Positions 1-64,000 of a stretch of 64,000 nucleotides of DNA are shown here, piece after piece (within the stretch, counting starts at the first letter, position 1; each line of letters starts with the position of its first letter). Source of the DNA: a virus. Lineage: Duplodnaviria > Heunggongvirae > Uroviricota > Caudoviricetes. Under the pieces are notes generated by a model that was not told the origin of the DNA, ran no database searches, and saw nothing but the letters and a program-made list of their open reading frames with translations. The stretch lies in the IMG/VR virus record IMGVR_UViG_3300028840_006732. One strand, written 5' to 3'. A program made the translations under genes and the position numbers.

Positions 1-41
1 CCCGGGCTGCTCGGGCGGGCGTCGAGGTCCATAATCTCAGC

Positions 42-395
42 ATGCACGGATGGCCCCGGCTGATCCTGGGTGTCCACCCCGACGTGGCCGCCCAGTGCTT
101 CGCCAATGTCGATCGCGCTGGATCTGCCGTGGTCTTCGACGTCCTGGCGGAGCCTGACCCAGAGGCCTCGGTGGCGATGGAGCCGCAGTCGTGGCGTGCC
201 CATAAACGGTGCATCGTCGAGCTGCGGCAGACGCATCCTTCCCTGGCCATCTTCGTGAGGGTCGGCCCCGACGACACAGACAACGTCGCACGGGAGCTGG
301 ACCCGTACGACATTGTCGTGGGTCCTCGGGGGGAGAGGATCGAGGGCCGCTTCAGCGAGGTCTATGGTATCACGCTGCCGGGGGTGTTATGGTAG
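42..395 (+). CDS. hypothetical protein, possibly 5'-truncated by the window edge (frame is open back to position 3)
   Basis: ORF has high GC3 codon bias typical of the window. No upstream stop before the window start. No recognisable domain. Confidence 0.4.
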   Translation: MHGWPRLILGVHPDVAAQCFANVDRAGSAVVFDVLAEPDPEASVAMEPQSWRAHKRCIVELRQTHPSLAIFVRVGPDDTDNVARELDPYDIVVGPRGERIEGRFSEVYGITLPGVLW

Positions 396-490
396 AGAAG
401 CATCGTGCGTCCTACCTCTTGTTCTGGCCAGTGATCATCGGTATGGTGGTCCTCGCGGCCTGGTTGTACTGGAAGACAGCAATCCCCTGA
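389..490 (+). CDS. possible small single-pass membrane peptide (MVEKHRASYLLFWPVIIGMVVLAAWLYWKTAIP)
   Basis: In-frame ATG overlaps the stop of the upstream ORF. Hydrophobic helix in the product. Weak RBS. Confidence 0.3.
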   Translation: MVEKHRASYLLFWPVIIGMVVLAAWLYWKTAIP

Positions 491-496
491 AGGGAA

Positions 497-516
497 TCTC
501 AAAACCGCTTTTGAGA
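497..516. repeat. palindromic motif TCTCAAAACCGCTTTTGAGA (copy 1), 15 bp upstream of the GTG start at 532
   Basis: Exact 8-bp inverted arms (TCTCAAAA/TTTTGAGA) around a CCGC centre. The same core recurs at 18840, 30751 and 56412. Confidence 0.7.
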
Positions 517-531
517 ACTCGGAGGCAACCC

Positions 532-1035
532 GTGAAACGACGCGACTTCCTCACGCAAGGCGTGACCTGTGCTGCGGCTCTCGGGGCCGTGGCTTTCACT
601 CCTCCTTTACTTGCCGGCCCGAAGAAGAAGCGGCCCAAGCCTAAGAGCGTCCAGGAGGCGGCAGCCCGTGATGCCTTCCGTCTTAGCCGCGACGAGGCGG
701 AGCAGACGATCGCGAAGATGGAAAAGGTCTTTGACGAGCACGGCATCCCGATTCGGCCCCCCAAACCTTTCGGCATGCAGCGCGAGTGGGAGTGCATCAC
801 CACGCCCACCTTCGTCATCTCCAACGTCGAAGACCTGCACGACTGCGTCCGCACCGGCATCGGCGATCTGCTGGCCGAGGTGAAGCGGCAGTTGGACAAC
901 GGCCGGATGCTGACCGGGATCACCATGCCCACGGTCGTGTCGAGTCCTTTCACCACCAAAAGGGGACTTCGCTACTTCATTGCCGACAAGCTCCAGGTCC
1001 ACGTCTACATCCACGCCACGTACGACCAGTCTTAG
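532..1035 (+). CDS. secreted hypothetical protein with twin-arginine (Tat) signal (VKRRDFLTQGVTCAAALGA)
   Basis: GTG start 6 nt after GGAGG (521-525). RRDFL plus AxA signal motif. High GC3. Confidence 0.55.
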   Translation: MKRRDFLTQGVTCAAALGAVAFTPPLLAGPKKKRPKPKSVQEAAARDAFRLSRDEAEQTIAKMEKVFDEHGIPIRPPKPFGMQREWECITTPTFVISNVEDLHDCVRTGIGDLLAEVKRQLDNGRMLTGITMPTVVSSPFTTKRGLRYFIADKLQVHVYIHATYDQS

Positions 1036-1102
1036 CAAGCTGCCGTTGATCTAACAACCCGCCCCGGGGACAATGGGTTGAGTTCAGCAAAGGAGTGCTA
1101 CC

Positions 1103-1348
1103 ATGAAGGCAAGATGGATCGCGGCCGTGTTCGGCCTCGTGCTCCTGGCAGTCGGGTTCTTCCTGTCTTCGGTGGGCGATCCGGTCGAGGAGCAGCCTTG
1201 CTGCCCTTTGCCCGACGCGGCCGATGAGCCGGGAGGCATACCGCAACTCCAACCAGTGAAGGAGGAAGAAGACCTACCACCACCGTCTGCCCCGGTCCAG
1301 CTCGGAGGCCCGGAGATGGCAGCCGAAGACACCCCAAGCACTCCGTAA
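1103..1348 (+). CDS. small secreted/membrane protein with N-terminal signal peptide and an acidic Pro-rich tail
   Basis: AAGGAG RBS at about 1090. Hydrophobic N-terminus (IAAVFGLVLLAVGFFL). Confidence 0.5.
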   Translation: MKARWIAAVFGLVLLAVGFFLSSVGDPVEEQPCCPLPDAADEPGGIPQLQPVKEEEDLPPPSAPVQLGGPEMAAEDTPSTP

Positions 1349-1678
1349 ACCACCGAGGCGAGACAGTGGGTCGTCGGCGCCAGGTGGGTTTTTCGGGAGC
1401 CCAACCACACCGGCGATCGTCACGGTTGACGACGTTCGGGACGTTGATCGTGGGCCGTGCCCGGAAGAAATCCTGGCTGACACGGTCCCTATGGTTGGTT
1501 GTTGGCGACGGGCTTACGGGATTTCTGTCTCCGGGGCTCCTTCGTCCCTCCGATCGCGGAACCAGGCTCCTCTACCGACTAGGTGGTGGAGGTCGGCAAG
1601 GGCCGACGAGGGCTGCAATGCCCTGGTGCAACCAATCACTCGCCTTTTGTTACCTTTCCAACTTCAAGGAGTAGTACC

Positions 1679-2053
1679 ATGAAAAAGTATGCCATTCTGT
1701 TCCTCGCGTTCGTCGCCATCTTGGCCTTCGCCGCCGTCTCGCACTCGCAGTGTGTGGGAGGCGCCTGCCCGGTGGGCGGCCCCGCGGTCGTTACCTCGGG
1801 TGGCGGCGGCTACCACGGCTGCCTGTTCATCCGGCGTGCCCCGGTGAGGCGAGCGGTCGCCCGCGTGATCGAACGCCGGCCGGTGAGGCGAGCAGTCGCC
1901 CGCGTGGTTGAACGTCGCCCGGTGAGGAGCGCAGTCGCCCGCGTGATCGAACGTCGCCCGGTGAGGAGCGCAGTCGCTCGCGTACTCGAACGCCGGCCGG
2001 TGAGACGGGCGCTTGCGCGTCCCTTCCGCGGCCGGTGCTTCCGTTGTCGCTAG
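1679..2053 (+). CDS. secreted repeat protein with signal peptide and 5 tandem 13-aa repeats (RRPVRRAVARVIE)
   Basis: AAGGAG RBS 7 nt upstream of the ATG. Signal peptide MKKYAILFLAFVAILAFAAVSHS. 39-bp DNA tandem repeats. Confidence 0.6.
   Translation: MKKYAILFLAFVAILAFAAVSHSQCVGGACPVGGPAVVTSGGGGYHGCLFIRRAPVRRAVARVIERRPVRRAVARVVERRPVRSAVARVIERRPVRSAVARVLERRPVRRALARPFRGRCFRCR
1826..2022 (+). repeat. 5 tandem copies of an approximately 39-bp coding repeat inside CDS 1679..2053
   Basis: Repeated unit cggtgaggcgagcggtcgcccgcgtgatcgaacgccggc with minor variants, read directly from the sequence. Confidence 0.7.
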
Positions 2054-2080
2054 TCAACCTTGCTTCTCGGAGGCAGCCGT

Positions 2081-2926
2081 ATGAGACCAGAACCCAAGTT
2101 CTTCGAGGTCAGCCAGCTTCGGCAGCCCGATGCCTCGCTGGAGCCGACGCTGGCTGAGATCGACTGTCGGATGCCCTCGGGGCATCCCTACAAGGACAGC
2201 CGCCACGTCACCTGGGCCCACGAGACCACGCACGGTCTCAACGGCCGCCTCCGCAACCAGCACGTGCAGCTTATCGGCATCAAACAGGGTTTCACTACCC
2301 GGGGTATCGACACTCTGGGCTTGCCGCCGGGCGTCGAGTTCGACTACCGCCTGCCGATTCCCGGCCCGGTGATCAACGAGCGGATCAAGCTGGGCCACAT
2401 CAACGCCTGCTACTGCCTGGCTGGCCGGGGCTGGCGTCACGAGGAGCCCAGTTTCAAGCTCAACGACATCGCCCAGGCGGTGCCCCAGGAGCTGCGCGGG
2501 ATGAGCTACCAGCTCTACCTGGTTCAGCAGCAGCAGTATTGGAACAACGAGCCGCTCTACGTCTTTGACGAGTGGAGCGCGTATCTCAACGGCCTGTCCA
2601 CGGCCCTGGACCACGACGACGGTGGCGACGGCCAGTTCAGCGATCTCTTGCAGGCCATCGAGTTCATGGGCTACAGTTACGTCCTGGCGGAGGTGGCCGA
2701 AGACCGAAGCCAGATTGACAACAACGTGCTCGATCTGATCTGCTTCCAGACAATGCGGACGTTCGAGCTGTTCGAGAAAGCCAAGGGAACGCGGCTCCGT
2801 GAGAGCCGCTGTGAGGAACACATCAAGAAGGTCGTCGCCCATGCTACGGAGCTTGCCGAGAAGTACATGGGGCTGTTTTTCGTCAACGAGATCCTCAAGC
2901 AGCAGCCTTTCTGGGGTCTCTTTTAG
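2081..2926 (+). CDS. hypothetical protein
   Basis: GGAGG RBS at 2069-2074. High GC3. No recognisable domain. Confidence 0.55.
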   Translation: MRPEPKFFEVSQLRQPDASLEPTLAEIDCRMPSGHPYKDSRHVTWAHETTHGLNGRLRNQHVQLIGIKQGFTTRGIDTLGLPPGVEFDYRLPIPGPVINERIKLGHINACYCLAGRGWRHEEPSFKLNDIAQAVPQELRGMSYQLYLVQQQQYWNNEPLYVFDEWSAYLNGLSTALDHDDGGDGQFSDLLQAIEFMGYSYVLAEVAEDRSQIDNNVLDLICFQTMRTFELFEKAKGTRLRESRCEEHIKKVVAHATELAEKYMGLFFVNEILKQQPFWGLF

Positions 2927-2950
2927 CTCATTCACTCTGAGAGGGTTATC

Positions 2951-3502
2951 ATGGTCGCCGCCTGGCTCGTCCCGATCATAATCATCCTGATGGCGGCTGT
3001 TGCCGTCGTCGCCTACCAGCAGGGCCGTGCCCGCCGAAGCGAGGAGTTCGGTAAGGCCGTGGCCCGGCAGGCCGAGGATCACGAGAAGCGGTACCAAGAG
3101 CTGGAGATCCGCTTCAGCGAAGCCCGGCAGGCACACGCCGAGGACTTGGAGCACGAGCGGAAAACGGTGGAAGAGAAGCAGCGCATGGTTGAGGAGCTGC
3201 AACAAAAGGTCCTCGGCCTGGCGCAGGAGCTGGATCGCTCTGCCGAATCAGTCAAGCAGTCCCAGACGATGCTCGATCAACTGCGTGAGGACAACGACCA
3301 GTTGCGAGCCCAGGTCGGCCAGATTGAGCGCCGCATCAAGGCCGGAATCGCCGTGCTGCTGGACCGGGACGGCGTCTACGACGTGGACGTGGAAGATCCT
3401 CCCGACCTACAAGACGTGTTCGGTCCGGGGGACCTGGTGCTCGACGATGAGGGCGAACCCCATCCCGTGCTCCCGGACGGCAGCGTCGACGTGTCCGGTT
3501 AG
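2951..3502 (+). CDS. membrane-anchored coiled-coil protein (N-terminal TM helix, then charged heptad-like region)
   Basis: TM segment AAWLVPIIIILMAAVAVVAY. Long E/R/Q-rich helical region. Confidence 0.55.
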   Translation: MVAAWLVPIIIILMAAVAVVAYQQGRARRSEEFGKAVARQAEDHEKRYQELEIRFSEARQAHAEDLEHERKTVEEKQRMVEELQQKVLGLAQELDRSAESVKQSQTMLDQLREDNDQLRAQVGQIERRIKAGIAVLLDRDGVYDVDVEDPPDLQDVFGPGDLVLDDEGEPHPVLPDGSVDVSG

Positions 3503-3510
3503 TTTCAGCG

Positions 3511-3561
3511 GTGTTGTATAACAGATTTGTTATTTCACGATTCACCCGTTGGGTGAAATAA
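3511..3561. promoter_or_regulatory. AT-rich intergenic region with nested palindrome TTATTTCAC-n14-GTGAAATAA (inner TCACCC-GTT-GGGTGA). Candidate operator/promoter or terminator hairpin.
   Basis: The only strongly AT-rich stretch in the neighbourhood. Inverted repeats seen directly. Lies between a stop at 3502 and the next RBS. Confidence 0.4.
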
Positions 3562-3581
3562 CGAAGGAGGAAAAGGTGGGT

Positions 3582-4013
3582 ATGGCATCCGAGGTTACCG
3601 GTTCGCAGGCCCCGTTCGGGGCGCCCAAGGAAACTGCCGAGGTGACCGACCACAAGACGCGGTTCCTCGCTACCATCGAGACGATTGTCGAGGGGGCCAA
3701 GAAGCTCCGCGAGTTCTGCCCCCAGGAAGAGGAGATGTTCTTCAGCACCTCTATTCAAGGGGTCCGCCTGACCTGCTCGCAGAGCTGCCTGGAGATGGCA
3801 CACAAGATCTGGGCGGAGACGGCGCCCAACCCTTGGGGACCTCGGAGCATGCTCGGCCTCGGCCAGTGTCCTCCGGGTGCCGTGGCTGCGGGCGGCATCA
3901 CCCGCGAGATGCTAGAACAGATGAAGAAGAGGCAGGCCGGTCTGCGGGAGACTGCCACGGCCGGCCCGGTTCCCGAAGCGGAAGGAGGCAAGGAGGACGA
4001 TGGATCGGCATGA
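3582..4013 (+). CDS. hypothetical protein
   Basis: AAGGAGG RBS at 3564-3570. Alternative TTG/GTG starts at 3549/3576. Confidence 0.5.
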   Translation: MASEVTGSQAPFGAPKETAEVTDHKTRFLATIETIVEGAKKLREFCPQEEEMFFSTSIQGVRLTCSQSCLEMAHKIWAETAPNPWGPRSMLGLGQCPPGAVAAGGITREMLEQMKKRQAGLRETATAGPVPEAEGGKEDDGSA

Positions 4014-4551
4014 CAACCCTCGTATCGTGGAGGTAAGGACCTTCAAGGACTTCCGCGGCCAGCTCACCGAGGCCTTCCACGAGGAGCGAGACTTGGGGAT
4101 CGGTGAGATCAAGCAGACCCTTTGCTCCATGTCCAAGAGCAACGTCGTCCGCGGCCTCCACTACCAGTGGCCCAACCCGATGGGCAAGCTGGTGATGTGC
4201 GTCTCCGGCCAGATCATCGACGTCGTCCTCGACATCCGCCGGGGCAGCAACACCTTCGGACAATCTTCGGCCTGGGCGTTGGGCCCGTATCAGCGGGAGG
4301 CGTTGTGGGTGCCGCAAGGCTTCGCCCACGGCTTCATGGCCCTCACCAACAACGCGGTCGTGCTCTACTTCTGCGACCAAGTCTTCGACCCGCAGTGCGA
4401 TCGGGCGATCAACGCTTTTGATCCCTCTCTCAGCATTGCCTGGCCGCCGGCAACCGGATCGGCCGAGGCCAAACACATTCAGAGCGACAAGGACGCGGAC
4501 GCTCCCATGCTCAAGGATGTACCCGAACGCCATCTTCCCGGACTGGTTTGA
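4000..4551 (+). CDS. rmlC: dTDP-4-dehydrorhamnose 3,5-epimerase-like cupin (RmlC family)
   Basis: Motifs RGLHYQ, KLVMCVSGQIIDVVLDIRRGSNTFGQ and WVPQGFAHGF match the RmlC fold signature. Confidence 0.8.
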   Translation: MDRHDNPRIVEVRTFKDFRGQLTEAFHEERDLGIGEIKQTLCSMSKSNVVRGLHYQWPNPMGKLVMCVSGQIIDVVLDIRRGSNTFGQSSAWALGPYQREALWVPQGFAHGFMALTNNAVVLYFCDQVFDPQCDRAINAFDPSLSIAWPPATGSAEAKHIQSDKDADAPMLKDVPERHLPGLV

Positions 4552-4568
4552 ACTCAGGAGACGATGAC

Positions 4569-5198
4569 ATGGATCAGAACGAGGCGGCGTCCAACCGGCG
4601 CCAGCTCCTGGGGAACACAATCATGGCCGGCTTAGGCTACCTGGCCGGCGTGTTCTCCGGCTGGAAAATCTGGGGTAGCAGCGCAGTTCACGGCCCCGTC
4701 GATGACGACAAGCCGAAGCCCAAGCCGGACCCGGATGGGCAGATCGAATCGTCGTCCGCAGAGGCGATCAAGCGCCTGCGAGGCGTCCCGATCGTGGACA
4801 AGGAGTTTGGCAGTTGCGGCTACATGTCCGCTGGGCGACTGTGGGTGGAGTTTACCCAGGATCTCGTGCGAGACACAGGGCAGGGCACGGTGATCGGGCA
4901 CGTGCCTCACCTGCTGATTCGCATGCGGGGTATTCCCCTGAAGGACAGTAGCTCGCATGGCCACTTCCTCATCCACAGGGTGCTGTCGGATAGCCGCAGC
5001 GCCCTTGAGGCTCGGGATCTTCTCCTCTCGATCCGCAACGCCTACGACGTCACCCCCGAGGAGAGGTTCCTGCTGGAGGAAATGTCCAGGCGGATCAGCC
5101 TGGACATCGAGCCGGTCCCCACTCCGGAACCCATCGCCGAGCACTTGATCGCCCAGCACTTGCAGTATTTCATTCGCCCCCATCACCGCAGCGCCTAG
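4569..5198 (+). CDS. hypothetical protein with possible Tat signal (RRQLLGNTIMAGLGYLAG)
   Basis: AGGAG RBS 8 nt upstream. RR motif followed by a hydrophobic stretch. Confidence 0.5.
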   Translation: MDQNEAASNRRQLLGNTIMAGLGYLAGVFSGWKIWGSSAVHGPVDDDKPKPKPDPDGQIESSSAEAIKRLRGVPIVDKEFGSCGYMSAGRLWVEFTQDLVRDTGQGTVIGHVPHLLIRMRGIPLKDSSSHGHFLIHRVLSDSRSALEARDLLLSIRNAYDVTPEERFLLEEMSRRISLDIEPVPTPEPIAEHLIAQHLQYFIRPHHRSA

Positions 5199-5227
5199 CC
5201 GTTTCCCGGCCCCGGTAAGGAAGCCAA

Positions 5228-6355
5228 ATGATCAAGGCGGCCATGGTAACTCCGAACCTTACGCTTGGCGGTGCCGAGCGGTGGGTTGTGGACATGGTGA
5301 AGCACTCGGACCCTACTCGGGTGCGCTGGACGGGCGTGGCATGCAGCAGCTACGGAGGCTGCGACCAGAGCCTGGCCACGGAACTGCGAGCGCACGTGCC
5401 GCTGTATGCCAACCGTTGCCTGGGACGGCCGGCCCACGCCAAACCTTTCTTCTGGCCGGCAATCAAGGAGATCACCGGCCCCGACTTCCGGCTGACGGTC
5501 CAGGAGGCCTGCAAGGATGCCGACGTGATTGTCACCTGGGGCTCGCCGGACCTGAGCTACTTCCTCGGCCCTTTCAAGGTGCCCAAGATCGTCTGCTCCC
5601 ACACGACGCGGCGGGAGGACAAGCCTCGCCCCGTCACCGGGGTGACCCACCTGGCCGCCGTCTCCGAGGCGGCGATGAAATACTTCGACGGCCGCCAAGG
5701 GAACAATCTTCCTCGACGGGTGATCTACAACGGCGCCGATCCGGTCCGCTGCCGGGCAACTCGCACGCGGCGTGAAGTCCGTGCCGCTTGGAAGCTCACC
5801 GAGGGGCATGTCGTGGTCGGCTATCTAGGACGCCAGTCCCCGGAGAAGAATCCGCTGGCCCCGGCCGAAGCCATCTGCGAGATGCCCAGCAAGTACCACG
5901 CGGTCTACGTCGGCGTGGGACCGCAGGGAGACGGTGTCTGCGAGGACACATTCGCCTGGTGCGAGCATCACGTCCCGGGTAGATTTCACATGTTCCCTCC
6001 AACTGCGGCCGTGGGGAACGTGCTGGCCGGCTTCGACGTGCTCATGCTGGCCAGCTTTCGTGAGGCGTTCAGCTTGACGCTCATCGAGGCGTGGCTGGCC
6101 GGCGTCCCTGTTGTGGCAACTCCCGTGGGGTCTGTGCCGGAAGTCCAGCGGCGGTTTGGGGACATGGTGTTTCTCGTTCCTTGCAAACCGACGCCCGAGG
6201 AGCTGCGGCTGGCGATTACGATGGCCACTACGCGGCCGTTGCGAAGGAGGATCGTCGAGAGGGCGCAACGGGTCGCCCTGGAGCATTTCACGGTTCGGAA
6301 GATGGTCGAGCGTTGGACGACCTATCTTGAGGAGGTGGTGAGTGGCCGATGCTAA
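5228..6355 (+). CDS. glycosyltransferase family 1 (GT4-like, GT-B fold)
   Basis: N-terminal GGAERWV. C-terminal EAFSLTLIEAWLAGVPVVATPVGSVPE, typical of the GT1 EX7E region. Confidence 0.8.
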   Translation: MIKAAMVTPNLTLGGAERWVVDMVKHSDPTRVRWTGVACSSYGGCDQSLATELRAHVPLYANRCLGRPAHAKPFFWPAIKEITGPDFRLTVQEACKDADVIVTWGSPDLSYFLGPFKVPKIVCSHTTRREDKPRPVTGVTHLAAVSEAAMKYFDGRQGNNLPRRVIYNGADPVRCRATRTRREVRAAWKLTEGHVVVGYLGRQSPEKNPLAPAEAICEMPSKYHAVYVGVGPQGDGVCEDTFAWCEHHVPGRFHMFPPTAAVGNVLAGFDVLMLASFREAFSLTLIEAWLAGVPVVATPVGSVPEVQRRFGDMVFLVPCKPTPEELRLAITMATTRPLRRRIVERAQRVALEHFTVRKMVERWTTYLEEVVSGRC

Positions 6356-7169
6356 GCTAGAAGTGGTGATCCCCTGCTATCGGGACAAGACGCGACTGCG
6401 GTTTTGCATCGAGGGTCTTGCCCGCCAGGAGCCGCTTCCCGAGTTGGTTCGCTTCACCTGCGACGGCGGGGATCGGGACATTCAGGAGTGGCTCGACCGG
6501 GCCGTGGACGATCGCTTCGAGTACCGCTTCCACTACCTGGAGCCGGAGACGGAGCTGCGCCGCGAGGGGATCGCTTTGAACCTGGCCTTCCACTACTGCC
6601 GGGCGGAGCGGGCCTTGATCCTCTCCGACGACATGGTCTTGGCCCCCGGCGTACTGAAGGCCCACACCGAGGAGGCGGCCGACGACGAGGCCCTGGTGGG
6701 CATCCGCCGCAAGGTGGCCCTGCACAGCATCCCCACGTTGAGCCCCAGGAAGTGGACCTACGGCCAGCTCGATGCCCTTGTTTGGCGTCAGGACTCTCGT
6801 ATCGTACCGCCGGACAAGTTCCCCGGCGGCAAGCCCCTGAAGAACGGCCGCGGCTTCTTGGGCTGCCACGTGAGCGTCCCCATGCCCGCCGTGCGGAAGA
6901 TCGGTGGCTTCGATGCGATGTATTGTGGCGGAGGCTCCAGAGGTGACGTGGATCTCGGAGAGCGTCTGCTGGCCTCGGAGGTGAAGCTGATCGCGCGTCC
7001 CGATCTCTTCGCCTATCATTTGGACCACGACCCGACGTCCAACAAGCTGTCGCTGGTCGACCGCGCCGAGGCTTTGATGCAAACCTCAGCCAGGCGACGG
7101 ATTCGGGTCCGCAACTGTGGGCCAATCGAGACGTTGAAAGAAGACGAGAACCCCTGGTGGAATCAGTGA
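6342..7169 (+). CDS. glycosyltransferase family 2-like (GT-A fold)
   Basis: VVIPCYRD N-terminal motif and a DDMV DXD-like motif. GTG start 7 nt after GGAGG. Overlaps the upstream stop. Confidence 0.65.
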   Translation: MADAKLEVVIPCYRDKTRLRFCIEGLARQEPLPELVRFTCDGGDRDIQEWLDRAVDDRFEYRFHYLEPETELRREGIALNLAFHYCRAERALILSDDMVLAPGVLKAHTEEAADDEALVGIRRKVALHSIPTLSPRKWTYGQLDALVWRQDSRIVPPDKFPGGKPLKNGRGFLGCHVSVPMPAVRKIGGFDAMYCGGGSRGDVDLGERLLASEVKLIARPDLFAYHLDHDPTSNKLSLVDRAEALMQTSARRRIRVRNCGPIETLKEDENPWWNQ

Positions 7170-7170
7170 C

Positions 7171-7710
7171 ATGAAACTCCATCTAGGCTGCGGGGCGGTC
7201 CTCCTGAAGGGCTGGATCAACATCGACATCAAGGTGAAGCCCAGCGCCGACGACCCGATATGCTGGCGGCGAAATCTCTGCTACGGTCTCCCCATGATCG
7301 GCAACGGCAAGGTGTCCTTCATCCACAGCGAGCACTTCCTGGAGCATCTGACGCCCGACGAGAGCAGGCTGCTGTTGCATGATTGCCGTCGCGTGCTCAA
7401 GCCGGGCGGCGTGATCCGCACCGGCATGCCCTCGCTGGCGTATTCTGTTCAGCGATACTTGGACGGGACATGGCGGGAGATGTGGTGGGCCAAGAAGGAC
7501 GGAATCCAGACAGCCGCCGAGTATCTCAACTGCTGTTTCCGCTGGTGGGGTCACCGGTGGCTCTACGACGAGGAGGAGTTAGTCCGCCGGCTGAAGGAGG
7601 CCGGCTTCACGGAGACCCGTTCGGCCGTCTACCGGGAGAGCACTGTCCCCGAACTGCGCGATTTGGAGTCGCAGCAGACCACCACGGTGATCGTCGAGGC
7701 AGTCAAGTGA
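7171..7710 (+). CDS. class I SAM-dependent methyltransferase
   Basis: LHLGCG motif I and LKPGGVIRTG motif. Small size typical of Methyltransf_11/23. Confidence 0.7.
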   Translation: MKLHLGCGAVLLKGWINIDIKVKPSADDPICWRRNLCYGLPMIGNGKVSFIHSEHFLEHLTPDESRLLLHDCRRVLKPGGVIRTGMPSLAYSVQRYLDGTWREMWWAKKDGIQTAAEYLNCCFRWWGHRWLYDEEELVRRLKEAGFTETRSAVYRESTVPELRDLESQQTTTVIVEAVK

Positions 7711-7718
7711 GGTAGTCT

Positions 7719-8789
7719 ATGCTCCGCGTTGAAGTCCTAAATCGTCAGTCCCCGATGGACAAGTTCCACCTGGGGTGCCTCCAGACTCCGGAGATGAAGA
7801 AGTGCCTCCACGAGGCCGGGGTCGAGATGCGTTTCAGCCCGAGGACCGAGTATTTCACTCCCGACGTGGATGTAGCTGCCGTTTGTCTTCGCCGCGACGA
7901 CAAGGAGAAGTACGAGTCCATCCTGGAGAAGGCCCTCTCGCTCCCGCGACACGTGCCCATCTTGATGTGGGACTGGTCGGACTTCGCCGACGTCAGCAGG
8001 CGGGAGAGAAAGTGCCTGTTGTGCTACCGAGTCAGCGGTATCTACAAGTCGAAGCTCTTTCGCGATCTGTCGTTCTACCGGCGTGCGAATCCCAAGCTCA
8101 ACGACCAGTGGGAACAGCCTGGCGAGCATCATCGTATCTTCCGCCGGCTTTGTCCCGACCTCTACATGGAGGGAGATTTTGCCGAGCCGTTGCCTCTGGA
8201 TACGGGAAAGCTGGGGCTGTGGCCTTGCTCGGCTACCTGGCTGCGGATGCAGTATCTTCGGGAGAATGGACCGGAAGATAAGCCGATCGACGTATTCTTC
8301 GCTGGTACGACGAACTACGGGAAGACGCCGATCACCACACATCGTCGACTGTGCTGCGAGGCCATGGCCAGGCTGCCTGACAGTTGGAATGTCAAGGTCT
8401 TCGATAGCAGCCAGCAGTGGGTTCAGCAGCGGGACTACTTCAGACTCTGTCTTCAAAGCAAGATTTTCGTTTCGCCGTGGGGTTGGGGTGCCGCTTCGTA
8501 CCGAGACTTCGAGTCCGTCTTCTCGGCCGCCGCAATGATAAAGCCCCCGGCCGGGTTCATCCGCACTTGGCCCGACGTGCTTCCTTCGGCTATCACTTGC
8601 AATCCGGACTTCACCGACTTGCGGGAGCGCTGTGAAGAGGTGCTGGATACATGGGAGGATCGCCGCGAGGGCTTGTTGCGGGGCAGGGAGGAGATCCTCC
8701 AGGCGACGACTTCGGAGAAGGTTGCTCACTACCTGGCCGCACACTTTTATCGTGAGAGGGAGAATCTATGCCCGGAGTCAGGTGGGTGA
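7719..8789 (+). CDS. hypothetical protein (possible glycan-modifying enzyme)
   Basis: Long ORF with high GC3 in operon context. No confident motif. Confidence 0.55.
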   Translation: MLRVEVLNRQSPMDKFHLGCLQTPEMKKCLHEAGVEMRFSPRTEYFTPDVDVAAVCLRRDDKEKYESILEKALSLPRHVPILMWDWSDFADVSRRERKCLLCYRVSGIYKSKLFRDLSFYRRANPKLNDQWEQPGEHHRIFRRLCPDLYMEGDFAEPLPLDTGKLGLWPCSATWLRMQYLRENGPEDKPIDVFFAGTTNYGKTPITTHRRLCCEAMARLPDSWNVKVFDSSQQWVQQRDYFRLCLQSKIFVSPWGWGAASYRDFESVFSAAAMIKPPAGFIRTWPDVLPSAITCNPDFTDLRERCEEVLDTWEDRREGLLRGREEILQATTSEKVAHYLAAHFYRERENLCPESGG

Positions 8790-9622
8790 CCTATTGCTGG
8801 GGTGAATACCAGCAATACTTGCCGTTCTGGTTGTACTCGGTTCGTCGGGCCTACCCCGACCACGACGTCGTCGCCGGCGTGGAGGGGAAGTTGGAGCCGG
8901 AGATCGCGGCGGCTGTCGGGGATGTTATAAAGACGGTTCCGGCCCGGGGAGGCTGCGACATCATCGAGGAGGCTAACATCGCGCCCAAGGGCGTCCCCAA
9001 CAATCGCCTGCATGCGGTGCGTCTGTTTCTTCCACGCGGTTGGTTCGGCGACGGGGAGGCGTGCCTCAGCTCGGTGGACGTGCTGGTCATCCGCGGCCTC
9101 GACGACGTGATCGAGCAGCATCGTGCGTTGATGAAGCTGCTGGGCAGGCCCTACTCGAACATCCCCATGACCGGGGAGATCCCGGTCGAGGGGCCGTGGT
9201 ACAACACCACCTATCACTACTTTGCCGTGAAACCCTACTTCGAGAAGGTCGTCCCTATCCGCAGGGAGATGATCGGTGAGCGGCGCCTGCGTGATTGGTG
9301 CCAGCCCGAGACGTACACCTGGACCTACGGCTACGAAGGCTGGCTGTTGTACCGGATGCTCGCTCGGGCGTTCGGCCCGCCGCCCGATTGTGAAGGTGCT
9401 CCACCTCACATACCTACCAACGGTATTCATTGCCGCCGCTTCCGCAGCAGGCAGGACTGGCCGCGGTGGACGGTAGCCGGGGGGCTGATCCAGCAGGCTC
9501 ATGCACTGCTGGTGAGCCAGTTGGGGAATCGTATCCGGCTGCGAAGCTCGCCGAAGTTCAAGAAGCTGTGGCGGGCAGCCGTGCAGGATTTAACGGGAGC
9601 GATCAATGCTCATAGCAAGTGA
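8768..9622 (+). CDS. hypothetical protein
   Basis: Overlaps the upstream gene by 22 nt. High GC3. Confidence 0.55.
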   Translation: MPGVRWVTYCWGEYQQYLPFWLYSVRRAYPDHDVVAGVEGKLEPEIAAAVGDVIKTVPARGGCDIIEEANIAPKGVPNNRLHAVRLFLPRGWFGDGEACLSSVDVLVIRGLDDVIEQHRALMKLLGRPYSNIPMTGEIPVEGPWYNTTYHYFAVKPYFEKVVPIRREMIGERRLRDWCQPETYTWTYGYEGWLLYRMLARAFGPPPDCEGAPPHIPTNGIHCRRFRSRQDWPRWTVAGGLIQQAHALLVSQLGNRIRLRSSPKFKKLWRAAVQDLTGAINAHSK

Positions 9623-10244
9623 TGAGAGCTGGTGCGTGCTGACGCCGCCCAAGACGGCGTCGACGGCCTTGAGCCACTACTTCTCGGCTCATCCGGAGTT
9701 CGGCGTAAAGACCACGCCCAAGGCCATGCACACCATGGAGCCTCCCGAGGGAGCCAAGGTGCTGTTGATCGTCCGCAATCCCTTCACCAGGGCCACATCG
9801 CTCTGGAGGCATCGTCTCGGGGAGTTGCAGGTCGAAGGGGAGGAATGGTATCACCCCGAGACCTTGCAGGTCGACCCGACCAAGTACACCTTCCTCACGT
9901 TCATGGACGAGGTGCGCGAACAGGAACTGGATGACTTCTTCTGGCGGACACTCACCGAGTGGACTCGCTGGGTGGAGGTCGACCAGGTGCTGCAATTCGA
10001 GAATTTGCATGCAGATTTGCAGGCAGCGTTGCCGATGCTGGACTGGGAGAAGATCAGCATCCCCTTCCGCAATCGCAACCCCATTCTCACGGAGAACCAT
10101 CCTCTACGGCAGACCAACTGGGGGCAGCAGGTGAAGCATTTCCTGCCCGATCCACTGAAGAATCCGGAGGCACAACGGCTTGTCCGCGTGTGGGCCCGGG
10201 AGGACTTCGGAAACTACGACTACCCGTTGGAATATCATGGCTGA
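9606..10244 (+). CDS. sulfotransferase-like protein (Stf0 / P-loop sulfotransferase family)
   Basis: PKTASTAL resembles the 5'-PSB loop PK(S/T)G(T/S)T. RNPFTRATS resembles the 3'-PB motif. Confidence 0.55.
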   Translation: MLIASDESWCVLTPPKTASTALSHYFSAHPEFGVKTTPKAMHTMEPPEGAKVLLIVRNPFTRATSLWRHRLGELQVEGEEWYHPETLQVDPTKYTFLTFMDEVREQELDDFFWRTLTEWTRWVEVDQVLQFENLHADLQAALPMLDWEKISIPFRNRNPILTENHPLRQTNWGQQVKHFLPDPLKNPEAQRLVRVWAREDFGNYDYPLEYHG

Positions 10245-11355
10245 ACGTATCCCCATCAATCGTTCCGCGATGCCGGACTTCGAGATGTACGTCGACGGGC
10301 TCCGGATGATCTGGAGCCGCGGCCAGGTGACCAACGACGGCCCCGTGCTGAAGTCGTTCGAGACGGCACTAGCCGCCTACCTGGACACCGACAAGCTCTG
10401 CCTGCTGGCCAACGGCACGCTGGCCCTCCAGCTCACGCTCCAGGCCATGGATCTGCGTGGCGAGGTGATCACCACGCCCTTCACCTTCGCGGCCACCACG
10501 CATGTCTGCCATGCGGCCGGGCTCCGCCCCGTCTTCGTCGACATCGAGGGCGGGTACTTCAACCTCGATCCGGCGGCCGTCGAAGCGGCCATCACCCCCT
10601 TCACCAGCGCGATCCTGCCGGTCCACCTTTTCGGTCATCCCTGCGACATGAAAGCCTTGGAGATCATCGCCGAGCAGCACAACCTGAAGGTGATCTATGA
10701 TGCAGCCCAGGCTTTCGGCGTCCGCGTCGACGGCAAGCCGATCGGGCGCTTCGGCGATGCCAGCGTCTTCAGTCTCCACGGTACCAAAGTCTTGCAGGCG
10801 GGCGAGGGCGGCCTGGTGGTGTATCGCGAGGAAGCTGTCGGTCATCTGCTACGGAAGCTCCGCTACTTCGGCTTCGAGGGCGACCTGGATGTCGTCGTCC
10901 CCGGCACGAACGCCAAGATGAACGAGCTGGAAGCCCTCATGGGTGTGTGCAACCTGGGCCGGCTGATGGCCGACATCTCGCATCGCCAGACCCTCTACAA
11001 CCTCTATCGGCAGGCGCTCTCCGAGGTCCCCGGGATCAGTTTTGCTGCTCCCCTGTCGGGGAATATCCAGTACAACTACGCTTACATGCCGATCCTGGTG
11101 GACCCGGAAGACTACGGCCACGACAGGACGGCGTTGATGAACTTCCTCAAGAAACGGGGAATTGCCTCGCGGCGGTACTTTTACCCGCTGGTCAGCGACT
11201 ACTCGTGCTACAGATCGCTCCCGAGACCCGACGTCCCGTTGGCCACGTCCGTTGCCCAGCGCATCCTGGTGCTGCCGATGTTTACATCGCTTACGAGGGA
11301 CGAGGTGCTGGAGATCTGCTATCTCATCGCCGCGTTCCGCACAATGAAGGAATGA
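10237..11355 (+). CDS. DegT/DnrJ/EryC1/StrS-family PLP-dependent sugar aminotransferase
   Basis: Family-typical segments DGPVLKSFE, LHGTKVL (Lys region) and YFYPLV. Start overlaps the upstream stop (ATGGCTGA). Confidence 0.85.
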   Translation: MAERIPINRSAMPDFEMYVDGLRMIWSRGQVTNDGPVLKSFETALAAYLDTDKLCLLANGTLALQLTLQAMDLRGEVITTPFTFAATTHVCHAAGLRPVFVDIEGGYFNLDPAAVEAAITPFTSAILPVHLFGHPCDMKALEIIAEQHNLKVIYDAAQAFGVRVDGKPIGRFGDASVFSLHGTKVLQAGEGGLVVYREEAVGHLLRKLRYFGFEGDLDVVVPGTNAKMNELEALMGVCNLGRLMADISHRQTLYNLYRQALSEVPGISFAAPLSGNIQYNYAYMPILVDPEDYGHDRTALMNFLKKRGIASRRYFYPLVSDYSCYRSLPRPDVPLATSVAQRILVLPMFTSLTRDEVLEICYLIAAFRTMKE

Positions 11356-11358
11356 GTC

Positions 11359-12471
11359 ATGGCGGAGCTGAATCCCAGGGAGGAGTTGATCTCTTTGATG
11401 CGGGGTCTGTTTGCCTGCCCCGTAATCGCCACGCTGGGCAAGCATGGCATGATCAAGCGGATGCTCCAGGGACCGTTCCAGATTGAAGAGTTCAAGGTCA
11501 GCGATCCTGACCTGCTGGAGGCTGTCTTCCGCTACCTGGTCGCGTTGGGGCTGGTTAAGGTCGACAAGCCTCATCCCGGGCGCATCGACTGCGAGGTGAC
11601 CGAGCTGGGCAGGAAGGTCCTCAGCCGCTTCGGCTCCTTCGTACTGCTTAACTCCTACCGTTCGTTCGCTGTGGACCTGGACCGGATGCTCACCCAGGAC
11701 CTGGATCGGGCCCGTTGCAACCGCTGGGAAAATGTCGTAGGTAGTGGCTTGACCAACAGCCGGCGGTTCTTCCCGGCCGCCATGGAGATGCTCGACAAGC
11801 TGGAGAAGCCGCCTTACGGGGTTATCGACATCGCTTGCGGCGACGGGACGTTCCTTGCCCAGATGATCGAGCGCTACCCCGGCATCAAGGCCGGCGCCGT
11901 GGATCTGTCGAGCGAGGCACTGGAGGGAGCCCGGGAGCGTCTCCGTAAGAGATTTCCCTGGCGGGACGTCACCATGGTGGCCTCGGATGCTCGCTCCGTG
12001 GCCGGTTGGGCCGAGCATTTCCAGGGGCACCTGTCTTCGATCGGCGAGGGTGTCGGCGTGATCTCCATGTGGTTCCTCATCCACGAGATCGCCGCCAAGA
12101 AGGCAGAAAACGTCGTCGAGTTCCTCAAGCATCTCCGCTACCGCTTCAACGGCGCCCACCTGATCATCGGGGAGATCGTCGCCGTGCCGCCGCAGGTTCT
12201 TGCCGAGCATCGCCACGGCAGCGCGATGCCCGAGTTCCTCCTCTTCCACGATGCCTCCCACCAGGGCGTGCTCGACTGGCTGGAGTGGGAGAGAGTCAAG
12301 GAGCAGATTCCCTACCGAGTCGTCGACGAGACCAAATTCGACGTCATGGTCTGCGGGAAGCATCCCATAAGCGTGGAGATCCCCAGTGCCTTCGTCTGGC
12401 ACCTCGAACCCATTCACGACCAGGAAGAAGCCGATGCAAGCCAAGGAAGCGAAGAACCTGCTTCTGCGTAG
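11359..12471 (+). CDS. class I SAM-dependent methyltransferase (O-methyltransferase-like, with N-terminal dimerisation-like domain)
   Basis: VIDIACGDGTF motif I. Acidic motif II. About 370 aa. Confidence 0.7.
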   Translation: MAELNPREELISLMRGLFACPVIATLGKHGMIKRMLQGPFQIEEFKVSDPDLLEAVFRYLVALGLVKVDKPHPGRIDCEVTELGRKVLSRFGSFVLLNSYRSFAVDLDRMLTQDLDRARCNRWENVVGSGLTNSRRFFPAAMEMLDKLEKPPYGVIDIACGDGTFLAQMIERYPGIKAGAVDLSSEALEGARERLRKRFPWRDVTMVASDARSVAGWAEHFQGHLSSIGEGVGVISMWFLIHEIAAKKAENVVEFLKHLRYRFNGAHLIIGEIVAVPPQVLAEHRHGSAMPEFLLFHDASHQGVLDWLEWERVKEQIPYRVVDETKFDVMVCGKHPISVEIPSAFVWHLEPIHDQEEADASQGSEEPASA

Positions 12472-13375
12472 TCTCCTGTTCGTACCGGGCCATGTGGACC
12501 GGTACTTCCAGAGTGCTCTGCGGAGCAAGGCAGATGCCTTAGTCCTTGACCTGGAGGACTCGGTACCGCCGAAGAAGAAGGATGCCGCCCGCGACAGCCT
12601 GCCCGACAAGCTGTCGGCAGCCGCCGAGGCCGGCTTCCCGGTCTTCGTCCGCATCAACGACGCCGAGAGCGGCCGGCTGGAGGGAGACGTCTCCATGTCC
12701 ATCCGCCGGGAGTTGACGGGCCTGGTCCTGCCCAAGGTCCGCGAGGCCCGCGACGTCCGCTACCTCAATGCGTCGATGGAGCACGTGGAGTGTACCTCGG
12801 GTTTTCCCGAGGAGCCTTTCTGCGTGTTTCCCTTAGTCGAGTCCTGCGAAGCAGTTATGGTCACCGGCGGCCTCGTGCTCTCCTCCCATCGGGTGGCTGG
12901 GCTGGTCTTCGGCCACGAGGATTTCCTGGCCGATCTGCAAGCGCCTCGCACATTGGACGAAAGGGCACTGTTCGTCCCCAGGGCCTTGGTGGCCATGTCG
13001 AGTCGGGCCGTCAAGGGCCTGGCGATCGACACGCCCTACTTGGACCTGACCAACCTGGAAGGGCTCTACCGACGCGCCAGGCAGAGCTACGAGATCGGCT
13101 TCTCCGGCATGCTGGTCCTCCACCCCCGGCAGATCGGCGTGGCCAACCATGCCTTCTCTCCGACCCAGGAGGAGGTGGCCGAGGCCCGGGAGATTGTCGA
13201 GGGTGCCGGCCGGGCGGACCCGGACCGGAGTATCAGCTTCGAGGACGGCCGCTTCGTGGCCCCGCCCACGTTGATCCGTGCTCGTCAAACGGTCGAGCTG
13301 TACAAGAAGATCCTCAAGCGCGAAGGCAGGGACATCGAGACGATGCCCAACTGGCCATACGAGGAGGGAGAGTGA
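12434..13375 (+). CDS. HpcH/HpaI aldolase / citrate lyase beta-subunit-like (CitE family) enzyme
   Basis: RSLLFVPGHV...ADALVLDLEDSV...KDAAR matches the CitE signature. Start chosen at the ATG after AGGAAG; a 12386 start is also possible. Confidence 0.65.
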   Translation: MQAKEAKNLLLRSLLFVPGHVDRYFQSALRSKADALVLDLEDSVPPKKKDAARDSLPDKLSAAAEAGFPVFVRINDAESGRLEGDVSMSIRRELTGLVLPKVREARDVRYLNASMEHVECTSGFPEEPFCVFPLVESCEAVMVTGGLVLSSHRVAGLVFGHEDFLADLQAPRTLDERALFVPRALVAMSSRAVKGLAIDTPYLDLTNLEGLYRRARQSYEIGFSGMLVLHPRQIGVANHAFSPTQEEVAEAREIVEGAGRADPDRSISFEDGRFVAPPTLIRARQTVELYKKILKREGRDIETMPNWPYEEGE

Positions 13376-13869
13376 TGCGCAGCGACAAGCGCCGGCCCGA
13401 GGGCAACTACCTCGAAGACTTCAAGGTGGGCCACATCTACCGGCACTTCCCCGGCAAGACGATCACCGAGGCGGAGTGTCATCTGTTCTCGTTGATCACG
13501 ATGAACCATCATCCATTGCACATCGACGCCACCTTTGCCGAGGCGTCCCAGCACGGCAAGATCCTCGTGCCCGGCACGCTGGTCTTGAGCCTGGCCGTGG
13601 GGCAGTCGGTCCGCGACATCTCCCTCACGGCGATTGCCAACCTGTGCTTCGACCACATTAGCCATCAGGCCCCGGTGTTCATCGGCGACACGCTACGCTC
13701 GGCGAGCATCATCCGCGGCGTGCGCGACTGCAAGAAGCCGGACCGGGGGATCATTGTCGTGAAGACGGTGACCCACAACCAGGATGAAACGCAGGTGCTG
13801 GAGTTCGTTCGCGAGGTTCTCATTCCCAAACGTGGAGTTCCCGATGAAAGTGCTGATTCTGGGCGGTAG
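13375..13869 (+). CDS. MaoC-like (hotdog-fold) dehydratase/hydratase
   Basis: DFKVGHIY...ITEAECHLFSLITMNHHPLHID matches the MaoC dehydratase signature. TGATG overlap with the CitE-like gene. Confidence 0.65.
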   Translation: MRSDKRRPEGNYLEDFKVGHIYRHFPGKTITEAECHLFSLITMNHHPLHIDATFAEASQHGKILVPGTLVLSLAVGQSVRDISLTAIANLCFDHISHQAPVFIGDTLRSASIIRGVRDCKKPDRGIIVVKTVTHNQDETQVLEFVREVLIPKRGVPDESADSGR

Positions 13870-14497
13870 TGGGATCGGAATGATCGCCGCCTACATCTTC
13901 AAGCAGCAGGCCGAGGTGGGTGACGAACTCCTCGGCTTCCTCAATGACAACGAGAAGCCGGGCACCTGGATCGGCAAGCACCAGTTCAAGGTCCCCGTGC
14001 TCGGCCGCAGCGAAGACGTCCGGGAGCATCTGAAGCGGGACCGGGAGACATACTTCTTCGTGGCCTACGTGGGCATCCCCGACCGCAAGAAGCAGGTCGA
14101 CTTCATCAAGTCGCTGGAGATCCCCGACGATCGCCTGGTGGGCTGCGTCGACAGGACGGCCTCCATTCCGCAAGGGGCGGTGGGTCTCGGTCGCGGCTGT
14201 CTGATCGGCCCCCACGCCCAGCTCGGCCCCGATGTGACCATCGGCAAGTGCGTCCATGTCCTGGGCCACGCCTTCGTCGGCCACGACACGATCGTCCACG
14301 ACTACGTGACCCTGGCCAACAACGCCGCCATCGGCGCCAACAACGACGTCGGCGAGGGCGTCTTCGTGGGCACCAACGCCGCCACCAAGGAGTACGTCCG
14401 CCTCGGCCGCTACTCCGTCGTCGGCATGGGCGCCGTCGTCCTCAAGAGCACCGAGTATCGTCAGGTCGTTGTCGGCAACCCCGCCCGAGCACTCTGA
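13844..14497 (+). CDS. sugar N-acetyltransferase, PglD/NeuD-like (left-handed beta-helix hexapeptide repeats)
   Basis: N-terminal MKVLILGGSGIG Rossmann-like region. C-terminal hexapeptide repeats (IGKCVHVLGHAFVGHDTIVHDYVTLANNAAIGANNDVGEGVFVG). Confidence 0.75.
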   Translation: MKVLILGGSGIGMIAAYIFKQQAEVGDELLGFLNDNEKPGTWIGKHQFKVPVLGRSEDVREHLKRDRETYFFVAYVGIPDRKKQVDFIKSLEIPDDRLVGCVDRTASIPQGAVGLGRGCLIGPHAQLGPDVTIGKCVHVLGHAFVGHDTIVHDYVTLANNAAIGANNDVGEGVFVGTNAATKEYVRLGRYSVVGMGAVVLKSTEYRQVVVGNPARAL

Positions 14498-14498
14498 C

Positions 14499-15434
14499 AT
14501 GTATCCACGCCGCGTACGCATCGCCGATCCGATCGTCTGGCCTCACCACCGGTACGGTTGGCCCCAGGCTATTACGGCGACGGTTGAGCAGCTTCACAAC
14601 AAGGACGGAGTAACGCTGCTCACTTCGTTGGACGACTATGTCGTCTTCCGGCGGAAAGCGGAGACCGACGTGCCCTGGAAGAAGACGCCCCCGGAGCCGT
14701 GGGTCGGCTTCGTTCACCAGCCTCCGGGGACCTACTGGCCCAACAACACGCCGCCCGGCACGGAGGCGCCGTCCGCCTTGGAGGAGCTGATCCGGCGGAA
14801 GATGGAGTTTCTCCCCGGCAACCGCGGCTTGTTCGTGCTCAGCGACGAGCAGCAGAGGCGTCTGGACCCTCACTTCATGGTCAGCCGCGCGTGGCTACCG
14901 GCCCGCCTCGGGGCTCCCAAGTGGAGCTGGGAGGCCTTCGAGGAGCACGAGGAGCGGAAGGTCGTCATGCTGGGCAACTGGCTGCGGCGGTTCCAGCATC
15001 TCGACCGGCTCCAGGTGCCCGAGTGGTTGACAAAGCGGTTCGTCATCGGCGTGCCCCAGACATCCAGGCGGCTGCGGGCTCTGGGCTGCACGACGCCGTG
15101 CGTGCGGAGGCTCTCACCCGAGGAGTGGGACGCCATGATCACCCGCAATATCGTGTTCCTCTCCTTCCGTCACGTGGCCGCCTCCACGACCATCGGGGAC
15201 TGCATCGGTTCCTGGACGCCCTGTTTGGTAAACCGATTGCCGGCTACCATGGATTACCTTGGCGCGTCCTATCCCTTCTTCTGGGACGACCTGGATCAGG
15301 CCAGCAGCCTGGTCAAGGACCCGGGGGCCATCAAGGCGGCCCACCAGTACCTGCGGGAGATGGACACCGACCATCTGAGCGTGGAAGCGTTCGTCAAGCG
15401 GATAGCTACGAGCCGAGTCTACAAGCAGCTCTAA
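14499..15434 (+). CDS. hypothetical protein
   Basis: Begins 2 nt after the upstream stop. High GC3. Confidence 0.5.
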   Translation: MYPRRVRIADPIVWPHHRYGWPQAITATVEQLHNKDGVTLLTSLDDYVVFRRKAETDVPWKKTPPEPWVGFVHQPPGTYWPNNTPPGTEAPSALEELIRRKMEFLPGNRGLFVLSDEQQRRLDPHFMVSRAWLPARLGAPKWSWEAFEEHEERKVVMLGNWLRRFQHLDRLQVPEWLTKRFVIGVPQTSRRLRALGCTTPCVRRLSPEEWDAMITRNIVFLSFRHVAASTTIGDCIGSWTPCLVNRLPATMDYLGASYPFFWDDLDQASSLVKDPGAIKAAHQYLREMDTDHLSVEAFVKRIATSRVYKQL

Positions 15435-15448
15435 CCAGGAGCGTGGAA

Positions 15449-16378
15449 ATGGACCCTAAGAAACTGAAGCGAGCGGAGGAACTGGCCAAGAGGCAGGGCG
15501 GCCTGATCGTGCGGCCCGAGGAAACCAAGACCCCCGGCGGCCTGATCGTTCGCGAGCAGACCCATGCCGGCGAGTCGACGTCGATGGCCCACGCCGCCGC
15601 CCATGATCTAGGGCAACAGGTGACCGCCGAGAACGGTTGCCGGATGCCCCCGGAAGTTGAGAAGCAGGTCTACGGCCATAGACGGTCTACGCCGTTCGAC
15701 CCGTCGAAGTTCCTCGGCAAGCATCCTGTGGAGAATGTCCAGGCCAAGCCCCCGGACTCCCTGGTCGAGTTCTACGCCTACGAGATCCCCCCGGGCGCGG
15801 AGATCGACCTCTCCGAGATGATCGCCCACTGCAAGGCCACCGGGGACATCGACCACTACCGCAACCAGCACAACGGCGCCCACTTCGAGCGGCCCAAGAG
15901 CCGCCAGGCCCATAGCAGCGGCTACACGGTGACGAAGATCCTCCCCGAGCTGAAGGGCACGCCGTACAGCAACCTCATTCTGGGCTACTGCTGGGGCTTC
16001 AACCCTTCGGCGATCCGCATCAGCCACGGCGAGGTCTGCTGTGACGCCATGACGGGCCGGATCACCATCTTCCTCGACAAGGACGACAAGGTCGACTTCA
16101 TCGAGCAGGAGATCCCGGTCCTCTATGGCAGCGGTGCCGACCTCAATGAGATCCGCCGTGATATGCAGGCGGGCAAGGAGACACCGGCCAAGCGGACGGC
16201 CGGGCAGTGTATCGGGCACACGGCGGCCCTGGCACGCTGCGACTTTGACGCTGACGACCTGCAACGGTCGAACAGCAAGACTACTGACCGGACGTTACCG
16301 GTCACGGATGACCTGAGCGACAAGATCAAAAGGAGTATCGTCGATGGCGGGCCTGGAAGTGGGGAGGGAAAAGAGTAG
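15449..16378 (+). CDS. hypothetical protein
   Basis: AGGAG-like RBS upstream. The ORF track merged it with an upstream out-of-frame stretch (14699..). Confidence 0.55.
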   Translation: MDPKKLKRAEELAKRQGGLIVRPEETKTPGGLIVREQTHAGESTSMAHAAAHDLGQQVTAENGCRMPPEVEKQVYGHRRSTPFDPSKFLGKHPVENVQAKPPDSLVEFYAYEIPPGAEIDLSEMIAHCKATGDIDHYRNQHNGAHFERPKSRQAHSSGYTVTKILPELKGTPYSNLILGYCWGFNPSAIRISHGEVCCDAMTGRITIFLDKDDKVDFIEQEIPVLYGSGADLNEIRRDMQAGKETPAKRTAGQCIGHTAALARCDFDADDLQRSNSKTTDRTLPVTDDLSDKIKRSIVDGGPGSGEGKE

Positions 16379-16518
16379 CGGGGATGTCTTCGTCGCTGCT
16401 CCGACCTCGCGGTACGACACGGCGTTGAAGCCGCTCTCTCGGGAGCGAGTTCACATGCTGCTGTTCAAGTTCGAGGATCTCGACTGGCTCATCCGAGCCC
16501 TTCAGAGGGAGAAGAAGC

Positions 16519-16821
16519 GTGGACGAACGTCACCTTCCGCCGGAGGAGGTCGTGGCAAGAAGAGACAGGCGGGCTAAGGCCTGCTCCGAACTTTTCAAGC
16601 TAACCCTGAAGTACCTGGAGGCTTGTCAGCAGGGAGTCGTCCCCAAGCCGAACTGCGAGGGTACGCTCCACAAGTGGATCTTCCTCGGCGAAGCCCAGTT
16701 GGAGACGGCTTTTCAGGGTCATCTCGACATCGGCGCCCCCATGGCGGAGATCGTCCCCCGGAAGTTGAAGAATCTGAAGGAGAAGATTTTTGAACTCGCT
16801 GCCGAACTCCCAGAAGATTGA
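16519..16821 (+). CDS. small hypothetical protein
   Basis: GTG start after GAGGGA. Composition is protein-like. Confidence 0.4.
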   Translation: MDERHLPPEEVVARRDRRAKACSELFKLTLKYLEACQQGVVPKPNCEGTLHKWIFLGEAQLETAFQGHLDIGAPMAEIVPRKLKNLKEKIFELAAELPED

Positions 16822-17008
16822 GTATCGTGGCTGGAAGGTCCACGTCTTCCGCATGGCCTGCTCGCCCGCCTATCCAACACCGTGGTGCGGCTGGGCGAAG
16901 CAGGAGAAAGACAGCAAGATCGTTGGCTTCAACAAGGAGGGCAGAACTCCAGAGGACGCACTAGCCAAGACCAAAGCGGAGGTCGATCGGCGTTGCCTCG
17001 CCGGCTGA
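16790..17008 (+). CDS. small hypothetical protein (TTG start; an alternative ATG at 16851 is possible)
   Basis: AAGGAG 7 nt upstream of the TTG. Confidence 0.3.
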   Translation: MNSLPNSQKIEYRGWKVHVFRMACSPAYPTPWCGWAKQEKDSKIVGFNKEGRTPEDALAKTKAEVDRRCLAG

Positions 17009-17065
17009 TTTGGCGGACAATACAGCCTCACCAGGAACGGAATCCCATGAACAGAGAGCAGGCCA

Positions 17066-17275
17066 ATGGTGCGGCGCGCATGGAAGTACGCCAAGATCGT
17101 CGGTGTGATGGTCCTGGCCGGGCTCGTCGAGGACCTGCTGGCCCTGTGGCTGGTCACGGGGAAGTGGTGGATCGACGGCCGCAGTTTGGGAATCATCGTC
17201 GCCGTGGCGCTGGTGTTCGGCTTTCTTGTGGACAGGATCAAGAGCGATGGCGGCGGTACGGATACCGCTTCCTGA
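17066..17275 (+). CDS. small two-TM membrane protein (holin-like size class)
   Basis: Two hydrophobic helices (IVGVMVLAGLV and IIVAVALVFGFLV). High GC3. Confidence 0.45.
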   Translation: MVRRAWKYAKIVGVMVLAGLVEDLLALWLVTGKWWIDGRSLGIIVAVALVFGFLVDRIKSDGGGTDTAS

Positions 17276-17600
17276 TGGTAGGGAGGCGCTGGTTTCCAAG
17301 GAGGATGCCTATTTGGCCGCGAGGTCATGGCGCTGGTCCCAAGGCTACGTTGTCTGTAAGGAGAGAATCTGGAGTGAGGAGGACAGCGGTTTCCGCTGGG
17401 TTGTTCTCCGCCTGCATCGCGAGGTCCTGGGCACCCGCCCCGGCACTCACATCTACTTCAGAGATGGCAACCCATTGAACTGCCAGCGGAGCAACCTGAC
17501 GACGGAGTACACAAACCGTCCTGGCCGCAAAACGGGTCGGCGGAAAGGCGACCCTAGCAACGACGGCGGCTGGACTACTCGTAGGAACGGAGGCCTATAA
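17247..17600 (+). CDS. HNH endonuclease (HNH_3/AP2-like)
   Basis: VLRLHREVLG...IYFRDGNPLNCQRSNL matches the HNH core H-N-N motif. Confidence 0.6.
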   Translation: MAAVRIPLPDGREALVSKEDAYLAARSWRWSQGYVVCKERIWSEEDSGFRWVVLRLHREVLGTRPGTHIYFRDGNPLNCQRSNLTTEYTNRPGRKTGRRKGDPSNDGGWTTRRNGGL

Positions 17601-17989
17601 TGGGTCAACTACTTTGCCATCTCGTCCCTGAGTTCTTGCTTCAGAACGACTGGATGCGTCTGAACAAGACGAACAGTTGGTTCGCCGCCTTGCTCCACAC
17701 GATCATCTACCAGGCGTTCTTCTGGTTGCTGACGGGGAACTGGGTGGCGATTCTCGTGATCGCCCTTTACCACTTCCTCTTCGGCCGGCTGGCTATCGCG
17801 AGCCGGTACTGCGAGCTGGTGGGCATCGGGCATCCTCCGCCCAACGAGCCGTACTACACCCGGTGGACGCCTCCGCCGGAGTACGTTCGGTTCTGGTGGG
17901 TGCTGATCGTCAGCCAGGTGCTCCAGCTTGGAGTCAACTACCTGGCCCTTACGTTTATTCCCCCGGTCATTCAAATGAACCTGTGGTGA
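17600..17989 (+). CDS. multi-pass membrane protein
   Basis: GGAGG RBS 5 nt upstream. 3-4 predicted TM helices. Confidence 0.6.
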   Translation: MGQLLCHLVPEFLLQNDWMRLNKTNSWFAALLHTIIYQAFFWLLTGNWVAILVIALYHFLFGRLAIASRYCELVGIGHPPPNEPYYTRWTPPPEYVRFWWVLIVSQVLQLGVNYLALTFIPPVIQMNLW

Positions 17990-18142
17990 GCCAGCGCATC
18001 CGCTACCCCAACGACGGCCACGACTGGCGAATCTGCGACTGCGACGTCTGCAAGCAGAAGCGGAGAGCTACCGGTACGGAACCCAAGATCCTGCCCGGCC
18101 AGGATCTCTTCAAGCTCGATCTGATGCCCAAGGAAGAGCCTC

Positions 18143-18838
18143 GTGATCCGACCCAGAGATTTCAGCCTTAGACAGCTCTCGAAGGATATTCGAGAGGGGA
18201 AGCCCTTCACCTTTTCCCGCTGGGGAGACGGCGAGTGGCGGGCAGTGCTGGGTACGGTGCGGGGTGCCAACTGCGACGGGCATGCTTTCTTTCCCGAGAT
18301 GGGAGAGGAGTTGCAGGCCGTGCTCCGCTCGCAGCCTTCCTACCTGATGGGGATGCAGCCATTCGCCACGCGGCTGCTTGGGCAGCGGATCGAAAAGTGG
18401 CTGGCCTCCAACAAGCTGACCTTCAACTGGATCAACGCGGACGTCTTCCACAAGGCGGCTGGCAACGGTAAGCTCGGCCGCCTGATCCAGGCTCTGCAAG
18501 AGCGGAAGGTGGTGATCGTGGGGCCGGACCATCTCAAGCGTATCAACAAGCTGGTCCCCTACGCCCAGTTCGTTGACGTTCCCCCGAAGAACGCTTTCCT
18601 GGCCAGGCGGAAGATCGTGCGGGAGACCCTGGCTGCCCTCGACTCCATCGACGAACCCGCCGTGGTCTCCGTGTCGGCCTCGATGCCGGCCGAGATCATC
18701 CTGCACGAGCTGTACGCCAAGGCGGGCCAGCGTCACACGCTGATCGACTTTGGTTCCTTGTGGGACCAGTACGTGGGCGTCAAGAGCCGGAAGTACATGC
18801 AAGCCGGCACCCCGGCGCCCGTTATTCCCGATGCCTAA
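18143..18838 (+). CDS. GT-D-like glycosyltransferase (DUF1792-like, RWGDGE motif)
   Basis: TFSRWGDGEW matches the conserved GT-D xGDGE motif. GTG start after AAGGAAG. Confidence 0.5.
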   Translation: MIRPRDFSLRQLSKDIREGKPFTFSRWGDGEWRAVLGTVRGANCDGHAFFPEMGEELQAVLRSQPSYLMGMQPFATRLLGQRIEKWLASNKLTFNWINADVFHKAAGNGKLGRLIQALQERKVVIVGPDHLKRINKLVPYAQFVDVPPKNAFLARRKIVRETLAALDSIDEPAVVSVSASMPAEIILHELYAKAGQRHTLIDFGSLWDQYVGVKSRKYMQAGTPAPVIPDA

Positions 18839-18839
18839 A

Positions 18840-18859
18840 CTTCAAAAGCGGTTTTGAGA
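18840..18859. repeat. palindromic motif copy 2 (reverse orientation), CTTCAAAAGCGGTTTTGAGA, abutting the ATG start at 18859
   Basis: Reverse complement shares the 17-mer CTCAAAACCGCTTTTGA with copies 1, 3 and 4. Confidence 0.7.
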
Positions 18860-19968
18860 TGAACACCCGAACTCCTCGACTCTTGCTCACCGGTATCGGT
18901 GGGTTTATCGGCCACCACGTGGCCCAGTGGATTCTCGATCGAACGGATTGGATCGTCGTGGGGGTCGACTCCTGGCATCCTCTCCACAAGGGAGACCGCA
19001 CGCGGATCAGTCCCGAGCTGCAAGCCTACGAGGCGAAGGGTCGCCTGAAGCTGCACAAGGCTGATATGACGGTGCCGTTCTCCGACGTGTGGGGCAACCT
19101 GCTCTACGAAGTTGTGGAGGAGCGTGCCCTGGTCGATCAGTTCGATTACGTCCTCAACCTGGCCAGCGACTCCCACGTGACCCGTTCGATCACCGACCCG
19201 GCTCGATGTTGGCTGAACAACACGCAGCTCATCCTCAACATGCTGGAGTTGTTCAGGGGGCCGAACTACAGCTTGCCGAACATGCTGCCGTTCAAGTTCC
19301 TCCACATCTCCACCGACGAGGTCTACGGCGATGCCGGCTGGGACGGTCCCGGGCATCCCGAGTGGGCCACGATCATGCCCAGCAACCCCTACTCGGCCTC
19401 CAAGGCGGCCCAGGAAGCGTTGTGCATCGCCTACTGGCGGACCTACGACATGCCGATCATGATCACCAACACCATGAACGTGATCGGTGAGCGCCAGGAC
19501 CCCGAGAAGTTCCTGCCCAAGGTGATCCAGAAGATCCTCCACGGCGAGACGGTAGAGATCCACGGCGACTCGCCGGAACGGATTGCCAAGCGGGTCTGGT
19601 TGGACGCCAAGAACATGGCCGACGCCCTGCGGTTCATCCTGGAGGAGGTCGATCCCCCGATGTACCGGCAGGGCGAGGGAGCTTCGTGTCCCGGCCGCTT
19701 CAACATCGTGGGGGAGACGGAGCTGAACGTCCTCGACCTGGCTGGCAAGGTGGCCGATCAGATGGGCAAGCCTCTCTATACCAGGCATGTGAGGGGGGAC
19801 CAGGTCCGTCCTGGTTACGATCGCCGCTATGCCCTGGACGGCTCCAAGCTGGCCAGTCTCGGCTGGACGCCCCCGTTCACCTTCGAGCAGACCCTCTCTC
19901 GGGTCATCGAGTGGACTCTCCAGCATCCCGAGTGGACGGTGCAGCGGAAGAAGCTGGCCGGCGCTTGA
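18859..19968 (+). CDS. NAD-dependent sugar epimerase/dehydratase, dTDP-glucose 4,6-dehydratase-like (RmlB-like SDR)
   Basis: GIGGFIGHH Rossmann motif. STDEVYGD. YSASKAAQE carries the YxxxK catalytic dyad. Confidence 0.85.
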   Translation: MNTRTPRLLLTGIGGFIGHHVAQWILDRTDWIVVGVDSWHPLHKGDRTRISPELQAYEAKGRLKLHKADMTVPFSDVWGNLLYEVVEERALVDQFDYVLNLASDSHVTRSITDPARCWLNNTQLILNMLELFRGPNYSLPNMLPFKFLHISTDEVYGDAGWDGPGHPEWATIMPSNPYSASKAAQEALCIAYWRTYDMPIMITNTMNVIGERQDPEKFLPKVIQKILHGETVEIHGDSPERIAKRVWLDAKNMADALRFILEEVDPPMYRQGEGASCPGRFNIVGETELNVLDLAGKVADQMGKPLYTRHVRGDQVRPGYDRRYALDGSKLASLGWTPPFTFEQTLSRVIEWTLQHPEWTVQRKKLAGA

Positions 19969-20191
19969 CTTGCAACAAGTCTACCGCTACAATCAGGGTT
20001 GATTGTCAGATGCACTGGACGCCGACCGGAGGTCCTACCGGCCGGTGGCCGAGCCGCGTCGTCTAAGCGAGGACGTCGCTCTTAGCGTCCGACGCAGCAC
20101 TGGGCCGTTGCCCTCCTGCTCGCCGGAGACAACCAGGGCGGAAATGGGCGGGATCGAACCGCCCCGCGGCTTTTCAAGGGGTCGGTGTCGC

Positions 20192-20266
20192 GCCGGCGTA
20201 GCTCAGTGACAGAGCGTCTCAGCCTACGGGCGGAGAAGGTTGGGGGTTCGATTCCCTCCGCCGGCC
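20192..20266 (+). tRNA. tRNA-like element, 75 nt, with non-canonical anticodon arm and D-loop. Possibly a degenerate or atypical tRNA.
   Basis: Acceptor stem GCCGGCG/CGCCGGC, 7 bp. D-arm GCTC-AGTGACA-GAGC. T-arm GGGGG-TTCGATT-CCCTC. The anticodon region folds as a 7-bp stem (one A-G mismatch) with a 6-nt loop, not 5 bp + 7 nt. The D-loop lacks GG. Confidence 0.45.
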
Positions 20267-20328
20267 CCTATTCGTGCAATGGTGGTATCGGGGAGAGCCG
20301 GTCACTTTCCCGCTTCCACTCGGACGGT

Positions 20329-20368
20329 AGACAAGGCCAGGGTCGCCCAGCCCTGGCCTTGTCTTTTG
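20329..20368 (+). terminator. rho-independent-type terminator hairpin (14-bp perfect stem AGACAAGGCCAGGG/CCCTGGCCTTGTCT, 8-nt loop, TTT tail)
   Basis: Perfect inverted repeat read directly. Lies downstream of the tRNA-like element and upstream of a 140-bp lower-GC gap. Confidence 0.65.
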
Positions 20369-20523
20369 CGCAGCTTAATATCATGCTAGCACTGGGGATG
20401 GGAAAATCTGCCTAGCTTGTCAGCTCGGCTTGTAATTGATCCCCTCCTGTGTTAGATTCTCCAGCAGGTAGGTAGCTTTAGGTTGCCTTCCCCGGTGTAC
20501 GCCTTTCTCGAATGGAGGTACTG

Positions 20524-21513
20524 ATGGGAGACTCCCGACGTGGTTTCCTTACGAAGTGCCTTGGCGGCCTGGCGATCCCGCTGGGCCTGGGTGCTTCTGC
20601 GGTGGCAGTCGACGCCGCTGCAACAGAGAAGAAGGCCTTGCCGTTTTCTCCGTCCCCCGATACGGAGAAGAGCTTTGGCAAGGGTACATCTCGACTCACT
20701 GTCGAGACCGACTTTACTCCCCCGGGCACCTCGGTCCTTCACCAGGACGACGGGCAGGTGTCCCTGGTTGATGAGCTGCTCGTCTACCGGCCCTTGCGGT
20801 CGCAGCCGTGGGTCGGTGCGCAGTTCCTTATCCCTCACGATCGCCAGGCGTTCGCCCAGTCAGTGTGCGTGTGCTCCCCAAAGGGTTTTCTCCCCGAGCT
20901 GCGCTACGAGGAGAATCGCAACTGCGATGCCTTTCCCGCGTTGTTCGACGCCCAGGGAAGGCGGTTCCCGCTCCAGTTGATGGCTTGCCAGCGCGACCGC
21001 CGGCTCCAGGTCGACCGCATCTTCATGGGAGGGCTCTTGCCCGTGAAGTTCACCCGGTCGCTGGAGGAATTGAAGATCGCCTTCATGCGTTGCAAGAAGT
21101 GCGGCTTCTACCATCGCTGCCTGACCCACGAGGCGGGCGAGCCGATGGGTTTCACCAGAAACTGGGTGCTGCACGAGAAGGTCGACACTTCGACGGACGT
21201 CTGTCCGCGGTGTCGCCACAGGGAGCGAGAGCGTATTGAGTACAAGGATGTCCTCAACATCGAGAAGCTCTACATGACGCCCACTAGCAGCCATCTGGTC
21301 TTCAGTGAGCCTGATCCGCACTGGAAGCCGTCTCGTGCTGCGCATGCGGCGCCTCCGTGGCCGTTGGGCCCGGGTGATCTCGACGTCAGCAACCGGCCGC
21401 AATGGCTGGGCATGGAGGTAGGCAAGCGACCGGTGGCACAGGTGGAGCCGAAGCCGTCTCCCTTCGCGGAGGCCTTCAGCGTTTCCTTTGCCTCGCTGCT
21501 GTCCAGCCTGTAA
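20524..21513 (+). CDS. secreted Cys-rich hypothetical protein with Tat signal (RRGFLTKCLGGLAIPLGLGASA)
   Basis: GGAGG 5 nt upstream. Cys clusters CKKCGFYHRC and CPRCRHRERER. Confidence 0.6.
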   Translation: MGDSRRGFLTKCLGGLAIPLGLGASAVAVDAAATEKKALPFSPSPDTEKSFGKGTSRLTVETDFTPPGTSVLHQDDGQVSLVDELLVYRPLRSQPWVGAQFLIPHDRQAFAQSVCVCSPKGFLPELRYEENRNCDAFPALFDAQGRRFPLQLMACQRDRRLQVDRIFMGGLLPVKFTRSLEELKIAFMRCKKCGFYHRCLTHEAGEPMGFTRNWVLHEKVDTSTDVCPRCRHRERERIEYKDVLNIEKLYMTPTSSHLVFSEPDPHWKPSRAAHAAPPWPLGPGDLDVSNRPQWLGMEVGKRPVAQVEPKPSPFAEAFSVSFASLLSSL

Positions 21514-21565
21514 AGGCCGGTCAGTCGACTAAACTCGAACAACGACCCCAGGAGTAAACTGTCTG

Positions 21566-22429
21566 ATGCCTACCCTGGTCCCTCCGACCTTAGACGATGT
21601 TGGGGACAAGCCCGGTCAGTCGGATGAGAACCAGGAGACCAACGCCGAGGCGACTACCCACCGCGGGCAGCCTTGTCCTTTGGTCACCGGTCTTTTGGTA
21701 CTAGCCGATCCGCGAAGGCTCGTGATTGCACGAACCACGGTGAACCAGTTTGTTCGCCAGACCTACAGCCGCAAAGAAATCGTCATCGTCAACTCGTCGG
21801 GCCGTCGTGTGACGACCCACGATCATCCTCTGGTACGCGAGTTCCTCGTCCCCCGGGACGACTACCCGACCATCGGTGGTCTACGGAATCGTGCTATCCG
21901 GGAGGCGAAGGGCGATTGGCTGCTGTCGATCGACGACGATGATCATAGCCATCCTCATCGCGTGGCCTTCCAGATGGCCCACCGTGTCGAGGGTTGCTGT
22001 GTGTTGCTCTCCCACCAGGTTCGTGTCGACATCCGGAACACGGTGATCTGCGTTCCGGTGGAAAGCCTGGGCCACGCCAGTACGGTGTTGTGGTCCGCCG
22101 CGGACTCTCCGTTCTTTCCGGAGAACGGAGCGCCTGGCGAAGACAAGCAGTTCGTCGAGCAGTTCGGCGAGCGGCGCGTCATCCTTGATAACGGCCCGGA
22201 CTGGTTTCCCGGGCCCTGTCTCCATGTGGCCATTTACCACGGCCTCAACGTCAAGAGTCGAGAGGAGTTCCTGGGCGAGTATGCTGGCCCCGTGTTTCAC
22301 GGGGCGCGTTGCCCGAATGTTACGGACGACGTGCTGGAGTACGTGAAGGTGGCGGTCGGGCACTTCAACGTCCGCACGCTGGAACGTCCTCCGGAAGAGG
22401 ATGTGGTAGGGTCTGTGACCCTACGTTGA
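21566..22429 (+). CDS. GT-A fold glycosyltransferase (GT2-like), DDDDHSHPHR motif
   Basis: LLSIDDDDHSHPHR DXD region. Paralogous to the motif in 23912..24874 (WDDDNLSHPDR). Confidence 0.55.
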   Translation: MPTLVPPTLDDVGDKPGQSDENQETNAEATTHRGQPCPLVTGLLVLADPRRLVIARTTVNQFVRQTYSRKEIVIVNSSGRRVTTHDHPLVREFLVPRDDYPTIGGLRNRAIREAKGDWLLSIDDDDHSHPHRVAFQMAHRVEGCCVLLSHQVRVDIRNTVICVPVESLGHASTVLWSAADSPFFPENGAPGEDKQFVEQFGERRVILDNGPDWFPGPCLHVAIYHGLNVKSREEFLGEYAGPVFHGARCPNVTDDVLEYVKVAVGHFNVRTLERPPEEDVVGSVTLR

Positions 22430-22464
22430 ACTCGACAAAAGACGTGTGTGACGAGGAACTGTCC

Positions 22465-23253
22465 ATGTCTTCCCAGAGAAGCAAGGACATCCTCAACTTC
22501 GTGGTAACAGGTCAAGTACGATGCGGAGCGAGCGTCATCCAGACGTCCGTACGATCTCACCCTAAGGCGACATGCCATGGAGACTTGCTACATCACGAGG
22601 AGGATGTCCGCCGCGAGACCCATGAGGAGTATTTCGGGGCGCCTTTTAAGGCGGCCATGCCGGAGCACTGCATCCCCGGCGAGGTCAACCCCGAGCAATA
22701 CCTAAGCGCCCGAGTCTTCGACAGCCCGCTGAACGGCGAGGAGGCAATCGGCGTCAAAGTTCTGTTCCCCCACCTGAAGGCCAACGATCTGTGGGAGTTC
22801 CTGCATGAGCGTAGCCTGGAGGGGGACTTCTGTACCATCTTGGTCCTGCGCAACCCCGTGGCTTGCTACGTCTCTTGGAAGCAAGCACTCCAGACCGGGG
22901 TCTTCCAGCAGGACATCGACGACCGGCAACCATTGAACTCTCCGCTGCCGGTCGATCTCGAACCCTCCAAGCTCGTGCCGTTCGTGCGTTGGCACGTGGC
23001 CTTCGAGGAGCGGGTTCGGCAGTATTGTGATGATCGGCTGGAGATTCACTACCGCGAGTTGTTCCTCAACTATCACGAGGTCATGGGTCAGGTGTTCGAG
23101 TATCTCGAACTGCCTCCCTATGCCGCTGTGACGCCGAGCTGCCGGCGGTTGAAGAACCGGAGCATGCGGCAACGAATCGCCAACTTCCACACTGTTCGGC
23201 TTGAGTTGCCGGACGACGTCCGAGTGTACCTTGACGCGGAGGATTTGTTCTGA
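22465..23253 (+). CDS. sulfotransferase-like P-loop protein (second copy of this class)
   Basis: VVTGQVRCGASV P-loop-like region. TILVLRNPVACYVS resembles the 3'-PB motif. Weak assignment. Confidence 0.45.
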   Translation: MSSQRSKDILNFVVTGQVRCGASVIQTSVRSHPKATCHGDLLHHEEDVRRETHEEYFGAPFKAAMPEHCIPGEVNPEQYLSARVFDSPLNGEEAIGVKVLFPHLKANDLWEFLHERSLEGDFCTILVLRNPVACYVSWKQALQTGVFQQDIDDRQPLNSPLPVDLEPSKLVPFVRWHVAFEERVRQYCDDRLEIHYRELFLNYHEVMGQVFEYLELPPYAAVTPSCRRLKNRSMRQRIANFHTVRLELPDDVRVYLDAEDLF

Positions 23254-23254
23254 A

Positions 23255-23899
23255 ATGGATATAGTGGCTATTGTCCCAGCAGACCCGCCGATCCTTGATT
23301 GGCTGGGTGACAGCTCCTCCTTGGAGCTGGCCGTGCGGAAGCTCGAAGACTTCCGCGAGATCGACCGAATTGCCGTGCTGGTGGACAAGGAAGTCAGCCA
23401 TCCCGACGAGACCCCGGCTCTCCGAGACGCCGTCGCCGTGGACGACCGGGTGCGTGTCTACTTTCCTATCGCTCGCGATGAGCACGCCCCGCTGGCCGAC
23501 GAGATCGCGGCCTACTTGCGGGCCAGCGACGACGGCCACGCGAGCCACTATTTGCTCGTGAATCCCGCTTTCCCGTTCCTTGATCGTGACACGATCGCCA
23601 AGGTGCTGTACGCTGTCCATCCGGAGGGTCACCCGGCCGCAGTCACCGTGAGCGGCAAGTACATCGTCCAGGCCCAGGCGGACGGTGCCCGTCTCATCCG
23701 CGGCTGCTCGGTCTACGATGCCTGCCTGGCTGTGACGCACGGTTTATGGGAGTCGCAGGCTGGGGGGCTGGCGGACGGTAAAGATCTTCGTTTGGGTCAT
23801 ACGGTTGGCCTGGTTAGCATCAATCAGTTGGAGGCTATCAACTTGCGAGACGCTCGCGGGTGGGAAATGGCTTTCACCCTGGCGGCCTTCGGCTCCTAG
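23255..23899 (+). CDS. nucleotidyltransferase/cytidylyltransferase-like protein (CMP-sugar synthetase-like GT-A fold)
   Basis: MDIVAIVPAD N-terminus resembles the IPAR motif of acylneuraminate/KDO cytidylyltransferases. Confidence 0.5.
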   Translation: MDIVAIVPADPPILDWLGDSSSLELAVRKLEDFREIDRIAVLVDKEVSHPDETPALRDAVAVDDRVRVYFPIARDEHAPLADEIAAYLRASDDGHASHYLLVNPAFPFLDRDTIAKVLYAVHPEGHPAAVTVSGKYIVQAQADGARLIRGCSVYDACLAVTHGLWESQAGGLADGKDLRLGHTVGLVSINQLEAINLRDARGWEMAFTLAAFGS

Positions 23900-23911
23900 A
23901 CAGGAGGCAGA

Positions 23912-24874
23912 GTGTTGAACGAACCCGTTACCATCGGTGCGATCTGCGTATCGCACTCGTCCCGCTGGGGCCTGCTCCAGCGGGCGATCGTCAATTTCCT
24001 GGAGCAGGAGTATTCCGAGCGGCGGTTGTGGATCGTCGTCAAGGAACCCGGCTACGCGGAGCAGATCCGCACGTTCCTCAACGACCGCCGGCTTCTCAAC
24101 AGCGTCGAGGTCGTGCCCTCGGAGTTCGTCGAGGTCAGGCTGGTCGATTTCCAGACGCCGACCGAGGCTTTCGTCCTGGCTCTCGGTTGGGCCTGGTGCG
24201 ACTGGATTGCATGTTGGGACGACGACAACCTGTCCCACCCCGATCGTTTCAACTTCCAGCTTAACCGTGCCGGCCCCCATGGCCCCTGCTTGCTGGCGCA
24301 GTCGCTGTACTACTTCTACGACAGCGACGAGCTGTTCGTGACCGACTACGCCCAGCCGGCCGGCCAGCCTCACGAGCGGTGTGCTCTGGGCTCGCTGCTG
24401 TTTCCCCGGGCGGCCTTGCCGGTGCTCGACGTGAGGGCTGGCGGTCCCTGGTCGATCCAGGTGCTCACGAAGATGGGCATGGAGTACGACTTGATCGGCG
24501 ATTGTGCGGGGTATTTCCTTGCCGGCTCCAACGGTGACAATTATCGTGGAGAGGAGCTGCATCGCCGCCTGGGGAGCAAGCTGCCGGGGACGCTGACCCG
24601 GGCGCAGTTGTGCCAGGAGAGTAAGGCCGAGGAGGTCGAGGGCTGGCTTTCCTTCTACAGGTTCCCCAGCACCGCGGTCGATGTCTGCGGCAAGGATCTC
24701 CAGGCTTTCCGGGCGGAACAGCAGCGGATGTGGCCGGACTGGTTGGCAACGACGGCGTATCCTGAGGATTACAAGCTGTGGCTGCCCAGTTCTCGGCAGA
24801 AGACGGCCGCCAAGCTGGCCGCGGCTCACGAAAAGAAGCTCCGCCAGGAAGCTGCGGCGGCCGAGAAGAAATGA
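23912..24874 (+). CDS. GT-A fold glycosyltransferase (GT2-like), WDDDNLSHPDR motif
   Basis: GTG start 5 nt after AGGAGG. DXD region. Confidence 0.55.
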   Translation: MLNEPVTIGAICVSHSSRWGLLQRAIVNFLEQEYSERRLWIVVKEPGYAEQIRTFLNDRRLLNSVEVVPSEFVEVRLVDFQTPTEAFVLALGWAWCDWIACWDDDNLSHPDRFNFQLNRAGPHGPCLLAQSLYYFYDSDELFVTDYAQPAGQPHERCALGSLLFPRAALPVLDVRAGGPWSIQVLTKMGMEYDLIGDCAGYFLAGSNGDNYRGEELHRRLGSKLPGTLTRAQLCQESKAEEVEGWLSFYRFPSTAVDVCGKDLQAFRAEQQRMWPDWLATTAYPEDYKLWLPSSRQKTAAKLAAAHEKKLRQEAAAAEKK

Positions 24875-24881
24875 GGACGGA

Positions 24882-25112
24882 ATGGTCGAGCTGTCCCAGC
24901 GCGAACGCCAGATCGTTTGCGGTGTCGTCGAAGGAATGACGTACCGTGAGATCGCTGAGGGTCTCGGCTTGACCTACGAGACGATCAAGACGTACGCGAA
25001 ACGGCTTCGCAAGAAGCTCGGCGTCAACTCCCGGACCGCGATTGCGATCTGGGGGATGAAGAATGGGAGGAGGCTTCATGCCGGGTATGGCACTCGTAAA
25101 GACGCCGGCTGA
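24882..25112 (+). CDS. LuxR/GerE-family helix-turn-helix transcription regulator (stand-alone HTH, 76 aa)
   Basis: LSQRERQIVCGVVEGMTYREIAEGLGLTYETIKTYAKRLRKKLGV is a classic GerE HTH signature. Confidence 0.65.
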   Translation: MVELSQRERQIVCGVVEGMTYREIAEGLGLTYETIKTYAKRLRKKLGVNSRTAIAIWGMKNGRRLHAGYGTRKDAG

Positions 25113-25593
25113 CTGGCAGACGTACCAGCTCAGCATGGCCCAGCAGCACAACGTCCACCCCAACATGGTCGAGTGGGGTAGTGGGCCGCGTCAGTTTCCC
25201 TGCCTCGTCGCCACGCGGATGCTCAGCGACGAGCGGAGATTCCTGAGCTGCTACGTCTACCCCCACGAGGCCTTGTCGCTTGTCGAAGCGGCCCAGGCTA
25301 GCCAGGTGCTGGCCGGTACCGGCATGGCAGCCCAGTCGGTCGAGGTCCAAGGAGGTCCTACGCAGGAGGACTTCAACAAGCACACGGCGGCGATGCTCAT
25401 GGCGGTTGTCGAGGAGTTGGAGAGCATGTCGGTGACCAGCCGCGAGCGGTTCGAGGCGGCGTTGACACGCTGTCTGGCCCGCGTCGACCAGTACCACGCG
25501 GACGACAAGACGAAGTTGAAGGCCGACCTGTCGGAGGGCACGGTGCTCAAGCAGCTCTTCCCCAAGGAACGACCGGATGGCAACACTGGATAA
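25078..25593 (+). CDS. hypothetical protein
   Basis: GGGAGGAGG RBS 5 nt upstream. Confidence 0.5.
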   Translation: MPGMALVKTPADWQTYQLSMAQQHNVHPNMVEWGSGPRQFPCLVATRMLSDERRFLSCYVYPHEALSLVEAAQASQVLAGTGMAAQSVEVQGGPTQEDFNKHTAAMLMAVVEELESMSVTSRERFEAALTRCLARVDQYHADDKTKLKADLSEGTVLKQLFPKERPDGNTG

Positions 25594-27412
25594 GCTCAAA
25601 GGCTGGCTCGGGCCGAGCATGGGATTCAATGCTCAACTATTGCCGCCCCCGGTGCCGCTTTATGAGCTGGGAAAATCGGGACCAATCGCGTACGTCCAGC
25701 AGCCGGCAATCATGGACACGAACCAACCACCGATTAACGTGCCCTCGAACATCGAGAATCCTCCCAGTCAGGACGTCAACGATGCGATGCACACCTGGAA
25801 GGAGCCGCAGATCCGCTGCCCCAACTGCCAGTCGGTGGTCAATGGATTGCGCGAGGGTCAGGAGAAGGTGCCGCTGGGCTCGCCGACCGTGACGGCCGTG
25901 GGGCAGAAGAAGCCCAAGTTCAACCAGGACCCCGTCACGCCTCCGGTTCCCGGCCAGCAGACGCAGGCGCTGCGTCTTGTCTACCGGATGAATCCCTGCG
26001 GTTGCCAGGTCTCCCAGGAGTGGGCCGGAGCCTACGCGGCCGAAGTCCTTCGCCGCCGCCAGGGCAAGGAGCCCAAGGAGGTCGTGGAGATGACGGCCTC
26101 GCAGAAGGAAGGGCGGAAGAAATCCCTGCTGAAGTCGATAGGCAACATCTACAAGCTCATCGAGCAGCGGAAGGCTGCGGGGGACATGTTCTCCGCGGCA
26201 GAGATCCCCAAGCTCGAAAAGGAGCTGGTGGTCAAGGTCGACCAGTTCATGCGGCTCTGCCCCGGAGAGCACAACCGTTTGCCCCAGACGAACCTCTCCC
26301 AGTCGACGCTGGGCTGGGCCTCGAAGAACCAACTGGCCTTGCCGCCCAAGCCGGGCGGCGTGATCCCCGGGACGGACGCCATCCTGGAAATCCTCAAGGC
26401 CGGCGGCATCGTCTCGGCTACGGCCGCGGCGGAGTCGGCCGGGCTCAACTTCGAGGACGAGATGAAGCTGATACAGCAGGAGGCTGCCTACCTCGCCGAG
26501 CAGGAGAAGCTCCACCAAGAGCTGATGGGCAAGTTCGAGACTCCCAAAATGAAACTGCCCTTCAAAAGCAAGGAGATCATCGCTGCTCCCTCCAAGGACT
26601 GCGCGATGGCAATGTCTGCGGTCAATAACGGCTTGGACAAGTTCGGAGAGGAGACGATGGCGATGTTGGCCGGTGCCGTTCACTCGATCACGGAGTTGAC
26701 CAAGAGCCTCTTCCTCCAGAAGCTAGCGGACGACCACAACATCTCGCCCAACAACGAAAAGGTAGCCAACGCACTGTGGGAAACGGCCCAGGCGTTACAC
26801 AAGTTAGGGATTAGGCCGGAGCATCTCACCGAGGCCTGCGCGGCCGCGCCGACCACTGAGGCCCAGGCCCAGAAAGCCGGCTACATCTCCAAGCCGGTCA
26901 ACCCGTCTGTGATCGCCAAGAAGGTTCCCAAGCACGTCAAGCCCCAGAAGGTGCCGCACGAGCATCCCAATCCGGGGCCGACGACCCCGGTGCCGGGACC
27001 GGCTCCAACGGTGAACTTGTCGCCGACGCCCGCTTGGTCTGAGCCTGGTGCGGCGATCCCGCCGGTTACCGGCATGGTCGCTGCCGGCGCCCAGGAGCTT
27101 CAGACTCCGCTCGGGAAGATGCACCCGGATTCCCTGGCCGCCCTGGCCAAGAAGATCCAGGCCGAGCTGGTGGCCTACCACTCGGTCGGCGCCCCGCTCT
27201 CCGCGGAGGCCAAGCAGTTCCTGGCGGCTTTCGAGCAGAGTACCGGCCAGTCGCTGGCCCTGACCCCGGTGGACCCCTCCACCAAGCCAATCCCGTTGAC
27301 GTCTAAACCGCCGAAGGAACCCGACAAAAAGAAGAAGGAGCAATTTCTCGACAGCCTGGCTGCTCGTAAACCCAGGCGTATGTCGAAGTTGAAGCAAAGA
27401 GAGGACGACTAG
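25577..27412 (+). CDS. large hypothetical protein with CPNC zinc-ribbon-like motif and Pro-rich C-terminal region
   Basis: 611-aa ORF with high GC3. CPNCQ motif. No recognisable catalytic domain. Confidence 0.6.
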   Translation: MATLDKLKGWLGPSMGFNAQLLPPPVPLYELGKSGPIAYVQQPAIMDTNQPPINVPSNIENPPSQDVNDAMHTWKEPQIRCPNCQSVVNGLREGQEKVPLGSPTVTAVGQKKPKFNQDPVTPPVPGQQTQALRLVYRMNPCGCQVSQEWAGAYAAEVLRRRQGKEPKEVVEMTASQKEGRKKSLLKSIGNIYKLIEQRKAAGDMFSAAEIPKLEKELVVKVDQFMRLCPGEHNRLPQTNLSQSTLGWASKNQLALPPKPGGVIPGTDAILEILKAGGIVSATAAAESAGLNFEDEMKLIQQEAAYLAEQEKLHQELMGKFETPKMKLPFKSKEIIAAPSKDCAMAMSAVNNGLDKFGEETMAMLAGAVHSITELTKSLFLQKLADDHNISPNNEKVANALWETAQALHKLGIRPEHLTEACAAAPTTEAQAQKAGYISKPVNPSVIAKKVPKHVKPQKVPHEHPNPGPTTPVPGPAPTVNLSPTPAWSEPGAAIPPVTGMVAAGAQELQTPLGKMHPDSLAALAKKIQAELVAYHSVGAPLSAEAKQFLAAFEQSTGQSLALTPVDPSTKPIPLTSKPPKEPDKKKKEQFLDSLAARKPRRMSKLKQREDD

Positions 27413-27509
27413 CCGGCCGGTGGACCGGCCGATAACCCGTGTGAGTGGCTGGCTTTACCGCCAAATGCCACTTACAATAAGAGAGTCTCCTGTTGGAGGC
27501 GCACCGGGG

Positions 27510-27545
27510 GCTGGTCGAGTTCGGACGCTCGTCCAGCCTTTTTTC
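27510..27545 (+). terminator. putative rho-independent terminator (10-bp stem with one mismatch, GCTGGTCGAG/CTCGTCCAGC, then CTTTTTT)
   Basis: Inverted repeat plus T-run about 100 bp downstream of the stop at 27412. Confidence 0.5.
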
Positions 27546-27556
27546 ATGGACCAGCC

Positions 27557-27826
27557 ATGCGTGGACGCAAGCGAACCAGCAAACGAAAGACCGCGGAGGC
27601 GACGATCCATTTCACCTCGGCGAAGAACTCCGCCGGCAGGCGGCAACGATGTGTGTACGCCGAGTGCCAGTTGTCCGGTGGGCAGGTGGGCCCGATCTGG
27701 GGGCATGCAGACGAATCGGTCCGCAAAGCCCTGGCCGAGCTGACGGCCCGTTGTGACTGCCCGGCCCGTTTCCATCGGGCCCAGGAGTTCACCGGCGCCA
27801 GAGTCGCGAAATCCTCTCGACGTTGA
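27557..27826 (+). CDS. possible small basic protein (low confidence; region 27413-28060 has weak coding signal)
   Basis: ORF only. No RBS. Basic N-terminus. Confidence 0.25.
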   Translation: MRGRKRTSKRKTAEATIHFTSAKNSAGRRQRCVYAECQLSGGQVGPIWGHADESVRKALAELTARCDCPARFHRAQEFTGARVAKSSRR

Positions 27827-28061
27827 GCCTCCGTATCCGGTATCCTTGATGCAGTGACTTTGCCGCGGGTGTCGGCAGGTTAGGTGTCCCGGCGTAACTA
27901 GGATGTTTCGTCGGGCCTGGTACGTCACATGGCGGAAAGGCCGAGTGACAGGCGGGACGGCAGCACACCCGCTCGGCTGTCGTGTTGTTCCGGCCGCAAG
28001 TCGGAACCGAGGACCCGAGGTAGGGGATCTCGGGAAGTCACTCCTCCAAGGAGTCCGAGAC

Positions 28062-28397
28062 ATGGATGTCGGATTGCTCGCACTGGTCCTGTCTACTACG
28101 CTCCAGTGGGCCAATGCCATCATCTCCTTGGGCCTCTGCGTCCGCCGCTCGTTGGCCAGGTACTGCAACTACCGCGCCTGGATCTGGTGCTGGTGGCCGA
28201 TGAGCACGGCCTTCTTCTTGATGGCGATTCGTCGAACGGTCACTCTGGTTCACTGCGTGGTTCACCAGCACACCGGCGATCCTACCGCCGAGTTCATCGC
28301 GCTGATGATCTCCTTGTTGATGTGCAGTGGCCTGGTGGGGCTCTGGCTTAGAATGGGTGCCGAAAAGAATGGAGGCTGCGATGCCGGAGGTGACTAA
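28062..28397 (+). CDS. small multi-pass membrane protein
   Basis: AAGGAG 8 nt upstream. 3 hydrophobic helices. Confidence 0.55.
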   Translation: MDVGLLALVLSTTLQWANAIISLGLCVRRSLARYCNYRAWIWCWWPMSTAFFLMAIRRTVTLVHCVVHQHTGDPTAEFIALMISLLMCSGLVGLWLRMGAEKNGGCDAGGD

Positions 28398-28848
28398 GGC
28401 AGAGGTTCAAGAGCTGATCGAGCACGCCGTTGTGAAGCTCCGCGATGAAATGAAGGACTACATCGCGGAAAACTGCAAAGGCCACCGCAACTCGTTTCAT
28501 GCCACCTGCGAAGGACTGCGGACGCTTGTCCAGCAGCATGACATCTCTATCACCAAGCTCACGCAGCTTGCCGAGTCGGAGCGGAGCCTGGTGGGCACGA
28601 AGGTCGATGCCCTGACCGAGACGGTGAAGCGGCTGTGTCGCGTCATCGAGGGCAACGGCCACACGGGCTTTGCCACGCGGATGACGGTGGCGGAGAACGA
28701 ACTGCGAACACTTAACGAGGCCGCCGGGGAAGGCAGGCGCGGATGGCGGGAGGTCCTCATCCAGGCTCTGCCGGTGCTGCTGACCTGGGTCGGCTTCCTG
28801 GTCTTCTGGTTGATCTACACGATGGCCCAGTCGGGAGTAACGCCGTGA
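28381..28848 (+). CDS. hypothetical protein with C-terminal TM anchor (holin/spanin-like size class, function unknown)
   Basis: GGAGG 5 nt upstream. C-terminal TM helix ALPVLLTWVGFLVFWLIYTMA. Confidence 0.55.
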   Translation: MPEVTKAEVQELIEHAVVKLRDEMKDYIAENCKGHRNSFHATCEGLRTLVQQHDISITKLTQLAESERSLVGTKVDALTETVKRLCRVIEGNGHTGFATRMTVAENELRTLNEAAGEGRRGWREVLIQALPVLLTWVGFLVFWLIYTMAQSGVTP

Positions 28849-29411
28849 CCTTGATCTCCGTCACCGACGTGCCGTCTCCGGCCGTCCGCTGGTTCTACGA
28901 GCTGGGTTACCGGCTGCTCACCAAGCAGGCGGCAGATCCACCGAGGCCGGCGTACGTGCTCAGCGGCATGCTCTTCCACAAGCAGGGAGAGAACGGGGAC
29001 TGGATCATGCTCGGTGTCCCCAATGCCCTGGTCCGCGGCGTCTTCGCGGCGATGGACGAAGCGGGCGTGGAGCTGCCCCCCTCGGGCCCTGGGGAGCAGC
29101 TCGAAGCTCACATCTCGGTCATGCGACCGGAGGAGCTTGCCCGGATTGGCGGACCTGACCGAATCTCAGAGCGCGGCAAGCGGTTCCGTTATCGGCTCGG
29201 CGGTTTGGTCGAGGTCACGCCTCATGGTTGGCCCGAAATGTCGAAGTGTTGGATGCTGAGGGTGCACTCCCCAGATCTCCAACGGCTTCGTCGCTCGTAC
29301 GGACTCACGTCGTTGCCCAAGGACGGCCAATTCGATTTCCATATCACGGTCGCGGTACGGAGGAAAAGTGTCCTCGGACGGAACGAAAGTCACAAGGGAG
29401 AGACGAGCTAG
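28845..29411 (+). CDS. hypothetical protein
   Basis: GTGA start/stop overlap with the upstream gene. Confidence 0.5.
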   Translation: MTLISVTDVPSPAVRWFYELGYRLLTKQAADPPRPAYVLSGMLFHKQGENGDWIMLGVPNALVRGVFAAMDEAGVELPPSGPGEQLEAHISVMRPEELARIGGPDRISERGKRFRYRLGGLVEVTPHGWPEMSKCWMLRVHSPDLQRLRRSYGLTSLPKDGQFDFHITVAVRRKSVLGRNESHKGETS

Positions 29412-29587
29412 GTAGTCACGTCTTCGTTGCGCTTGATCGCATCGAAGACCTCACGTCGGTGGACAGGCACCTCCTTTGGTGCCTCGATGCCAAGGCGTAC
29501 TTTGTCGCCTCGGATCTCAACAACGACCACGGTGATGTCGTCGTTGATAACGATGCTCTCGTTCTTCTTCCTCGAAAGAACCAACAT
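29408..29587 (-). CDS. csrA: carbon storage regulator CsrA/RsmA homologue (RNA-binding post-transcriptional regulator)
   Basis: MLVLSRKKNESIVINDDITVVVVEIRGDKVRLGIEAPKEVPVHRREVFDAI aligns with E. coli CsrA ([48 protein letters not shown]). AAGGAG RBS on the minus strand 6 nt upstream. It is the only minus-strand gene in the window. Confidence 0.85.
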   Translation of the reverse strand: MLVLSRKKNESIVINDDITVVVVEIRGDKVRLGIEAPKEVPVHRREVFDAIKRNEDVTT

Positions 29588-29677
29588 CATGGACTCCTTC
29601 CTACAGTAGCCTCCGGTCACGACCGCATCCGATCTAAGAAGTATATCCCTCATGGGGGACATCGTCAAGGGTGGAAA

Positions 29678-31159
29678 ATGAACGAGAAAGTCGCCGATTT
29701 GTTGCTCCCGAAGGGCCTGACTCTGGCGGAGCTGGGGGGAGAGTTTGCCGGGCTTACCAAGCTGGCGGCCACCCTAACCGAGGCCAGGCAGGCGACTGAC
29801 ACCAATCCCTCTGAGGCCCAAGCCGAGGCCGGCAACTACCGCAAGGGGAAGTATTCCTGGCAGGGGCTCACCATCGTCATCGAGAACCCCAAGGGCTCCA
29901 TCCGATCCGGCGACGGCTGGGAGATCGAGATGCAGCACGACTACGGGTACTTCTCCCGTAGCGAGGGCAAGGACGGCGACCAGGTGGACGTCTTTCTCGG
30001 CCCCGATCGCCACAGTGAGCTGGTCTTCGTCGTCAACCAGGTCGACCCCGGCAGCGGCAAGTTCGACGAGCACAAGGTGGTCCTGGGGACAACTACCGAG
30101 GCCCAGGCTCGCAAGGTCTACCTGGCCAACTACGAGCGTGGCTGGAAGGGCCTGGGGAGCATCTTCCCGCTAACCGTGCCCCAGCTCAAGTGGTGGCTGG
30201 AGTACGGCAACACCAAAAAGGCCATCGAGGACGGCGCCTTCGCCAAGGCGGCGGAAGACACGGTCCAGGCCTACAAGCTCTTCCGCACCCTACCGACGCG
30301 GCCCGGGGAGCTGTTCCCGCTGTTCATCGACAAGACGAACCCGGTGCCCCGGGAGGAGTGGGTCGAGGCGGAGAACATCCCCACCGAGGGCTTTGCCCCG
30401 AGGCCCGGCTGGCACGCGGGAGCGCTGCCGTCCGCTCCGCATCTGCGGTCGAAGCGGGATCGGATTCAGCCCGGCCGGGTATGGGCCGAGGTCGAGCTGC
30501 CCGACGATGTCGACTGGCAAGCAGTCGCCGATGCGAGCCCGACCGGCGATGTCCGCGACCAGGTGCCGGAGGGTGGGCACTACCGGAAGAAGGCCCCGAG
30601 GATGCAGGGCGGTGAGTGGCTTATCGGCGGCGGCATGAAGATCCGCCAGGTCCTCTCCGACGACGAGGTCAGTGAAGTGCTGCGGCGGGCGGGGGAGGAC
30701 GACGCGGCGGAGAAGGAGCGGCAGGCGGCAGAGACGCCGGACGAGGAACTCCTCAAAACCGCTTTTGAGGTTCTCCAGAAGCTCGCGGCCGACGACGAAC
30801 ACATTCCCACCGTGGCCGTCGACCTGGACGGCACGATTGCGGTGAAAGAGGAGCCTTTCGATCCCAAGTCGATCGGCCCTCCTCGCCCCGGCGCCAAGAA
30901 GTGGCTGACGAAGTTCAAGAGCATCGGTGCCCGGGTCATCGTCTTCACCGTCCGCGGCGACACGGGGATGGTGAAGAAGTGGCTCAAGGAGAACGAGATC
31001 CCGTATGACTTCGTCAACCACAACCCCGACCAACCGGACGATGCTTCCGACAAGGTGTTGGCCGACGTCTACTGGGACGATCGCGGCGTGAACGCCGCCG
31101 GTCGCCTGGCGGATTCGGCTCCGACCGTGGTCGAAGAGTTGGAGGCAGCGGCGGCGTGA
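29678..31159 (+). CDS. multidomain protein: N-terminal inorganic-pyrophosphatase-like domain plus C-terminal HAD-superfamily hydrolase-like domain
   Basis: IVIENPKGS...DYGYFSRSEGKDGDQVDVFLGP...FDEHKVVLG parallels the family I PPase core (VVIEIP...NYGYI...DGDPVDVLV...KLVAVP). C-terminal VAVDLDGTIA...VFTVRGD...DVYWDDRG carries HAD motifs I-IV. Also contains palindromic motif copy 3 in-frame. Confidence 0.65.
   Translation: MNEKVADLLLPKGLTLAELGGEFAGLTKLAATLTEARQATDTNPSEAQAEAGNYRKGKYSWQGLTIVIENPKGSIRSGDGWEIEMQHDYGYFSRSEGKDGDQVDVFLGPDRHSELVFVVNQVDPGSGKFDEHKVVLGTTTEAQARKVYLANYERGWKGLGSIFPLTVPQLKWWLEYGNTKKAIEDGAFAKAAEDTVQAYKLFRTLPTRPGELFPLFIDKTNPVPREEWVEAENIPTEGFAPRPGWHAGALPSAPHLRSKRDRIQPGRVWAEVELPDDVDWQAVADASPTGDVRDQVPEGGHYRKKAPRMQGGEWLIGGGMKIRQVLSDDEVSEVLRRAGEDDAAEKERQAAETPDEELLKTAFEVLQKLAADDEHIPTVAVDLDGTIAVKEEPFDPKSIGPPRPGAKKWLTKFKSIGARVIVFTVRGDTGMVKKWLKENEIPYDFVNHNPDQPDDASDKVLADVYWDDRGVNAAGRLADSAPTVVEELEAAAA
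30751..30770. repeat. palindromic motif copy 3, CCTCAAAACCGCTTTTGAGG, inside CDS 29678..31159 (encodes LKTAFE)
   Basis: Exact 18-mer shared with copy 4. Perfect 8-bp arms. Confidence 0.7.
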
Positions 31160-31169
31160 GGAGGTGAAC

Positions 31170-31700
31170 ATGGACGTCACCTGGATTGCCGCGATGTTGT
31201 TGTCTGTCGTTCCGATGCCTTTGCATAAGGCACCGAAGCCGGCGCCCACGCCCCACCTGGCACCGCCGCGGCCGGCAGCGCGGCCCATGGTCCAGATTGA
31301 GTTCGAGTACGACATGGCCTGGACCGAGGGGGACTTCGTCAGGGAGATCGAGGGCGGAAGGATCGAGCCCCTGTGCGACTACCAGTGGTATGTCGTCTAT
31401 CGTCGCACGGGACCTGGTTTTCAGATGATCGGTACGGTCCGCGTCGGCAAGTTCATGAACTCCTACCCGGTCGAGGATTACTACGATCCGGATCGCGTTC
31501 TGCCCGACGACGACGAAATCATCTACGAAGACGGTGACGTGGTGTGGATCAAGCGTCCGGAAGGTGAGTGGCATTGTGAGTATCATGCCCTAAGGTTGTT
31601 TGGCAACGAGCGGAAGAGGTGCAAGGGCCTGACGAAGGCGGGGGAGATGTTGATCCAGAGCGTGCAGCGTAGATTCAACAAAAGGAGGCCGCAGCGATGA
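31170..31700 (+). CDS. hypothetical protein with N-terminal hydrophobic segment
   Basis: GAGGAGG 5 nt upstream. Confidence 0.55.
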   Translation: MDVTWIAAMLLSVVPMPLHKAPKPAPTPHLAPPRPAARPMVQIEFEYDMAWTEGDFVREIEGGRIEPLCDYQWYVVYRRTGPGFQMIGTVRVGKFMNSYPVEDYYDPDRVLPDDDEIIYEDGDVVWIKRPEGEWHCEYHALRLFGNERKRCKGLTKAGEMLIQSVQRRFNKRRPQR

Positions 31701-32332
31701 CCATTGAAGGCGCGTTCAGTTGGCTGTCGGAGCTGCTTCGTTACCTGGCCAAGTGGTTTCCTCATCCGATCAAGGTCACCCCTATCGAGCGCGTCGTGAA
31801 GCTGAGGACGACGTCGTTCTTCATGTTCTGGCGGAAAGAGTGGTGGAGTCGGTTCTACTGGCTGCGGGGTCCCGTCCCCAAACCGCAGGCGTTCAAGGCG
31901 GGTTTCTACTGGTACGTCCCGCAGCTCACGGACATTCACTCCTGGATGGTCGTGCCCTACCCGCTGGACATCGTCGAGAAGCCGGCCATGACCAAGGACG
32001 GCCAGGCCGTCACCGTCGACGCCACCGTGGTAGGCTACGTCCGGGCTCCGTTGCGGGCCTCGTTGAAGTGCCACGACCTGGACGAGATGGTCCAGACGCA
32101 GGCCATCCCCGAGCTGCGCTACATGGTCAATCAGAACACGCTGGCGGAGCTGGGAGACTATCTTGTCGAAGCTACTGTTGACGAAGACGTGACCAACGGT
32201 GTACGAGATCGTATGCAGAAGTACGGCTTCTACGTGGAAGAAGTGTTGGTGAGCGTCTGTCCCACAACGGCGATGCACCACGTAGGGCTCTCGATTCAAG
32301 CCAGTGCGACGGCAGGAAAGACCGACGAATGA
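31697..32332 (+). CDS. possible SPFH/band-7-domain protein (weak)
   Basis: AMTKDGQAVTVDATVVGYVRAP and IPELRYMVNQNTLAELG resemble stomatin/prohibitin-type motifs. ATGA overlap with the upstream gene. Confidence 0.45.
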   Translation: MTIEGAFSWLSELLRYLAKWFPHPIKVTPIERVVKLRTTSFFMFWRKEWWSRFYWLRGPVPKPQAFKAGFYWYVPQLTDIHSWMVVPYPLDIVEKPAMTKDGQAVTVDATVVGYVRAPLRASLKCHDLDEMVQTQAIPELRYMVNQNTLAELGDYLVEATVDEDVTNGVRDRMQKYGFYVEEVLVSVCPTTAMHHVGLSIQASATAGKTDE

Positions 32333-32928
32333 TCAAGTACGTGGACTTGGGCGCCAAGAACGCAGGTGCCTTGGCGGCGGCGATAAAACGGGGACCGAGC
32401 CGCGGGCTTCCTCGGGCCAAGCCTGAAGAGTGTATGGCGGTGGAGCGTGTGGCGGCGTATCGTCGGCCGGTCGAGAAGCGGGGCTTCCAGTTTGTCAGCG
32501 CCGACGTGCAGATGGGTTTCTCTTGGGAGCGGGCCGACGTCTATCTGGCCTGGAACTTCCTTGAGCATCTCAACAGCATCGAGGCCGCCCAGAAGGTGCT
32601 GACGAAGATGTTCGCTTTCTCGCGGCAGTGCGTGTGGCTCTTACTGCCGAGCTTCGAGGAAGCTGCCTTGAAGCGGCTGGCAAAGTTCGGCTACACCTTC
32701 AAGTGGGTCGACTGGAAATGCCACCGGGCGCACGTGCAGTTGAAGCACGTGGACGAGGTAGCAAAACATTTTCAGACTCGGATCGAGGCGAAGAAAGTCA
32801 TCAAACGCTGGGCCGTTCGCAACTGTGCAAACCTCAAACCGTTGAAGGGCCGCAAGCAGATCCCAGCCGATCTGGAACCGCCGTTGCCCGGCGCCTTGGA
32901 AGTGATGTACTATCTGAAGGAGAGCTAG
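32329..32928 (+). CDS. hypothetical protein
   Basis: ATGA overlap. High GC3. Confidence 0.5.
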   Translation: MIKYVDLGAKNAGALAAAIKRGPSRGLPRAKPEECMAVERVAAYRRPVEKRGFQFVSADVQMGFSWERADVYLAWNFLEHLNSIEAAQKVLTKMFAFSRQCVWLLLPSFEEAALKRLAKFGYTFKWVDWKCHRAHVQLKHVDEVAKHFQTRIEAKKVIKRWAVRNCANLKPLKGRKQIPADLEPPLPGALEVMYYLKES

Positions 32929-32936
32929 GAGATTTC

Positions 32937-33404
32937 ATGGATGTCGAAGTCGCGACCGTTGAGCACCCCCAGTGGATGAAGGCTTTAATGGAGGTCGTCA
33001 TCGAGTGCATGGAGCCGCTCAACATCATGGGCCCGCTGGGCTATCGGTTCCTCGAACCAGAGCATCCCGAGAACGAGTTCGAGGGTTGGCAGATCGCCGT
33101 GTATCCCACCGCTAACGAGGTTGTCGGCGGGGAACAGGACGGTTCTTTTCTGTTTCCCGGTTTCGCCCTGGACATCGACACAATGTTGGCTACATTTTCC
33201 TCAGTGGAGGGGGTTGTGTGGAATAACCCCGTGCATTATACTGGGGACTTGGACGGGCCGAATCTCTCCATCCAGGGGACTTTCACCGGCGTTCCGTTGT
33301 GGTTGAGGATTTTCCACTGGCCACCGGGCGACGAAGAAGCGTCCCTGCTCGTCGATCCTGCCAGCGGCGAGATTCGTGAGAAGAGCCGGTCCGTCTCGGG
33401 CTAA
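32937..33404 (+). CDS. hypothetical protein
   Basis: AGGAG upstream. The ORF track extended it 5' in-frame (32628). Confidence 0.5.
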   Translation: MDVEVATVEHPQWMKALMEVVIECMEPLNIMGPLGYRFLEPEHPENEFEGWQIAVYPTANEVVGGEQDGSFLFPGFALDIDTMLATFSSVEGVVWNNPVHYTGDLDGPNLSIQGTFTGVPLWLRIFHWPPGDEEASLLVDPASGEIREKSRSVSG

Positions 33405-33435
33405 ACCGGTGTGCAACTAGAACAGGAGTCGGAAG

Positions 33436-35766
33436 ATGCAACATGCTGTTGCTGCGTCGTCTGCGCGCGTCCCTCATGGGCGCCGCTCTCTCGCCCGAGG
33501 CAACGGGCACCATCCCTCAACCGTCACCAAGCGTGATGGGTCTGTCGTGGGTTACGATCGCCACAAGGTCTTCAGGGCGATCTACCGGTGTTTGGTCAAT
33601 TCCTGCAACTGGCCGCAGAACGATCACACCGACCACGAAGCCGATCGTGTCGCCGAGCAGGTGGAACAGCTCCTGCTCTTCCAGGACGGGAGCGTCACGG
33701 TCGAAGCAATCCAGGACCTCGTCGAGCAGCAGCTCATGGCGAGGGGTCACCACCAGGAAGCGAAGGAGTACATTCTCTACCGTGAGGAACATCGTCGGCT
33801 CAGGGAGGAGCGACCCGTGGACCCCAAGATTCAAGAAGCGTTCCAGGAGGGGTGTTCCCACTTCACTGGACCCAACCAGGCTGTTCGTGTCTTCCAGGCC
33901 TTCGACAAGTTCGCCCGCTTCGATTGGGAGAAGGGGCGGAGGGAGACGTGGCCCGAGTCGGTCGACCGGGTGCTCTGCTACAGCCGTAACCATGTTCATC
34001 GACGGTGCGGACCGGACGCCGTCGACGACAGCACCTGGCTCGACTTGCGGGACGCCCTGTTGAAGCAGGAAGCCTCGCCGGCGATGCGCTTGGTGCAGAT
34101 GGCCGGACCGGCGCTGGAGCGTTGCCAGACCGGCGTGTTCAACTGCTCGTTCCAGTTCTTGCAGAATCCGCAGGACATGGCCGAGGAACTCTACCTGCTG
34201 ATGCAGGGTTGTGGCGTGGGTTTCTCCGTCGAGTCGGCTCACGCTACGGATCGCTGGCCCCGGGTTCGTAAGCAGAAGCGGGGCCAGCCGACGAGGTTCG
34301 CGATCCCCGATACGACCGAAGGCTGGTGCGATGCCTACAAGACGGGTCTGGAGCACTGGCTGTCCGGCCACGACGTGGTCTACGACTTCTCGCAGATCAG
34401 GCCCGAAGGCTCGATCCTCAAGACCAAGGGAGGCCGCGCCAGCGGCCCTCAGCCGTTAAGGGACCTGCTGACTTTCGCCCGCAGCCGCATCCTCTCGGTG
34501 CAAGGCAAGCGGCTCTCGTCGCTGGACCTGCACGACATCAACTGCTACGCCCACCGTATCGTGCAGATGGGCGGCGTCCGCCGGGCCTCGGGGATCAGCC
34601 TCTCCGACCTGGACGACGACCTGATGCGCGACTGCAAGGCCGGGGAGTTCTGGAACCACAACCCGCAGCGGAACCAGGCCAACAACTCCGCCGTGTACGA
34701 CGAGCGTCCCGACGCCCTGACGTTCATGGAGGAGTGGATGTCCCTGGCCAAGAGCGGTTCCGGGGAGCGAGGCATTTTCAACCGGGGCGCGCTCAGGAAG
34801 CAGTTTCCCAAGCGCCGCAGCATGAAGGGTCAGATCTTCGGCACCAACCCCTGCGGCGAGATCAACCTTCGTCACAAGCAGTTCTGCAACCTCTCCATCG
34901 CCGTCGTCCGCGGCGACATCTCCGAACGGGAGATCTTCCGCCGCGTCGAGCTGGCCACCCTTTGGGGCACCATCCAGTCGTCGATGACGGACTTCTCCTA
35001 CGTCGATCCGCTGTGGAAGAAGAACTGCGAGGAAGAGGCCTTGCTGGGCGTGGACATGCTCGGCCACCTGGACCATTCGATGCTCCGTCCCGGAGCCACG
35101 GATCTGGCTCAGCGGCTCTCTGAGTTGAAGCAGCATGCCATCGACACGAACCGCACCTGGGCCCAGCGGCTGGGTGTCAACGAGTCGGTCGCCGTGACCT
35201 GTGGCAAGCCCTCCGGGGACAGCAGCGTGTTCTTCGACTGTGCCCCCGGCTTCAAGGCCTGGCACGGCCAGTTCTACATCCGTCGCGTGCGGGCCAACAA
35301 CACGAACCCCGTGGCCAAGATGCTCGCCGCCCAGGGTGTGCCCTGCCACGTCGACTACGACAATGCCGGGCTGCTGGTGCTGGAGTTCCCCTGCCGGGCG
35401 CCGGAAGGGGCGTTGCTGCTGGGCCAGATGACGGCCATCGAGCAGCTTGAGCACTGGAAGAAGTACAAGCTCCACTGGTGTGAGCATAATCCCAGCGTGA
35501 CGATCTACGTCAAGGACCACGAGTGGTTCGAGGTCGGCAACTGGGTCTACGGGAATTGGGACATCGTCGGTGGGTTGGCCTTCCAGCCGTTTGACGGCGG
35601 CATCTACCCGCTGGCCCCGTACGAGACCATCGACGAGGACGAGTACGAGCGGCGGGCCAAGGCGATGCCCGAGATCGAGTGGTGGAAACTGATCCGCTAC
35701 GAGGATTCGGATTACACCGACCTGGCGCAGCAGTGTGCTTGCGTTGGAGGCGCATGCGAAGTTTAG
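33436..35766 (+). CDS. ribonucleotide reductase, class II-like (NrdJ-like), with N-terminal ATP-cone
   Basis: ATP-cone VTKRDGSVVGYDRHKVFRAIYRCL. Catalytic TNPCGEINL motif, matching the class II NPCGE signature. 776 aa. Confidence 0.8.
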   Translation: MQHAVAASSARVPHGRRSLARGNGHHPSTVTKRDGSVVGYDRHKVFRAIYRCLVNSCNWPQNDHTDHEADRVAEQVEQLLLFQDGSVTVEAIQDLVEQQLMARGHHQEAKEYILYREEHRRLREERPVDPKIQEAFQEGCSHFTGPNQAVRVFQAFDKFARFDWEKGRRETWPESVDRVLCYSRNHVHRRCGPDAVDDSTWLDLRDALLKQEASPAMRLVQMAGPALERCQTGVFNCSFQFLQNPQDMAEELYLLMQGCGVGFSVESAHATDRWPRVRKQKRGQPTRFAIPDTTEGWCDAYKTGLEHWLSGHDVVYDFSQIRPEGSILKTKGGRASGPQPLRDLLTFARSRILSVQGKRLSSLDLHDINCYAHRIVQMGGVRRASGISLSDLDDDLMRDCKAGEFWNHNPQRNQANNSAVYDERPDALTFMEEWMSLAKSGSGERGIFNRGALRKQFPKRRSMKGQIFGTNPCGEINLRHKQFCNLSIAVVRGDISEREIFRRVELATLWGTIQSSMTDFSYVDPLWKKNCEEEALLGVDMLGHLDHSMLRPGATDLAQRLSELKQHAIDTNRTWAQRLGVNESVAVTCGKPSGDSSVFFDCAPGFKAWHGQFYIRRVRANNTNPVAKMLAAQGVPCHVDYDNAGLLVLEFPCRAPEGALLLGQMTAIEQLEHWKKYKLHWCEHNPSVTIYVKDHEWFEVGNWVYGNWDIVGGLAFQPFDGGIYPLAPYETIDEDEYERRAKAMPEIEWWKLIRYEDSDYTDLAQQCACVGGACEV

Positions 35767-35769
35767 CCG

Positions 35770-36393
35770 ATGGACGAGCAGTCCTTCAAGCCGCCGCGGG
35801 ATGCTCGCAACCCGCGAATCTGCGGCCCGAAGATTGTCCGGGAGCACCCCGAGATCCGCACCTACGCAGAACTCGGGGTGCTCTACGGTAGTTCGGCTTG
35901 TGCCGTCGCTGAAGCGATGGAACCGGGTGGCGACTTCCACCTGTTCGATTTCGAGGACATGCTCGATCGGGCCAAGGAGAGGGTTCAGCAGGCAGGCCTG
36001 GAGGACAAGCATCGCTGGCATTTCCACGGGAACTCTCGCCGGCTGAAAGACTCCTACAACTGGTCGCTGCTGCGGTTGCTGGAGGAGCCGGAGCCGCCGG
36101 TATTCGACTACGTCTTCCTCGACGGCGCCCACACCTACGACGTGGACGGGCTGGCCTTCTTCCTGGTCGACCTCCTGATGCGGAAGGGGAGCTATCTGGA
36201 GCTGGACGACTATCATTGGAGGCTCTCCAAGTCGCCCACAATGGGACCCCGCAGATTTCCGGCCATGGCGGAGTGGTACACCCGGGAGCAGCTCAAAACG
36301 GCCCACGTGGCCCAAATCGTCCGTCTCCTGGTCGAGCCGAGTGGCCGTTACGAGGCAGTCCGCAAGCGTCGATTGTACCGGCGGGCGGCGTGA
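35770..36393 (+). CDS. class I SAM-dependent methyltransferase-like protein (Methyltransf_24/TylF-like)
   Basis: ELGVLYGSSAC (motif I-like) and FDYVFLDGAHTYD. Confidence 0.55.
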   Translation: MDEQSFKPPRDARNPRICGPKIVREHPEIRTYAELGVLYGSSACAVAEAMEPGGDFHLFDFEDMLDRAKERVQQAGLEDKHRWHFHGNSRRLKDSYNWSLLRLLEEPEPPVFDYVFLDGAHTYDVDGLAFFLVDLLMRKGSYLELDDYHWRLSKSPTMGPRRFPAMAEWYTREQLKTAHVAQIVRLLVEPSGRYEAVRKRRLYRRAA

Positions 36394-36435
36394 ACCGGGT
36401 GGTCAGGCCTCGGCGGCTTCTGGTACACTGTTTGC

Positions 36436-36753
36436 ATGGAACGCGAGCATCTGATCCACGCGACCGTCCTCACCAAGAACCTGCTCAAGATGCGCCACCC
36501 TAAAGTGGACCCGAAGCAGGATGGCGAGGAGTACCTGAGCGCCAACAGGGGCGTCACGGTTGGCCACCTCTTCTGGATGTTGGAAGAGATTCCGAAATTC
36601 GTGGAGGCCGGCAAGCCGGGGAAGGCCATGCGGTGGCTCAGTTTCATCCACGGCGTGATGGTCACCGCCCGTGTTTCCAGCGTGAATGTGTTTCGCGAGA
36701 TGATGCGCGAGTCCGACGAGGAGACCAAGGATGGTAGCGGTGTTCTGGGATGA
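36436..36753 (+). CDS. small hypothetical protein
   Basis: ORF with protein-like composition. Weak RBS. Confidence 0.4.
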   Translation: MEREHLIHATVLTKNLLKMRHPKVDPKQDGEEYLSANRGVTVGHLFWMLEEIPKFVEAGKPGKAMRWLSFIHGVMVTARVSSVNVFREMMRESDEETKDGSGVLG

Positions 36754-37930
36754 AGTGCCTGACGTCGTTGACGAGTGGCTCCTGAAGATTGCTTCCCCGG
36801 CCGAGGCCATCCGCCGGGGGACGTCGCGAGTGTTCACCCGCGGGGACGTGGGGTACTATTGGAACCCGGACAAAGAGATCGGTGGGCTGCATGGCAGGGA
36901 AGCCACGGCCCAGGACCTTGCACTGTGCACGGCAGCCCTAACCCGAGCGGTCGGCGCTGACCAGGTTCTGCCCGAGCCGTTGACGTTCCCGGAGGTATCG
37001 TCTGGGCACTTCGTGAAGGTTGCCTACTCGCCCACGCTGCGACGCGCCGGCGAGCTGCTCAACTTCTTCCCTGGTAAGTACCCCGGCGGAATCCCGAACG
37101 CCCCGAGTCCGTTGGCGGCCACCCTGACAGGCGGCCTGGTCGGCGCTGGCCTCGGTTATGGAGCCGGCTGGCTGGGCGAGAAGCTGTTGCCGTCGAGCTG
37201 GCGGCGTGGTCGACTCCGCCGCACCCTGGCCCTCATCGGCGGCCTGACAGGCAGCACGCCCGGGGCCATGTGGACCCTTTCGGCTCTCTCCAGGGGTCGC
37301 TCCCTCACGGATGGCTCCGACCTGGCCGGCAAGCCCGGGGACAAGCCCGTCAACGAGACGCCGGCAATCCCCGTCCCCACCTGGGCCGACAAGCCCGCTC
37401 CCCTGTGGCGACGGATCATGGCCAGCGAGGACTACACTCCGGCGGACTACGGCATCGGGGAGTACGAGCCGCTGAAGGAGGCCTGCGACGTCCTGGCCGG
37501 CGTGGAGCTGGGCCAGCGTTACACCCAGGCGACCGAGAAGTTCGCCTCCCTGGGCACCTTCTCTCGTCCCTCCTACACCCGCATCCCCCCTGGTCCTCTG
37601 ACGGTCAACACGAACAAGATGGGCCAGACCCTCTGGGAGGTCGGAGCGAGCCCGCAGACGGCCGCTACGACGATGGGAGCCCTCTACGCGGCCCAGCAGA
37701 TGCCCGACTCCAACTCGCAGCCTGGGCAGGTCACGCCGCACCAGACGGGGCTCCTGGGGACGATGATGGGGGCGGCCGGCGGGGGCGTCCAGGGCTATGC
37801 GGCCGGCTGGGCCGTTGGAAAAGCGCTAGGTCTATTGACGGGGATGCCCGCTGGAACGCAGAATACTCTCAAACGGAGCGGCGCGATCCTCGGCGTCATC
37901 AATGCGGTGGTGCCTCGCCTGTTCCGCTGA
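36731..37930 (+). CDS. Gly/Ala-rich hypothetical protein
   Basis: 399-aa ORF with high GC3. Low-complexity G/A-rich segments. Confidence 0.5.
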   Translation: MVAVFWDEVPDVVDEWLLKIASPAEAIRRGTSRVFTRGDVGYYWNPDKEIGGLHGREATAQDLALCTAALTRAVGADQVLPEPLTFPEVSSGHFVKVAYSPTLRRAGELLNFFPGKYPGGIPNAPSPLAATLTGGLVGAGLGYGAGWLGEKLLPSSWRRGRLRRTLALIGGLTGSTPGAMWTLSALSRGRSLTDGSDLAGKPGDKPVNETPAIPVPTWADKPAPLWRRIMASEDYTPADYGIGEYEPLKEACDVLAGVELGQRYTQATEKFASLGTFSRPSYTRIPPGPLTVNTNKMGQTLWEVGASPQTAATTMGALYAAQQMPDSNSQPGQVTPHQTGLLGTMMGAAGGGVQGYAAGWAVGKALGLLTGMPAGTQNTLKRSGAILGVINAVVPRLFR

Positions 37931-37957
37931 CACCTTTTGCAGAAGGAGTTCTGCACC

Positions 37958-38398
37958 ATGAGTCTGTACGACCGGATCAACGAGGCGGTTGCGGCGATGG
38001 TGGCGGCCTACAAAGAGGCCTACGCCGATCAGAAGCTGACGTTCAGCGAGGTCGTGGCCCTGGTGATGCTGTTCGTCAAGAAGTGCATCGACCTGGTGGC
38101 CCAGATCAGCGGCTACTCGGCCGCCGAGCGGAAGGAAGCGATCCTCGCCGCCGTGGAGACCCTCATCGACGACGTGATCACGCCGATCGACCTCAAGCCG
38201 GTGCCCAACTGGCTGGAGCCGGTCGTCGATCGCGGCCTCAAGACGGTCATCATGGAGATCGCCCGCGGTGCCGTCGACGCCCTGGTGGACATCCTCGACA
38301 AGCTGGGAGAGTTCGGTCCGCTGCCGGTGCCTGTTCCCCAGCCGAACATCGACGACGGGCAGATCCTGATGCTCTGCAAGATGCCTGAGGACGACTAG
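37958..38398 (+). CDS. hypothetical protein
   Basis: GAAGGAG 9 nt upstream. Confidence 0.55.
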   Translation: MSLYDRINEAVAAMVAAYKEAYADQKLTFSEVVALVMLFVKKCIDLVAQISGYSAAERKEAILAAVETLIDDVITPIDLKPVPNWLEPVVDRGLKTVIMEIARGAVDALVDILDKLGEFGPLPVPVPQPNIDDGQILMLCKMPEDD

Positions 38399-38564
38399 CG
38401 ACATTTGCGGCGGCGGTTCTCGGAAGGGGGCGTCGGGTCCAGCAGCAACCCGGCGCCCCCCGGGCGCAGAGGCAGGATCAATGAACGTCAACTGGGGTCT
38501 TATCAAGCAGTTCTTCGGCTTCGGCCGCGAGAAGCTCTCCGACAGCGAGCAGGAGCTGTTCCTG

Positions 38565-39182
38565 ATGCAGCGGCGGGGCTTCCTCAAGGCCATCGGAGCG
38601 ATCGGCGTCTCCGTGGCGGTACCTCCTGCGCTGTGGTTGCCCGAGAAGAAACCGGTGACGATGTCGCCGAGCGACACGCAGCTCCTCAACGAGGCGATCT
38701 TCGAGAAGCTCTGCTCTCGCGATCCTGTGATGGAAAAGGAGGCCATGGATGCCGTCAACGACTTCACGAGGGTAAAAATGCGAGAAGATGGTTTCTTCCG
38801 CCGGATTCTCCCGCCAGTTCCCATCTCCAACGACGAGCTGGACCAGGTGGCCCACCCGAACAAGGTCTACGTGAGCAAGTCGACCATCCTGCCGCCGATC
38901 ATCACGTCGGAGCCCTTGCTGGCGGGCGGCGTGAAACCGGGCGACAAGATCAATTTCAGCGCCGGTATCGACTTCGGCGCGTCGGTCGGGGACTTTTCCG
39001 CCGTCGTGACCGCTGTGGATGGCAACCGTATCGAGTTCATTGTCGACGAGGAGCAGAAGAATGAAGCGACGAGACTGCTTGAAGGCAGGGATTCTCTCCC
39101 TGTTAGCATGGCCTGCAACAGCCTTGCGAGCCGCAACCGAAAAATCGGAAAGCTCCGTCGCCGCGCCGCCCCGGTCGTTTGA
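38565..39182 (+). CDS. secreted hypothetical protein with Tat signal (MQRRGFLKAIGAIGVSVAVPPALW). Alternative upstream ATG at 38481.
   Basis: RR motif plus hydrophobic region. The 3' end overlaps the next Tat-signal ORF by about 120 nt in another frame. Confidence 0.45.
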   Translation: MQRRGFLKAIGAIGVSVAVPPALWLPEKKPVTMSPSDTQLLNEAIFEKLCSRDPVMEKEAMDAVNDFTRVKMREDGFFRRILPPVPISNDELDQVAHPNKVYVSKSTILPPIITSEPLLAGGVKPGDKINFSAGIDFGASVGDFSAVVTAVDGNRIEFIVDEEQKNEATRLLEGRDSLPVSMACNSLASRNRKIGKLRRRAAPVV

Positions 39183-39753
39183 GCGCATCTCCCTGGCGGA
39201 CGTGCTGGCCCCGACCGAGGAGGAGCTGATGGCCCGGGAGGCCTGTGGGATTGCCTTCGAGATCCTCCTTCTCCCTCCGGTCAAGCAGGGCGAGAAAATC
39301 TGGCTCTACGAGCCCGCCATGCGGAAGGAGATCCACGACTGTCTCCGCTACCTCCGAGCCGTCATGGCGATCACGCCGAGTCTGATCCTCCAGAGGGTCC
39401 GGATCAACCGGGATCTTCGTCAGCGGCTGGCCGACGAGGATTATGAGTTCTTTCTTTTAGCCGACAGGGAAGCGGCCCTCCGTCGTGGGGCCCCGGGGCT
39501 CCTCGGCCCACCGGACGTTTCGGACTTCCTCCAGGCCCGTGATGCGCTGTATATTGAGTGGCACCGAAAGATCCCAGCATGTAGTACCTGGGACGCCCAC
39601 GAGGCTCATCGGCGCTGGTATGCGCAGGATGTGCTGATCACGGAAAAGGAGGTTCGCCATGTCCTCTCCAAAGAATGTCGGTCTATGTATCGCTACGGTA
39701 GTTTCTACGATTCTGCTCTTGGGGTTCCTCATCAGTCCGGCAAGCCGAGCTGA
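39061..39753 (+). CDS. secreted hypothetical protein with Tat signal (MKRRDCLKAGILSLLAWPATALRAA)
   Basis: GAGGAG upstream. Strong Tat motif. Overlaps both neighbours. Confidence 0.5.
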   Translation: MKRRDCLKAGILSLLAWPATALRAATEKSESSVAAPPRSFERISLADVLAPTEEELMAREACGIAFEILLLPPVKQGEKIWLYEPAMRKEIHDCLRYLRAVMAITPSLILQRVRINRDLRQRLADEDYEFFLLADREAALRRGAPGLLGPPDVSDFLQARDALYIEWHRKIPACSTWDAHEAHRRWYAQDVLITEKEVRHVLSKECRSMYRYGSFYDSALGVPHQSGKPS

Positions 39754-40516
39754 GGTCCCCTCCATGCTGGCGATGGCCAGCGACAACTGGGGCCTCTTCT
39801 CGCCGCAGAGGAGCGCTCAAATCGTCCAGGAACAGACCAGGACTACCGAGCAGCGTGCCAAAACAAGCTGGGACACGATTTTCGCCAAGATCGAGGCCGC
39901 AGATTCGCCGCCTACGATGTTGCTGTGGTGCGGTGAGGGTTGCCCGCCTTGCGAAAAAGTCAAGCCCATGCTGAAACGGCTTGCGGCCGAAGGCTACGAT
40001 GTCCAGTTCGGCAACACGGCTAACCCCGCGCATGCCGAGCTGGCCAGGGACTGGAAGATCGAATTGGTCCCCACCCTCATCTTGCACTCCGAGGGGAACG
40101 AGATCTGTCGCTGGACGGGCTGCGGTAATATGGAGCAGTCCCAGTTCAGGTGGATCGCCGTGAAACTCGGGGTAAAGCAGACTGCGCTGAAGGCAAGCGG
40201 CCTGGCCTACTCGACTACGCCGATGTACGTGACGGCGGACGGGTCCTACCGCTTGGGCAACGGCTCCGGCATCCAGTGCGACGGCAACTGTGCCTCCTGC
40301 CCGTATCAGGGCACGGGGATGTGCCCGCAATCCAGTGCCGTCGCATCCGGCGGCACCTACTATGGCGGGATGCCGTTGCAGTCGTCGTATCCGAGTCAGA
40401 GCTACGCGATGCCGTCTCAATCCTACGGCGGCTACTACGGCGGCGGGATGATGATGTCCGGCGGCGGTTGCGGCAACGCGGCCTGCGCCATGTGTTACGG
40501 AGGAGGTTGCTACTGA
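39659..40516 (+). CDS. secreted thioredoxin-like protein (WCGEGCPPC) with Gly/Tyr/Cys-rich low-complexity C-terminal tail
   Basis: AAGGAGG 6 nt upstream. Sec-type signal peptide. CxxC thioredoxin-like motif. The tail ends GGYYGGGMMMSGGGCGNAACAMCYGGGCY. Confidence 0.6.
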   Translation: MSSPKNVGLCIATVVSTILLLGFLISPASRAEVPSMLAMASDNWGLFSPQRSAQIVQEQTRTTEQRAKTSWDTIFAKIEAADSPPTMLLWCGEGCPPCEKVKPMLKRLAAEGYDVQFGNTANPAHAELARDWKIELVPTLILHSEGNEICRWTGCGNMEQSQFRWIAVKLGVKQTALKASGLAYSTTPMYVTADGSYRLGNGSGIQCDGNCASCPYQGTGMCPQSSAVASGGTYYGGMPLQSSYPSQSYAMPSQSYGGYYGGGMMMSGGGCGNAACAMCYGGGCY

Positions 40517-40980
40517 TGTACCTGGCCCTTGTCCTCTGTGCCGTACTCGGCGCACAACCCGATGCCCCGACGCCGGTGAATGAGTGCTACACGGCGCTCG
40601 CCCTGGCGGACCTGGACGAGAAGGACGTCTTCTACGACCTGGGTTGCGGGGACGGCCGGCTGTGCGTGTTTGCAGCCAAGCGGTACGGGTGCAAGGCAGT
40701 CGGAATCGACTACGACGTCGATAAGGTCCGGCACGCTCAGGAGAACGTCAGGTTCAACAAACTGGGTAGCCTCGTCGCGGTCTATCGCAAGGATCTCCGC
40801 GAGGTGGACTTCGAGAAGCTGCCGGCCACGGTCTACTATATGTACCTGCCGATGCCGCTGGTGCGTGAACTCACCCCAAAACTCCAACGATGTCGCGGGG
40901 TGAAGGTCATCAGCTATATGCACCGGCTTCCGATTCCCCACCAAGCGAAGAAAGGGAATTTCTTCATCTACCAGTTCTAA
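40516..40980 (+). CDS. small class I SAM-dependent methyltransferase with N-terminal signal-like segment
   Basis: DLGCGDGR motif I. GIDYD motif II. TGATG overlap with the upstream gene. Confidence 0.6.
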   Translation: MYLALVLCAVLGAQPDAPTPVNECYTALALADLDEKDVFYDLGCGDGRLCVFAAKRYGCKAVGIDYDVDKVRHAQENVRFNKLGSLVAVYRKDLREVDFEKLPATVYYMYLPMPLVRELTPKLQRCRGVKVISYMHRLPIPHQAKKGNFFIYQF

Positions 40981-40998
40981 CCATGGAAGGAGCCAGGG

Positions 40999-41385
40999 AT
41001 GGCGAAGGTCCCCTTGCTCGGCGGCCAGCACAAGGTCATCTACTTTGGGCCCCGCGACAATCAGAAACGCGACCGGTACTGGGCCGAGAACGGCCTGGTC
41101 CACCACGAAGACCGGGACACTGGAGAGTACGAGTCGCTGTCGGTCCGCGAGTTTCTGGAGCGGCTCAACGCCATCAACCAGATGATCAGGGGCGATCGTC
41201 AGGTCGGCAAGCAGATCGGCATCGACGTCGATCGGCAGCAGAAGTTTATCGAGGAGGGAGTCGCCCTGGCCCAGAAGGCACGGGAACAGGGGATGCCCAC
41301 CGACAAGGATGCCGTCAAGGACAGGCTCCGCCGGCGTAAGAAGACGGTGGTCATGCCCGGCTCCGGCTCCCAATACCAGTTGTAG
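40999..41385 (+). CDS. hypothetical protein
   Basis: AAGGAG 8 nt upstream. Confidence 0.6.
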   Translation: MAKVPLLGGQHKVIYFGPRDNQKRDRYWAENGLVHHEDRDTGEYESLSVREFLERLNAINQMIRGDRQVGKQIGIDVDRQQKFIEEGVALAQKAREQGMPTDKDAVKDRLRRRKKTVVMPGSGSQYQL

Positions 41386-41395
41386 CGAGGCAAGG

Positions 41396-41806
41396 ATGCT
41401 CAGCTCACGAGATGCGTTCAAGGTTGGTTTCCTCAGCCGTTGCGTGGAAGAGGGTCTGACTCTCGAAGAGGCCCACGAGCGCGTCAAGGAAGCCATGGAC
41501 AAGATGGGCGGGATCGTCGGGGACATCACCAGTATCCCCGTCAAGGCCCTGGAAGCCGGCAAGGCGGTCGCCGCACCGTTGCTGAGCTACGGGTTGCCTC
41601 TCGCCATCGCGGCCCCGCCAATCCTCGGCGGAGTCGCCGGCTACGGCCTGGCCAAAGCCACGGATGTCGATGACCAGGACCCCGAGGAAGTAAAGAAACA
41701 GGAGGTCGCCGACGAGTACCGACGCCAAACGGCACGTTTGCTGAGGCAGCGAGCCATGCGGGAGTACCGGGCTCGTCGCAAGCAAACAGGACGAGTGTTC
41801 CTGTAG
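41396..41806 (+). CDS. hypothetical protein with central TM helix
   Basis: Hydrophobic segment LLSYGLPLAIAAPPILGGVAGYGLA. Confidence 0.55.
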   Translation: MLSSRDAFKVGFLSRCVEEGLTLEEAHERVKEAMDKMGGIVGDITSIPVKALEAGKAVAAPLLSYGLPLAIAAPPILGGVAGYGLAKATDVDDQDPEEVKKQEVADEYRRQTARLLRQRAMREYRARRKQTGRVFL

Positions 41807-41815
41807 CGTGAACTT

Positions 41816-42229
41816 ATGGCAAACAGCCTGGTTAAGTTTGCAGCGAGGACGGAAGGGAATGGGCGCGGAAAGCTGTACTGGGGTCGGGCCGACGTCGACG
41901 GTCTGCCTTTCCGCGGCGCCAGCCCCCCGTTCTTCACGGAGGCGGAGTTCGACTCGCGGGTCGTCCGGGTGGCCGATCCGCAGAATGGTACGTTTCGTAC
42001 GTGGATCAAGGAGGAGAACAAGGCTTACCTCGACGTGCTCGACAAGATCCTCAACAACTGGGCACAGTTGCTCTTCGTCGAGCGTTGGAGGTCGAAGAAG
42101 CGGGGGCAGCATGTCGTCTACATCGAGTGGGCGGAATACTTCCTCGAAGACGGTCAGCCCGCACAGGCTGCGATAGGTCCAGGAGGGACAATCAGCTATG
42201 GACAGCAAAGTATCCCAGCGCATCATTGA
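41816..42229 (+). CDS. hypothetical protein
   Basis: ORF only. Position is consistent with translational coupling to the upstream gene. Confidence 0.5.
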   Translation: MANSLVKFAARTEGNGRGKLYWGRADVDGLPFRGASPPFFTEAEFDSRVVRVADPQNGTFRTWIKEENKAYLDVLDKILNNWAQLLFVERWRSKKRGQHVVYIEWAEYFLEDGQPAQAAIGPGGTISYGQQSIPAHH

Positions 42230-43040
42230 CGAGGTGCGCCAGGAAAAGGAGGCCACGGACCCGGTCGCCGTCCTTCAGGAAGCGGCCACCCGGAACCTCA
42301 AGACCCAGGCGTTGAAGGACCTGGGCCGCATCGCCGTCATCTCGGCCGGAGCCGGTGCGGGAGCCCGCGGTATCTACGGGCTGCTCAACCTTGTCCGGCG
42401 AAACGTCCGCACGCGAAAGCCGACTTACCCGGCCGTCTCACCTCTGCCGCTGCCCGTCCCCGCCAAGGAAGACGAGGAGGAAGAGCCCGAGCTGGCGAAG
42501 GCCGCTGGCTGGCTTGGCGACTTCTTCAAGGGCAACAAAGCCACCACGCCGATCGGCATCCCCTGGTACCAGCCGGCGGCGATGGTCGGCGGACTGGCGG
42601 CTGGAGGTCTCGGCTGGCACCTGGTCGACAAGATCCTCGACAAGCGCCGCAAGGAAGAGGTCGACTCCCAGGTGGAACGGGAGCGGGAGCGCTTCCGTGG
42701 GGCCCTGGTGGGCCAGTACGACGAGCCGGTCAAGATCAGCAGCGACGAGCCGATGGAGAAGCTGGCTGCCGACCTGGACGCCCTCTACGATCTCTGCATG
42801 GAGAAGCAAGCGCTCTTCAACCCGGACACGGCAGGGGCCACTCTGGGAACCTACGGGTACTACGCCGTGCCGGCCAGCTTGATGGCCGGCTGGTTTGCCT
42901 ACAGCGCAGCGCGCAAGCGACAGCGGAAGAACGTCCTCAAGAAGGCTCTTGAACGCCGCCGTCGTCGGGCGTACGCCACGCAGCCTGCGGAAATCCACGC
43001 CGTCCCGGTACCGGTGGACGTCGAAGAAGAGGCCGCTTGA
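42198..43040 (+). CDS. hypothetical protein with Gly-rich membrane-associated segments
   Basis: AGGAGGG upstream. Confidence 0.55.
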   Translation: MDSKVSQRIIDEVRQEKEATDPVAVLQEAATRNLKTQALKDLGRIAVISAGAGAGARGIYGLLNLVRRNVRTRKPTYPAVSPLPLPVPAKEDEEEEPELAKAAGWLGDFFKGNKATTPIGIPWYQPAAMVGGLAAGGLGWHLVDKILDKRRKEEVDSQVERERERFRGALVGQYDEPVKISSDEPMEKLAADLDALYDLCMEKQALFNPDTAGATLGTYGYYAVPASLMAGWFAYSAARKRQRKNVLKKALERRRRRAYATQPAEIHAVPVPVDVEEEAA

Positions 43041-43051
43041 GGTGAGACAGC

Positions 43052-46000
43052 ATGCCGCTCGATCTGAACCTGATGCCGCCGACGCCGTCCAATCTGCTGT
43101 CGGGGGCACCTGCACCTGTTGCCGCTCCACCTCCCACTGACGAGGAGACACGGGAGTTCGGAGACACTGACGCCACGCGCCGCAACATCTATGATCAGGT
43201 GCTGGTAGCGGCCCAGGGGATCGAGCCGGTCTCAAATCAGACCCACACCCTGCGGCTCAGCAAGGTGGACTGGCAGGACCCGGACACCTTCACCCTGCGC
43301 CAACAGAAGGAAGCCATCCTCGGCGGCCGAACTCTCGGCCGGCGATTGCGTGGTACCTGGGAACTCGTCGACAACGAGACCGGCGGCGTGCTGGATCGCC
43401 GTCGCCAGGTCGTGGCCACGGTCCCGCATCTGACGCCCCGGGGGACGTTCGTCCATAGGGGCAACGAGAATACGCTTCGCAACCAGCAGCGGCTGCGGGG
43501 CGGTGTCTTCACTCGTGTCCGTGAAAATGGAGAGATCGAAGCCCATGCGAACATCCTTCCTGGAAAAGGGGTGTCTCATCGCTACTTTCTTGATCCTGAG
43601 AAGGGCGTTTTCTACGTTCGGCTCCACAACGCCAAGCTCCCCCTCATGCCGCTTCTTAAAGCGATGGGAGCGACTCCCGCGGAGCTTCGCGAGATCTGGG
43701 GCGACGACCTGTATGCGGCCAACTATCCGAAGGATGAAGGTGCCGCCATCAAGAAGTACGCGGGACACGTGCTGACCCGCGCCGACCAGGAGGACGAGGA
43801 GCGGACGACGGCGCAGAAGCTCGTCGATCGTTGGACCTCGATGGAGCTGGACCCCGAGGTCACCGGGCGTACCCTGGGAAAACCGTACGATCGCATGAGC
43901 AAGGAGGCCATCCTTGACACGACTCGAAAGCTACTTGCTATTTCTCGCGACGAGGCTGATGTGGATGACCGTGATTCTCTGGCGTACCAGCATTTCCTGG
44001 GCCCGGAGGATCTTCTGGCGGAGAGGATTGCCAAGGACCACGGTCGGCTCCGCCGCCAGCTTCTCTGGAAGGCCGCCCGCAAGGGTAACCTCTCGGGCAT
44101 GCCTTCTTCAGCCCTACGGCCACAGGTCGAGTCTGCAATCTTGCACTCAGGTCTCGGACAGCCCCTGGAGGAAATCAACCCCGCCGAGATCTTCGACAAG
44201 CAATACTCCATCAGCCGGCTCGGAGAAGGAGGTATCCCCTCGCTAGATGCCGTGCCCGCGGAGGCCCGTAGCGTGCAACCCAGCCACTTCGGGTTCGTGG
44301 ACCCGCTACGCACGCCGGAGAGCTTTCGTGTGGGCGTGGACGTCTACATGACCCGCAACGCCCGCAAGGGGAAGAACGGCCGGATCTACACGCAGTTCAA
44401 GGACCCCCGTAGCGGCAAGCTGAAGTGGCTTTCTCCGCAGGATGTTGCCGACTCGGTGATCACCTTCCCCAGAGCGCTGGCCCGCCCCGGAAAGCGGGTG
44501 ATCGCCATGAAGGGCAGCAAGATGATCTGGGCCAAGAAGCGGGACGTCAACCTGGTGATGCCCAATTTCGAGGACGCCTTCTCCCCGCTGGGCAACCTGG
44601 TCCCCATGAAGGGCGCCGTCAAGGGGCAGCGGATGGCCATGGCCTCGCGGATGCTCACCCAGGCGCTGCCCCTGGTCGAGCCTGAGTCCCCCTGGGTCCA
44701 GTCGGCGATGCCCGGGACCCGTGGCGGCCGAAGCTACGAGGAGGAGTACGCCAAGCAGATGGGGGCGGTTCACGCCAAACGCGGCGGCCGGGTGCTGGGT
44801 ATCGACGACGACGGCATGAAGGTCCGCTACGACGACGGCAGCGAGGACAGCATCGAGCTGTACCACCATTTCCCTTTCAACCGGAAGACATACCTGCACC
44901 AGACACCCCTGGTCCGGCCCGGCCAGAGGTTTGCTCCTGGTGCCTTGCTGGCCCGCTCGAACTACACCGACGAGCGCGGCGCCACGGCCCTGGGCCGCAA
45001 CGCCCGGGTGGCCTACGTCTCCTGGCAGGGGAAAAACCACGAAGACGCCATCGTGATCTCCGAGGGTTTTGCCAAGAAGCTGGCCTCGGAGCACATGTAC
45101 CAGAATGAGCTGGAGGTCGACGACAGAACGAAGATCGGTAAGAAGACCTATGTCAGCCTGTTTCCGTCCCGATACGAGCGCAAGATCCTGGAGACGCTGG
45201 ACGACCGCGGAGTCGTCAAACCGGGAACCGAGGTCGAGAAGGGGCATCCGTTGATCTTGGCGGCACGCCAGCGGGAGCTGTCGCACAACAAGGTCCACAA
45301 GAGGAAGCAGGCGTCCCATGCAGATCATAGTATTGTCTGGGATCATAACGATCCCGGAATCGTTACCGACGTTGTTGACGGCAAGAAAGGGCCGGTGGTC
45401 CTCGTCAAGAGTACGTCTCCCATGCAAAAGGGAGACAAGCTCTCAGGACGATACGGAGACAAGGGCGTCATTTCCGCGATCATCCCCGACGCGCAGATGC
45501 CGCAGGGGCAGGACGGGAAGCCTTTCGAGGTGCTGCTGAATCCGCTGGGGATTATCGGCCGGACCAATCCGTCGCAAAAGATCGAGCTGTGGTTGGGCAA
45601 GTTGGCTGCCAAGCAGGGCAAGCCGATTCGGGTCGAGGATTGGGACGACAGCCGCGATTACGTGGATTGGGCCCGCGAGCAGCTCCGCAAGGCCGGATTG
45701 TCGGACACCGAGGACATCATCGACCCTAGCAACGACTCCAAGATCCGCGGCATCCCTACCGGTAATCGCTTCTTCATGAAGCTCCACCATCAAGCAGAAG
45801 CCAAGGAGCAGGGACGAGGCGGCGGCGCCTACACGGCCGAGGACGCCCCGGCCAAGGGCGGCAAGCAAGGTTCCAAGCGAGTCGCCCTGCTGGACACCAA
45901 CGCCCTGCTTAGCCATGGAGCGGTCCACAACCTGGAAGACGTGGGCGCCATTCGTGGTCAGCGGAACGAGGACTACTGGCTCCAGTTCATGATGGGGCAC

Positions 46001-47494
46001 AACCCGCCGATGCCTCGGGTGCCGATGGCCTACCATAAATTCGTCGAGCAACTCCGGGCCTCGGGGATCAACGTCGTCCGCGAGGGCACGCAGACGAACA
46101 TCATGGCGCTGACCGACAAGGACGTCGACGAGCTGGCCGGGGATCGCAACCTGATGAAGAACGACGGCGTCGATTGGGGCCGGGGCCTGCGTCCCATCCG
46201 GGGCGGTCTGTTCGACAAGAAGCTCACCGGCGGCCACTCCGGTCGGCGATGGTCTGCGATCCGCCTGACCGAGCCGATGCCCAATCCGGTGATGGAGGAG
46301 CCGATCCGTCGCGTGCTCGGGCTGACCAAGGCCAAGTTCGAGGCCGTCATCTCCGGGGACCATGAGCTGCCCAAGTTCGGCACCGGCGCCCAGGCCATCG
46401 GTAAAGCCTTGCAAGCCCTCAACTTGGACAAAGAGTTGTCCATGGCAAGGGCCCAAGTCTCGCAAGGCAGCAAGACGGAGAGGGACCAAGCTGTCCGCAA
46501 GCTCGACTATCTCAAGCGGGCCAAGAAGCTCGGTATCCATCCTGGCGACTGGGTGTTGAAGCGGGCCCCGGTGCTGCCGCCGGCGTTCCGCCCGGTCTCG
46601 ATGATGGACAACGACCTGCCGATGATCTCCGACGCCAACTACCTCTACAAGGAGCTGATGGAGGCCAACGATAACCTGGCGGCCATGAAGAAGGAGCTGG
46701 GGGACGAGGGTGCTGGCCCGGAGCGGCTGGCCGTCTACCACGCCTTCAAGGCAGTCACCGGCCTGGGAGATCCGATCAGCCAGAAGAGCCGCGAGAAGAA
46801 CGTGCGGGGAATCCTCAAAAGCGTTTTTGGAAGCTCTCCCAAGTTCGGCACCGTGCAGCGTAAGCTGATCTCCACGACAGTGGACAACGTCGGCCGGTCC
46901 GTGATCACCCCCAACCCCGATTTCGACATGGACACGGTGGGCCTGCCCGAGGATGCGGCCTTCGATATTTACGGAAAATTCATCGCCAGGCGTATGCGTC
47001 GACAGGGGGTTCCTCTGACCCGGGCCCTCCAGCAGATCAAGGATCGTACCCCCCTGGCCCGGGAAACGCTCGTCGAGGAAATGGACGAGCGGCCGGTGTT
47101 CATCAACCGCGCCCCCGTGCTGCACAAGTTTGGCATCCTCGCCTTCCGCCCCAAGCTGGTGAAGGGGAGCACGATGCAAGTGAGCCCCCTGATTGTCAAG
47201 GGGTTCAACGCCGACTTCGACGGCGACCAGATGAACTTCCACGTCCCCACGGACGCGGCGGCCGTCAAGGAGGCCTACGAGCGGATGCTGCCTTCGGCCA
47301 ACCTGCTCAGCCCGGCCGATTTCAAGTCCCCGGTGCATGCTCCCGGGCAGGAGTTCGTCGGCGGTCTCTACCACGCCACCAAGTCACGAAGCAAACAATC
47401 GGTGCGGAAGTTTCACACTTTGGCCGACGCCAGGGCGGCCTACGCAGCCGGCAAGCTGTCCCTGGACGACCAGGTACAGATTTTGGATCAGTAG
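43052..47494 (+). CDS. multisubunit RNA polymerase: beta-like subunit fused to the N-terminal (active-site) part of beta-prime
   Basis: Beta motifs: [26 protein letters not shown] parallels E. coli [41 protein letters not shown]...[15 protein letters not shown] parallels GDKLAGRHGNKGV...LNPLGVPSRMN. Beta-prime motifs: [13 protein letters not shown] and [15 protein letters not shown], the catalytic Asp triad at 47207-47236. The ORF ends shortly after region D. Confidence 0.8.
   Translation: [1480 protein letters not shown]
46813..46830. repeat. degenerate copy of the palindromic motif (CCTCAAAAGCGTTTTTGG) inside the RNAP gene, same reading frame as copies 3 and 4 (encodes LKSVFG)
   Basis: 13/18 identity to the consensus in reverse orientation. 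Confidence 0.35.
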
Positions 47495-47560
47495 CCATTC
47501 GGTATTCCGCACGGCACGGGCCTCGGATACACTGAGAAGACCTTGAAAGGGAGTTCGACT

Positions 47561-48298
47561 ATGTTCAAGTACGGAAGCGTGAACCCGGAATTGCTCGGTC
47601 TGGCCCGCGAGCGTGTCGCGGCGTTCGCCAAGCCGGAAGGTCAGGAAAAGCAGGGGATGATCCCCGGCGGGGAAGAGGCCATGGGTGGCGGCATGCCTCC
47701 CGGTGGCGATCCGATGGCTGCGGGTGGGATGCCTCCCGGCGGCGATCCGATGGCTGCGGGTGGGATGCCTCCCGGTGGCGCGCCCCCGGCTGATCCGATG
47801 GCGGGCGGCGGCGGCGCCATGCCGGACATGAACACCATGATCCAGCAGCAGGTCCAGGCCGCAATCCAGGGTATGGGCGGCGGTGCGGGAGGTCCGGGCG
47901 GGAATCCCCAAGGCGACTTGAAGCCGAAGATCGACCAGAACGTGGTCATGCTTCAGGTCCTCAAGATTCTGGCCAAGATCGCCGACGCGATGGGGATCAA
48001 CATCCCGGCCAGCGACATGGTCGTCACGCCGGAGGATCTCCAGCAGATGGCCCAGGGCGGCCCCGGTTACGCGGCCATGCAGTCGGATGATCCGGCTGCG
48101 GCTGGCGGAGGTGCCCCGGCCGGCGGTGGTGGCGGCATCAGTCCCATCGAGCCGATCCCCGCGGCCCAGGGTCCGGAGAAGCCGGCCCACGACCAGGGTG
48201 TGGCTGCCGACAAGGGCATCTTGCCTGATTTCGGCAGCATGGCAAACAAGGCCACCGCCATCGCGGCGGTTCTCGGCCGGCGAGCGGAAGCTGCATGA
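47561..48298 (+). CDS. Pro/Gly/Met-rich repeat protein (MPPGGDPMAAGG x3) with helical central region
   Basis: AAGGGAG 8 nt upstream. DNA tandem repeats at about 47689-47800. Confidence 0.6.
   Translation: MFKYGSVNPELLGLARERVAAFAKPEGQEKQGMIPGGEEAMGGGMPPGGDPMAAGGMPPGGDPMAAGGMPPGGAPPADPMAGGGGAMPDMNTMIQQQVQAAIQGMGGGAGGPGGNPQGDLKPKIDQNVVMLQVLKILAKIADAMGINIPASDMVVTPEDLQQMAQGGPGYAAMQSDDPAAAGGGAPAGGGGGISPIEPIPAAQGPEKPAHDQGVAADKGILPDFGSMANKATAIAAVLGRRAEAA
47689..47800 (+). repeat. about 2.5 tandem copies of a 36-bp coding repeat (gggatgcctcccggyggcgatccgatggctgcgggt)
   Basis: Read directly from the sequence. Confidence 0.6.
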
Positions 48299-48567
48299 AA
48301 CTGAAAATCATCTCCCAAGTTGGCGAACCTCCGTTGGTGATCGACGCCGCCATGGTCATCTGCGAGAACGCCGCTGGGACGCCCGTCATGGTGGCAGGAC
48401 ACTATGGACCCGAAGGAACGATTCGAGCATCACATGCGAAGGACGAGGACTTCAACGAGACACTGAGGAAGCTGGGCGTGGACATGGTGGTCTTCTGCGA
48501 CACCGTTCGTCTGCCGCCTCCGCCTCCCGGTGCCCGGTTGATCCGTGATCCTCGCAGCCCTCAGTGA
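48295..48567 (+). CDS. small hypothetical protein
   Basis: ATGA overlap with the upstream gene. Confidence 0.5.
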   Translation: MKLKIISQVGEPPLVIDAAMVICENAAGTPVMVAGHYGPEGTIRASHAKDEDFNETLRKLGVDMVVFCDTVRLPPPPPGARLIRDPRSPQ

Positions 48568-48579
48568 AGGAGAAGTCCC

Positions 48580-49500
48580 GTGGCAAAGAAGAAGCGACCG
48601 ACCAGGAGGCAACCCGTTAAGATCAACGAGGTCACCGACCCCAACACCATCCGCTCCGCCGACAAGCGCTACTACGCTTCGGGCCAGTCCTCGGTGATCC
48701 CCCGTACGATCGCCGACTCCACCCTGAAGAAGCCTCACCAGCTCAAGCCGATCCCCACACCCCCGGCTGTTGCTCCGGGTGGCGGCGGCCACGAAGGCAA
48801 CACGATCATCTCGGCCGACAAGTATTACAAGAGTCACGAAGCCCCGGCGCAGACGGTCACCGTGGCGCGGCAGACGGCCGAGGCGCCCGAATCGGCGGCC
48901 CACGGCGTCGGCCCTTTGGTCATCTCGCGGGCCGCTGACATCGACAATGTCATGTCGCGAGCCGTCGAGATGGTGGCGGCCGGCTACTCCCCCGTGCGAG
49001 TCGCCATCGGCAACAAGGGGTTGATCCCGCATATCCGCCAGAAGATCGAGTTCGCCGTCACTCGCGAGACGATCAGCGAGGATCAGGGCCGCGACATTCA
49101 GCTTGGCTTGACCCCGGAGGCGGCCGGCTACACGGAGGTCGAGGACGCCGTCCGCGGCGTGGAGCTTGGCGGGGGAGAGAAGCTCGCTGAGGATCTCACC
49201 GGCCCGCCGTCCACGGAGGAGCTTGCCGAGGTGCCGGAAGCCGGGGAGATCGACCCCAGCGGCGCCGACCTGGGCGATCCTGCCGCCTTCGTCTTCGGTG
49301 GTGATGAAGACGAGGAGGAAGAGATCGAAGAAGACGAGGAACCGGAAGAGGTCGTAGCCGACGACGAGCCGGGTGATCCCCTGGACGACCCCGAGCAGTT
49401 CGTGGTCGACGACGAAGAAGAAGACGAGGAGGAGGAACTCGACGATTTCATGAGCGAAGAGGAAGAAAATGATCCCGAAACTGGAGCTGGAGCACGTTGA
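48580..49500 (+). CDS. hypothetical protein with basic N-terminus (MAKKKRPTRRQP) and extremely acidic C-terminal tail (DEDEEEEIEEDEEPEE...DDEEEDEEEELDD)
   Basis: GTG start 7 nt after GAAGGAG. Confidence 0.6.
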   Translation: MAKKKRPTRRQPVKINEVTDPNTIRSADKRYYASGQSSVIPRTIADSTLKKPHQLKPIPTPPAVAPGGGGHEGNTIISADKYYKSHEAPAQTVTVARQTAEAPESAAHGVGPLVISRAADIDNVMSRAVEMVAAGYSPVRVAIGNKGLIPHIRQKIEFAVTRETISEDQGRDIQLGLTPEAAGYTEVEDAVRGVELGGGEKLAEDLTGPPSTEELAEVPEAGEIDPSGADLGDPAAFVFGGDEDEEEEIEEDEEPEEVVADDEPGDPLDDPEQFVVDDEEEDEEEELDDFMSEEEENDPETGAGAR

Positions 49501-49936
49501 AACAGAGTTGGCGCGGAAGTTCTCTGAGGAACCCGTCGTCATGGGGGCGCACCAGCTTAACGAGCTGGCCTGGGCTCGGAGGATCGCCTTTGCGTTGAAG
49601 GCGGAGTACGAGCATCGCCTGTGGGATGGAACACGAATCGACTTGCTCACCGAGACGGCGGCGGTGGAAATCGACTGGGCCCCGAAGTGGGCCGAAGCCA
49701 TCGGCCAGTGCCTCTGGTACTCGACGATGGTGCAGCTAGAACCCGTCGTCTTGCTCCTCGTTGAGGACATGGGTAAGGAATCGAAATACGTCTACCGGGC
49801 CTTGACGGTTTGCCACCAGATCGACATCGAAGTCTGGATCGCGGACACGAAGAAGGAGATTCTGACCGCCAATGGGAAACACTTCCCGATAGGACCCCCT
49901 GTAGCCGGAGCCTCTAACGATGGCACTGCCATTTAG
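49469..49936 (+). CDS. hypothetical protein, possibly PD-(D/E)xK nuclease-like (weak)
   Basis: GAGGAAG upstream. RIDLLTETAAVEIDWAPKW has a D...E.D..K spacing. Confidence 0.5.
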   Translation: MIPKLELEHVETELARKFSEEPVVMGAHQLNELAWARRIAFALKAEYEHRLWDGTRIDLLTETAAVEIDWAPKWAEAIGQCLWYSTMVQLEPVVLLLVEDMGKESKYVYRALTVCHQIDIEVWIADTKKEILTANGKHFPIGPPVAGASNDGTAI

Positions 49937-50210
49937 TTCAAACTACAAGCCGGACGGCACTGGACGCCGCCGGCGCACGCGGCCGATTGCCCGGTTCCAC
50001 GTGACCAACGACACTCATTTGGGCCGGCTCGTCCAGTCCATCGCCAAGAAGTTGCGGCTCGGCCTGCACGTTCGGATCAACGTGCCGGGCCAGGGCGACA
50101 TCTCCGGCGATGCAAGTCTGATTTGCGACCGGATCATCACGGGATTGTTGGCGCTGACCAACACGGGTTATCTGCGGCGCTATCATCTTGATCGCGTTCG
50201 TTACGAGTAA
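49920..50210 (+). CDS. small basic hypothetical protein
   Basis: ORF with high GC3. Confidence 0.45.
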   Translation: MALPFSSNYKPDGTGRRRRTRPIARFHVTNDTHLGRLVQSIAKKLRLGLHVRINVPGQGDISGDASLICDRIITGLLALTNTGYLRRYHLDRVRYE

Positions 50211-50255
50211 CCGGACATTTCCGGACACGTTGCCCGGGTAGAATGTCCGGTTTTT
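50211..50255 (+). terminator. putative terminator hairpin (CCGGACATT ... AATGTCCGG followed by TTTTT). CCGGACAY box repeated 3 times at 50211, 50221 and 50285.
   Basis: 9-bp inverted arms and T-run immediately after the stop at 50210. Third box copy at 50285-50292. Confidence 0.45.
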
Positions 50256-50323
50256 GTAGTTCCCACGGGAGAATCCGGCCACGATCCGGACATCTTCCGG
50301 CAGACCGATGAGGGAGGACTTCG

Positions 50324-50650
50324 ATGTCGAGACGAAAGTTTTGGCAGCTTATGCGCCTCCTTACTTGGCCATATCGTGCTCTGCGAGGCCGTTTGTGGCC
50401 CCGCAAACACGATGACCCCCAGCCCGAACTTCAGCGTTTGTACGCGAAGGCGGCCCGTCAGGGCGGCATGAAGATCGCGTACGACCGTTGGGGATATGCG
50501 TACGAGGTGAAGGGCGTGCAGTGCGTGGGCGTTGAGATCGACCAGACCAACGCTCCCAAGCCCCCGCACGATGACCCCTACATCCCCGGCAGCACTACCT
50601 GGCAGGGAGCCCGGCCGAGCAAGGATCTCGGCAAACTGAAGGTGGCGTAA
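50324..50650 (+). CDS. small hypothetical protein
   Basis: GAGGGAGG 7 nt upstream. Confidence 0.55.
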   Translation: MSRRKFWQLMRLLTWPYRALRGRLWPRKHDDPQPELQRLYAKAARQGGMKIAYDRWGYAYEVKGVQCVGVEIDQTNAPKPPHDDPYIPGSTTWQGARPSKDLGKLKVA

Positions 50651-50667
50651 GCCGCCTGGAGGCAAGG

Positions 50668-53600
50668 ATGCGAACGGCAACTCTGGGGCAGCATCTCGTC
50701 AACGAGACGCTGCCCGACGATATGCGCGACTACGACCGGGTCCTCGACAAGAAGGGGCTCTCCAGTCTGTTGCGCGAGGTCGCCGAGAAGCATCCCGACA
50801 AGTATCGGGAGATCTCCCACAAGCTGTTGGAGATTGGCAGCCGCGCGTCCCAGGAGTCCGGGGGCATGGCCTTCGGCGTCAAACACCTGGGCAAAGCCCG
50901 TGCCGCCGTCAAGACTCGCCAGAAGCTCACCAACGCCCTGGCGAAGATCCTTGACCGCGATGACCTGGACGACAGGAGACGGGAAGAGCTGATCGTGCGG
51001 GCCATCGGCCGGGAGATAGAACCCCAACAAGAGGCAATCCTCAAGGAGTCGCTGGAGGAGGGCAACCCGCTGGCCCTTCAGGTTCTGTCCGGTTCGCGCG
51101 GCAACAAGATGAACCTGGCAAGCCTCCGCGGCTCCGACATGCTTTACGTGGACCACCGGGGACGGCCGCTTCCCATCCCCATCCTTCGCAGCTACAGTGA
51201 AGGCTTGTCGCCGGAAGAATACTGGGCCGGCACCTACGGTGCCCGCCACGGCGTCATCGCCTTGAAGTCCGCCACCCGGGACGCCGGCTTCCTCAGCAAG
51301 CAGCTCAACCAGGTGGCTCACCGGCTGGTCGTCGTCGACGAGGACGAGGAGGAGGCACCCAAGGTCCTCCGCGGCATGCCCGTCGACACCAACGACATGG
51401 ATAACGAAGGAGCGCTGCTGGCCCATGACGCAGGACCCTACAAACGAAACACCCATCTCACCCCCAAGATCCTCAAGCACCTCCAACGAATGGGACATGA
51501 TCGAATCCTGGTCAGGTCTCCGATTATCGGAGGTTCGCCCGAAGGCGGCGTTTACTCGCGAGACGTGGGTGTACGTGAACGCGGTAACCTTCCGGGACTT
51601 GGTGAGATGGTTGGACTCACAGCCGCCCAGGCTCTCTCCGAGCCTCTGACCCAAGCGCAGATCTCGGCCAAGCACGGCGGAGGCGTGGCCGGGGAGGACA
51701 AGGCTGTCTCGGGGTTCGAGCGGATCAACCAGCTAGTCCAGACGCCACGGGTAATGAAAGGCGGCGCGGCACATGCCCAGGTCGATGGGACCGTGGGTCG
51801 CATCGAGAAAGCTCCCGCGGGTGGTAACTACGTCACCATCGACGGCGAGCAGCACTATGTGGGCCAGGGCTTCGACTTGAAAGTCAAGAAGGGTGATACG
51901 GTCGAAGCCGGGGACGTGCTTTCGGAGGGTCTCCCGAATCCGGGTCAGATCGTTCGACATAAAGGCGTTGGCGAGGGACGTCGTTACTTCACGTGGGCTT
52001 TCCGCCAGGCTTTGCAGGATGCAGGGCTCAAGGCTCACCGGAGAAACACCGAGCTGCTCAGTAGGGGGCTTATCAACCATGTCAGACTCACCGAGGAATA
52101 CGAAGACGGAGTTCCGGGTGACGTCATTCCGTATTCAACGCTCGAACACCGGTACACGCCTCGTGAGGACTACGAGGATGTCGAACCTCGGAGGGCGGTT
52201 GGCCAGTACCTTGAACGCCCTGTCCTCCATTATACGATCGGCACGAAGGTCCGGCCCTCGATGCTCCGGGAGTTCGAGCGATTCGGAGTGAACACGCTCA
52301 GTGTACACAAGAACCCGCCGCCTTTCGAGCCGGAGATGATTCGTGGCATGTACTCCATGCAGCACGACCCCGACTGGCTGGTCCGGCATTACGGCTCCGG
52401 CTTGAAGAAGAGCTTGCTCAGCGCGGCCCAGCGAGGCGGCACCAGCGAGGAGCGGGGCAGCTCCTTTGTCCCCGCCCTGGCCCGCTCGACCAATTTCGGC
52501 CGCACGCCGAACAGCGTCGTCCGCAAGCCTGGCCCCGGATTCGAGCCACCCCGGCCGAGCCTGGCCAGTGAGCAGACCGAGCAGCGTAAGCCGAAGCCGG
52601 TACGCAAGAGCTGGTTCGGTGGCCGGTTCAAACTCTCCTCGGACGCCGAGCTGGAGAAAATCGCCTCGCTTCCTGCTCCGTACAAGAAACCGACTTCGAC
52701 TCCCCCCGGCACCTCGGGCGGAGTCCAGGGAGCCGCCGAGCGTTCTGCGCAGGGGGTCGGTCCGAGTCCCTCTGCGCAGATGGGTACAACTGTACCTTCG
52801 GCGGGTACAGGCGGAAATCCGTATGCCGCAGGAGCAGCCGCTGCGGGAGGTGCTGGCGGTGTTGAGCAAGTCGGCTCCATGCCGGCGGCTCGGCCGCAGT
52901 GGGGTTCCTACGCAAGCCCGGGGATGATGGGCAGCCCGCTGGCTGTGCCGCTGATTCAACAGGTCAACAAGATGCTTCCCGGCGTGGGTGGCGTGATGAC
53001 CATGGGAACGCTGATGTCGCCGCAGTCCATGCGGGTCTTGACCAGCGGCCAACGATACTCCCCACTCTCCGGTACCGGCGGCTGGCAGGGAGCAGGCGGC
53101 AGCGGCATCCCGCCAGCCGGCTACCAGATTGACCAGCAACAGCCGACCCCCGAAGCTGCCCCTGAAGTCCAGCAGCCGGCTGCTCCTGCCGCGGACCCCC
53201 AGGCGGCCATGGACCAGCGGATCGAGCAGGGCGTTGACAACGCCTTCGATACGATCCTTGGAACCAAGCCCGGCACGGGTGTCTTCAGTGACGAAGCCCC
53301 CACGAACCTGCGAGATGCCTTGCCCGAGAGTGTGAGGAACTACACGCCTGACTGGGCCGAGGACATGTTCCTCCGTTTCATGCCCAACCCGGCCAACCCG
53401 TCGCGGGAGCTGGGCCAGGCGGCCATGATCCGTCAGGGCCTGGCCCCGATCGGTCGCGGACTGAGCACGCTCTGGCGGGCTCCAGTGAAGGGGACTGGCT
53501 ACTTGCCGTGGCTCCGCAACACGCGGGCCGGTGAGTGGCTGCGGAACATGAAGTTCATGTCTCCCAAGGGCGGACCGGGGATGCTTACCCGACTGATGAA

Positions 53601-54708
53601 TCGCATCCCCGGGGCCAGCAAGCTGTGGGGCGCCGCCAAGGGTGCCAAGCCGGGCGTAGGGCCGCTGGGCCATCTGGCGATCGCCCTGGACGCGATTGGT
53701 ACCGGCAGGAATGTTGTTCAGCATGGTCTTACCGGCCACGGTAGCGCTGGCGAGCAAGTCAACCAGCGTCGGCAGTCGCAGATCGAAGGAGCCGCCGCAG
53801 GGAATCCCCTGGACGCTGTGGGTTTCGCTGGAGAGTTTTTCAGCCCCTTCAGTACGGGGGCTGCGGGCGCAGAGACTGTCGCGGGTACCACCGAGGCGAC
53901 GATCCGCGGTGCCCAGGAAGCCGGCCGGAGTTACGGTTTGGGTTCGCAGCAACAGGAACTCTATCAGCGCCGCTCGGCCGAGGGCCTCGATCCCAGCAAC
54001 CCGATCAACCAGCGGGACTACCAGTTGCACAACGACAAGTCGATCCTCGATCCGCTGTCGCGGGTGTGGAGCCGGGTCAAGGAACGCCACGGTTACGGGA
54101 AAGACGGCACGCTCTGGGATAAGGCCAAAGGGATGGTCCTTCCGTACGCCGGGATCGCCCAGGGCATGATGGACATCCAGGACGTCATCAAGGAGCCGGC
54201 CGAGGCTGGAATGGAAGCCCTCCAGGAGTATAGCTCGCTGAAGGGCAAGGCCCAGCCGATCTTGCAGGAGCGGGCCGAGACCGCTCAGAGCCAGAAAGCA
54301 GCCCTCCCCGAGCAGATCCGCGAGTTGGAGAAGATCGAGGCTGCCGGCGGTCTGACGCCCGGGCAGAAGCAGTCTTTGGAAAAGCTCCGCCAGCGACAGG
54401 AGATGTCCGGCTACGAGCTGTCCCACGAGGGTATGGGGGCTGGTGAACGGATTATGGAGGATGTTCACCTGAAGCGTCCGGGTGTCCCAGGTGTGGAGCC
54501 GATCCACCTCCCCGGAGCCGGCTGGGGCCTCAAACGCTTTGCCACGCCGGCGGAAATCTGGCGTGGTGAGGTCTCCTTCAACCCCTTCTTCAAGCGAGGT
54601 CTCGACGAGATGGGCGGGGCGCCGCTGGTCGGCGGATTTCCCATCCTCTTCGAGGAGGAGCCTTTTGCTATTGGCGAGGCCGCGCAAAATGGGCTAGAAT
54701 CGGCCTAG
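50668..54708 (+). CDS. multisubunit RNA polymerase beta-prime C-terminal part (bridge helix / trigger-loop regions) with about 750-aa low-complexity C-terminal extension
   Basis: GARHGVIALKSATRDAGFLSKQLNQVAHRLVVVDED parallels the beta-prime bridge helix [20 protein letters not shown]. GGAGG 5 nt upstream. The C-terminal half is G/A/P/Q-rich with no recognisable domain. Confidence 0.75.
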   Translation: MRTATLGQHLVNETLPDDMRDYDRVLDKKGLSSLLREVAEKHPDKYREISHKLLEIGSRASQESGGMAFGVKHLGKARAAVKTRQKLTNALAKILDRDDLDDRRREELIVRAIGREIEPQQEAILKESLEEGNPLALQVLSGSRGNKMNLASLRGSDMLYVDHRGRPLPIPILRSYSEGLSPEEYWAGTYGARHGVIALKSATRDAGFLSKQLNQVAHRLVVVDEDEEEAPKVLRGMPVDTNDMDNEGALLAHDAGPYKRNTHLTPKILKHLQRMGHDRILVRSPIIGGSPEGGVYSRDVGVRERGNLPGLGEMVGLTAAQALSEPLTQAQISAKHGGGVAGEDKAVSGFERINQLVQTPRVMKGGAAHAQVDGTVGRIEKAPAGGNYVTIDGEQHYVGQGFDLKVKKGDTVEAGDVLSEGLPNPGQIVRHKGVGEGRRYFTWAFRQALQDAGLKAHRRNTELLSRGLINHVRLTEEYEDGVPGDVIPYSTLEHRYTPREDYEDVEPRRAVGQYLERPVLHYTIGTKVRPSMLREFERFGVNTLSVHKNPPPFEPEMIRGMYSMQHDPDWLVRHYGSGLKKSLLSAAQRGGTSEERGSSFVPALARSTNFGRTPNSVVRKPGPGFEPPRPSLASEQTEQRKPKPVRKSWFGGRFKLSSDAELEKIASLPAPYKKPTSTPPGTSGGVQGAAERSAQGVGPSPSAQMGTTVPSAGTGGNPYAAGAAAAGGAGGVEQVGSMPAARPQWGSYASPGMMGSPLAVPLIQQVNKMLPGVGGVMTMGTLMSPQSMRVLTSGQRYSPLSGTGGWQGAGGSGIPPAGYQIDQQQPTPEAAPEVQQPAAPAADPQAAMDQRIEQGVDNAFDTILGTKPGTGVFSDEAPTNLRDALPESVRNYTPDWAEDMFLRFMPNPANPSRELGQAAMIRQGLAPIGRGLSTLWRAPVKGTGYLPWLRNTRAGEWLRNMKFMSPKGGPGMLTRLMNRIPGASKLWGAAKGAKPGVGPLGHLAIALDAIGTGRNVVQHGLTGHGSAGEQVNQRRQSQIEGAAAGNPLDAVGFAGEFFSPFSTGAAGAETVAGTTEATIRGAQEAGRSYGLGSQQQELYQRRSAEGLDPSNPINQRDYQLHNDKSILDPLSRVWSRVKERHGYGKDGTLWDKAKGMVLPYAGIAQGMMDIQDVIKEPAEAGMEALQEYSSLKGKAQPILQERAETAQSQKAALPEQIRELEKIEAAGGLTPGQKQSLEKLRQRQEMSGYELSHEGMGAGERIMEDVHLKRPGVPGVEPIHLPGAGWGLKRFATPAEIWRGEVSFNPFFKRGLDEMGGAPLVGGFPILFEEEPFAIGEAAQNGLESA

Positions 54709-54729
54709 AGTCTACCTGAGGAGTAGAGC

Positions 54730-55647
54730 ATGGACGTGATCGCAGATCTGGCCAGGAAGGCCGCCGCTAACTCTTCGTCGATGAGCAAAGAGGCCGGTCT
54801 CGGGCTCGGGAAGATGCTCGGTGGATTGGCCGATGACGCGGGACGTTGGGGCGGGAAACAGCTCTGGCGTTCCGTCTCTCGTCCTCTCAGCACCGGAGGT
54901 TTCAGGCGGAAGTTTTCGCCAGGTCGTGCTTTGGGCACGGCGGCCGTGGCTGCCCCGGCTGCGATGGCGGCCAAGGACTTTCTTCCTGGGACCGGGGGTT
55001 CCTGGAAGGGTCAAGGAAACATCGGCTGGCATCGGCAGCGTGCCACCGGCCAGGCCGGCATGGGCAACATGGCCCAGGCCTGGGCCGCGCGGCCCGGTAA
55101 ATCGCTGTATTCCCTGTTCTCCTCGCAGCAGGGACCGACTTCGGTCCAGGGAGGCTGGGAGTCGGCTGGCGAGAAGACTATCGACCCGGAGACAGGCAAG
55201 GAGATCCAGCAGTTTCAGCGCAGCAAGATCTACTCGCCGGCCGATCAGTACAAGCTGGAACAGTATCAAGCGCTGAAGAAAAGACACGATGCCGCGAGAG
55301 CTGCACAAGAAGCCAAAGTCACGGCCGCACAGAAGGCCTTGGAGTCGGGCAACTACGGCGGAGGTTGGTTCGGCGGCTCGGTGGCCGAACGCCAGGCCGC
55401 CCATAAAACGAAGCTCGACCAGTTGCAGCAGCAGCTCGCGTCTGGTGAATACGGCGGAGGCTGGGGCAGCAACAACGCTGCCGCGATGCAGGCGGAGTTG
55501 GATGCCCAGCGTGAATACCTGCGGAGCATCGGCTTGCTCCGCTCGCAGGCGCCGCAACCGATGCAGCGGGCCCAGTTCCCCGGCATCGCCACACGACCTT
55601 TGGGAGATCCGTCGTTTCGGCGGTACTCGTTGGCATCCCTGCGGTGA
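54730..55647 (+). CDS. Gly/Trp/Gln-rich hypothetical protein
   Basis: GAGGAG 5 nt upstream. Confidence 0.55.
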   Translation: MDVIADLARKAAANSSSMSKEAGLGLGKMLGGLADDAGRWGGKQLWRSVSRPLSTGGFRRKFSPGRALGTAAVAAPAAMAAKDFLPGTGGSWKGQGNIGWHRQRATGQAGMGNMAQAWAARPGKSLYSLFSSQQGPTSVQGGWESAGEKTIDPETGKEIQQFQRSKIYSPADQYKLEQYQALKKRHDAARAAQEAKVTAAQKALESGNYGGGWFGGSVAERQAAHKTKLDQLQQQLASGEYGGGWGSNNAAAMQAELDAQREYLRSIGLLRSQAPQPMQRAQFPGIATRPLGDPSFRRYSLASLR

Positions 55648-55674
55648 CCTTCGATTCCATGGACGGAGCGAAGC

Positions 55675-58326
55675 ATGCTTACACAACTGATCAAGTTCGA
55701 TAAGATCTCCACCGACCTCGGAACGTACTGGCGGTCGTCGGAGCCCTACGCGGTTCTGCGGCACCAGCTTCGCGAGTGGACGCGGGGACCGTTCTTCAAG
55801 ACCGCCAACCTGGGCGGCTCCACCGAGGAAGGCTTCGAGCAGGCGTTCAGCTCGCTGGCGTTCGCCTACCTCAAGGACAAGGCGCCCCGGCTGATCGACT
55901 TCATGGTCGGCTTCCAGTTGGTCGACCGCAACGAGGACTCCACCAAGGCGATGGGGATCTTCGGCTTCCGCGTGGGCAACCAGTGGCTCTACGCCCCGGT
56001 GTTCTTCCTCAACGGCGACCTCAAAGGTCACGAGCTGTTGTACATCAAGAACCAGGACACCTTCGTGCCCATGAAGGAGAACTGGGTCAACGACCTGATG
56101 GCCAAGAAGCCCCACGTCCTGGGCGAGCCCTCGGATCAGGATACCTTCCAGCTCGGCGGGCTCATGCCCGACATGCAAGGCATGTCCTCCATCCCCAGCT
56201 TCGGCAAGCACGGCTTCGACGAGTGGAGCCTGGGCATGCTGCCGCTGGTGGCCGCCGCCAAGAATCGGGCTGCTCGTGCCCTCTTCCGGACCGCCGAACC
56301 GGGCACGAAACTGGCCATGGACGCGATCGGTGCCGCCCCGCAGAAGGCGGCCCTGGCCGAGGTCGCCAACCGGCTGGACCTCAACAACGTCCTCCCCAAA
56401 CACTTCGGACTCCTCAAAACCGCTTTTGAGATCTCGCGGGCGTATCCCCTCATCAAGAAGGGGTTCGATCGCTTCTACGGCACCGACTGTTTCAGCCGGT
56501 GGGCTCGCGAGCTGCGTAGCGGCACGCTCGCCGACATGACGAATATCATGCCCAAGACCGCCGCCGACCGTCCTGCCATGGATGGATCAGTACGGGGCCA
56601 GGGACGGCCTGGCGGCGGTCGTCGCATGCAGACGGATTCGTGCCGCTTGATCCCTGAAGAGGACAAGCCGGATCACCCCGTCAAGTCTGGCGCCCTGACG
56701 ATCCACGTCTACGAAGAGGTGGCCATCGCTCGTAACGTCCCCGAGCTGGACGACGACGATCGCGAGAAGCTGCTGAAGGACACCGTCCTCATCAAGGACA
56801 AGCGGGACCCCCACGGTTCCGAGGCCTCCAAGGCCTACAACACCCAGGTCGAGCAGAAGCTGCTCAACCCCCACGAGACGGGGCTCTACGAGGTCCTGGA
56901 GAAGCCGGGTGACTTCAGCCGCATGCTGGTTATCTCCAACCCGCAGTCCAACGAGGGACAGCGAGACTTCTGCACGGTCGTCCGGATCGGCGATTCCGGC
57001 TCGAAGGCCTGGCTAAACGCTCACCGCTCCAACCTGTGGGCCGACAAGGTCGAACTCCGCGAGGATTTCGACAAGTGGTTCGAGGATCTGGGCGACCGGG
57101 ACAGCCTGAAGAAGGGAGGCACGTACCTGGCCATTGGCGCAAGCGGCAACGGGACGGTTCCCTTCGTCGTCCGGGAGGTCTACGGAGATGGCGCGTACAA
57201 GGTCGATTTCAAGTCGCACTGTGACTACGCTTACGAACGGGACCGTGACGCCCCGACGTTTGGAAGAGTTGAGGAATCGGGTTCGGGGCACTACGTCAGC
57301 CCCTACGGAGCCAAGCTCTACGTCGACGCCGAAGAGAATCGTGGCACGAAGCTCCGCTCGATCCAGGGCGAGCTGCGGGTGCCTGGCGACTTCAAGATTC
57401 TCACGCTGAAGAATCCTCCCAAGCCCAAGAAGCCGAAGGACGAGTGCAACTTGATGCCTTGCGAGGCCGAGCCGGATAGTGAATCGGGCTCCGAGGTCAA
57501 GCCGATTCACCCGGGCAAGTTGGACGACATCCAGATGCTCTTCACCGAGAAGACCGCCGCGCTGAAGATCTGGGACGACGGCTCCGAGGTGCAGATCGGC
57601 TCGTGCCTGGGCAATCATCGTCTCACGAAGCGGGCGGCCCTGATCCATTTGGTTCGCGACCACGGCCTCACCGAGCAGGCTTCCCGGGAGATGCTCAAGC
57701 AGGCCGCGGCAAAGGGTGGCCGGCGGTTTCGCATGGTCTATGCGCCTGGCTTCGGGGACAAGCAGGACATGGTCAAGGAGGCCCTCGGCCCCGGACCGAA
57801 CGCCCCCGCGATGATGCCCCCGGAAATGGGCATCGAGACGATGGGCGGACGGCACGCCGTGCGCTCGATCATGCCGCAGGAAGAGCACATGCCGGTCGAC
57901 GAGATGTCCGCCGGCATGACCGACCCGCAGGTCTGGGATAACTGGCAGAACTACCAGGCCGAGGACTTCCAGAACGTCATGGGCCAGGCCCAGCAGGCCG
58001 CGGCCTCGGGGCAGAAGGAGGTCTTCGACACCTCGGTCATCGGTGGCCTGCTGAAGAGCGTCCGGCAGGACAGCCTGGTCGATCGCTACCTGGGCGACCT
58101 GATGACGGCCCTGGACAAGCTCGGCCGCATCTTGTTCCTCTTCTACTGGCACCAGGAGGAGTTCGAGGACCGCTACGGCAAGGCCGACTTGCCGGAGCTG
58201 GAGGACTCGCTCCGCAATGCCTTCGAGGCCCTGGGCGACGTGGCCTTGTTCCTCAAGGAAAAGACGGTCGAGCCGATCGCCGGCGAGATGGGTGATCTCG
58301 ACTTGGACGAAACGGCCCGGAACTAA
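55675..58326 (+). CDS. large hypothetical protein (883 aa). Candidate virion/structural component; contains palindromic motif copy 4 in-frame.
   Basis: Long ORF with high GC3. No recognisable catalytic motif. Confidence 0.6.
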   Translation: MLTQLIKFDKISTDLGTYWRSSEPYAVLRHQLREWTRGPFFKTANLGGSTEEGFEQAFSSLAFAYLKDKAPRLIDFMVGFQLVDRNEDSTKAMGIFGFRVGNQWLYAPVFFLNGDLKGHELLYIKNQDTFVPMKENWVNDLMAKKPHVLGEPSDQDTFQLGGLMPDMQGMSSIPSFGKHGFDEWSLGMLPLVAAAKNRAARALFRTAEPGTKLAMDAIGAAPQKAALAEVANRLDLNNVLPKHFGLLKTAFEISRAYPLIKKGFDRFYGTDCFSRWARELRSGTLADMTNIMPKTAADRPAMDGSVRGQGRPGGGRRMQTDSCRLIPEEDKPDHPVKSGALTIHVYEEVAIARNVPELDDDDREKLLKDTVLIKDKRDPHGSEASKAYNTQVEQKLLNPHETGLYEVLEKPGDFSRMLVISNPQSNEGQRDFCTVVRIGDSGSKAWLNAHRSNLWADKVELREDFDKWFEDLGDRDSLKKGGTYLAIGASGNGTVPFVVREVYGDGAYKVDFKSHCDYAYERDRDAPTFGRVEESGSGHYVSPYGAKLYVDAEENRGTKLRSIQGELRVPGDFKILTLKNPPKPKKPKDECNLMPCEAEPDSESGSEVKPIHPGKLDDIQMLFTEKTAALKIWDDGSEVQIGSCLGNHRLTKRAALIHLVRDHGLTEQASREMLKQAAAKGGRRFRMVYAPGFGDKQDMVKEALGPGPNAPAMMPPEMGIETMGGRHAVRSIMPQEEHMPVDEMSAGMTDPQVWDNWQNYQAEDFQNVMGQAQQAAASGQKEVFDTSVIGGLLKSVRQDSLVDRYLGDLMTALDKLGRILFLFYWHQEEFEDRYGKADLPELEDSLRNAFEALGDVALFLKEKTVEPIAGEMGDLDLDETARN
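56412..56431. repeat. palindromic motif copy 4, CCTCAAAACCGCTTTTGAGA, inside CDS 55675..58326 (encodes LKTAFE)
   Basis: Exact 19/20 match to copies 1 and 3. Confidence 0.7.
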
Positions 58327-58336
58327 GGACTCAAGC

Positions 58337-58969
58337 ATGAGCGTCTATAGCAGAGAAGTACAAATCACGCTCCCCAGCGGGGCGTTCGCGTACGAGGAAC
58401 TTCCGTTTCCCATGCAGGGCATCCTGGATCGGTTTACGATCACCAAGGTCTCGGGCGCAATCACCACGTTGGAAGCCACCCTCTACAACCGGTTGGGTGC
58501 CTGCTTCGGCGGCATCGACCGGCACTGCTCGGGCGGCGGCATCAGCGCCGTGGCCGACAATGGCAGCGGCAAGGTCCGCTTGACCACCGATGCCGATCAC
58601 GAGCTGCGGATCGGGGACACGCTCCTCCTGAAAGACACGGGAACGGCGTTGGACCTGGAGGTGGGCACCGTCACCGCCGTGCCCGACACGGACATCGTCG
58701 ACCTGGACCTCGACCACGTGGCCGTGGCCAGCGGCTACTGGCAGACGGAGCCCGAGATCGAGAGCTTCGCGCTCCTCCCGGCGGCGGCCTACGTGGTCTA
58801 CTCGACCTCTTCGTTGCCCGATGCCCAGCACAACATGGACCGGGAGTATTGCAATCGCGACAACCAGAGCCTGACGGCACGACGCCGCCACTCCGCTCTC
58901 TACTTGGAGTGCAATCCCAGCCACAAGGGCGTTATCGTCGTCAGCTACAGCGTCAAGTACGACGACTGA
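58337..58969 (+). CDS. hypothetical protein (beta-rich, possible virion component)
   Basis: ATG after AAGGAC. The ORF track extended it 5' to 58217. Confidence 0.5.
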   Translation: MSVYSREVQITLPSGAFAYEELPFPMQGILDRFTITKVSGAITTLEATLYNRLGACFGGIDRHCSGGGISAVADNGSGKVRLTTDADHELRIGDTLLLKDTGTALDLEVGTVTAVPDTDIVDLDLDHVAVASGYWQTEPEIESFALLPAAAYVVYSTSSLPDAQHNMDREYCNRDNQSLTARRRHSALYLECNPSHKGVIVVSYSVKYDD

Positions 58970-58981
58970 AGGTGAGCAAGG

Positions 58982-60040
58982 ATGCTGATTCATCGAATGG
59001 ACTACGACCCGTATCTCCGCCCCGACTGGCGGTTCGAGCGGGTTTTGGAGATGACTTCTCAGACTCCGGAGCCGGGCAAGCCCAACCGGATGGACGACAA
59101 GTACATCAAGGACACTCGTAACTTCTTCCTGAAGTTCCACGGGAAGTTCAGCGAGGAGTCGGAAGACAAGATGCGCCGGGAGCGGGACAAGCTGGAGCAG
59201 AAGATGCCCGGCCTGTACTACGCCTGGAAGATCTACGATGGGGACGGCGGCCTTCACCCCAACACCCGGTTCATGCTGGAGGCCCGCCTCCTGGCCCGCC
59301 AGGCATACGATCGTATCGCCTTCGGGCTGCGGACCAACGTGGACGTCATCCACTGGTACGAGAAAGTCTTCTTCAACGTCACGCCCTGGCTGGACGCCGT
59401 CGACTGGATCGGCGAAATGGTGCTCAACTCCTCGGCAGACCACCTGGTCCAGGCGGAGCGGGCCCACAAGCTCGACAAGAGCAGCGGTAACGACGAGAAG
59501 GAAGACGGCAAGTCGAGATTCGAGGTGCCCCCGGTCGTGAAGGCCGAGTACGACTTCACCTGCAAGTCGATGGCCTACTACGGTGGCGAGCATCTCTGCG
59601 ATCTGCTGTTCCGGGGGTTCATCCCCGGGCGGCCGTGCCGCAGCCAGGACGACATCGACGAGTGGCTCAACGAGACGATGCAGATGATCGTCCGCCGCCG
59701 CTCGTTGCAGGCCGCGCTGAAGTTCGACGTCAACAAGTACAATGTGATGGAGCTTTTCCAGGCGCATCTGCGTATAATCGAGATCGCCAGAGGGGCCGAA
59801 GCAGACGGAGGCAAGCAGACGCCCATCGAGAAGCACATTCACGCCATGTTGGCGGAACTTCCCTGGACGGTCGGCAAGGAAGCCAGGGAATTGTTCGAGG
59901 GCACCGCGGTCGGACAGTTCGACGAGATGGCCGCCGAGCTTCGCGACGACGAGTTGCAGCTCGTGGCGGCCGGCGAGATGCCGAACTTCACCGACTCGCT
60001 CCCGGACATCGAATTTCCCAAGGGAAAGGAGGCCAAATAG
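58982..60040 (+). CDS. hypothetical protein
   Basis: AAGGTGAG upstream. Confidence 0.55.
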   Translation: MLIHRMDYDPYLRPDWRFERVLEMTSQTPEPGKPNRMDDKYIKDTRNFFLKFHGKFSEESEDKMRRERDKLEQKMPGLYYAWKIYDGDGGLHPNTRFMLEARLLARQAYDRIAFGLRTNVDVIHWYEKVFFNVTPWLDAVDWIGEMVLNSSADHLVQAERAHKLDKSSGNDEKEDGKSRFEVPPVVKAEYDFTCKSMAYYGGEHLCDLLFRGFIPGRPCRSQDDIDEWLNETMQMIVRRRSLQAALKFDVNKYNVMELFQAHLRIIEIARGAEADGGKQTPIEKHIHAMLAELPWTVGKEARELFEGTAVGQFDEMAAELRDDELQLVAAGEMPNFTDSLPDIEFPKGKEAK

Positions 60041-60042
60041 GC

Positions 60043-61458
60043 ATGGACACGCTGAGCCCCACCGAAGAGAAGGTCTTGGTCGAAGCCACCAAGACCGCGG
60101 TCGACTACGTTGACAACGACGGCATGACGCCCGACGAGGCCATCATCAAGGTGGCCCGCGAGGAAGCTCTCCTCCCCGGGGCGGTCCGCTCGATCGTCAA
60201 CGCCTACAACAACGGCCGCCAGGTCGCCCAGTGGAACGACAGTCAGAACCTGCTGGACAAGCTGGCCTCGTTCGAGCTGGCCGACTACGAGAAGATCCAC
60301 GACGAGATCTGGGGAGGCTCCGTCAAGGAGGCCCAGGACGCCTACGCGATCCCCAACGAGGTCCACCCCGAGTACGGCCAGGGACCGGAGCTGTGGCTCC
60401 GTCGTCCCCAGCAGGAGAAACTCGCCGGGATGGATCTGTTGACGCTCACCGGTGAGCGACAAGATACCGTTGTGGATCATGAAATCGAATCCATGATCCA
60501 CAAGCACGCCGCCGACAAGGAAGCGCGGAAGACGTACCACGCCCACATCATGACCAAGCGGGCCTTCGACGAAGCTCGGGCCCAGCACTCGCAGGCGAAC
60601 GACGTTTTGAACGTCCGCATCCGTTTGCTGGAGAACTACTTCAAGAAACTCGCGATGGACCGCGTGCCCTTCCACGTCGCAGACGATGTGGCGGGGACCT
60701 ACTTTGGGGCGCAGGGACGCGCCCTCTTTGATCATCTCGCGTCCAAGTTCCCCAACGAGAAACGGGCTGCCGACATGCGGATCTTCCACGAGAAGCCTGT
60801 CTGCATGGAGTGCCCGCCGTTCACGTTCATCTCCGGTGCCATCCAGGCGGCCCGCGCGGTGAACCAGACCAAGGAGGCCCTGGATACAGCACAGGAGGCC
60901 CTGGATAAGGCCGGGGAGGACTTGCGCCCTTTTGTTCGAGGCGGGTCGAGTGCGAACCCGCCGCCCCCGGAATCAACCTGTTTGATCTCGGGGAAGCCGC
61001 TGACTAAAGAAGGCGGCATGGGCATGTTCGCGGCCGGCTCGGCCGTGGCCACCGGCACCCGTCACTTGCTGGATTCGGCCCTCGGCTCGGGCGGCAAGAA
61101 CAAGGCCATCGAGGATGCCCAACTGGAACTGGAGGACCCGGAGCACGAGAACGAGCTGCGGAAGATCCGGGTCCAGGCCATGCTCAACAGCATGATGAGC
61201 GACCCCGAGAACCCCGTCTCCGGGCACGACCCGGAGGAGGTCCTCAACGCCTACAACGAAATCGCCCGCCTGGCCCCGCGACTGGCCGAGCAACAGGTGG
61301 CCGTCCAGCCCTTGCTGGCGAAGCACCTGGCGGGCAACGTCGAGCCTTTCGAGGTCAAGGAAATCGCCGACACCGAGAAGGCTGTCAAAGAAAGTCGGCA
61401 GCCTCCCTCATTCAATACGAACCTGATGCCCAATGGACCCAAGCCCGTCTTTAGTTAG
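60043..61458 (+). CDS. hypothetical protein (helical, scaffold-like composition)
   Basis: AAGGAGG 10 nt upstream. Starts 2 nt after the upstream stop. Confidence 0.55.
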   Translation: MDTLSPTEEKVLVEATKTAVDYVDNDGMTPDEAIIKVAREEALLPGAVRSIVNAYNNGRQVAQWNDSQNLLDKLASFELADYEKIHDEIWGGSVKEAQDAYAIPNEVHPEYGQGPELWLRRPQQEKLAGMDLLTLTGERQDTVVDHEIESMIHKHAADKEARKTYHAHIMTKRAFDEARAQHSQANDVLNVRIRLLENYFKKLAMDRVPFHVADDVAGTYFGAQGRALFDHLASKFPNEKRAADMRIFHEKPVCMECPPFTFISGAIQAARAVNQTKEALDTAQEALDKAGEDLRPFVRGGSSANPPPPESTCLISGKPLTKEGGMGMFAAGSAVATGTRHLLDSALGSGGKNKAIEDAQLELEDPEHENELRKIRVQAMLNSMMSDPENPVSGHDPEEVLNAYNEIARLAPRLAEQQVAVQPLLAKHLAGNVEPFEVKEIADTEKAVKESRQPPSFNTNLMPNGPKPVFS

Positions 61459-62716
61459 CGCCGACCTGGATACGGCCATCAACGCTTTGGCCCTCCGCTC
61501 CGTTGCTCTCCAGCACGGAGCCCCGAGGATGACCAAGGAGGCGTTGGCTGCATCCGACCTGCTCCAGCGGGCCAAGACCTGGTGGGGCGGCCTCAACCCT
61601 GCGCATCAGAAGATGCTAATGGGTGTGGGAGCCGGCGGCGCCCTCGGTCTGGGCAGCTCGATGCTGCGGGACAAGGAAGAGCGGAACCCCCTGCAAAGCA
61701 CTCTCACCGGCGCTCTCGCTGGCGGTGCTGTGGGCGCCGGAGCGGCTGCGCTGACCTCCGGTAGGAAGGGCGGTACAGGTGGCGGCACGCCTTCACCGGG
61801 CGACTTCCAGCATGGCGGCAAGTGGTGGAAGCTCCGCCCCGGCGTCACGCCCACGCCGGAGCAAGCGGCGATCATTGAGAACCTCCGCAACGAGGCCAAC
61901 TCCGGTTGGTGGCGGAAGACCGTCAATGCCGCCGGAAAAGGTACCGCCGACTTCGCCACCTCGCCAACCGGGGCAGCCGGGATCGGTGCCACGGCGGCAG
62001 TAGCCGGAAGACATGCGATCCCGGACAGTCTCCGCCAGAAGATGCCGGGGTGGCTCAACACGGCCACAACGCCTACTCGGTTTGGCGAAGACGTGGGGAC
62101 CAGCAAGGCCAAGCATCTGGAGAGGGGGTTGAAGGATCTCTTCTCCGGCATCGGCGGCGGTGAGCGCTCCGTCACCACGAAGTACGACCCGAGGACGGGT
62201 TTCGCAGCCAACCGAGAGGTGAAGTTCAAGCCCTGGACCAGCAAGAGCGGTATCCATGTCCGCTCGGCACAGCAGCAGGCTCGATTGGCCCGGCTCCAGC
62301 GTTATCTGCGCCACAAGACGATCGGTCCCAAGATGCGGCAGCTTTTCCAGTCCGGGCAGCACGAACGCCTCGCTCAGATCTTCAAGGTCGAACCGTCGCT
62401 GATCAGCCAGTTGGCTGCCCACGGCGCCGAGTCGTCCTTGGCCAAGGGCCTGGCGGAGAAGAGCGTAACGCCCGCGTTTCGGGAATCGCGGATGCACAAA
62501 CTGTTCAGCGGGCTTGGTAAACGGAACCCGTTTCCCAAGACCGTGGCCATGCACACCAGGCTCGGTAAAGCCCGCTTGGCGGGGAAGTATGCCCTACCGC
62601 TGTTGCTCGCCGGTGCCATTTACGGCTATGGTAAACAGAAGGGGACGGCGGGCCAGGCTCAAGACGAGCTGACCAAACAGCTTTCACAGTTCGCGAAGCC
62701 CGTGCCGGCTCAGTAG
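61433..62716 (+). CDS. Gly/Ala-rich hypothetical protein (start uncertain; alternative ATG at 61535)
   Basis: 427-aa ORF with high GC3. GxG-rich segments. Confidence 0.5.
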   Translation: MDPSPSLVSADLDTAINALALRSVALQHGAPRMTKEALAASDLLQRAKTWWGGLNPAHQKMLMGVGAGGALGLGSSMLRDKEERNPLQSTLTGALAGGAVGAGAAALTSGRKGGTGGGTPSPGDFQHGGKWWKLRPGVTPTPEQAAIIENLRNEANSGWWRKTVNAAGKGTADFATSPTGAAGIGATAAVAGRHAIPDSLRQKMPGWLNTATTPTRFGEDVGTSKAKHLERGLKDLFSGIGGGERSVTTKYDPRTGFAANREVKFKPWTSKSGIHVRSAQQQARLARLQRYLRHKTIGPKMRQLFQSGQHERLAQIFKVEPSLISQLAAHGAESSLAKGLAEKSVTPAFRESRMHKLFSGLGKRNPFPKTVAMHTRLGKARLAGKYALPLLLAGAIYGYGKQKGTAGQAQDELTKQLSQFAKPVPAQ

Positions 62717-62734
62717 CAGGGAGGCTAGACAAGG

Positions 62735-64000
62735 ATGTCCATGATCAAGTACGTCTCACCGGCAGGTTGGGACTGGGATCGACCGGTGGTCGTTCCCGTG
62801 AAGTGTTCCAGCCGCGGGCTGATCGGGACGGACCGCGCTGACTTCGTCAAGTCGGCCGGCGCCGCCCACGTCTTCCTTGACGTGCTGGACAATATCAAGG
62901 TCGCCAAGGACGAGGTCCCCCTGCACATCATCGCCCTGGGCGCCATGGAGGCGTACGGGATCAACCGCAACGGGGACGGCTTCCCCAAGAGTGCCTGCGA
63001 GAAGTACCATCCCACCTTCGTGAAGTTCGCCCGGTTCTTCCGCAACCACAAGAACAAGCCCGAGAAGGGGCATCCCCACTTCGGCATCATCAAGGCCTCG
63101 GCCTGGAACCCGCAGATGCAGCGGGTGGAGCTGCTGGCCGTGCTCAACGCCGAGAAGAGCGCCTGCGATCGCAACGGGGGCTTCGTGGCCGACATCGAGC
63201 TGGAGAAGCTCGCCCGCGACGGCGATCTCCCGGTGTCGATGGCCTGCCGTGTCCCCTTCGATGTCTGCACCTTCTGTGGCAACCAGGCCAAGAGCCGCGA
63301 CGACTACTGCACCCCCGGCATGTGCAAGGCCGGCGGCTGCAAGGACAATCTGACCCGCGTGGTGAAGGTCGCCGGAGACATGCACCACCTGGGCGTGAAG
63401 AACCTCTTCCCCACCTGGTTCGACATGAGCCGGGTTTTCCGCCAGGCAGACCGGATCGCCTCCGGGGCCAAGGCCAACTACTTCGAGAAGGCTGCGGCAG
63501 ATGGCGGCGTGTTCGACTTCAAGGCTGCTGCGGAGCTGGCCTCCCAGGATACCGCTCCGATCCAGGTCATCATGTACCAGGACGGGCTGCCCGGGGAGTG
63601 GAGCACCAAGATCGCCGCCCAAATCAAGCTCGGCTACGGAATGGCCTCCTGCGAGGCGATCGAGGCCCAGCGCTCGGCGGAGGCCTATTGTGGCCTGGAG
63701 CCCCAGTCCCCCTTCGACGTCGACGTGCTGGAAAAGCCCGGCTCGGAGAAGGGTGCGGCGGATCTCGGGGCCTTGGCCGACCGGAAGATCATCCTTCACA
63801 TTCGAGACTTCGGCCGCTGGCTCGGGCACGGAGAGGGCCTGGTGAAGGCCGCCTCCGAGCACCTGCCCGGGATCTACCAGCGGATGATCGACGACGACTC
63901 CATCGAGCGTCGAATCGAGCAAAACAAGTACCCCCTGGCCGAGAAGCTGGCCTCTGCGGCGGTTCGTACGGCGGCCAACCTTGGGGCCAGGGAGTATTCG
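62735..64000 (+). CDS. hypothetical Cys-containing protein, 3'-truncated by the window end (not in the supplied ORF track because no stop falls within the window)
   Basis: GGGAGG 10 nt upstream of the ATG at 62735. Open frame of at least 422 codons with strong GC3 bias. Confidence 0.55.
   Translation, partial: MSMIKYVSPAGWDWDRPVVVPVKCSSRGLIGTDRADFVKSAGAAHVFLDVLDNIKVAKDEVPLHIIALGAMEAYGINRNGDGFPKSACEKYHPTFVKFARFFRNHKNKPEKGHPHFGIIKASAWNPQMQRVELLAVLNAEKSACDRNGGFVADIELEKLARDGDLPVSMACRVPFDVCTFCGNQAKSRDDYCTPGMCKAGGCKDNLTRVVKVAGDMHHLGVKNLFPTWFDMSRVFRQADRIASGAKANYFEKAAADGGVFDFKAAAELASQDTAPIQVIMYQDGLPGEWSTKIAAQIKLGYGMASCEAIEAQRSAEAYCGLEPQSPFDVDVLEKPGSEKGAADLGALADRKIILHIRDFGRWLGHGEGLVKAASEHLPGIYQRMIDDDSIERRIEQNKYPLAEKLASAAVRTAANLGAREYS

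What the first reader, a model, noticed from the sequence alone, without database searches (positions are those of the whole stretch)
497..56431. Recurrent 20-bp palindrome CCTCAAAACCGCTTTTGAGR in both intergenic and coding positions
Four near-exact copies at 497-516, 18840-18859 (reverse orientation), 30751-30770 and 56412-56431 share the 17-mer CTCAAAACCGCTTTTGA. A degenerate fifth copy lies at 46813-46830. Two copies sit immediately upstream of or overlapping gene starts, at 532 and 18859. Three lie inside unrelated CDSs (the PPase/HAD fusion, the RNAP, and the 883-aa protein), all in the same reading frame, encoding L-K-T/S-A/V-F-E/G. An AT-rich 8-bp-arm palindrome in a 65% GC genome is unlikely by chance. 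Eighteen-nucleotide identity between non-homologous genes points to selection at the DNA or RNA level. Candidate roles are a transcription-factor or phage-RNAP promoter/operator site, an RNA hairpin, or a nuclease or packaging recognition site.
Basis: seen in the sequence. Interest (0 to 1): 0.7.

Follow-up and report, generated by a model that had tools for sequence, protein, structure and literature searches.

The report
Lineage-specific palindromic control site, jumbo phage
An 18-base AT-rich palindrome repeated across this GC-rich giant-phage genome is real and under selection at the DNA level. It is one version of a site that each branch of this uncultivated phage family carries in its own sequence, most likely a protein-binding site that controls transcription at the heads of gene blocks.

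Summary
CTCAAAACCGCTTTTGAG occurs exactly at 498, 30752 and 56413, with one outer mismatch at 18841 (opposite orientation), and degenerately at 46814. Shuffles predict 0.1 matches. A sixth, exact copy lies 3.8 kb beyond the window.

The window belongs to a ~236-kb uncultivated jumbo phage with its own multisubunit RNA polymerase. It is distantly related to Salmonella phage Arash.

The motif is one version of a family-wide feature. Six other sampled lineages each showed their own AT-tract palindrome, five of them in several copies; some close relatives showed none. Examples are CAAAACCGGTTTTTG, TAAAAAACGTTTTTTA, CAAAGATATCTTTG, TCATAAGCACTTATGA and TAAAATCCRGATTTTA. Their positions are partly conserved.

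Copies inside genes are spelled with rare codons on tolerant peptides or linkers. Intergenic copies sit 0-33 nt before start codons, and A almost always follows the motif.

An unrelated 107-kb phage carries seven exact copies. A relative of that phage keeps the arms at the homologous site.

Best reading (0.42): a duplex-DNA site for a dimeric, lineage-specific protein that controls transcription. Rivals are a bare phage-polymerase promoter, a ParB/KorB-like organiser, a hairpin and a host factor.

The closest published analogue is the unexplained 17-bp palindrome of Cluster O mycobacteriophages. The binder and the activity remain unknown.

The parts
498..515 (+). Copy 1, exact 18-mer, CCGC centre on the coding strand. 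Intergenic: 7 nt after the stop at 488-490, then AACTCGGAGGCAACCC and GTG at 532.
18841..18858 (-). Copy 2, one outer mismatch (plus strand reads TTCAAAAGCGGTTTTGAG), GCGG centre on the coding strand. It fills the gap between TAA at 18836-18838 and ATG at 18859 and abuts the start codon.
30752..30769 (+). Copy 3, exact, inside the pyrophosphatase/HAD fusion gene, encoding LKTAFE. It lies in a 19-residue inter-domain linker insertion that homolog P0124 lacks.
46814..46831 (-). Degenerate copy (plus strand CTCAAAAGCGTTTTTGGA, 3 mismatches) inside the RNA polymerase beta/beta' fusion gene, encoding LKSVFG.
56413..56430 (+). Copy 5, exact, inside the conserved 883-aa gene on the family-conserved peptide LLKTAFE. 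It is spelled with the rare codons AAA, GCT and TTT. The closest relative, L148, has a 1-mismatch copy at the same codons.
532..1035 (+). Gene headed by copy 1: a 167-aa protein with a twin-arginine-like signal (RRDFL). The leader between motif and start is 16 nt and carries GGAGG.
18859..19968 (+). Gene headed by copy 2: a nucleotide-sugar epimerase/dehydratase. It has no separate ribosome-binding site and ATG follows the motif directly, a leaderless-like arrangement.
43052..47494 (+). Phage multisubunit RNA polymerase, a beta plus N-terminal beta' fusion. It is the candidate enzyme whose transcription the motif would control (inferred, not shown).
50668..54708 (+). Phage RNA polymerase, C-terminal beta' part (Rpb1 domain 5).
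24882..25112 (+). The only recognisable sequence-specific DNA-binding protein in the window: a 76-aa GerE/LuxR-type (sigma-70 region 4-like) helix-turn-helix protein. It was considered as the binder but has no support. It is not conserved in the family and is absent from the fetched parts of the second phage.

Best explanation
The 18-mer is this lineage's version of a two-fold-symmetric DNA recognition site shared by a whole family of uncultivated jumbo phages. The most likely mechanism is as follows.

A dimeric, sequence-specific protein binds the motif as duplex DNA. The two 7-bp half-sites are centred 11 bp apart, which is one helical turn. The binder is probably phage-encoded and co-evolves with the site.

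The sites sit at the heads of transcription units, occupying -18 to -1 relative to a conserved A. From that A the message either starts directly at ATG or runs through a 9-33 nt leader that carries a ribosome-binding site. A few further sites lie at positionally conserved places inside genes. Binding would switch phage transcription on or off genome-wide, presumably transcription by the phage's own multisubunit RNA polymerase.

Shown: the enrichment, the DNA-level selection, the family-wide lineage-specific variation, the geometry before start codons, and the tolerance of non-pairing mismatches.

Inferred: that a protein dimer binds, that the output is transcriptional, and that the A after the motif is a transcription start.
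For: 1. Enrichment and exactness. Five sites occur in 64 kb against 0.1 expected. A sixth, exact copy lies 3.8 kb beyond the window.

2. Selection on DNA. Rare codons are used on a conserved peptide, with P = 2.8e-4 per site, and this happens twice. One coding copy lies in a linker insertion.

3. Symmetry is kept while the sequence changes. Six other sampled lineages have a different palindrome, and five of these were tested against shuffles and lie far above them (L152/L230 was not tested):
- L152/L230: CAAAACCGGTTTTTG
- L157/L237: TAAAAAACGTTTTTTA
- L196/L202/L195: CAAAGATATCTTTG
- L242/L166: TCATAAGCACTTATGA
- L300/L301/L303: TAAAATCCRGATTTTA
- L156/L234: CAAAAAGTACTTTTTG (two copies only)

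4. Positions are partly conserved.
- At the same codons of the 499-aa gene, five lineages each carry a different palindrome.
- Inside the 883-aa gene, two lineages place their own motif 13 codons apart, on different peptides.
- A copy follows the major-capsid gene and its hairpin.

5. Base pairing is not needed. Imperfect copies with A.A, T.T or A.G oppositions are conserved at the same places in three related contigs. This favours duplex recognition over a hairpin.

6. Both orientations of the asymmetric centre are used: 6 CCGC and 7 GCGG on the coding strand.

7. Intergenic bias. Nine of 13 copies fall in the 7% of sequence that is non-coding (P = 2e-8). They lie next to the start codon even in a 130-nt gap.

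8. Flank polarity. In gene orientation the base after the motif is A in 12 of 13 copies (P = 4e-8) and the base before it is C in 11 of 13 (P = 9e-5).

9. Orientation and spacing. Copies with GCGG on the coding strand lie 0, 0, 0, 2 and 22 nt from an ATG start. Copies with CCGC are followed by an 11-33 nt spacer that carries a ribosome-binding site.

10. No sigma-70-type promoters lie near the three sites scanned.

11. The family encodes its own RNA polymerase. In the distant relative Arash, beta, beta' and a sigma factor are virion proteins (PMC10585845).

12. Precedent. For the Cluster O mycobacteriophage 17-bp repeat (7-bp invariant arms, unoriented asymmetric centre, one third in coding regions), the authors proposed a dimeric binder (PMC4351075).
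Against: - No binder was identified. The only recognisable DNA-binding protein in 68 kb is the 76-aa GerE-type protein. It is not conserved in the family and is not found in the fetched parts of the second phage.
- A purely symmetric operator does not predict the polar flanks (C before, A after). Those fit a transcription start better.
- The centre CCGC/GCGG is invariant in 12 exact copies, although the centre of a dimer site is often free to vary.
- At about one site per 10 kb, these cannot be the only control points of the genome.
- Several sites lie deep inside genes, far from any gene start.
- One site in a relative is followed directly by a terminator-like hairpin.
- The same 18-mer occurs in an unrelated phage lineage. 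That requires either horizontal transfer of the binder or a host factor, and neither was shown.
- Two close high-GC relatives (L150, L151) showed no such motif in the 21-32 kb examined.
- Gene starts were called by a simple third-position GC rule, not by a trained gene finder.
Confidence: 0.42

Rival explanations
1. The motif is itself the promoter read directly by the phage RNA polymerase holoenzyme, with a phage sigma-like specificity subunit. Transcription starts at the A immediately after the motif, giving leaderless messages or messages with short leaders. This would parallel the promoters of T7-group phages: uniform within a genome, different between lineages, and sometimes located inside genes.
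For: - The phage encodes beta and beta' homologs.
- The pattern of within-genome uniformity, between-lineage divergence and conserved positions is seen across the family.
- A follows the motif in 12 of 13 copies.
- Distances to the start codon are 0-2 nt or 9-33 nt with a ribosome-binding site. The four abutting cases (0-2 nt) all use ATG, whereas several spaced cases use GTG.
- One copy follows the hairpin after the capsid gene.
- No sigma-70-like promoter lies nearby.
- The motif is AT-rich in a GC-rich genome and so melts easily.
Against: - A polymerase has no need for a palindrome, yet every lineage's version is palindromic.
- The asymmetric centre points either way relative to the genes, so direction is not encoded in the core.
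- The density is too low for a sole promoter class.
- The second phage shows no RNA polymerase in about 80 kb examined.
- One copy is followed at once by a terminator-like hairpin.
Confidence: 0.25
2. The motif is a loading or organising site for a ParB/KorB-like or other genome-structuring protein. It would be dispersed along the chromosome for compaction, segregation or global silencing, with no direct link to individual gene starts.
For: - The motif resembles parS, the Noc-binding site and the KorB operator in style: a 13-16 bp palindrome with outer A/T tracts and a GC core. This comparison rests on my own knowledge of those sites.
- Copies are dispersed every 5-18 kb, in both intergenic and coding positions.
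- Use is independent of orientation.
- In the second phage, the gene directly after one copy has a weak, below-threshold ParB-type helix-turn-helix / DUF1016_N match.
Against: - Pfam finds no ParB-family protein among 62 + 42 window proteins.
- The polar flanks and the fixed position just before the start codon, even in a long intergenic gap, are not expected for such a site.
- The ParB-like match is below Pfam's threshold.
Confidence: 0.12
3. The motif works as a hairpin in single-stranded nucleic acid. It could be an RNA stem-loop in the 5' leader that affects stability, processing or translational control. Or it could be an extruded DNA hairpin recognised by the polymerase, as in the phage N4 early promoters.
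For: - A 7-bp stem with a 4-nt loop can form. Exact copies fold at -5.4 to -7.9 kcal/mol, with z-scores of -1.9 to -3.6.
- The centre is always CCGC or GCGG, never the self-pairing CCGG or GCGC, which keeps a 4-nt loop.
- In the relative of the second phage, the arms are kept and only the loop changes, CCGC to CCAC.
- In one relative the motif is the tip of a longer perfect hairpin.
Against: - The fold is weak. Copy 2 reaches only -3.8 kcal/mol and the degenerate copy -1.7, no better than shuffles.
- Imperfect copies with A.A, T.T and A.G oppositions in mid-stem are conserved between related contigs.
- Mismatches show no preference for G.U-compatible changes on the sense strand. My count is about 5 sense-wobble, 3 antisense-type and 9 non-pairing.
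- The loop differs between the two orientations, although all genes are on one strand.
- Other lineages have fully palindromic centres.
- There is no Rfam match.
Confidence: 0.1
4. The motif is the site of a host-encoded factor. Unrelated phages of the same host carry the same motif, and related phages of other hosts carry other motifs.
For: - The same exact 18-mer occurs seven times in an unrelated 107-kb phage that shares only one weak homolog with the window.
- It occurs four times as the tip of longer hairpins in one bacterial genome of similar GC content, Paenarthrobacter sp. Z7-10.
Against: - Among one genome for each of 185,579 species, no other genome holds more than one exact copy.
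- Host global regulators usually keep their specificity over wide taxa, whereas the phage motif changes between close lineages.
- A distant family member with 45% GC carries the very same 18-mer at a conserved coding site. That is hard to reconcile with one host-specific factor.
- The host of either phage is unknown.
Confidence: 0.08
5. There is no function. The copies are chance, protein-level convergence on LKTAFE-type peptides, or relics of a small mobile element or recent duplication.
For: - LKTAFE is a common peptide. Many single database hits lie in unrelated genes such as flagellar FliP homologs.
- One coding copy sits in an inserted linker segment.
Against: - Shuffles give 0.1.
- Flanks are unrelated.
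- The 883-aa copy arose by substitutions without any indel.
- Codon choice is improbable.
- Most copies are intergenic.
- The motif is conserved while flanks diverge.
Confidence: 0.02

Closest known systems
17-bp palindromic repeat of Cluster O mycobacteriophages (5'-TGTTCGGNNNCCGAACA; PMC4351075)
   Same: Two invariant 7-bp inverted arms flank a short centre. The centre is asymmetric but shows no orientation relative to transcription. There are many copies per genome, about one third of them inside coding regions and many in short gaps at gene starts. The repeat is absent from the host genome. Its function is unknown, and the authors proposed a dimeric DNA-binding protein.
   Different: - The motif here is AT-rich in a GC-rich genome and much sparser: about 1 per 10 kb against about 1 per 2 kb.
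- The centre is invariant.
- The site changes sequence between lineages of one family while keeping its symmetry and, in part, its positions.
- Intergenic copies here are tied to start codons and have polar flanks.
- The phage encodes its own RNA polymerase.
- The same sequence recurs in an unrelated phage lineage.
Stoperators of Cluster A mycobacteriophages (L5 repressor gp71 sites). Taken from my own knowledge and as summarised in PMC4351075.
   Same: A short, near-identical site is repeated through the genome, in short intergenic gaps and within transcription units. The sequence is specific to a subcluster. A phage protein binds it and controls transcription globally.
   Different: Stoperators are 13-bp asymmetric sites oriented with transcription and belong to temperate phages with an immunity repressor. 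The present motif is symmetric and used in both orientations, and no repressor, integrase or sign of lysogeny was seen in the window.
Start-associated sequences of Cluster K mycobacteriophages (PMC3203893; details from my own knowledge)
   Same: A conserved short sequence sits a few bases upstream of the start codons of a subset of genes, and its mechanism is unknown.
   Different: Start-associated sequences are asymmetric, include the ribosome-binding site and are not found inside genes. The present motif is palindromic, excludes the ribosome-binding site, abuts ATG in some cases, and also lies deep inside genes.
Phage-polymerase promoters: the T7 group, the N4 virion-polymerase hairpin promoters, and the AR9/phiKZ non-virion polymerase promoters (my own knowledge; reviewed in PMC7598289, listed but not read)
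   Same: The element is about 18 bp and contiguous with the putative start base. It is uniform within a genome and lineage-specific. Some copies lie inside genes. The phage has its own polymerase. The N4 promoters are 5-7 bp stem hairpins.
   Different: Known phage promoters are asymmetric and oriented. The N4 enzyme is a single-subunit polymerase that reads a 3-nt loop on one strand. AR9 and phiKZ promoters are short asymmetric motifs. No transcription start was mapped here.
KorB operators of plasmid RK2 and ParB-parS or Noc sites (my own knowledge)
   Same: These are 13-16 bp palindromes with A/T-rich outer parts and a GC core. They are nearly invariant, dispersed over the replicon, partly inside genes, and some are far from promoters. 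An odd or asymmetric centre appears in both orientations.
   Different: No ParB/KorB-family gene was found in the window. There is only a below-threshold match in the second phage. Those systems show no polarity and no fixed distance to start codons.

Membership tests
Dispersed dyad-symmetric phage repeat (Cluster O type) | Two invariant inverted arms of about 7 bp separated by a short centre | tested here: met
   The arms CTCAAAA/TTTTGAG are identical in 5 window-phage copies and 7 copies in the second phage, around a 4-bp centre.
Dispersed dyad-symmetric phage repeat (Cluster O type) | Many copies spread over the genome, both between and inside genes | tested here: met
   There are 6-7 copies in 68 kb, 3 intergenic and 3-4 coding. 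The second phage has 6 intergenic and 1 coding copy. The remainder of the 236-kb genome could not be read.
Dispersed dyad-symmetric phage repeat (Cluster O type) | The asymmetry of the centre is not oriented with transcription | tested here: met
   The centre reads CCGC on the coding strand in 6 copies and GCGG in 7, with all genes co-directional.
Stoperator (Cluster A mycobacteriophages) | Asymmetric site oriented with the direction of transcription | tested here: not met
   The core is a palindrome used in both orientations.
Stoperator (Cluster A mycobacteriophages) | A cognate immunity repressor is encoded by the phage | tested here: inconclusive
   The only helix-turn-helix protein found is the 76-aa GerE-type protein. 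There is no repressor-family match among 104 protein scans. About 170 kb of the genome was not available.
Start-associated sequence (Cluster K mycobacteriophages) | Lies a few bases upstream of start codons and includes the ribosome-binding site | tested here: not met
   Intergenic copies are tied to starts (0-33 nt), but the ribosome-binding site lies outside the motif and 3-4 copies are deep inside genes.
Phage-polymerase promoter (T7-like logic) | The phage encodes its own RNA polymerase | tested here: met
   Rpb2 domains 3 and 6 and Rpb1 domains 1 and 2 match in 43052-47494. Rpb1 domain 5 matches in 50668-54708.
Phage-polymerase promoter (T7-like logic) | The conserved element is oriented with, and contiguous to, the transcription start | tested here: inconclusive
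   The core is not oriented. The flanks are polar, with C before the motif in 11 of 13 copies and A after it in 12 of 13. No transcript data were available.
Phage-polymerase promoter (T7-like logic) | Transcripts start at the element | not testable with these tools
   This needs 5'-end RNA mapping.
N4-type DNA-hairpin promoter | A stem of 5-7 bp with a 3-nt loop whose pairing is required, read on one strand by a single-subunit virion polymerase | tested here: not met
   A 7-bp stem is possible, but the loop has 4 nt and differs between orientations. Conserved imperfect copies break the stem. The polymerase is multisubunit.
ParB-parS / KorB-operator system | A 13-16 bp palindrome repeated on the replicon | tested here: met
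ParB-parS / KorB-operator system | A ParB/KorB-family protein is encoded by the same element | tested here: inconclusive
   None was found among the window proteins. In the second phage, a protein next to one copy gives HTH_ParB at E = 0.005 and DUF1016_N at 6e-7, both below the curated thresholds. Most of both genomes was not examined.
Intrinsic (rho-independent) terminator | A GC-rich stem followed by a U tract | tested here: not met
   The stem is AT-rich, the T run is part of the stem, and the terminator scan reports nothing at the sites.
Small mobile repeat (REP/MITE-like) | Copies arise by insertion, seen as indels relative to relatives | tested here: not met
   The 883-aa gene copy aligns without a gap and differs from relatives only by substitutions. 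The linker copy at 30752 does lie in an inserted segment, so insertion is not excluded for every copy.
Known RNA families (Rfam 15) | Match at the gathering threshold | tested here: not met
   The only hit in the window is a tRNA at 20192-20266.

The most novel reading that the evidence does not exclude
The palindromes are a fast-evolving, two-fold-symmetric promoter code. In this reading, a dimeric specificity factor hands a virion-type multisubunit phage RNA polymerase to an 18-bp site, and transcription starts at the next base, giving leaderless or short-leader messages. An unrelated 107-kb phage lineage would carry the very same code because it borrows that factor or polymerase, either by gene transfer or by exploiting the jumbo phage during co-infection. 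That would resemble the way virophages copy the promoters of their giant-virus hosts.
Probability: 0.12. Interest if true: 0.85.

Novelty: new variant of a known kind. Interest (0 to 1): 0.62.

Why it matters
This family of ~200-236 kb phages is widespread in metagenomes; its conserved 883-aa protein has 768 detected relatives. It has no cultured close member and nothing is known about its regulation.

The palindromes give a concrete handle. They mark probable heads of transcription units. They show that a regulatory code can change sequence between lineages while keeping both its symmetry and its places in the genome. They also show coding sequences bent by synonymous codon choice to carry a site.

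Because the site differs between lineages, co-variation between half-site sequence and protein residues across complete genomes could identify the binder without culturing. That could also shed light on the still unexplained palindromes of Cluster O mycobacteriophages.

The presence of an identical 18-mer in an unrelated phage raises the testable question of whether regulatory specificity is exchanged or exploited between phages.

Tried and rejected
- L088/L128. This contig carries polymerase homologs and one exact motif and looked like a relative. It is a bacterial rpoB-rpoC contig, and the motif lies in a histidine kinase by chance.
- Most of the roughly 135 single exact hits in genomes and metagenomes are chance occurrences inside unrelated genes.
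- The GerE-type 76-aa protein as binder. It has almost no homologs, none in other family members, and none in the second phage.
- Shared proteins between the window and the second phage. Only one methyltransferase-like protein is shared, at 26% identity. No shared DNA-binding protein was found.
- The idea that the 107-kb contig is the other half of a related jumbo genome. A search with its DNA polymerase found only itself and one 48-kb relative, and none of the family's contigs. That search reaches close relatives only, so this is not fully excluded.
- Salmonella phage Arash. Its first 100 kb holds ordinary terminators and a TGGTATAAGTAA promoter-like repeat, but no AT-tract palindrome family. 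The rest of the genome was not read.
- Ribonucleotide reductase as a probe for relatives. It mostly returned unrelated phages, and only 5 of 80 loci belong to the family.
- A single-protein probe with the 883-aa protein found nothing. An alignment-based probe was needed.
- Rfam gave no match. Sigma-70 promoter and terminator scans at the sites found nothing. A literature search for the sequence found only an unrelated eukaryotic paper.
- The resemblance of the half-site to the recombination sites of Hin/Gin DNA invertases (TCAAAAACC) was considered, from my own knowledge. It was dropped because recombination between dispersed sites would scramble the genome, and no serine recombinase was seen.
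- Regular spacing was not tested formally.

Full report
**1. The observation**

The 17-mer CTCAAAACCGCTTTTGA is exact at 498, 18842 (minus strand), 30752 and 56413. A 3-mismatch copy lies at 46814. The search scored each palindromic site on both strands, giving 10 matches for these 5 sites, against 0.10 expected from dinucleotide-preserving shuffles. A looser core finds only the same five places.

Outside the motif the five places are unrelated, so they are not duplicated segments. The arms are 7 bp around a 4-bp centre that reads CCGC or GCGG. As an 18-mer the 18841 copy has one outer mismatch.

**2. What the window is**

The window has 63% GC. Almost all genes lie on the plus strand, as called from third-position GC content.

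- It encodes a multisubunit RNA polymerase. A beta plus N-terminal beta' fusion lies at 43052-47494, and the C-terminal part of beta' lies at 50668-54708.
- It also encodes a ribonucleotide reductase and a large sugar-modification gene cluster.
- It has no nucleotide match among deposited phages. Its polymerase and its 313-aa major capsid protein are about 30% identical to those of Salmonella phage Arash and three Vibrio phages.
- In Arash, beta, beta' and a sigma factor are virion proteins (PMC10585845).
- The 883-aa protein is found on a 236-kb contig and has 768 detected relatives, many on 200-236 kb contigs.

The window is therefore part of an uncultivated jumbo phage. Locus L147 is the same phage and extends the sequence to 68.3 kb. 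It holds a sixth, exact copy (L147:22169, equivalent to about window coordinate 67843).

**3. Where the copies sit**

- Copy 1 lies 7 nt after a stop codon and 16 nt before GTG at 532. GGAGG lies in between.
- Copy 2 fills the gap between TAA and ATG at 18859.
- The sixth copy lies at the far end of a 130-nt gap after the capsid gene. It comes after a GC-rich hairpin and 16 nt before ATG, with AGGAG in between.
- The three coding copies are in frame as CTC-AAA-NNN-NNN-TTT-GAG. Only two frames are open, because the third contains TGA.

The 883-aa copy lies on the peptide LLKTAFE, which is conserved across the family. High-GC relatives spell this peptide with AAG, GCC and TTC. Only this phage and its closest relative L148 (63% protein identity) use AAA, GCT and TTT, and L148 has a 1-mismatch copy at the same codons. 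With the window's codon usage, the chance that LKTAFE is spelled by the exact 18-mer is 2.8e-4, and both LKTAFE peptides in the window are spelled that way.

The copy in the pyrophosphatase/HAD fusion lies in a 19-residue linker insertion that a homolog lacks. These results show selection on the DNA or RNA rather than on the protein.

**4. The same 18-mer elsewhere**

I scanned viral, genome and metagenome collections for the exact 18-mer. Most hits are single copies inside unrelated genes.

One viral or metagenomic contig stands out. IMGVR_UViG_3300017963_000209 (the same record as Ga0180437_10000256; 107 kb, 61% GC) has seven exact copies and no 1-3 mismatch variants in the 74.5 kb I could assemble.

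- This phage has a DnaB-like helicase, a primase, a family A DNA polymerase, and Mre11/Rad50-like genes.
- It shares only one weak methyltransferase-like homolog with the window.
- Six of its seven copies lie in very short gaps between co-directional genes.
- Its relative L382 (67% polymerase identity) keeps CTCAAAACCACTTTTGAG at the homologous gap. The arms are intact, one centre base has changed, and the following leader has diverged completely.

**5. Rules across both phages**

These rules come from 13 copies in the two phages.

- Nine of 13 copies fall in the 7% of sequence that is non-coding (P = 2e-8).
- The asymmetric centre points either way: 6 CCGC and 7 GCGG on the coding strand.
- Orientation goes with spacing. 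Copies with GCGG on the coding strand lie 0, 0, 0, 2 and 22 nt from the start codon. Copies with CCGC are followed by an 11-33 nt spacer that carries a ribosome-binding site.
- A likely reason (inference) is that AGCGG, lying 7 nt before the ATG, can act as a weak ribosome-binding site, whereas ACCGC cannot.
- The four copies within 0-2 nt of the start all have ATG starts. Several spaced ones use GTG.
- In gene orientation the base after the motif is A in 12 of 13 copies (P = 4e-8). The base before it is C in 11 of 13 (P = 9e-5). The core is symmetric, but its flanks have a polarity that follows the genes.

**6. The family-wide picture**

None of 80 relatives fetched around the capsid gene has the 18-mer within two mismatches. 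However, six other sampled lineages have their own AT-tract palindrome. Five of these were tested against shuffles and lie far above them; the L152/L230 motif was not tested.

| Lineage (loci) | Palindrome |
|---|---|
| L152/L230 | CAAAACCGGTTTTTG |
| L157/L237 | TAAAAAACGTTTTTTA |
| L196/L202/L195/L200 | CAAAGATATCTTTG |
| L242/L166 | TCATAAGCACTTATGA (3 exact copies) |
| L300/L301/L303 | TAAAATCCRGATTTTA (about 7 per 48 kb) |
| L156/L234 | CAAAAAGTACTTTTTG (2 copies only) |

Two close high-GC relatives (L150, L151) showed no comparable repeated motif in the 21-32 kb examined.

Positions are partly conserved.

- At the same codons of the 499-aa gene, five lineages each carry a different palindrome. 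One of those genes has 95% third-position GC yet uses AAA and TTT at the site.
- Inside the 883-aa gene, the L301 lineage places its motif on the conserved peptide SNLDFN. That is 13 codons upstream of where the window phage places its own motif on LLKTAFE.
- After the capsid gene, several lineages keep a full or degenerate copy just before the next gene's ribosome-binding site.
- Two lineages have a copy just before the beta' gene.

Intergenic copies in the other lineages show the same geometry as in the window: a purine, mostly A, follows the motif, then a 9-28 nt leader with a ribosome-binding site.

A distant family member with 45% GC (L003/L070) carries the exact window 18-mer once, at the conserved 499-aa-gene site.

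The first 100 kb of Arash has no such palindrome family.

**7. Duplex DNA or hairpin**

- The RNA fold is weak. Exact copies fold at -5.4 to -7.9 kcal/mol, copy 2 at -3.8, and the degenerate copy at -1.7, which is no better than shuffles.
- In three related low-GC contigs, imperfect copies with A.A, T.T or A.G oppositions in mid-arm are kept at the same places while their flanks diverge.
- Across all imperfect copies, mismatches show no preference for G.U-compatible changes on the sense strand (my count).
- There is no Rfam match.

Pairing therefore seems unnecessary, yet every lineage keeps two-fold symmetry. That combination points to a two-fold symmetric reader of duplex DNA, that is, a protein dimer. 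The half-sites are centred 11 bp apart.

In favour of a hairpin:
- The centre is never the self-pairing CCGG or GCGC in this lineage.
- L382 changes only a centre base.
- One relative embeds its motif at the tip of a longer hairpin.

**8. What it most likely does**

The link to gene starts and the polar flanks suggest transcription. So do the position after the hairpin that follows the capsid gene, the absence of sigma-70-like promoters nearby and the phage's own polymerase.

I therefore favour a site for a dimeric, lineage-specific protein that controls phage transcription at the heads of units (0.42). The rivals are:

- A promoter read directly by the polymerase, starting at the A after the motif (0.25). 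It explains the geometry best. It does not explain the persistent symmetry or the unoriented centre.
- A ParB/KorB-like organising site (0.12). It explains the dispersal and the coding copies but not the polarity. No ParB-family gene was found in the window. There is only a below-threshold match next to one copy in the second phage.
- A hairpin (0.10).
- A host factor (0.08).

The only recognisable DNA-binding protein in 68 kb is the 76-aa GerE-type protein at 24882-25112. It is not conserved in the family and is absent from the fetched parts of the second phage, so the binder is unknown.

Why an unrelated phage lineage carries the same 18-mer is also unexplained. Transfer of a small regulator gene, a common host factor, or use of one phage's machinery by the other all remain open.

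**9. Comparison with what is known**

The closest published case is the 17-bp repeat of Cluster O mycobacteriophages. It has two invariant 7-bp arms and an asymmetric centre without orientation. There are more than 30 copies, about one third of them in coding regions. Its function is unknown and a dimeric binder has been proposed (PMC4351075).

The present case differs in five ways:
- It is AT-rich in a GC-rich genome.
- It is sparser.
- It is tied to start codons and has polar flanks.
- Its sequence varies between lineages of one family at partly conserved positions.
- It recurs in an unrelated phage.

It fails the defining features of stoperators (asymmetric, oriented), of start-associated sequences (contain the ribosome-binding site, never inside genes), of N4 hairpin promoters and of intrinsic terminators. 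A literature search found no description of palindromic promoters or operators for this phage group.

I rate it a new variant of a known kind, with moderate to high interest.

**10. Limits**

- Only 68 of about 236 kb of this genome, and 20-48 kb of each relative, could be read.
- Gene starts come from a simple third-position GC rule.
- No transcript data were available.
- Hosts are unknown.
- The genome-collection scan could be run only once, so the other lineages' motifs were not sought in bacteria.

Noticed in passing
L016, L018 (17-34 and 940-957), L028 (3280-3297), L113 (1187-1204), L119 (666-683): The same 18-mer forms the tip of much longer palindromes in unrelated records. There are four copies in Paenarthrobacter sp. 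Z7-10, with ~16-bp arms that differ by compensatory changes, each followed about 20 nt later by AATCTGTGGATAAC. One copy in a 40% GC metagenome contig has near-perfect 30-bp arms. One copy in a 66% GC contig has shorter extended arms. These could be a REP- or terminator-like family, a clue to a hairpin-binding protein, or coincidence.
   Followed up: partly
L003 5798-5815 / L070 10467-10484 (IMGVR_UViG_3300032397_000020): A distant, 45% GC member of the same phage family carries the exact window 18-mer once. It lies at the conserved coding site of the 499-aa protein homolog (N-LKTAFE-ESMEKQA). No other copy occurs in the 15-19 kb fetched.
   Followed up: partly
window 2000-24900: A large sugar-modification gene cluster lies in the phage. 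It includes several glycosyltransferases, a DegT-type aminotransferase, a dTDP-sugar 3,5-epimerase, a GDP-mannose dehydratase-like epimerase, hexapeptide transferase, sulfotransferase and methyltransferase genes, and an HpcH-type aldolase. The unrelated 107-kb phage that shares the motif also appears, by eye, to carry a sulfotransferase-like gene; no family search was run on it.
   Followed up: no
window 20192-20268: A tRNA gene (Rfam 50.8 bits) for which ARAGORN could not assign an anticodon.
   Followed up: no
window 43052-47494 and 50668-54708; L148 3601-8886: The polymerase beta subunit is fused to the N-terminal part of beta' in one 1480-aa gene, and the rest of beta' is a separate 1346-aa gene. 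In the closest relative the beta' gene is 1761 aa and has intein/LAGLIDADG homing-endonuclease matches.
   Followed up: no
window 1583-2053 (repeats at about 1856-1990): A small open reading frame has tandem repeats of the peptide RRPVRRAVARVIE. The underlying DNA is repeated with a 78-nt period, just downstream of copy 1's gene.
   Followed up: no
window 532-1035: The gene headed by copy 1 encodes a 167-aa protein with a twin-arginine (Tat) export signal, which is unusual for a lytic jumbo phage protein. The Pfam match to the Tat signal is weak.
   Followed up: no
window 32329-32928 and L135 4205-4969: The only protein shared between the window and the unrelated 107-kb phage is a methyltransferase-like protein (26% identity). 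In both phages it lies 1.1-1.6 kb downstream of a motif copy.
   Followed up: partly
L301-lineage merged contig at about 46069 (L160 region): One motif copy in a low-GC relative is followed immediately by a hairpin plus T-run. If transcription starts after the motif, this would give a roughly 36-nt RNA.
   Followed up: no
L148 22223-22643: In the closest relative, the gap after the capsid gene is 420 nt long and has no motif copy, where this phage has its sixth copy. It was not analysed further.
   Followed up: no

What the first reader, a model, noticed from the sequence alone, without database searches (positions are those of the whole stretch)
4000..24874. About 25-gene glycan biosynthesis and decoration module in a virus-like context, including a CitE-like lyase plus MaoC-like hydratase pair and two sulfotransferase-like genes
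The cluster includes RmlC-like epimerase (4000), GT1 (5228), GT2 (6342), methyltransferases (7171, 11359), a sulfotransferase (9606), a DegT aminotransferase (10237), a CitE-like enzyme (12434), a MaoC-like enzyme (13375), a PglD-like N-acetyltransferase (13844), a GT-D-like enzyme (18143) and an RmlB-like SDR (18859). After the tRNA-like element come two paralogous GT-A enzymes (21566, 23912), a second sulfotransferase-like gene (22465) and a cytidylyltransferase-like gene (23255). An HNH endonuclease (17247) and small membrane proteins are embedded in the cluster. The palindromic motif occurs on both sides of it, so the cluster appears to belong to the same element as the RNAP/RNR module. 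The CitE-like and MaoC-like pair resemble the acyl-CoA lyase/hydratase pairs of central metabolism; here they may build an unusual acyl donor for N-acylation of the amino sugar made by the DegT enzyme. Their role in this cluster is inference only. Self-encoded glycosylation of this breadth is known for giant eukaryotic viruses but is rare for prokaryotic viruses.
Basis: partly seen in the sequence, partly recalled or inferred. Interest (0 to 1): 0.7.

Follow-up and report, generated by a model that had tools for sequence, protein, structure and literature searches.

The report
Jumbo phage glycan-building gene island
A roughly 236-kb tailed phage carries a 21-kb block of sugar-making and sugar-decorating genes, part shared with its relatives and part its own, including a four-gene set that probably builds an unusual acid to hang on an amino sugar. 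It is a bacterial-virus counterpart of the self-glycosylation known from giant viruses.

Summary
Window 4000-24874 carries 29 tightly packed + strand ORFs plus a tRNA-like element. About 16 have recognisable glycan functions; the HNH, GT-D, third GT2 and cytidylyltransferase calls are weak.

The block is native to a jumbo tailed phage. Codon usage matches the rest of the window. A 16-nt palindromic motif occurs inside and outside it. The flanking genes are syntenic with 224-kb IMG/VR phage contigs, and phage Arash shares the RNAP split and a structural protein.

The island has two layers:
- A clade-conserved core (about 15449-24874): GT-D-like, 4,6-dehydratase, Tat-exported Zn-ribbon protein, GT2, sulfotransferase, IspD/TarI-like, GT2.
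- A lineage-specific extension (4000-15434): RmlC, GT4, GT2, methyltransferase, a second sulfotransferase, a DesI-like aminotransferase, and a block of methyltransferase, CitE-like lyase, MaoC-like hydratase and VioB-like N-acyltransferase.

MaoC-like, CitE-like and acyltransferase genes sit together in 40 of 80 bacterial species' polysaccharide loci, which supports the acyl-donor idea. I found no paper describing this cassette.

No Wzx, Wzy or priming transferase was detected in the island, so direct glycosylation of a phage-chosen acceptor in the cytoplasm is the most likely mode. The acceptor and the acyl group remain unknown.

The parts
4000..4551 (+). RmlC-like dTDP-4-dehydrorhamnose 3,5-epimerase (cupin)
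   Evidence: PF00908 6.7e-48. TIGR01221 148 bits against a 155.75 cut-off. RGLH motif present.
4569..5198 (+). Unknown 209-aa ORF with an N-terminal twin-arginine-like leader (NRRQLLG plus a hydrophobic stretch)
   Evidence: Sequence inspection. No Pfam or PHROG hit.
5228..6355 (+). GT-B glycosyltransferase (GT4 / Glycos_transf_1)
   Evidence: PF13692 4e-12 and PF00534 2e-11.
6342..7169 (+). GT-A glycosyltransferase (GT2a)
   Evidence: PF00535 2.5e-9. 50% identical homologue next to the acyl block in L133. 27% homologue in phage relative L132.
7171..7710 (+). Class I SAM methyltransferase
   Evidence: PF13489 3.7e-6. 31% homologue in relative L141.
7719..9622 (+). Two unassigned ORFs (7719-8789 and 8768-9622)
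   Evidence: Only a Glyco_trans_1_2 hit at E 0.04 for 7719. No PDB hit. No PHROG hit.
9606..10244 (+). PAPS-type sulfotransferase ST1
   Evidence: PF03567 27 bits, above the gathering score of 22. PKTASTAL (5'-PSB) and RNPFTRATS (3'-PB) motifs. Not seen in relatives.
10237..11355 (+). DesI/VioA-like NDP-4-keto-6-deoxyhexose C4 aminotransferase
   Evidence: PF01041 1e-92. TIGR04427 DesI 3e-84, below the equivalog cut-off. Best PDB match 2po3 at 5e-65; next best 5e-43.
11359..12471 (+). Methyltransferase with an AprA-type winged helix, first gene of the acyl block. Closest structures are alpha-keto-acid C-beta methyltransferases.
   Evidence: PF13649, PF23525 and PF23589. PDB MppJ 8e-7 and 2-ketoarginine methyltransferase 3e-4. 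Same position next to CitE in L004, L007, L010, L011 and L133.
12434..13375 (+). CitE-like CoA-ester C-C lyase
   Evidence: PF03328 2e-35. citE 4e-41 and RipC/Ccl 3e-40, both far below equivalog cut-offs. PDB matches are CitE, CLYBL, RipC and malyl-CoA lyase. R73, E136 and D163 are invariant in the subfamily.
13375..13869 (+). MaoC-like single hot-dog (R)-hydratase/dehydratase
   Evidence: PF01575 9e-19 and PF19315 9e-13. RipB/Ich 4e-37, below the cut-off. Aligns to both halves of mesaconyl-CoA and beta-methylmalyl-CoA (de)hydratases 4e3e and 8hgn; NHHPLHID motif.
13844..14497 (+). NeuD/PglB/VioB-family left-handed beta-helix N-acyltransferase
   Evidence: TIGR03570 1.3e-39. Hexapep plus PglD_N. 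Best PDB match VioB 7txp at 3.6e-19.
14499..16378 (+). Two unassigned ORFs (14499-15434 and 15449-16378). The second begins the clade-conserved part.
   Evidence: No Pfam or PHROG hits. 15449 has a 35% homologue in L138.
16344..17275 (+). Four small ORFs; the last (17066-17275) has two TM helices
   Evidence: Hydropathy scan. 16790-17008 has a 38% homologue in L138.
17247..17600 (+). Degenerate HNH_3-like ORF
   Evidence: HNH_3 E 0.023, below the gathering score. The sequence reads IYFRDGNPLNCQRSNL where the HNH_3 signature, as I recall it, reads vdHidGn.
17600..18171 (+). DUF3307-like small membrane protein (17600-17989) and a 61-aa ORF (17986-18171)
   Evidence: PF11750 E 0.0026. TM segments. 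Short homologue next to DegT in L137. 17986 has a 47% homologue in L141.
18143..18838 (+). GT-D-fold-like protein (weak call), clade-conserved
   Evidence: PF22882 4.3e-5, 23.4 bits, below the gathering score of 27. 49-52% homologues in L138 and L141. No PDB sequence hit.
18842..18857 (.). Copy of the palindromic motif TCAAAAGCGGTTTTGA; it ends at 18857, one base before the dehydratase ATG at 18859
   Evidence: Exact copies at 499, 18842, 30753 and 56414; 0.05 expected. Upstream context.
18859..19968 (+). NDP-hexose (dTDP-glucose-like) 4,6-dehydratase, clade-conserved
   Evidence: PF16363 5e-43. TIGR01181 2e-57, below the cut-off. GIGGFIG, TDEVYG and YSASK motifs. 57-63% homologues in L138 and L141.
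19965..20361 (+). Promoter-like site (19965-19993), tRNA-like element without a normal anticodon loop (20192-20266), terminator hairpin (20338-20361). This site holds different insertions in relatives.
   Evidence: Relatives carry other inserts here.
20524..21513 (+). Tat-signal protein with a Cys4 Zn-ribbon-like motif, clade-conserved. Candidate exported acceptor or effector.
   Evidence: The SRRGFLTKCLGG leader and the FMRCxKCG...CPxC motif are conserved in the L138 and L141 homologues. No Pfam family.
21566..22429 (+). GT-A glycosyltransferase GT2b, clade-conserved
   Evidence: PF00535 1.4e-6. 33-49% homologues in L138-L141.
22465..23253 (+). PAPS-type sulfotransferase ST2 (NodH/Stf0/TPST-like fold), clade-conserved
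   Evidence: 41-60% homologues in L138-L141.
23255..23899 (+). IspD/TarI-like (cytidylyltransferase-fold) protein, divergent, clade-conserved
   Evidence: NTP_transf_3 E 0.034. Small family of 17 representatives. Its profile hits only TarI and IspD structures, best 1.4e-4. 27-28% homologues in L138, L139 and L141.
23912..24874 (+). GT-A-like glycosyltransferase GT2c, distant paralogue of GT2b, clade-conserved
   Evidence: PF00535 E 0.0085. 26% identical to GT2b, E 3e-7, shared DDDxxSHPxR motif. 28-47% homologues annotated Glycos_transf_2 in relatives.

Best explanation
The region is a glycan-biosynthesis and decoration island that is native to a jumbo tailed phage. The phage genome is at least 236 kb and 63% GC, has bacterial-type ribosome-binding sites, and has no identified host.

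The island has two layers.

(a) A core module shared with related phages (about 15449-24874). It holds a GT-D-like protein, an NDP-hexose 4,6-dehydratase, a Tat-exported Zn-ribbon protein, two GT2 glycosyltransferases, a PAPS sulfotransferase and an IspD/TarI-like protein.

(b) A lineage-specific extension (4000-15434). It adds RmlC, a GT4, a GT2, a methyltransferase, a second sulfotransferase, a DesI/VioA-like C4 aminotransferase, and a four-gene acyl block.

Inferred chemistry:
1. Host-made dTDP-glucose is dehydrated to dTDP-4-keto-6-deoxyglucose.
2. The DesI-like enzyme aminates it to a viosamine-type 4-amino-4,6-dideoxyhexose. A second branch goes through RmlC towards an L-6-deoxyhexose.
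3. In parallel, the CitE-like lyase condenses acetyl- or propionyl-CoA with a 2-oxo acid (pyruvate or glyoxylate). The methyltransferase may first C-methylate that 2-oxo acid. The product would be a citramalyl-, malyl- or methylmalyl-type CoA ester.
4. The MaoC-like enzyme interconverts this ester with its ene form (mesaconyl- or itaconyl-type).
5. The VioB-like transferase puts this acid on the sugar's 4-amine in place of acetate.
6. Four to six glycosyltransferases assemble the sugars. Methyl- and sulfotransferases decorate them.

The island has no flippase, polymerase or priming phosphoglycosyl transferase. Assembly is therefore most likely direct, in the cytoplasm, on an acceptor chosen by the phage. 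That acceptor could be a virion protein or the conserved Tat-exported protein encoded inside the module.

Shown: gene identities, phage ownership, the core-versus-extension split, and the conserved linkage of the acyl genes to amino-sugar genes in bacteria.

Inferred: reaction order, identity of the acyl group, and the acceptor.
For: Gene identities.

Phage ownership:
- Codon usage and the shared motif.
- 236-kb contig.
- RNAP architecture and a structural protein shared with phage Arash and the Vibrio D-phages.
- Synteny with 224-kb IMG/VR contigs.

Core versus extension:
- L138, L139, L140 and L141 share SDR, Tat protein, GT2, ST2, the ~200-aa ORF and GT2, followed by the same neighbours (2H-SAK, CsrA, InPase). 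They differ upstream and between the SDR and the Tat gene.
- L132 has a different island at the same position: GT2 x3, GT47, GT11, three FkbM methyltransferases and an SDR.

Acyl block:
- MaoC-like gene within 3 kb of the CitE-like gene in 69 of 80 bacterial species. Trio with a VioB-like acyltransferase within 3 kb in 40. MaoC, acyltransferase and DegT within 10 kb in 41.
- The neighbours are SDRs, DegT, GTs, Wzx flippases, NTP transferases, NeuB and Bac_transf.
- The identical order MT, CitE, MaoC, acyltransferase occurs in L133 at 47-63% identity, and MT, CitE, MaoC in L004.
- The nearest characterised relatives of both enzymes act on C4/C5 dicarboxylic acyl-CoAs: RipC/CLYBL/malyl-CoA lyase, and RipB/mesaconyl-CoA hydratase.
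- The methyltransferase is nearest to the 2-oxo-acid C-methyltransferases MppJ and 2-ketoarginine methyltransferase.

No lipid-carrier machinery: no Pfam hit to Wzx, Wzy, Bac_transf or an ABC transporter, and no polytopic membrane protein in 4000-24874.
Against: - No enzyme reaches an NCBIfam equivalog cut-off, so substrate assignments rest on family-level similarity.
- No sugar-1-phosphate nucleotidyltransferase (RmlA) or RmlD-type reductase was found in the window.
- The acyl group cannot be named. I found no paper linking this cassette to a glycan structure.
- The citramalyl-CoA lyase equilibrium normally favours cleavage (my own knowledge).
- No acceptor is identified: no Ser/Thr-rich protein in the window, and the capsid and tail genes are outside it.
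- Small membrane proteins (17066, 17600) could serve a lipid-linked route together with host enzymes.
- About 10 ORFs in the island remain without any function.
- The methyltransferase-to-PDB similarity is weak (31 bits).
Confidence: 0.55

Rival explanations
1. The island remodels the host cell envelope during infection rather than a phage protein. The phage-made nucleotide sugars and transferases would feed the host's own undecaprenyl-phosphate, Wzx/Wzy or ABC export machinery. This would change the O-antigen, capsule or S-layer glycan, for example to block superinfection or to stop progeny sticking to debris.
For: - The same enzymes and the same acyl cassette sit in bacterial surface-polysaccharide loci.
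- Two ORFs in the island carry Tat-type leaders, so part of the module acts outside the cytoplasm.
- Small membrane proteins (17066-17275 and the DUF3307-like 17600-17989) are embedded. A homologue of the latter lies next to DegT in another phage contig.
- An Rz-like spanin candidate upstream (E 1.9e-4) hints at a diderm host with an outer-membrane glycan.
Against: - The island has no priming transferase, flippase, polymerase, ligase or ABC transporter. The bacterial loci do carry them.
- From my own knowledge, known phage seroconversion modules are small (Gtr-type or acetyltransferases) and belong to temperate phages.
- No integrase was seen in the window, and the phage has its own RNAP, which suggests a lytic lifestyle.
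Confidence: 0.25
2. The glycosyltransferases and sugar pathway hypermodify the phage DNA, with glycans on hydroxymethylated bases, to evade restriction.
For: Virus-encoded GTs that decorate DNA with diverse glycans are documented (Pyle et al. 2024, cited in PMC12619734). The phage has nucleotide-metabolism genes nearby: a class II RNR and InPase.
Against: - No dCMP or dUMP hydroxymethylase-like gene was detected among the window ORFs scanned. Several mid-window ORFs were never run against Pfam, and most of the genome is unseen.
- From my own knowledge, sulfation, N-acyl amino sugars, Tat-exported partners and four to six GTs have no precedent in DNA modification.
Confidence: 0.05
3. The CitE-like and MaoC-like genes are auxiliary central-metabolism genes (itaconate, glyoxylate or C5-dicarboxylate metabolism) that merely happen to lie in the island. 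The acyltransferase would simply N-acetylate the sugar.
For: The best NCBIfam names are RipC/Ccl and RipB/Ich of itaconate degradation and citE. The PDB neighbours are central-metabolism enzymes.
Against: - Scores are far below the equivalog cut-offs (138 against 375, and 128 against 340).
- The pathway's CoA transferase (RipA) is absent.
- The genes overlap or abut the methyltransferase and the acyltransferase in one block.
- The same trio recurs in 40 of 80 bacterial polysaccharide loci.
Confidence: 0.05
4. The contig is a bacterial chromosome. The module would be an ordinary O-antigen or capsule locus, and the RNAP/RNR part a separate integrated element.
For: Individual enzymes have their closest homologues in bacteria. 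One relative, L138, was binned into a bacterial MAG assembly.
Against: - Uniform codon usage and a shared motif across cluster and RNAP module.
- Unidirectional dense genes, nearly all without PHROG, Pfam or phage-database matches.
- The cluster's core and its flanks are co-linear in five other contigs, including IMG/VR viral genomes.
- No housekeeping genes, and no Wzx, Wzy or priming transferase.
Confidence: 0.02

Closest known systems
Glycosylation gene clusters of Megavirinae giant viruses (Mimivirus R132-L143 and relatives; PMC10117803, PMC9614988)
   Same: - A virus-encoded, clustered set of nucleotide-sugar enzymes plus several GT2s plus tailoring enzymes.
- A viosamine branch (4,6-dehydratase, aminotransferase, N-acyltransferase) and a rhamnose-type branch with O-methylation.
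- Cluster content differs between clades at a conserved genomic position.
- Sulfate-modifying enzymes are predicted in Moumouvirus australiensis.
- Bacterial-like origin of the genes.
   Different: - Here the virus is a tailed phage of a prokaryote: Shine-Dalgarno sites, and Caudoviricetes relatives.
- The sugars are probably dTDP-linked rather than UDP-linked (DesI, RmlB and RmlC similarity).
- The N-acyl group is probably not acetate, since a methyltransferase/CitE/MaoC block is present.
- A Tat-exported protein is part of the module.
- The acceptor is unknown; in Mimivirus it is the fibril proteins.
Mycobacteriophage virion glycosylation (Che8, Corndog, Myrna; Freeman et al. 2023, cited; details from my own knowledge)
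   Same: Phage-encoded glycosyltransferases act in the cytoplasm, without lipid-carrier machinery, to glycosylate phage structural proteins.
   Different: - Those phages are about 50-165 kb and, as I recall, encode a few GTs while relying mostly on host nucleotide sugars.
- Here there is a complete amino-sugar branch, two sulfotransferases, three methyltransferases and an acyl-CoA block.
- Glycosylation of the virion is not shown here.
Bacterial dTDP-viosamine / N-acyl-viosamine pathways: RmlB-VioA-VioB, the Pseudomonas syringae flagellin 'Vio island' (mentioned), and the Bacillus anthrose antABCD operon (my own knowledge)
   Same: - A 4,6-dehydratase, a C4 aminotransferase closest to DesI, and a LbH N-acyltransferase closest to VioB.
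- A dedicated hydratase that prepares a non-acetyl acyl-CoA for the N-acyltransferase, as AntA does for AntD.
- O-methylation of the product.
   Different: - The acyl-forming enzymes belong to other families. Here they are a MaoC hot-dog and a CitE TIM-barrel, against a crotonase (AntA) or FabH/FabG-like enzymes in the Vio island.
- No RmlA is present.
- No score reaches an equivalog cut-off.
RipABC/Ict-Ich-Ccl itaconate degradation, and the Mcl/Mch steps of the 3-hydroxypropionate bi-cycle and ethylmalonyl-CoA pathway
   Same: A CitE-family CoA-ester lyase paired with a MaoC-family hydratase that interconvert citramalyl- or methylmalyl-CoA with itaconyl- or mesaconyl-CoA. These are the best NCBIfam and PDB matches for both proteins.
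   Different: - No CoA transferase is present.
- Scores are about one third of the equivalog cut-offs.
- The genomic context is amino-sugar biosynthesis, not catabolism.
- The proposed direction is synthetic, with the product captured by an N-acyltransferase.
Uncharacterised MaoC, CitE, acyltransferase cassette of bacterial O-antigen, capsule and nonulosonic-acid loci (Bacteroidota, Cloacimonadota, Leptospira, Calditrichota and others; found here)
   Same: The same three families are adjacent, next to DegT, SDR dehydratases and GTs. The closest versions (43-63% CitE identity) also carry the AprA-WH methyltransferase.
   Different: - Most bacterial versions have a second CitE paralogue instead of the methyltransferase, in the order CitE2, MaoC, CitE1, acyltransferase.
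- They sit beside flippases and priming transferases.
- The phage version is rare: no relative was found in IMG/VR by CitE or MaoC pattern scans, and only one close relative in JGI metagenomes.

Membership tests
dTDP-viosamine pathway (RmlB, then VioA/DesI, then VioB) | NDP-hexose 4,6-dehydratase with Rossmann GxxGxxG, catalytic D-E and YxxxK | tested here: met
   GIGGFIG, TDEVYG and YSASK. PF16363 5e-43. TIGR01181 194 bits, below the equivalog cut-off of 365.
dTDP-viosamine pathway (RmlB, then VioA/DesI, then VioB) | PLP C4-aminotransferase specific for dTDP-4-keto-6-deoxy-D-glucose | tested here: inconclusive
   DesI is the best NCBIfam model (283 bits against a 650 cut-off) and by far the best PDB match (2po3 5e-65, next 5e-43). 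Substrate and stereochemistry are not testable in silico.
dTDP-viosamine pathway (RmlB, then VioA/DesI, then VioB) | LbH N-acyltransferase of the NeuD/PglB/VioB family | tested here: met
   TIGR03570 1.3e-39, 135.9 bits, a subfamily model with a 160.8 cut-off so slightly below it. Best PDB match VioB 7txp.
dTDP-viosamine pathway (RmlB, then VioA/DesI, then VioB) | Glucose-1-phosphate thymidylyltransferase (RmlA) supplying dTDP-glucose | tested here: not met
   No NTP_transferase hit among the cluster ORFs or the other window ORFs scanned. Several mid-window ORFs were not scanned against Pfam. The enzyme must come from the host or from another part of the genome.
Wzx/Wzy- or ABC-dependent O-antigen/capsule locus | Priming phosphoglycosyl transferase, flippase or ABC transporter, polymerase | tested here: not met
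   No Bac_transf, Polysacc_synt, Wzy or ABC hits, and no polytopic membrane protein in 4000-24874. These are present in the bacterial loci that carry the same cassette.
CitE / CoA-ester lyase family (HpcH_HpaI) | Family-level profile match above the curated threshold, and a conserved Arg/Glu/Asp core | tested here: met
   PF03328 122 bits against a gathering score of 25. R73, E136 and D163 are invariant in the 20-sequence subfamily alignment. Assigning these residues as substrate or Mg ligands is inference.
RipABC / Ict-Ich-Ccl itaconate degradation | Equivalog-level RipC and RipB, plus a family III CoA transferase (RipA) | tested here: not met
   RipC 138.5 bits against 375, RipB 127.7 against 340. 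No CoA transferase was found among the cluster ORFs or the other window ORFs scanned, or in the bacterial cassettes examined.
MaoC / (R)-specific hydratase (hot-dog) | Pfam match above threshold and a hydratase-2-like motif with His/Asp | tested here: met
   PF01575 67.8 bits against 27. The NHHPLHID motif aligns with the motif region of 4e3e, 8hgn and 4ffu. The canonical G-D of the motif is M-N here, so activity is plausible but not proven.
PAPS-dependent sulfotransferases | 5'-PSB and 3'-PB motifs with the sulfotransferase fold | tested here: met
   ST1: PF03567 above its gathering score, plus both motifs. ST2: homologues carry Sulfotransfer_3 or Sulfotransfer_1; model pLDDT 90.8; all 49 significant PDB fold hits are sulfotransferases, TM 0.42-0.51. 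The substrate class, sugar or protein tyrosine, is open because TPSTs are among the top hits.
IspD/TarI cytidylyltransferases | Profile similarity plus the N-terminal glycine-rich nucleotide-binding signature | tested here: inconclusive
   The family profile hits only TarI and IspD (1.4e-4, 7e-4). Pfam NTP_transf_3 is E 0.034. The family consensus AxVPV...WLG lacks an evident Gly-rich loop. The single-sequence model was unusable, pLDDT 44.
HNH homing endonuclease (HNH_3) | Catalytic His of the HNH motif and a score above the gathering threshold | tested here: not met
   14.8 bits against 24.8. The sequence reads IYFRDGNPLNCQRSNL. That Phe occupies the His position is my reading by eye against the remembered motif, not an alignment.
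GT-D fold glycosyltransferases (DUF1792-like) | Profile match above threshold | tested here: inconclusive
   23.4 bits against a gathering score of 27. No PDB sequence match. The gene is conserved at 49-52% in two relatives.
Caudoviricetes jumbo phage | Virion structural genes and relatives recognised as tailed phages | tested here: met
   - ORF 62729-end matches an Arash 'structural protein' (36%, 3e-23), the Vibrio D-phages and phage G gp19.
- Same RNAP split as Arash gp206/gp216.
- Synteny with 224-kb IMG/VR UViGs.
- Capsid, portal and terminase genes are not in the window, so they were not seen directly.
Virion protein glycosylation (mycobacteriophage or Mimivirus type) | Glycan attached to a capsid, tail or fibril protein | not testable with these tools
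   This needs glycoproteomics of virions. No Ser/Thr-rich candidate was found in the window.

The most novel reading that the evidence does not exclude
A clade of jumbo phages builds its own sulfated glycan directly on a phage-chosen protein, either a virion component or the conserved Tat-exported Zn-ribbon protein. This would be done in the cytoplasm without lipid-carrier machinery, making it a prokaryotic-virus equivalent of Mimivirus fibril glycosylation. In this member, the glycan would carry a viosamine-type sugar N-acylated with a C4-C6 hydroxy- or ene-dicarboxylic acid (citramalyl-, mesaconyl- or itaconyl-like, possibly C-methylated). That acid would be made by a previously uncharacterised pathway of methyltransferase, CitE-like lyase, MaoC-like hydratase and VioB-like transferase. 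The same pathway is widespread but unrecognised in bacterial surface-polysaccharide loci.
Probability: 0.3. Interest if true: 0.8.

Novelty: new variant of a known kind. Interest (0 to 1): 0.6.

Why it matters
1. Reach of viral self-glycosylation. Elaborate virus-encoded glycosylation (own nucleotide-sugar branch, many transferases, methylation, sulfation) is so far documented chemically for giant eukaryotic viruses, and in simpler form for mycobacteriophages. This finding would extend it to jumbo phages. The island behaves like an O-antigen locus of the virus: a conserved core with swappable accessory genes at a fixed genomic site across relatives. That pattern points to diversifying selection on a surface glycan, for example for immune or receptor shielding, or for host-range effects that matter in phage therapy and ecology.

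2. A testable enzymology lead. MaoC-like, CitE-like and N-acyltransferase genes are linked in half of 80 sampled bacterial species' polysaccharide loci, yet I found no paper describing the cassette. Working out its product would add a new N-acyl substituent, or explain an orphan one, in bacterial glycans. It would also improve annotation of many O-antigen and capsule loci now labelled 'citrate lyase beta' and 'MaoC dehydratase'.

3. A possible export route. A conserved Tat-exported protein sits beside GT2 and sulfotransferase genes. This raises the testable idea that a phage protein is modified in the cytoplasm and then exported.

Tried and rejected
- PHROGs on 20 window ORFs gave almost nothing.
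- tblastn of the 883-aa ORF, and of ten concatenated unknown ORFs, against 50,697 phage records gave no match.
- IMG/VR pattern scans with CitE, MaoC, ST1 and the 611-aa ORF found no relatives. The metagenome scan with the closest CitE pair returned only contigs already known.
- Contig look-ups meant to extend beyond the window ends failed or returned only the 12-kb Logan contig. Capsid, portal and terminase genes of this phage were therefore never seen.
- L136 encodes an HK97 capsid and a prohead protease near a homologue of window gene 28743. I first took this as clade evidence. I downgraded it because L136 shares only two genes with the window and its capsid resembles those of small siphophages.
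- The 611-aa ORF just downstream of the island is not detectably related to that capsid.
- The single-sequence AlphaFold model of ORF 23255 had pLDDT 44 and was not used.
- PDB sequence searches for ORFs 18143, 7719 and 23255 found nothing.
- Literature searches linking citramalyl-CoA, MaoC or citrate lyase to O-antigen or polysaccharide loci, and jumbo phages to sulfotransferases, found nothing relevant. One hit concerned the true citrate-fermentation operon.
- The 'moraphage' lineage paper describes a different clade without an RNAP.
- A eukaryotic giant virus was considered and rejected, because of the Shine-Dalgarno sites, Tat leaders and Caudoviricetes relatives.
- A search for Ser/Thr-rich acceptor proteins in the window found none convincing.

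Full report
**1. What is there**

The window is 63% GC throughout. With a GC3 filter, nearly all convincing coding frames lie on the + strand and are tightly packed. Most are preceded by GGAGG-type Shine-Dalgarno sites.

Between 4000 and 24874 I count 29 ORFs plus one tRNA-like element.

| Start | Call | Evidence |
|---|---|---|
| 4000 | RmlC | PF00908 6.7e-48 |
| 5228 | GT4 | |
| 6342 | GT2 | |
| 7171 | methyltransferase | |
| 9606 | sulfotransferase | PF03567 above its gathering score; both PAPS-binding motifs visible |
| 10237 | DegT aminotransferase | 1e-92; closest to DesI, 2po3 5e-65 against 5e-43 for the next structure |
| 11359 | methyltransferase | |
| 12434 | CitE/HpcH_HpaI lyase | 2e-35 |
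| 13375 | MaoC hydratase | 9e-19 |
| 13844 | NeuD/PglB/VioB-type acyltransferase | best PDB match VioB |
| 18859 | 4,6-dehydratase | GIGGFIG, TDEVYG, YSASK |
| 21566 | GT2 | |

Two weak calls were strengthened:
- ORF 22465 has 17 homologues carrying sulfotransferase domains. Its model has pLDDT 90.8, and all 49 significant PDB fold matches are PAPS sulfotransferases.
- ORF 23255 belongs to a small family whose profile hits only IspD/TarI cytidylyltransferases.

Three calls stay weak:
- The GT-D-like call is below the gathering score and has no PDB support.
- The third GT2 is weak: E 0.0085, though it is 26% identical to GT2b with a shared DDDxxSHPxR motif.
- The 'HNH' scores E 0.023, and Phe appears to replace the catalytic His. 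The His position is judged by eye from my memory of the HNH_3 motif.

About ten ORFs have no assignable function.

**2. Whose genes are they**

The exact proteins lie on a 236,137-bp metagenomic contig.

Evidence that the island belongs to the same element as the rest of the window:
- Cluster genes and the remaining window genes have the same GC3 (0.812). Their RSCU correlation is 0.984, within the range of random gene partitions.
- The near-palindrome TCAAAASCGSTTTTGA is exact at 499, 18842, 30753 and 56414, against 0.05 expected. The copy at 18842 ends one base before the dehydratase start codon.

Evidence that the element is a tailed phage:
- The window also encodes a class II RNR, an InPase-domain protein and a multisubunit RNAP.
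- The RNAP is split into a fused beta plus beta' N-part (43052-47494) and a beta' C-part (50668-54708).
- The same split occurs in Salmonella phage Arash (Caudoviricetes, 181 kb) and in Vibrio phages D69, D148 and D181, at about 30% identity.
- The window's last ORF matches an Arash 'structural protein' downstream of its RNAP (36%, 3e-23).
- IMG/VR holds relatives with 50-56% RNAP identity on contigs of 155-224 kb. Genes 36731-61458 are syntenic with these.

PHROGs and the phage database recognise almost nothing else. The element is therefore a jumbo tailed phage far from cultured ones. The bacterial-chromosome scenario is not supported.

**3. Anatomy: a conserved core and a private extension**

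Homologues of the second sulfotransferase led to four further contigs: L138 to L141. L141 comes from the same sample as the window's contig.

These contigs share, in order:
- the GT-D-like gene (49-52% identity);
- the dehydratase (57-63%; 30% in L140);
- the ~329-aa ORF 20524;
- GT2b;
- ST2 (41-60%);
- the ~200-aa ORF 23255 (27-28%);
- GT2c;
- then the same neighbours as in the window: a GerE-like ORF, homologues of 25063 and 25577, 2H-SAK, a minus-strand CsrA and InPase.

The leader of ORF 20524 is (S/T)RRxFLxxCLG in three phages, and a Cys4 motif is also conserved. It therefore looks like a genuine Tat substrate with a zinc ribbon.

The site between the dehydratase and this gene holds different inserts:
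- the tRNA-like element in the window;
- three radical-SAM/SPASM genes in L141;
- peptidase C14 and an amidohydrolase in L140.

Upstream, the fetched parts of these relatives lack the window's 4000-15434 block.

A more distant relative is L132, from a 224-kb UViG. At the equivalent position it has a different island: GT2 x3, GT47, GT11, three FkbM methyltransferases and an SDR. L137 has a DegT and a methyltransferase there.

A glycan island at this position is therefore a clade feature with variable content. This parallels the clade-specific glycogene clusters of Megavirinae.

**4. The acyl block**

NCBIfam ranks the CitE-like protein nearest citE and RipC/Ccl, and the MaoC-like protein nearest RipB/Ich. 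Both are far below equivalog cut-offs.

The PDB neighbours are CitE, CLYBL, RipC and malyl-CoA lyase for the lyase, and mesaconyl-CoA and beta-methylmalyl-CoA (de)hydratases for the hydratase. From established knowledge of these families, all of them interconvert C4/C5 hydroxy- or ene-dicarboxylic acyl-CoAs.

Gene context of the closest CitE homologues:
- They sit in polysaccharide or nonulosonic-acid loci beside the same AprA-WH methyltransferase, a MaoC gene and an N-acyltransferase, next to DegT.
- A 63% homologue (L133) has the identical order MT, CitE, MaoC, acyltransferase, followed by a 50% homologue of the phage's GT2a.

A scan of one genome per species returned 80 loci. The counts are:

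| Feature relative to the CitE-like gene | Loci (of 80) |
|---|---|
| MaoC within 3 kb | 69 |
| VioB-like acyltransferase also within 3 kb | 40 |
| MaoC, acyltransferase and DegT within 10 kb | 41 |
| Methyltransferase adjacent | 2 |

Many bacterial versions have a second CitE paralogue upstream of MaoC instead of the methyltransferase.

Flanking genes are SDRs, DegT, GT1, Wzx flippases, NTP transferases, NeuB and Bac_transf.

The methyltransferase's nearest structures are MppJ and 2-ketoarginine methyltransferase. From my own knowledge these are C-beta methyltransferases of 2-oxo acids. The similarity is weak.

Four literature searches found no description of this cassette.

I conclude, as comparative inference, that the block makes a non-acetyl acyl-CoA for the VioB-like enzyme. 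The acyl group itself cannot be named from sequence.

**5. How it most likely works**

Shown:
- enzyme families;
- phage ownership;
- the core-and-extension structure;
- linkage of the acyl genes to amino-sugar genes;
- the absence from the island of any priming transferase, flippase, polymerase, ABC transporter or polytopic membrane protein.

Inferred:
1. Host dTDP-glucose is converted by the dehydratase and the DesI-like aminotransferase to a viosamine-type sugar.
2. RmlC opens a second, L-6-deoxyhexose branch. No RmlD was seen.
3. The methyltransferase, CitE and MaoC make the acyl-CoA, and the VioB-like enzyme transfers it.
4. Four to six GTs assemble the glycan, and methyl- and sulfotransferases tailor it.
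5. Without lipid-carrier genes, assembly is probably direct on a protein in the cytoplasm, as in mycobacteriophages and giant viruses.

The acceptor could be a virion protein (not in the window) or the Tat-exported protein encoded within the core. Tyrosyl-protein sulfotransferases are among ST2's best fold matches, so ST2 might sulfate a protein rather than a sugar.

**6. Rivals**

- Host-envelope remodelling through host lipid-carrier machinery is the main alternative (0.25). The Tat leaders, the small membrane proteins and the bacterial ancestry of the genes fit it. The missing export genes and the lytic-looking genome argue against it.
- DNA glycan hypermodification is unlikely (0.05).
- CitE and MaoC as unrelated metabolic genes is unlikely (0.05).
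- A bacterial chromosome is unlikely (0.02).

**7. Novelty**

- Virus-encoded glycan clusters are known, and viral sulfotransferase-fold proteins exist in cyanophages, other phages and giant viruses. This is not a new category.
- It is a new variant: a jumbo-phage clade with a conserved core glycosylation and sulfation module, plus, in this member, an amino-sugar branch with an uncharacterised acyl-forming cassette.
- The cassette is also a lead for bacterial glycobiology.

**Limits**

- Most of the genome was not seen.
- No enzyme reaches equivalog level.
- The acceptor, the acyl group and the host are unknown.

Noticed in passing
window 20192-20266 (+), promoter-like site 19965-19993, terminator hairpin 20338-20361: The tRNA-like element scores 50.8 bits on Rfam tRNA and has normal acceptor, D and T arms. 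Its anticodon arm is a 4+3-bp interrupted stem closed by a 4-nt loop, and ARAGORN cannot name an anticodon. It has its own sigma-70-like promoter and a terminator. It cannot decode, so it may be a decoy for anticodon nucleases, a processing signal or an att-like remnant. In relatives, other genes occupy this site.
   Followed up: partly
window 499-514, 18842-18857, 30753-30768, 56414-56429 (exact); 46815-46830 (2 mismatches): The 16-nt near-palindrome TCAAAA(CCGC/GCGG)TTTTGA occurs 4-5 times against 0.05 expected. The copy at 18842 is in the opposite orientation and takes the place of a Shine-Dalgarno site one base before the dehydratase start codon. Three copies appear to lie inside long ORFs. 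Its function (operator, RNA hairpin) is unknown.
   Followed up: partly
window 29408-29668 (-): A canonical CsrA homologue ([48 protein letters not shown]) lies on the minus strand between the 2H-SAK-like gene (28743-29411) and the InPase gene. This arrangement is conserved in relatives L138, L140 and L141. It is the only minus-strand gene recognised in the window. It implies that the InPase ORF starts after 29668 rather than at 29228.
   Followed up: partly
window 20524-21513 and 4569-5198: Two ORFs inside the island have twin-arginine leaders. For 20524 the (S/T)RRxFLxxCLG leader and a Cys4 (FMRCxKCG...CPxC) motif are conserved in two other phages. A Tat-exported, probably zinc-binding phage protein is thus part of the conserved core, directly upstream of GT2 and sulfotransferase genes.
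   Followed up: partly
window 43052-47494 and 50668-54708: The multisubunit RNAP is split unusually into a fused beta plus beta' N-terminal part (1480 aa) and a separate beta' C-terminal part. The latter is extended to 1346 aa, and only about its first 45% matches relatives. The same split occurs in Salmonella phage Arash and Vibrio phages D69, D148 and D181.
   Followed up: partly
window 1583-2053, 2951-3502: ORF 1583-2053 has an internal signal-peptide-like stretch (MKKYAILFLAFVAILAFAAVSHSQC) followed by five copies of a 13-aa repeat (RRPVRRAVARVIE; 39-bp DNA period at 1856, 1895 and 1934). ORF 2951-3502 has one N-terminal TM helix plus a long coiled coil and a weak Rz-like spanin hit (PHROG 739, E 1.9e-4). 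Together they may be a lysis cassette and would hint at a diderm host.
   Followed up: no
L141 4012-6383 (ENA ERZ27256798 k141_348606); L140 4626-7993: Relatives carry other cargo at the variable site inside the core module. L141 has three radical-SAM/SPASM proteins and DUF1643. L140 has a caspase-like peptidase C14, an amidohydrolase-like gene and Cpn10.
   Followed up: no
L013, L029, L040, L051 (about 8700-9570 in each locus); L013 12179-13189: In many bacterial versions of the cassette a second, shorter HpcH/CitE paralogue lies directly upstream of MaoC (order CitE2, MaoC, CitE1, acyltransferase). In Tenacibaculum discolor a PylC-like ATP-grasp ligase and a Bac_transf priming transferase follow. 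Two lyases and a ligase suggest a more elaborate acyl or amide chemistry than a single condensation.
   Followed up: partly
window versus ENA contig k141_2288034 (locus L002): Mapping the CitE gene places window position 1 at about contig position 188,318. The 64-kb window would then run about 16 kb past the end of the 236,137-bp contig. Other assemblies of the same proteins have contigs of 174,442 bp and 12,209 bp. The window therefore comes from a differently permuted or different assembly, which would fit a circularly permuted or terminally redundant phage genome. This was not tested.
   Followed up: no
window 17247-17600: This HNH_3-like ORF reads Phe where I expect the catalytic His, judged by eye against the remembered HNH_3 motif. 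It has a basic, Gly-rich tail and overlaps the preceding 2-TM ORF. It looks like a decayed homing endonuclease, which fits this stretch being a recombination-prone junction between the private extension and the conserved core.
   Followed up: partly
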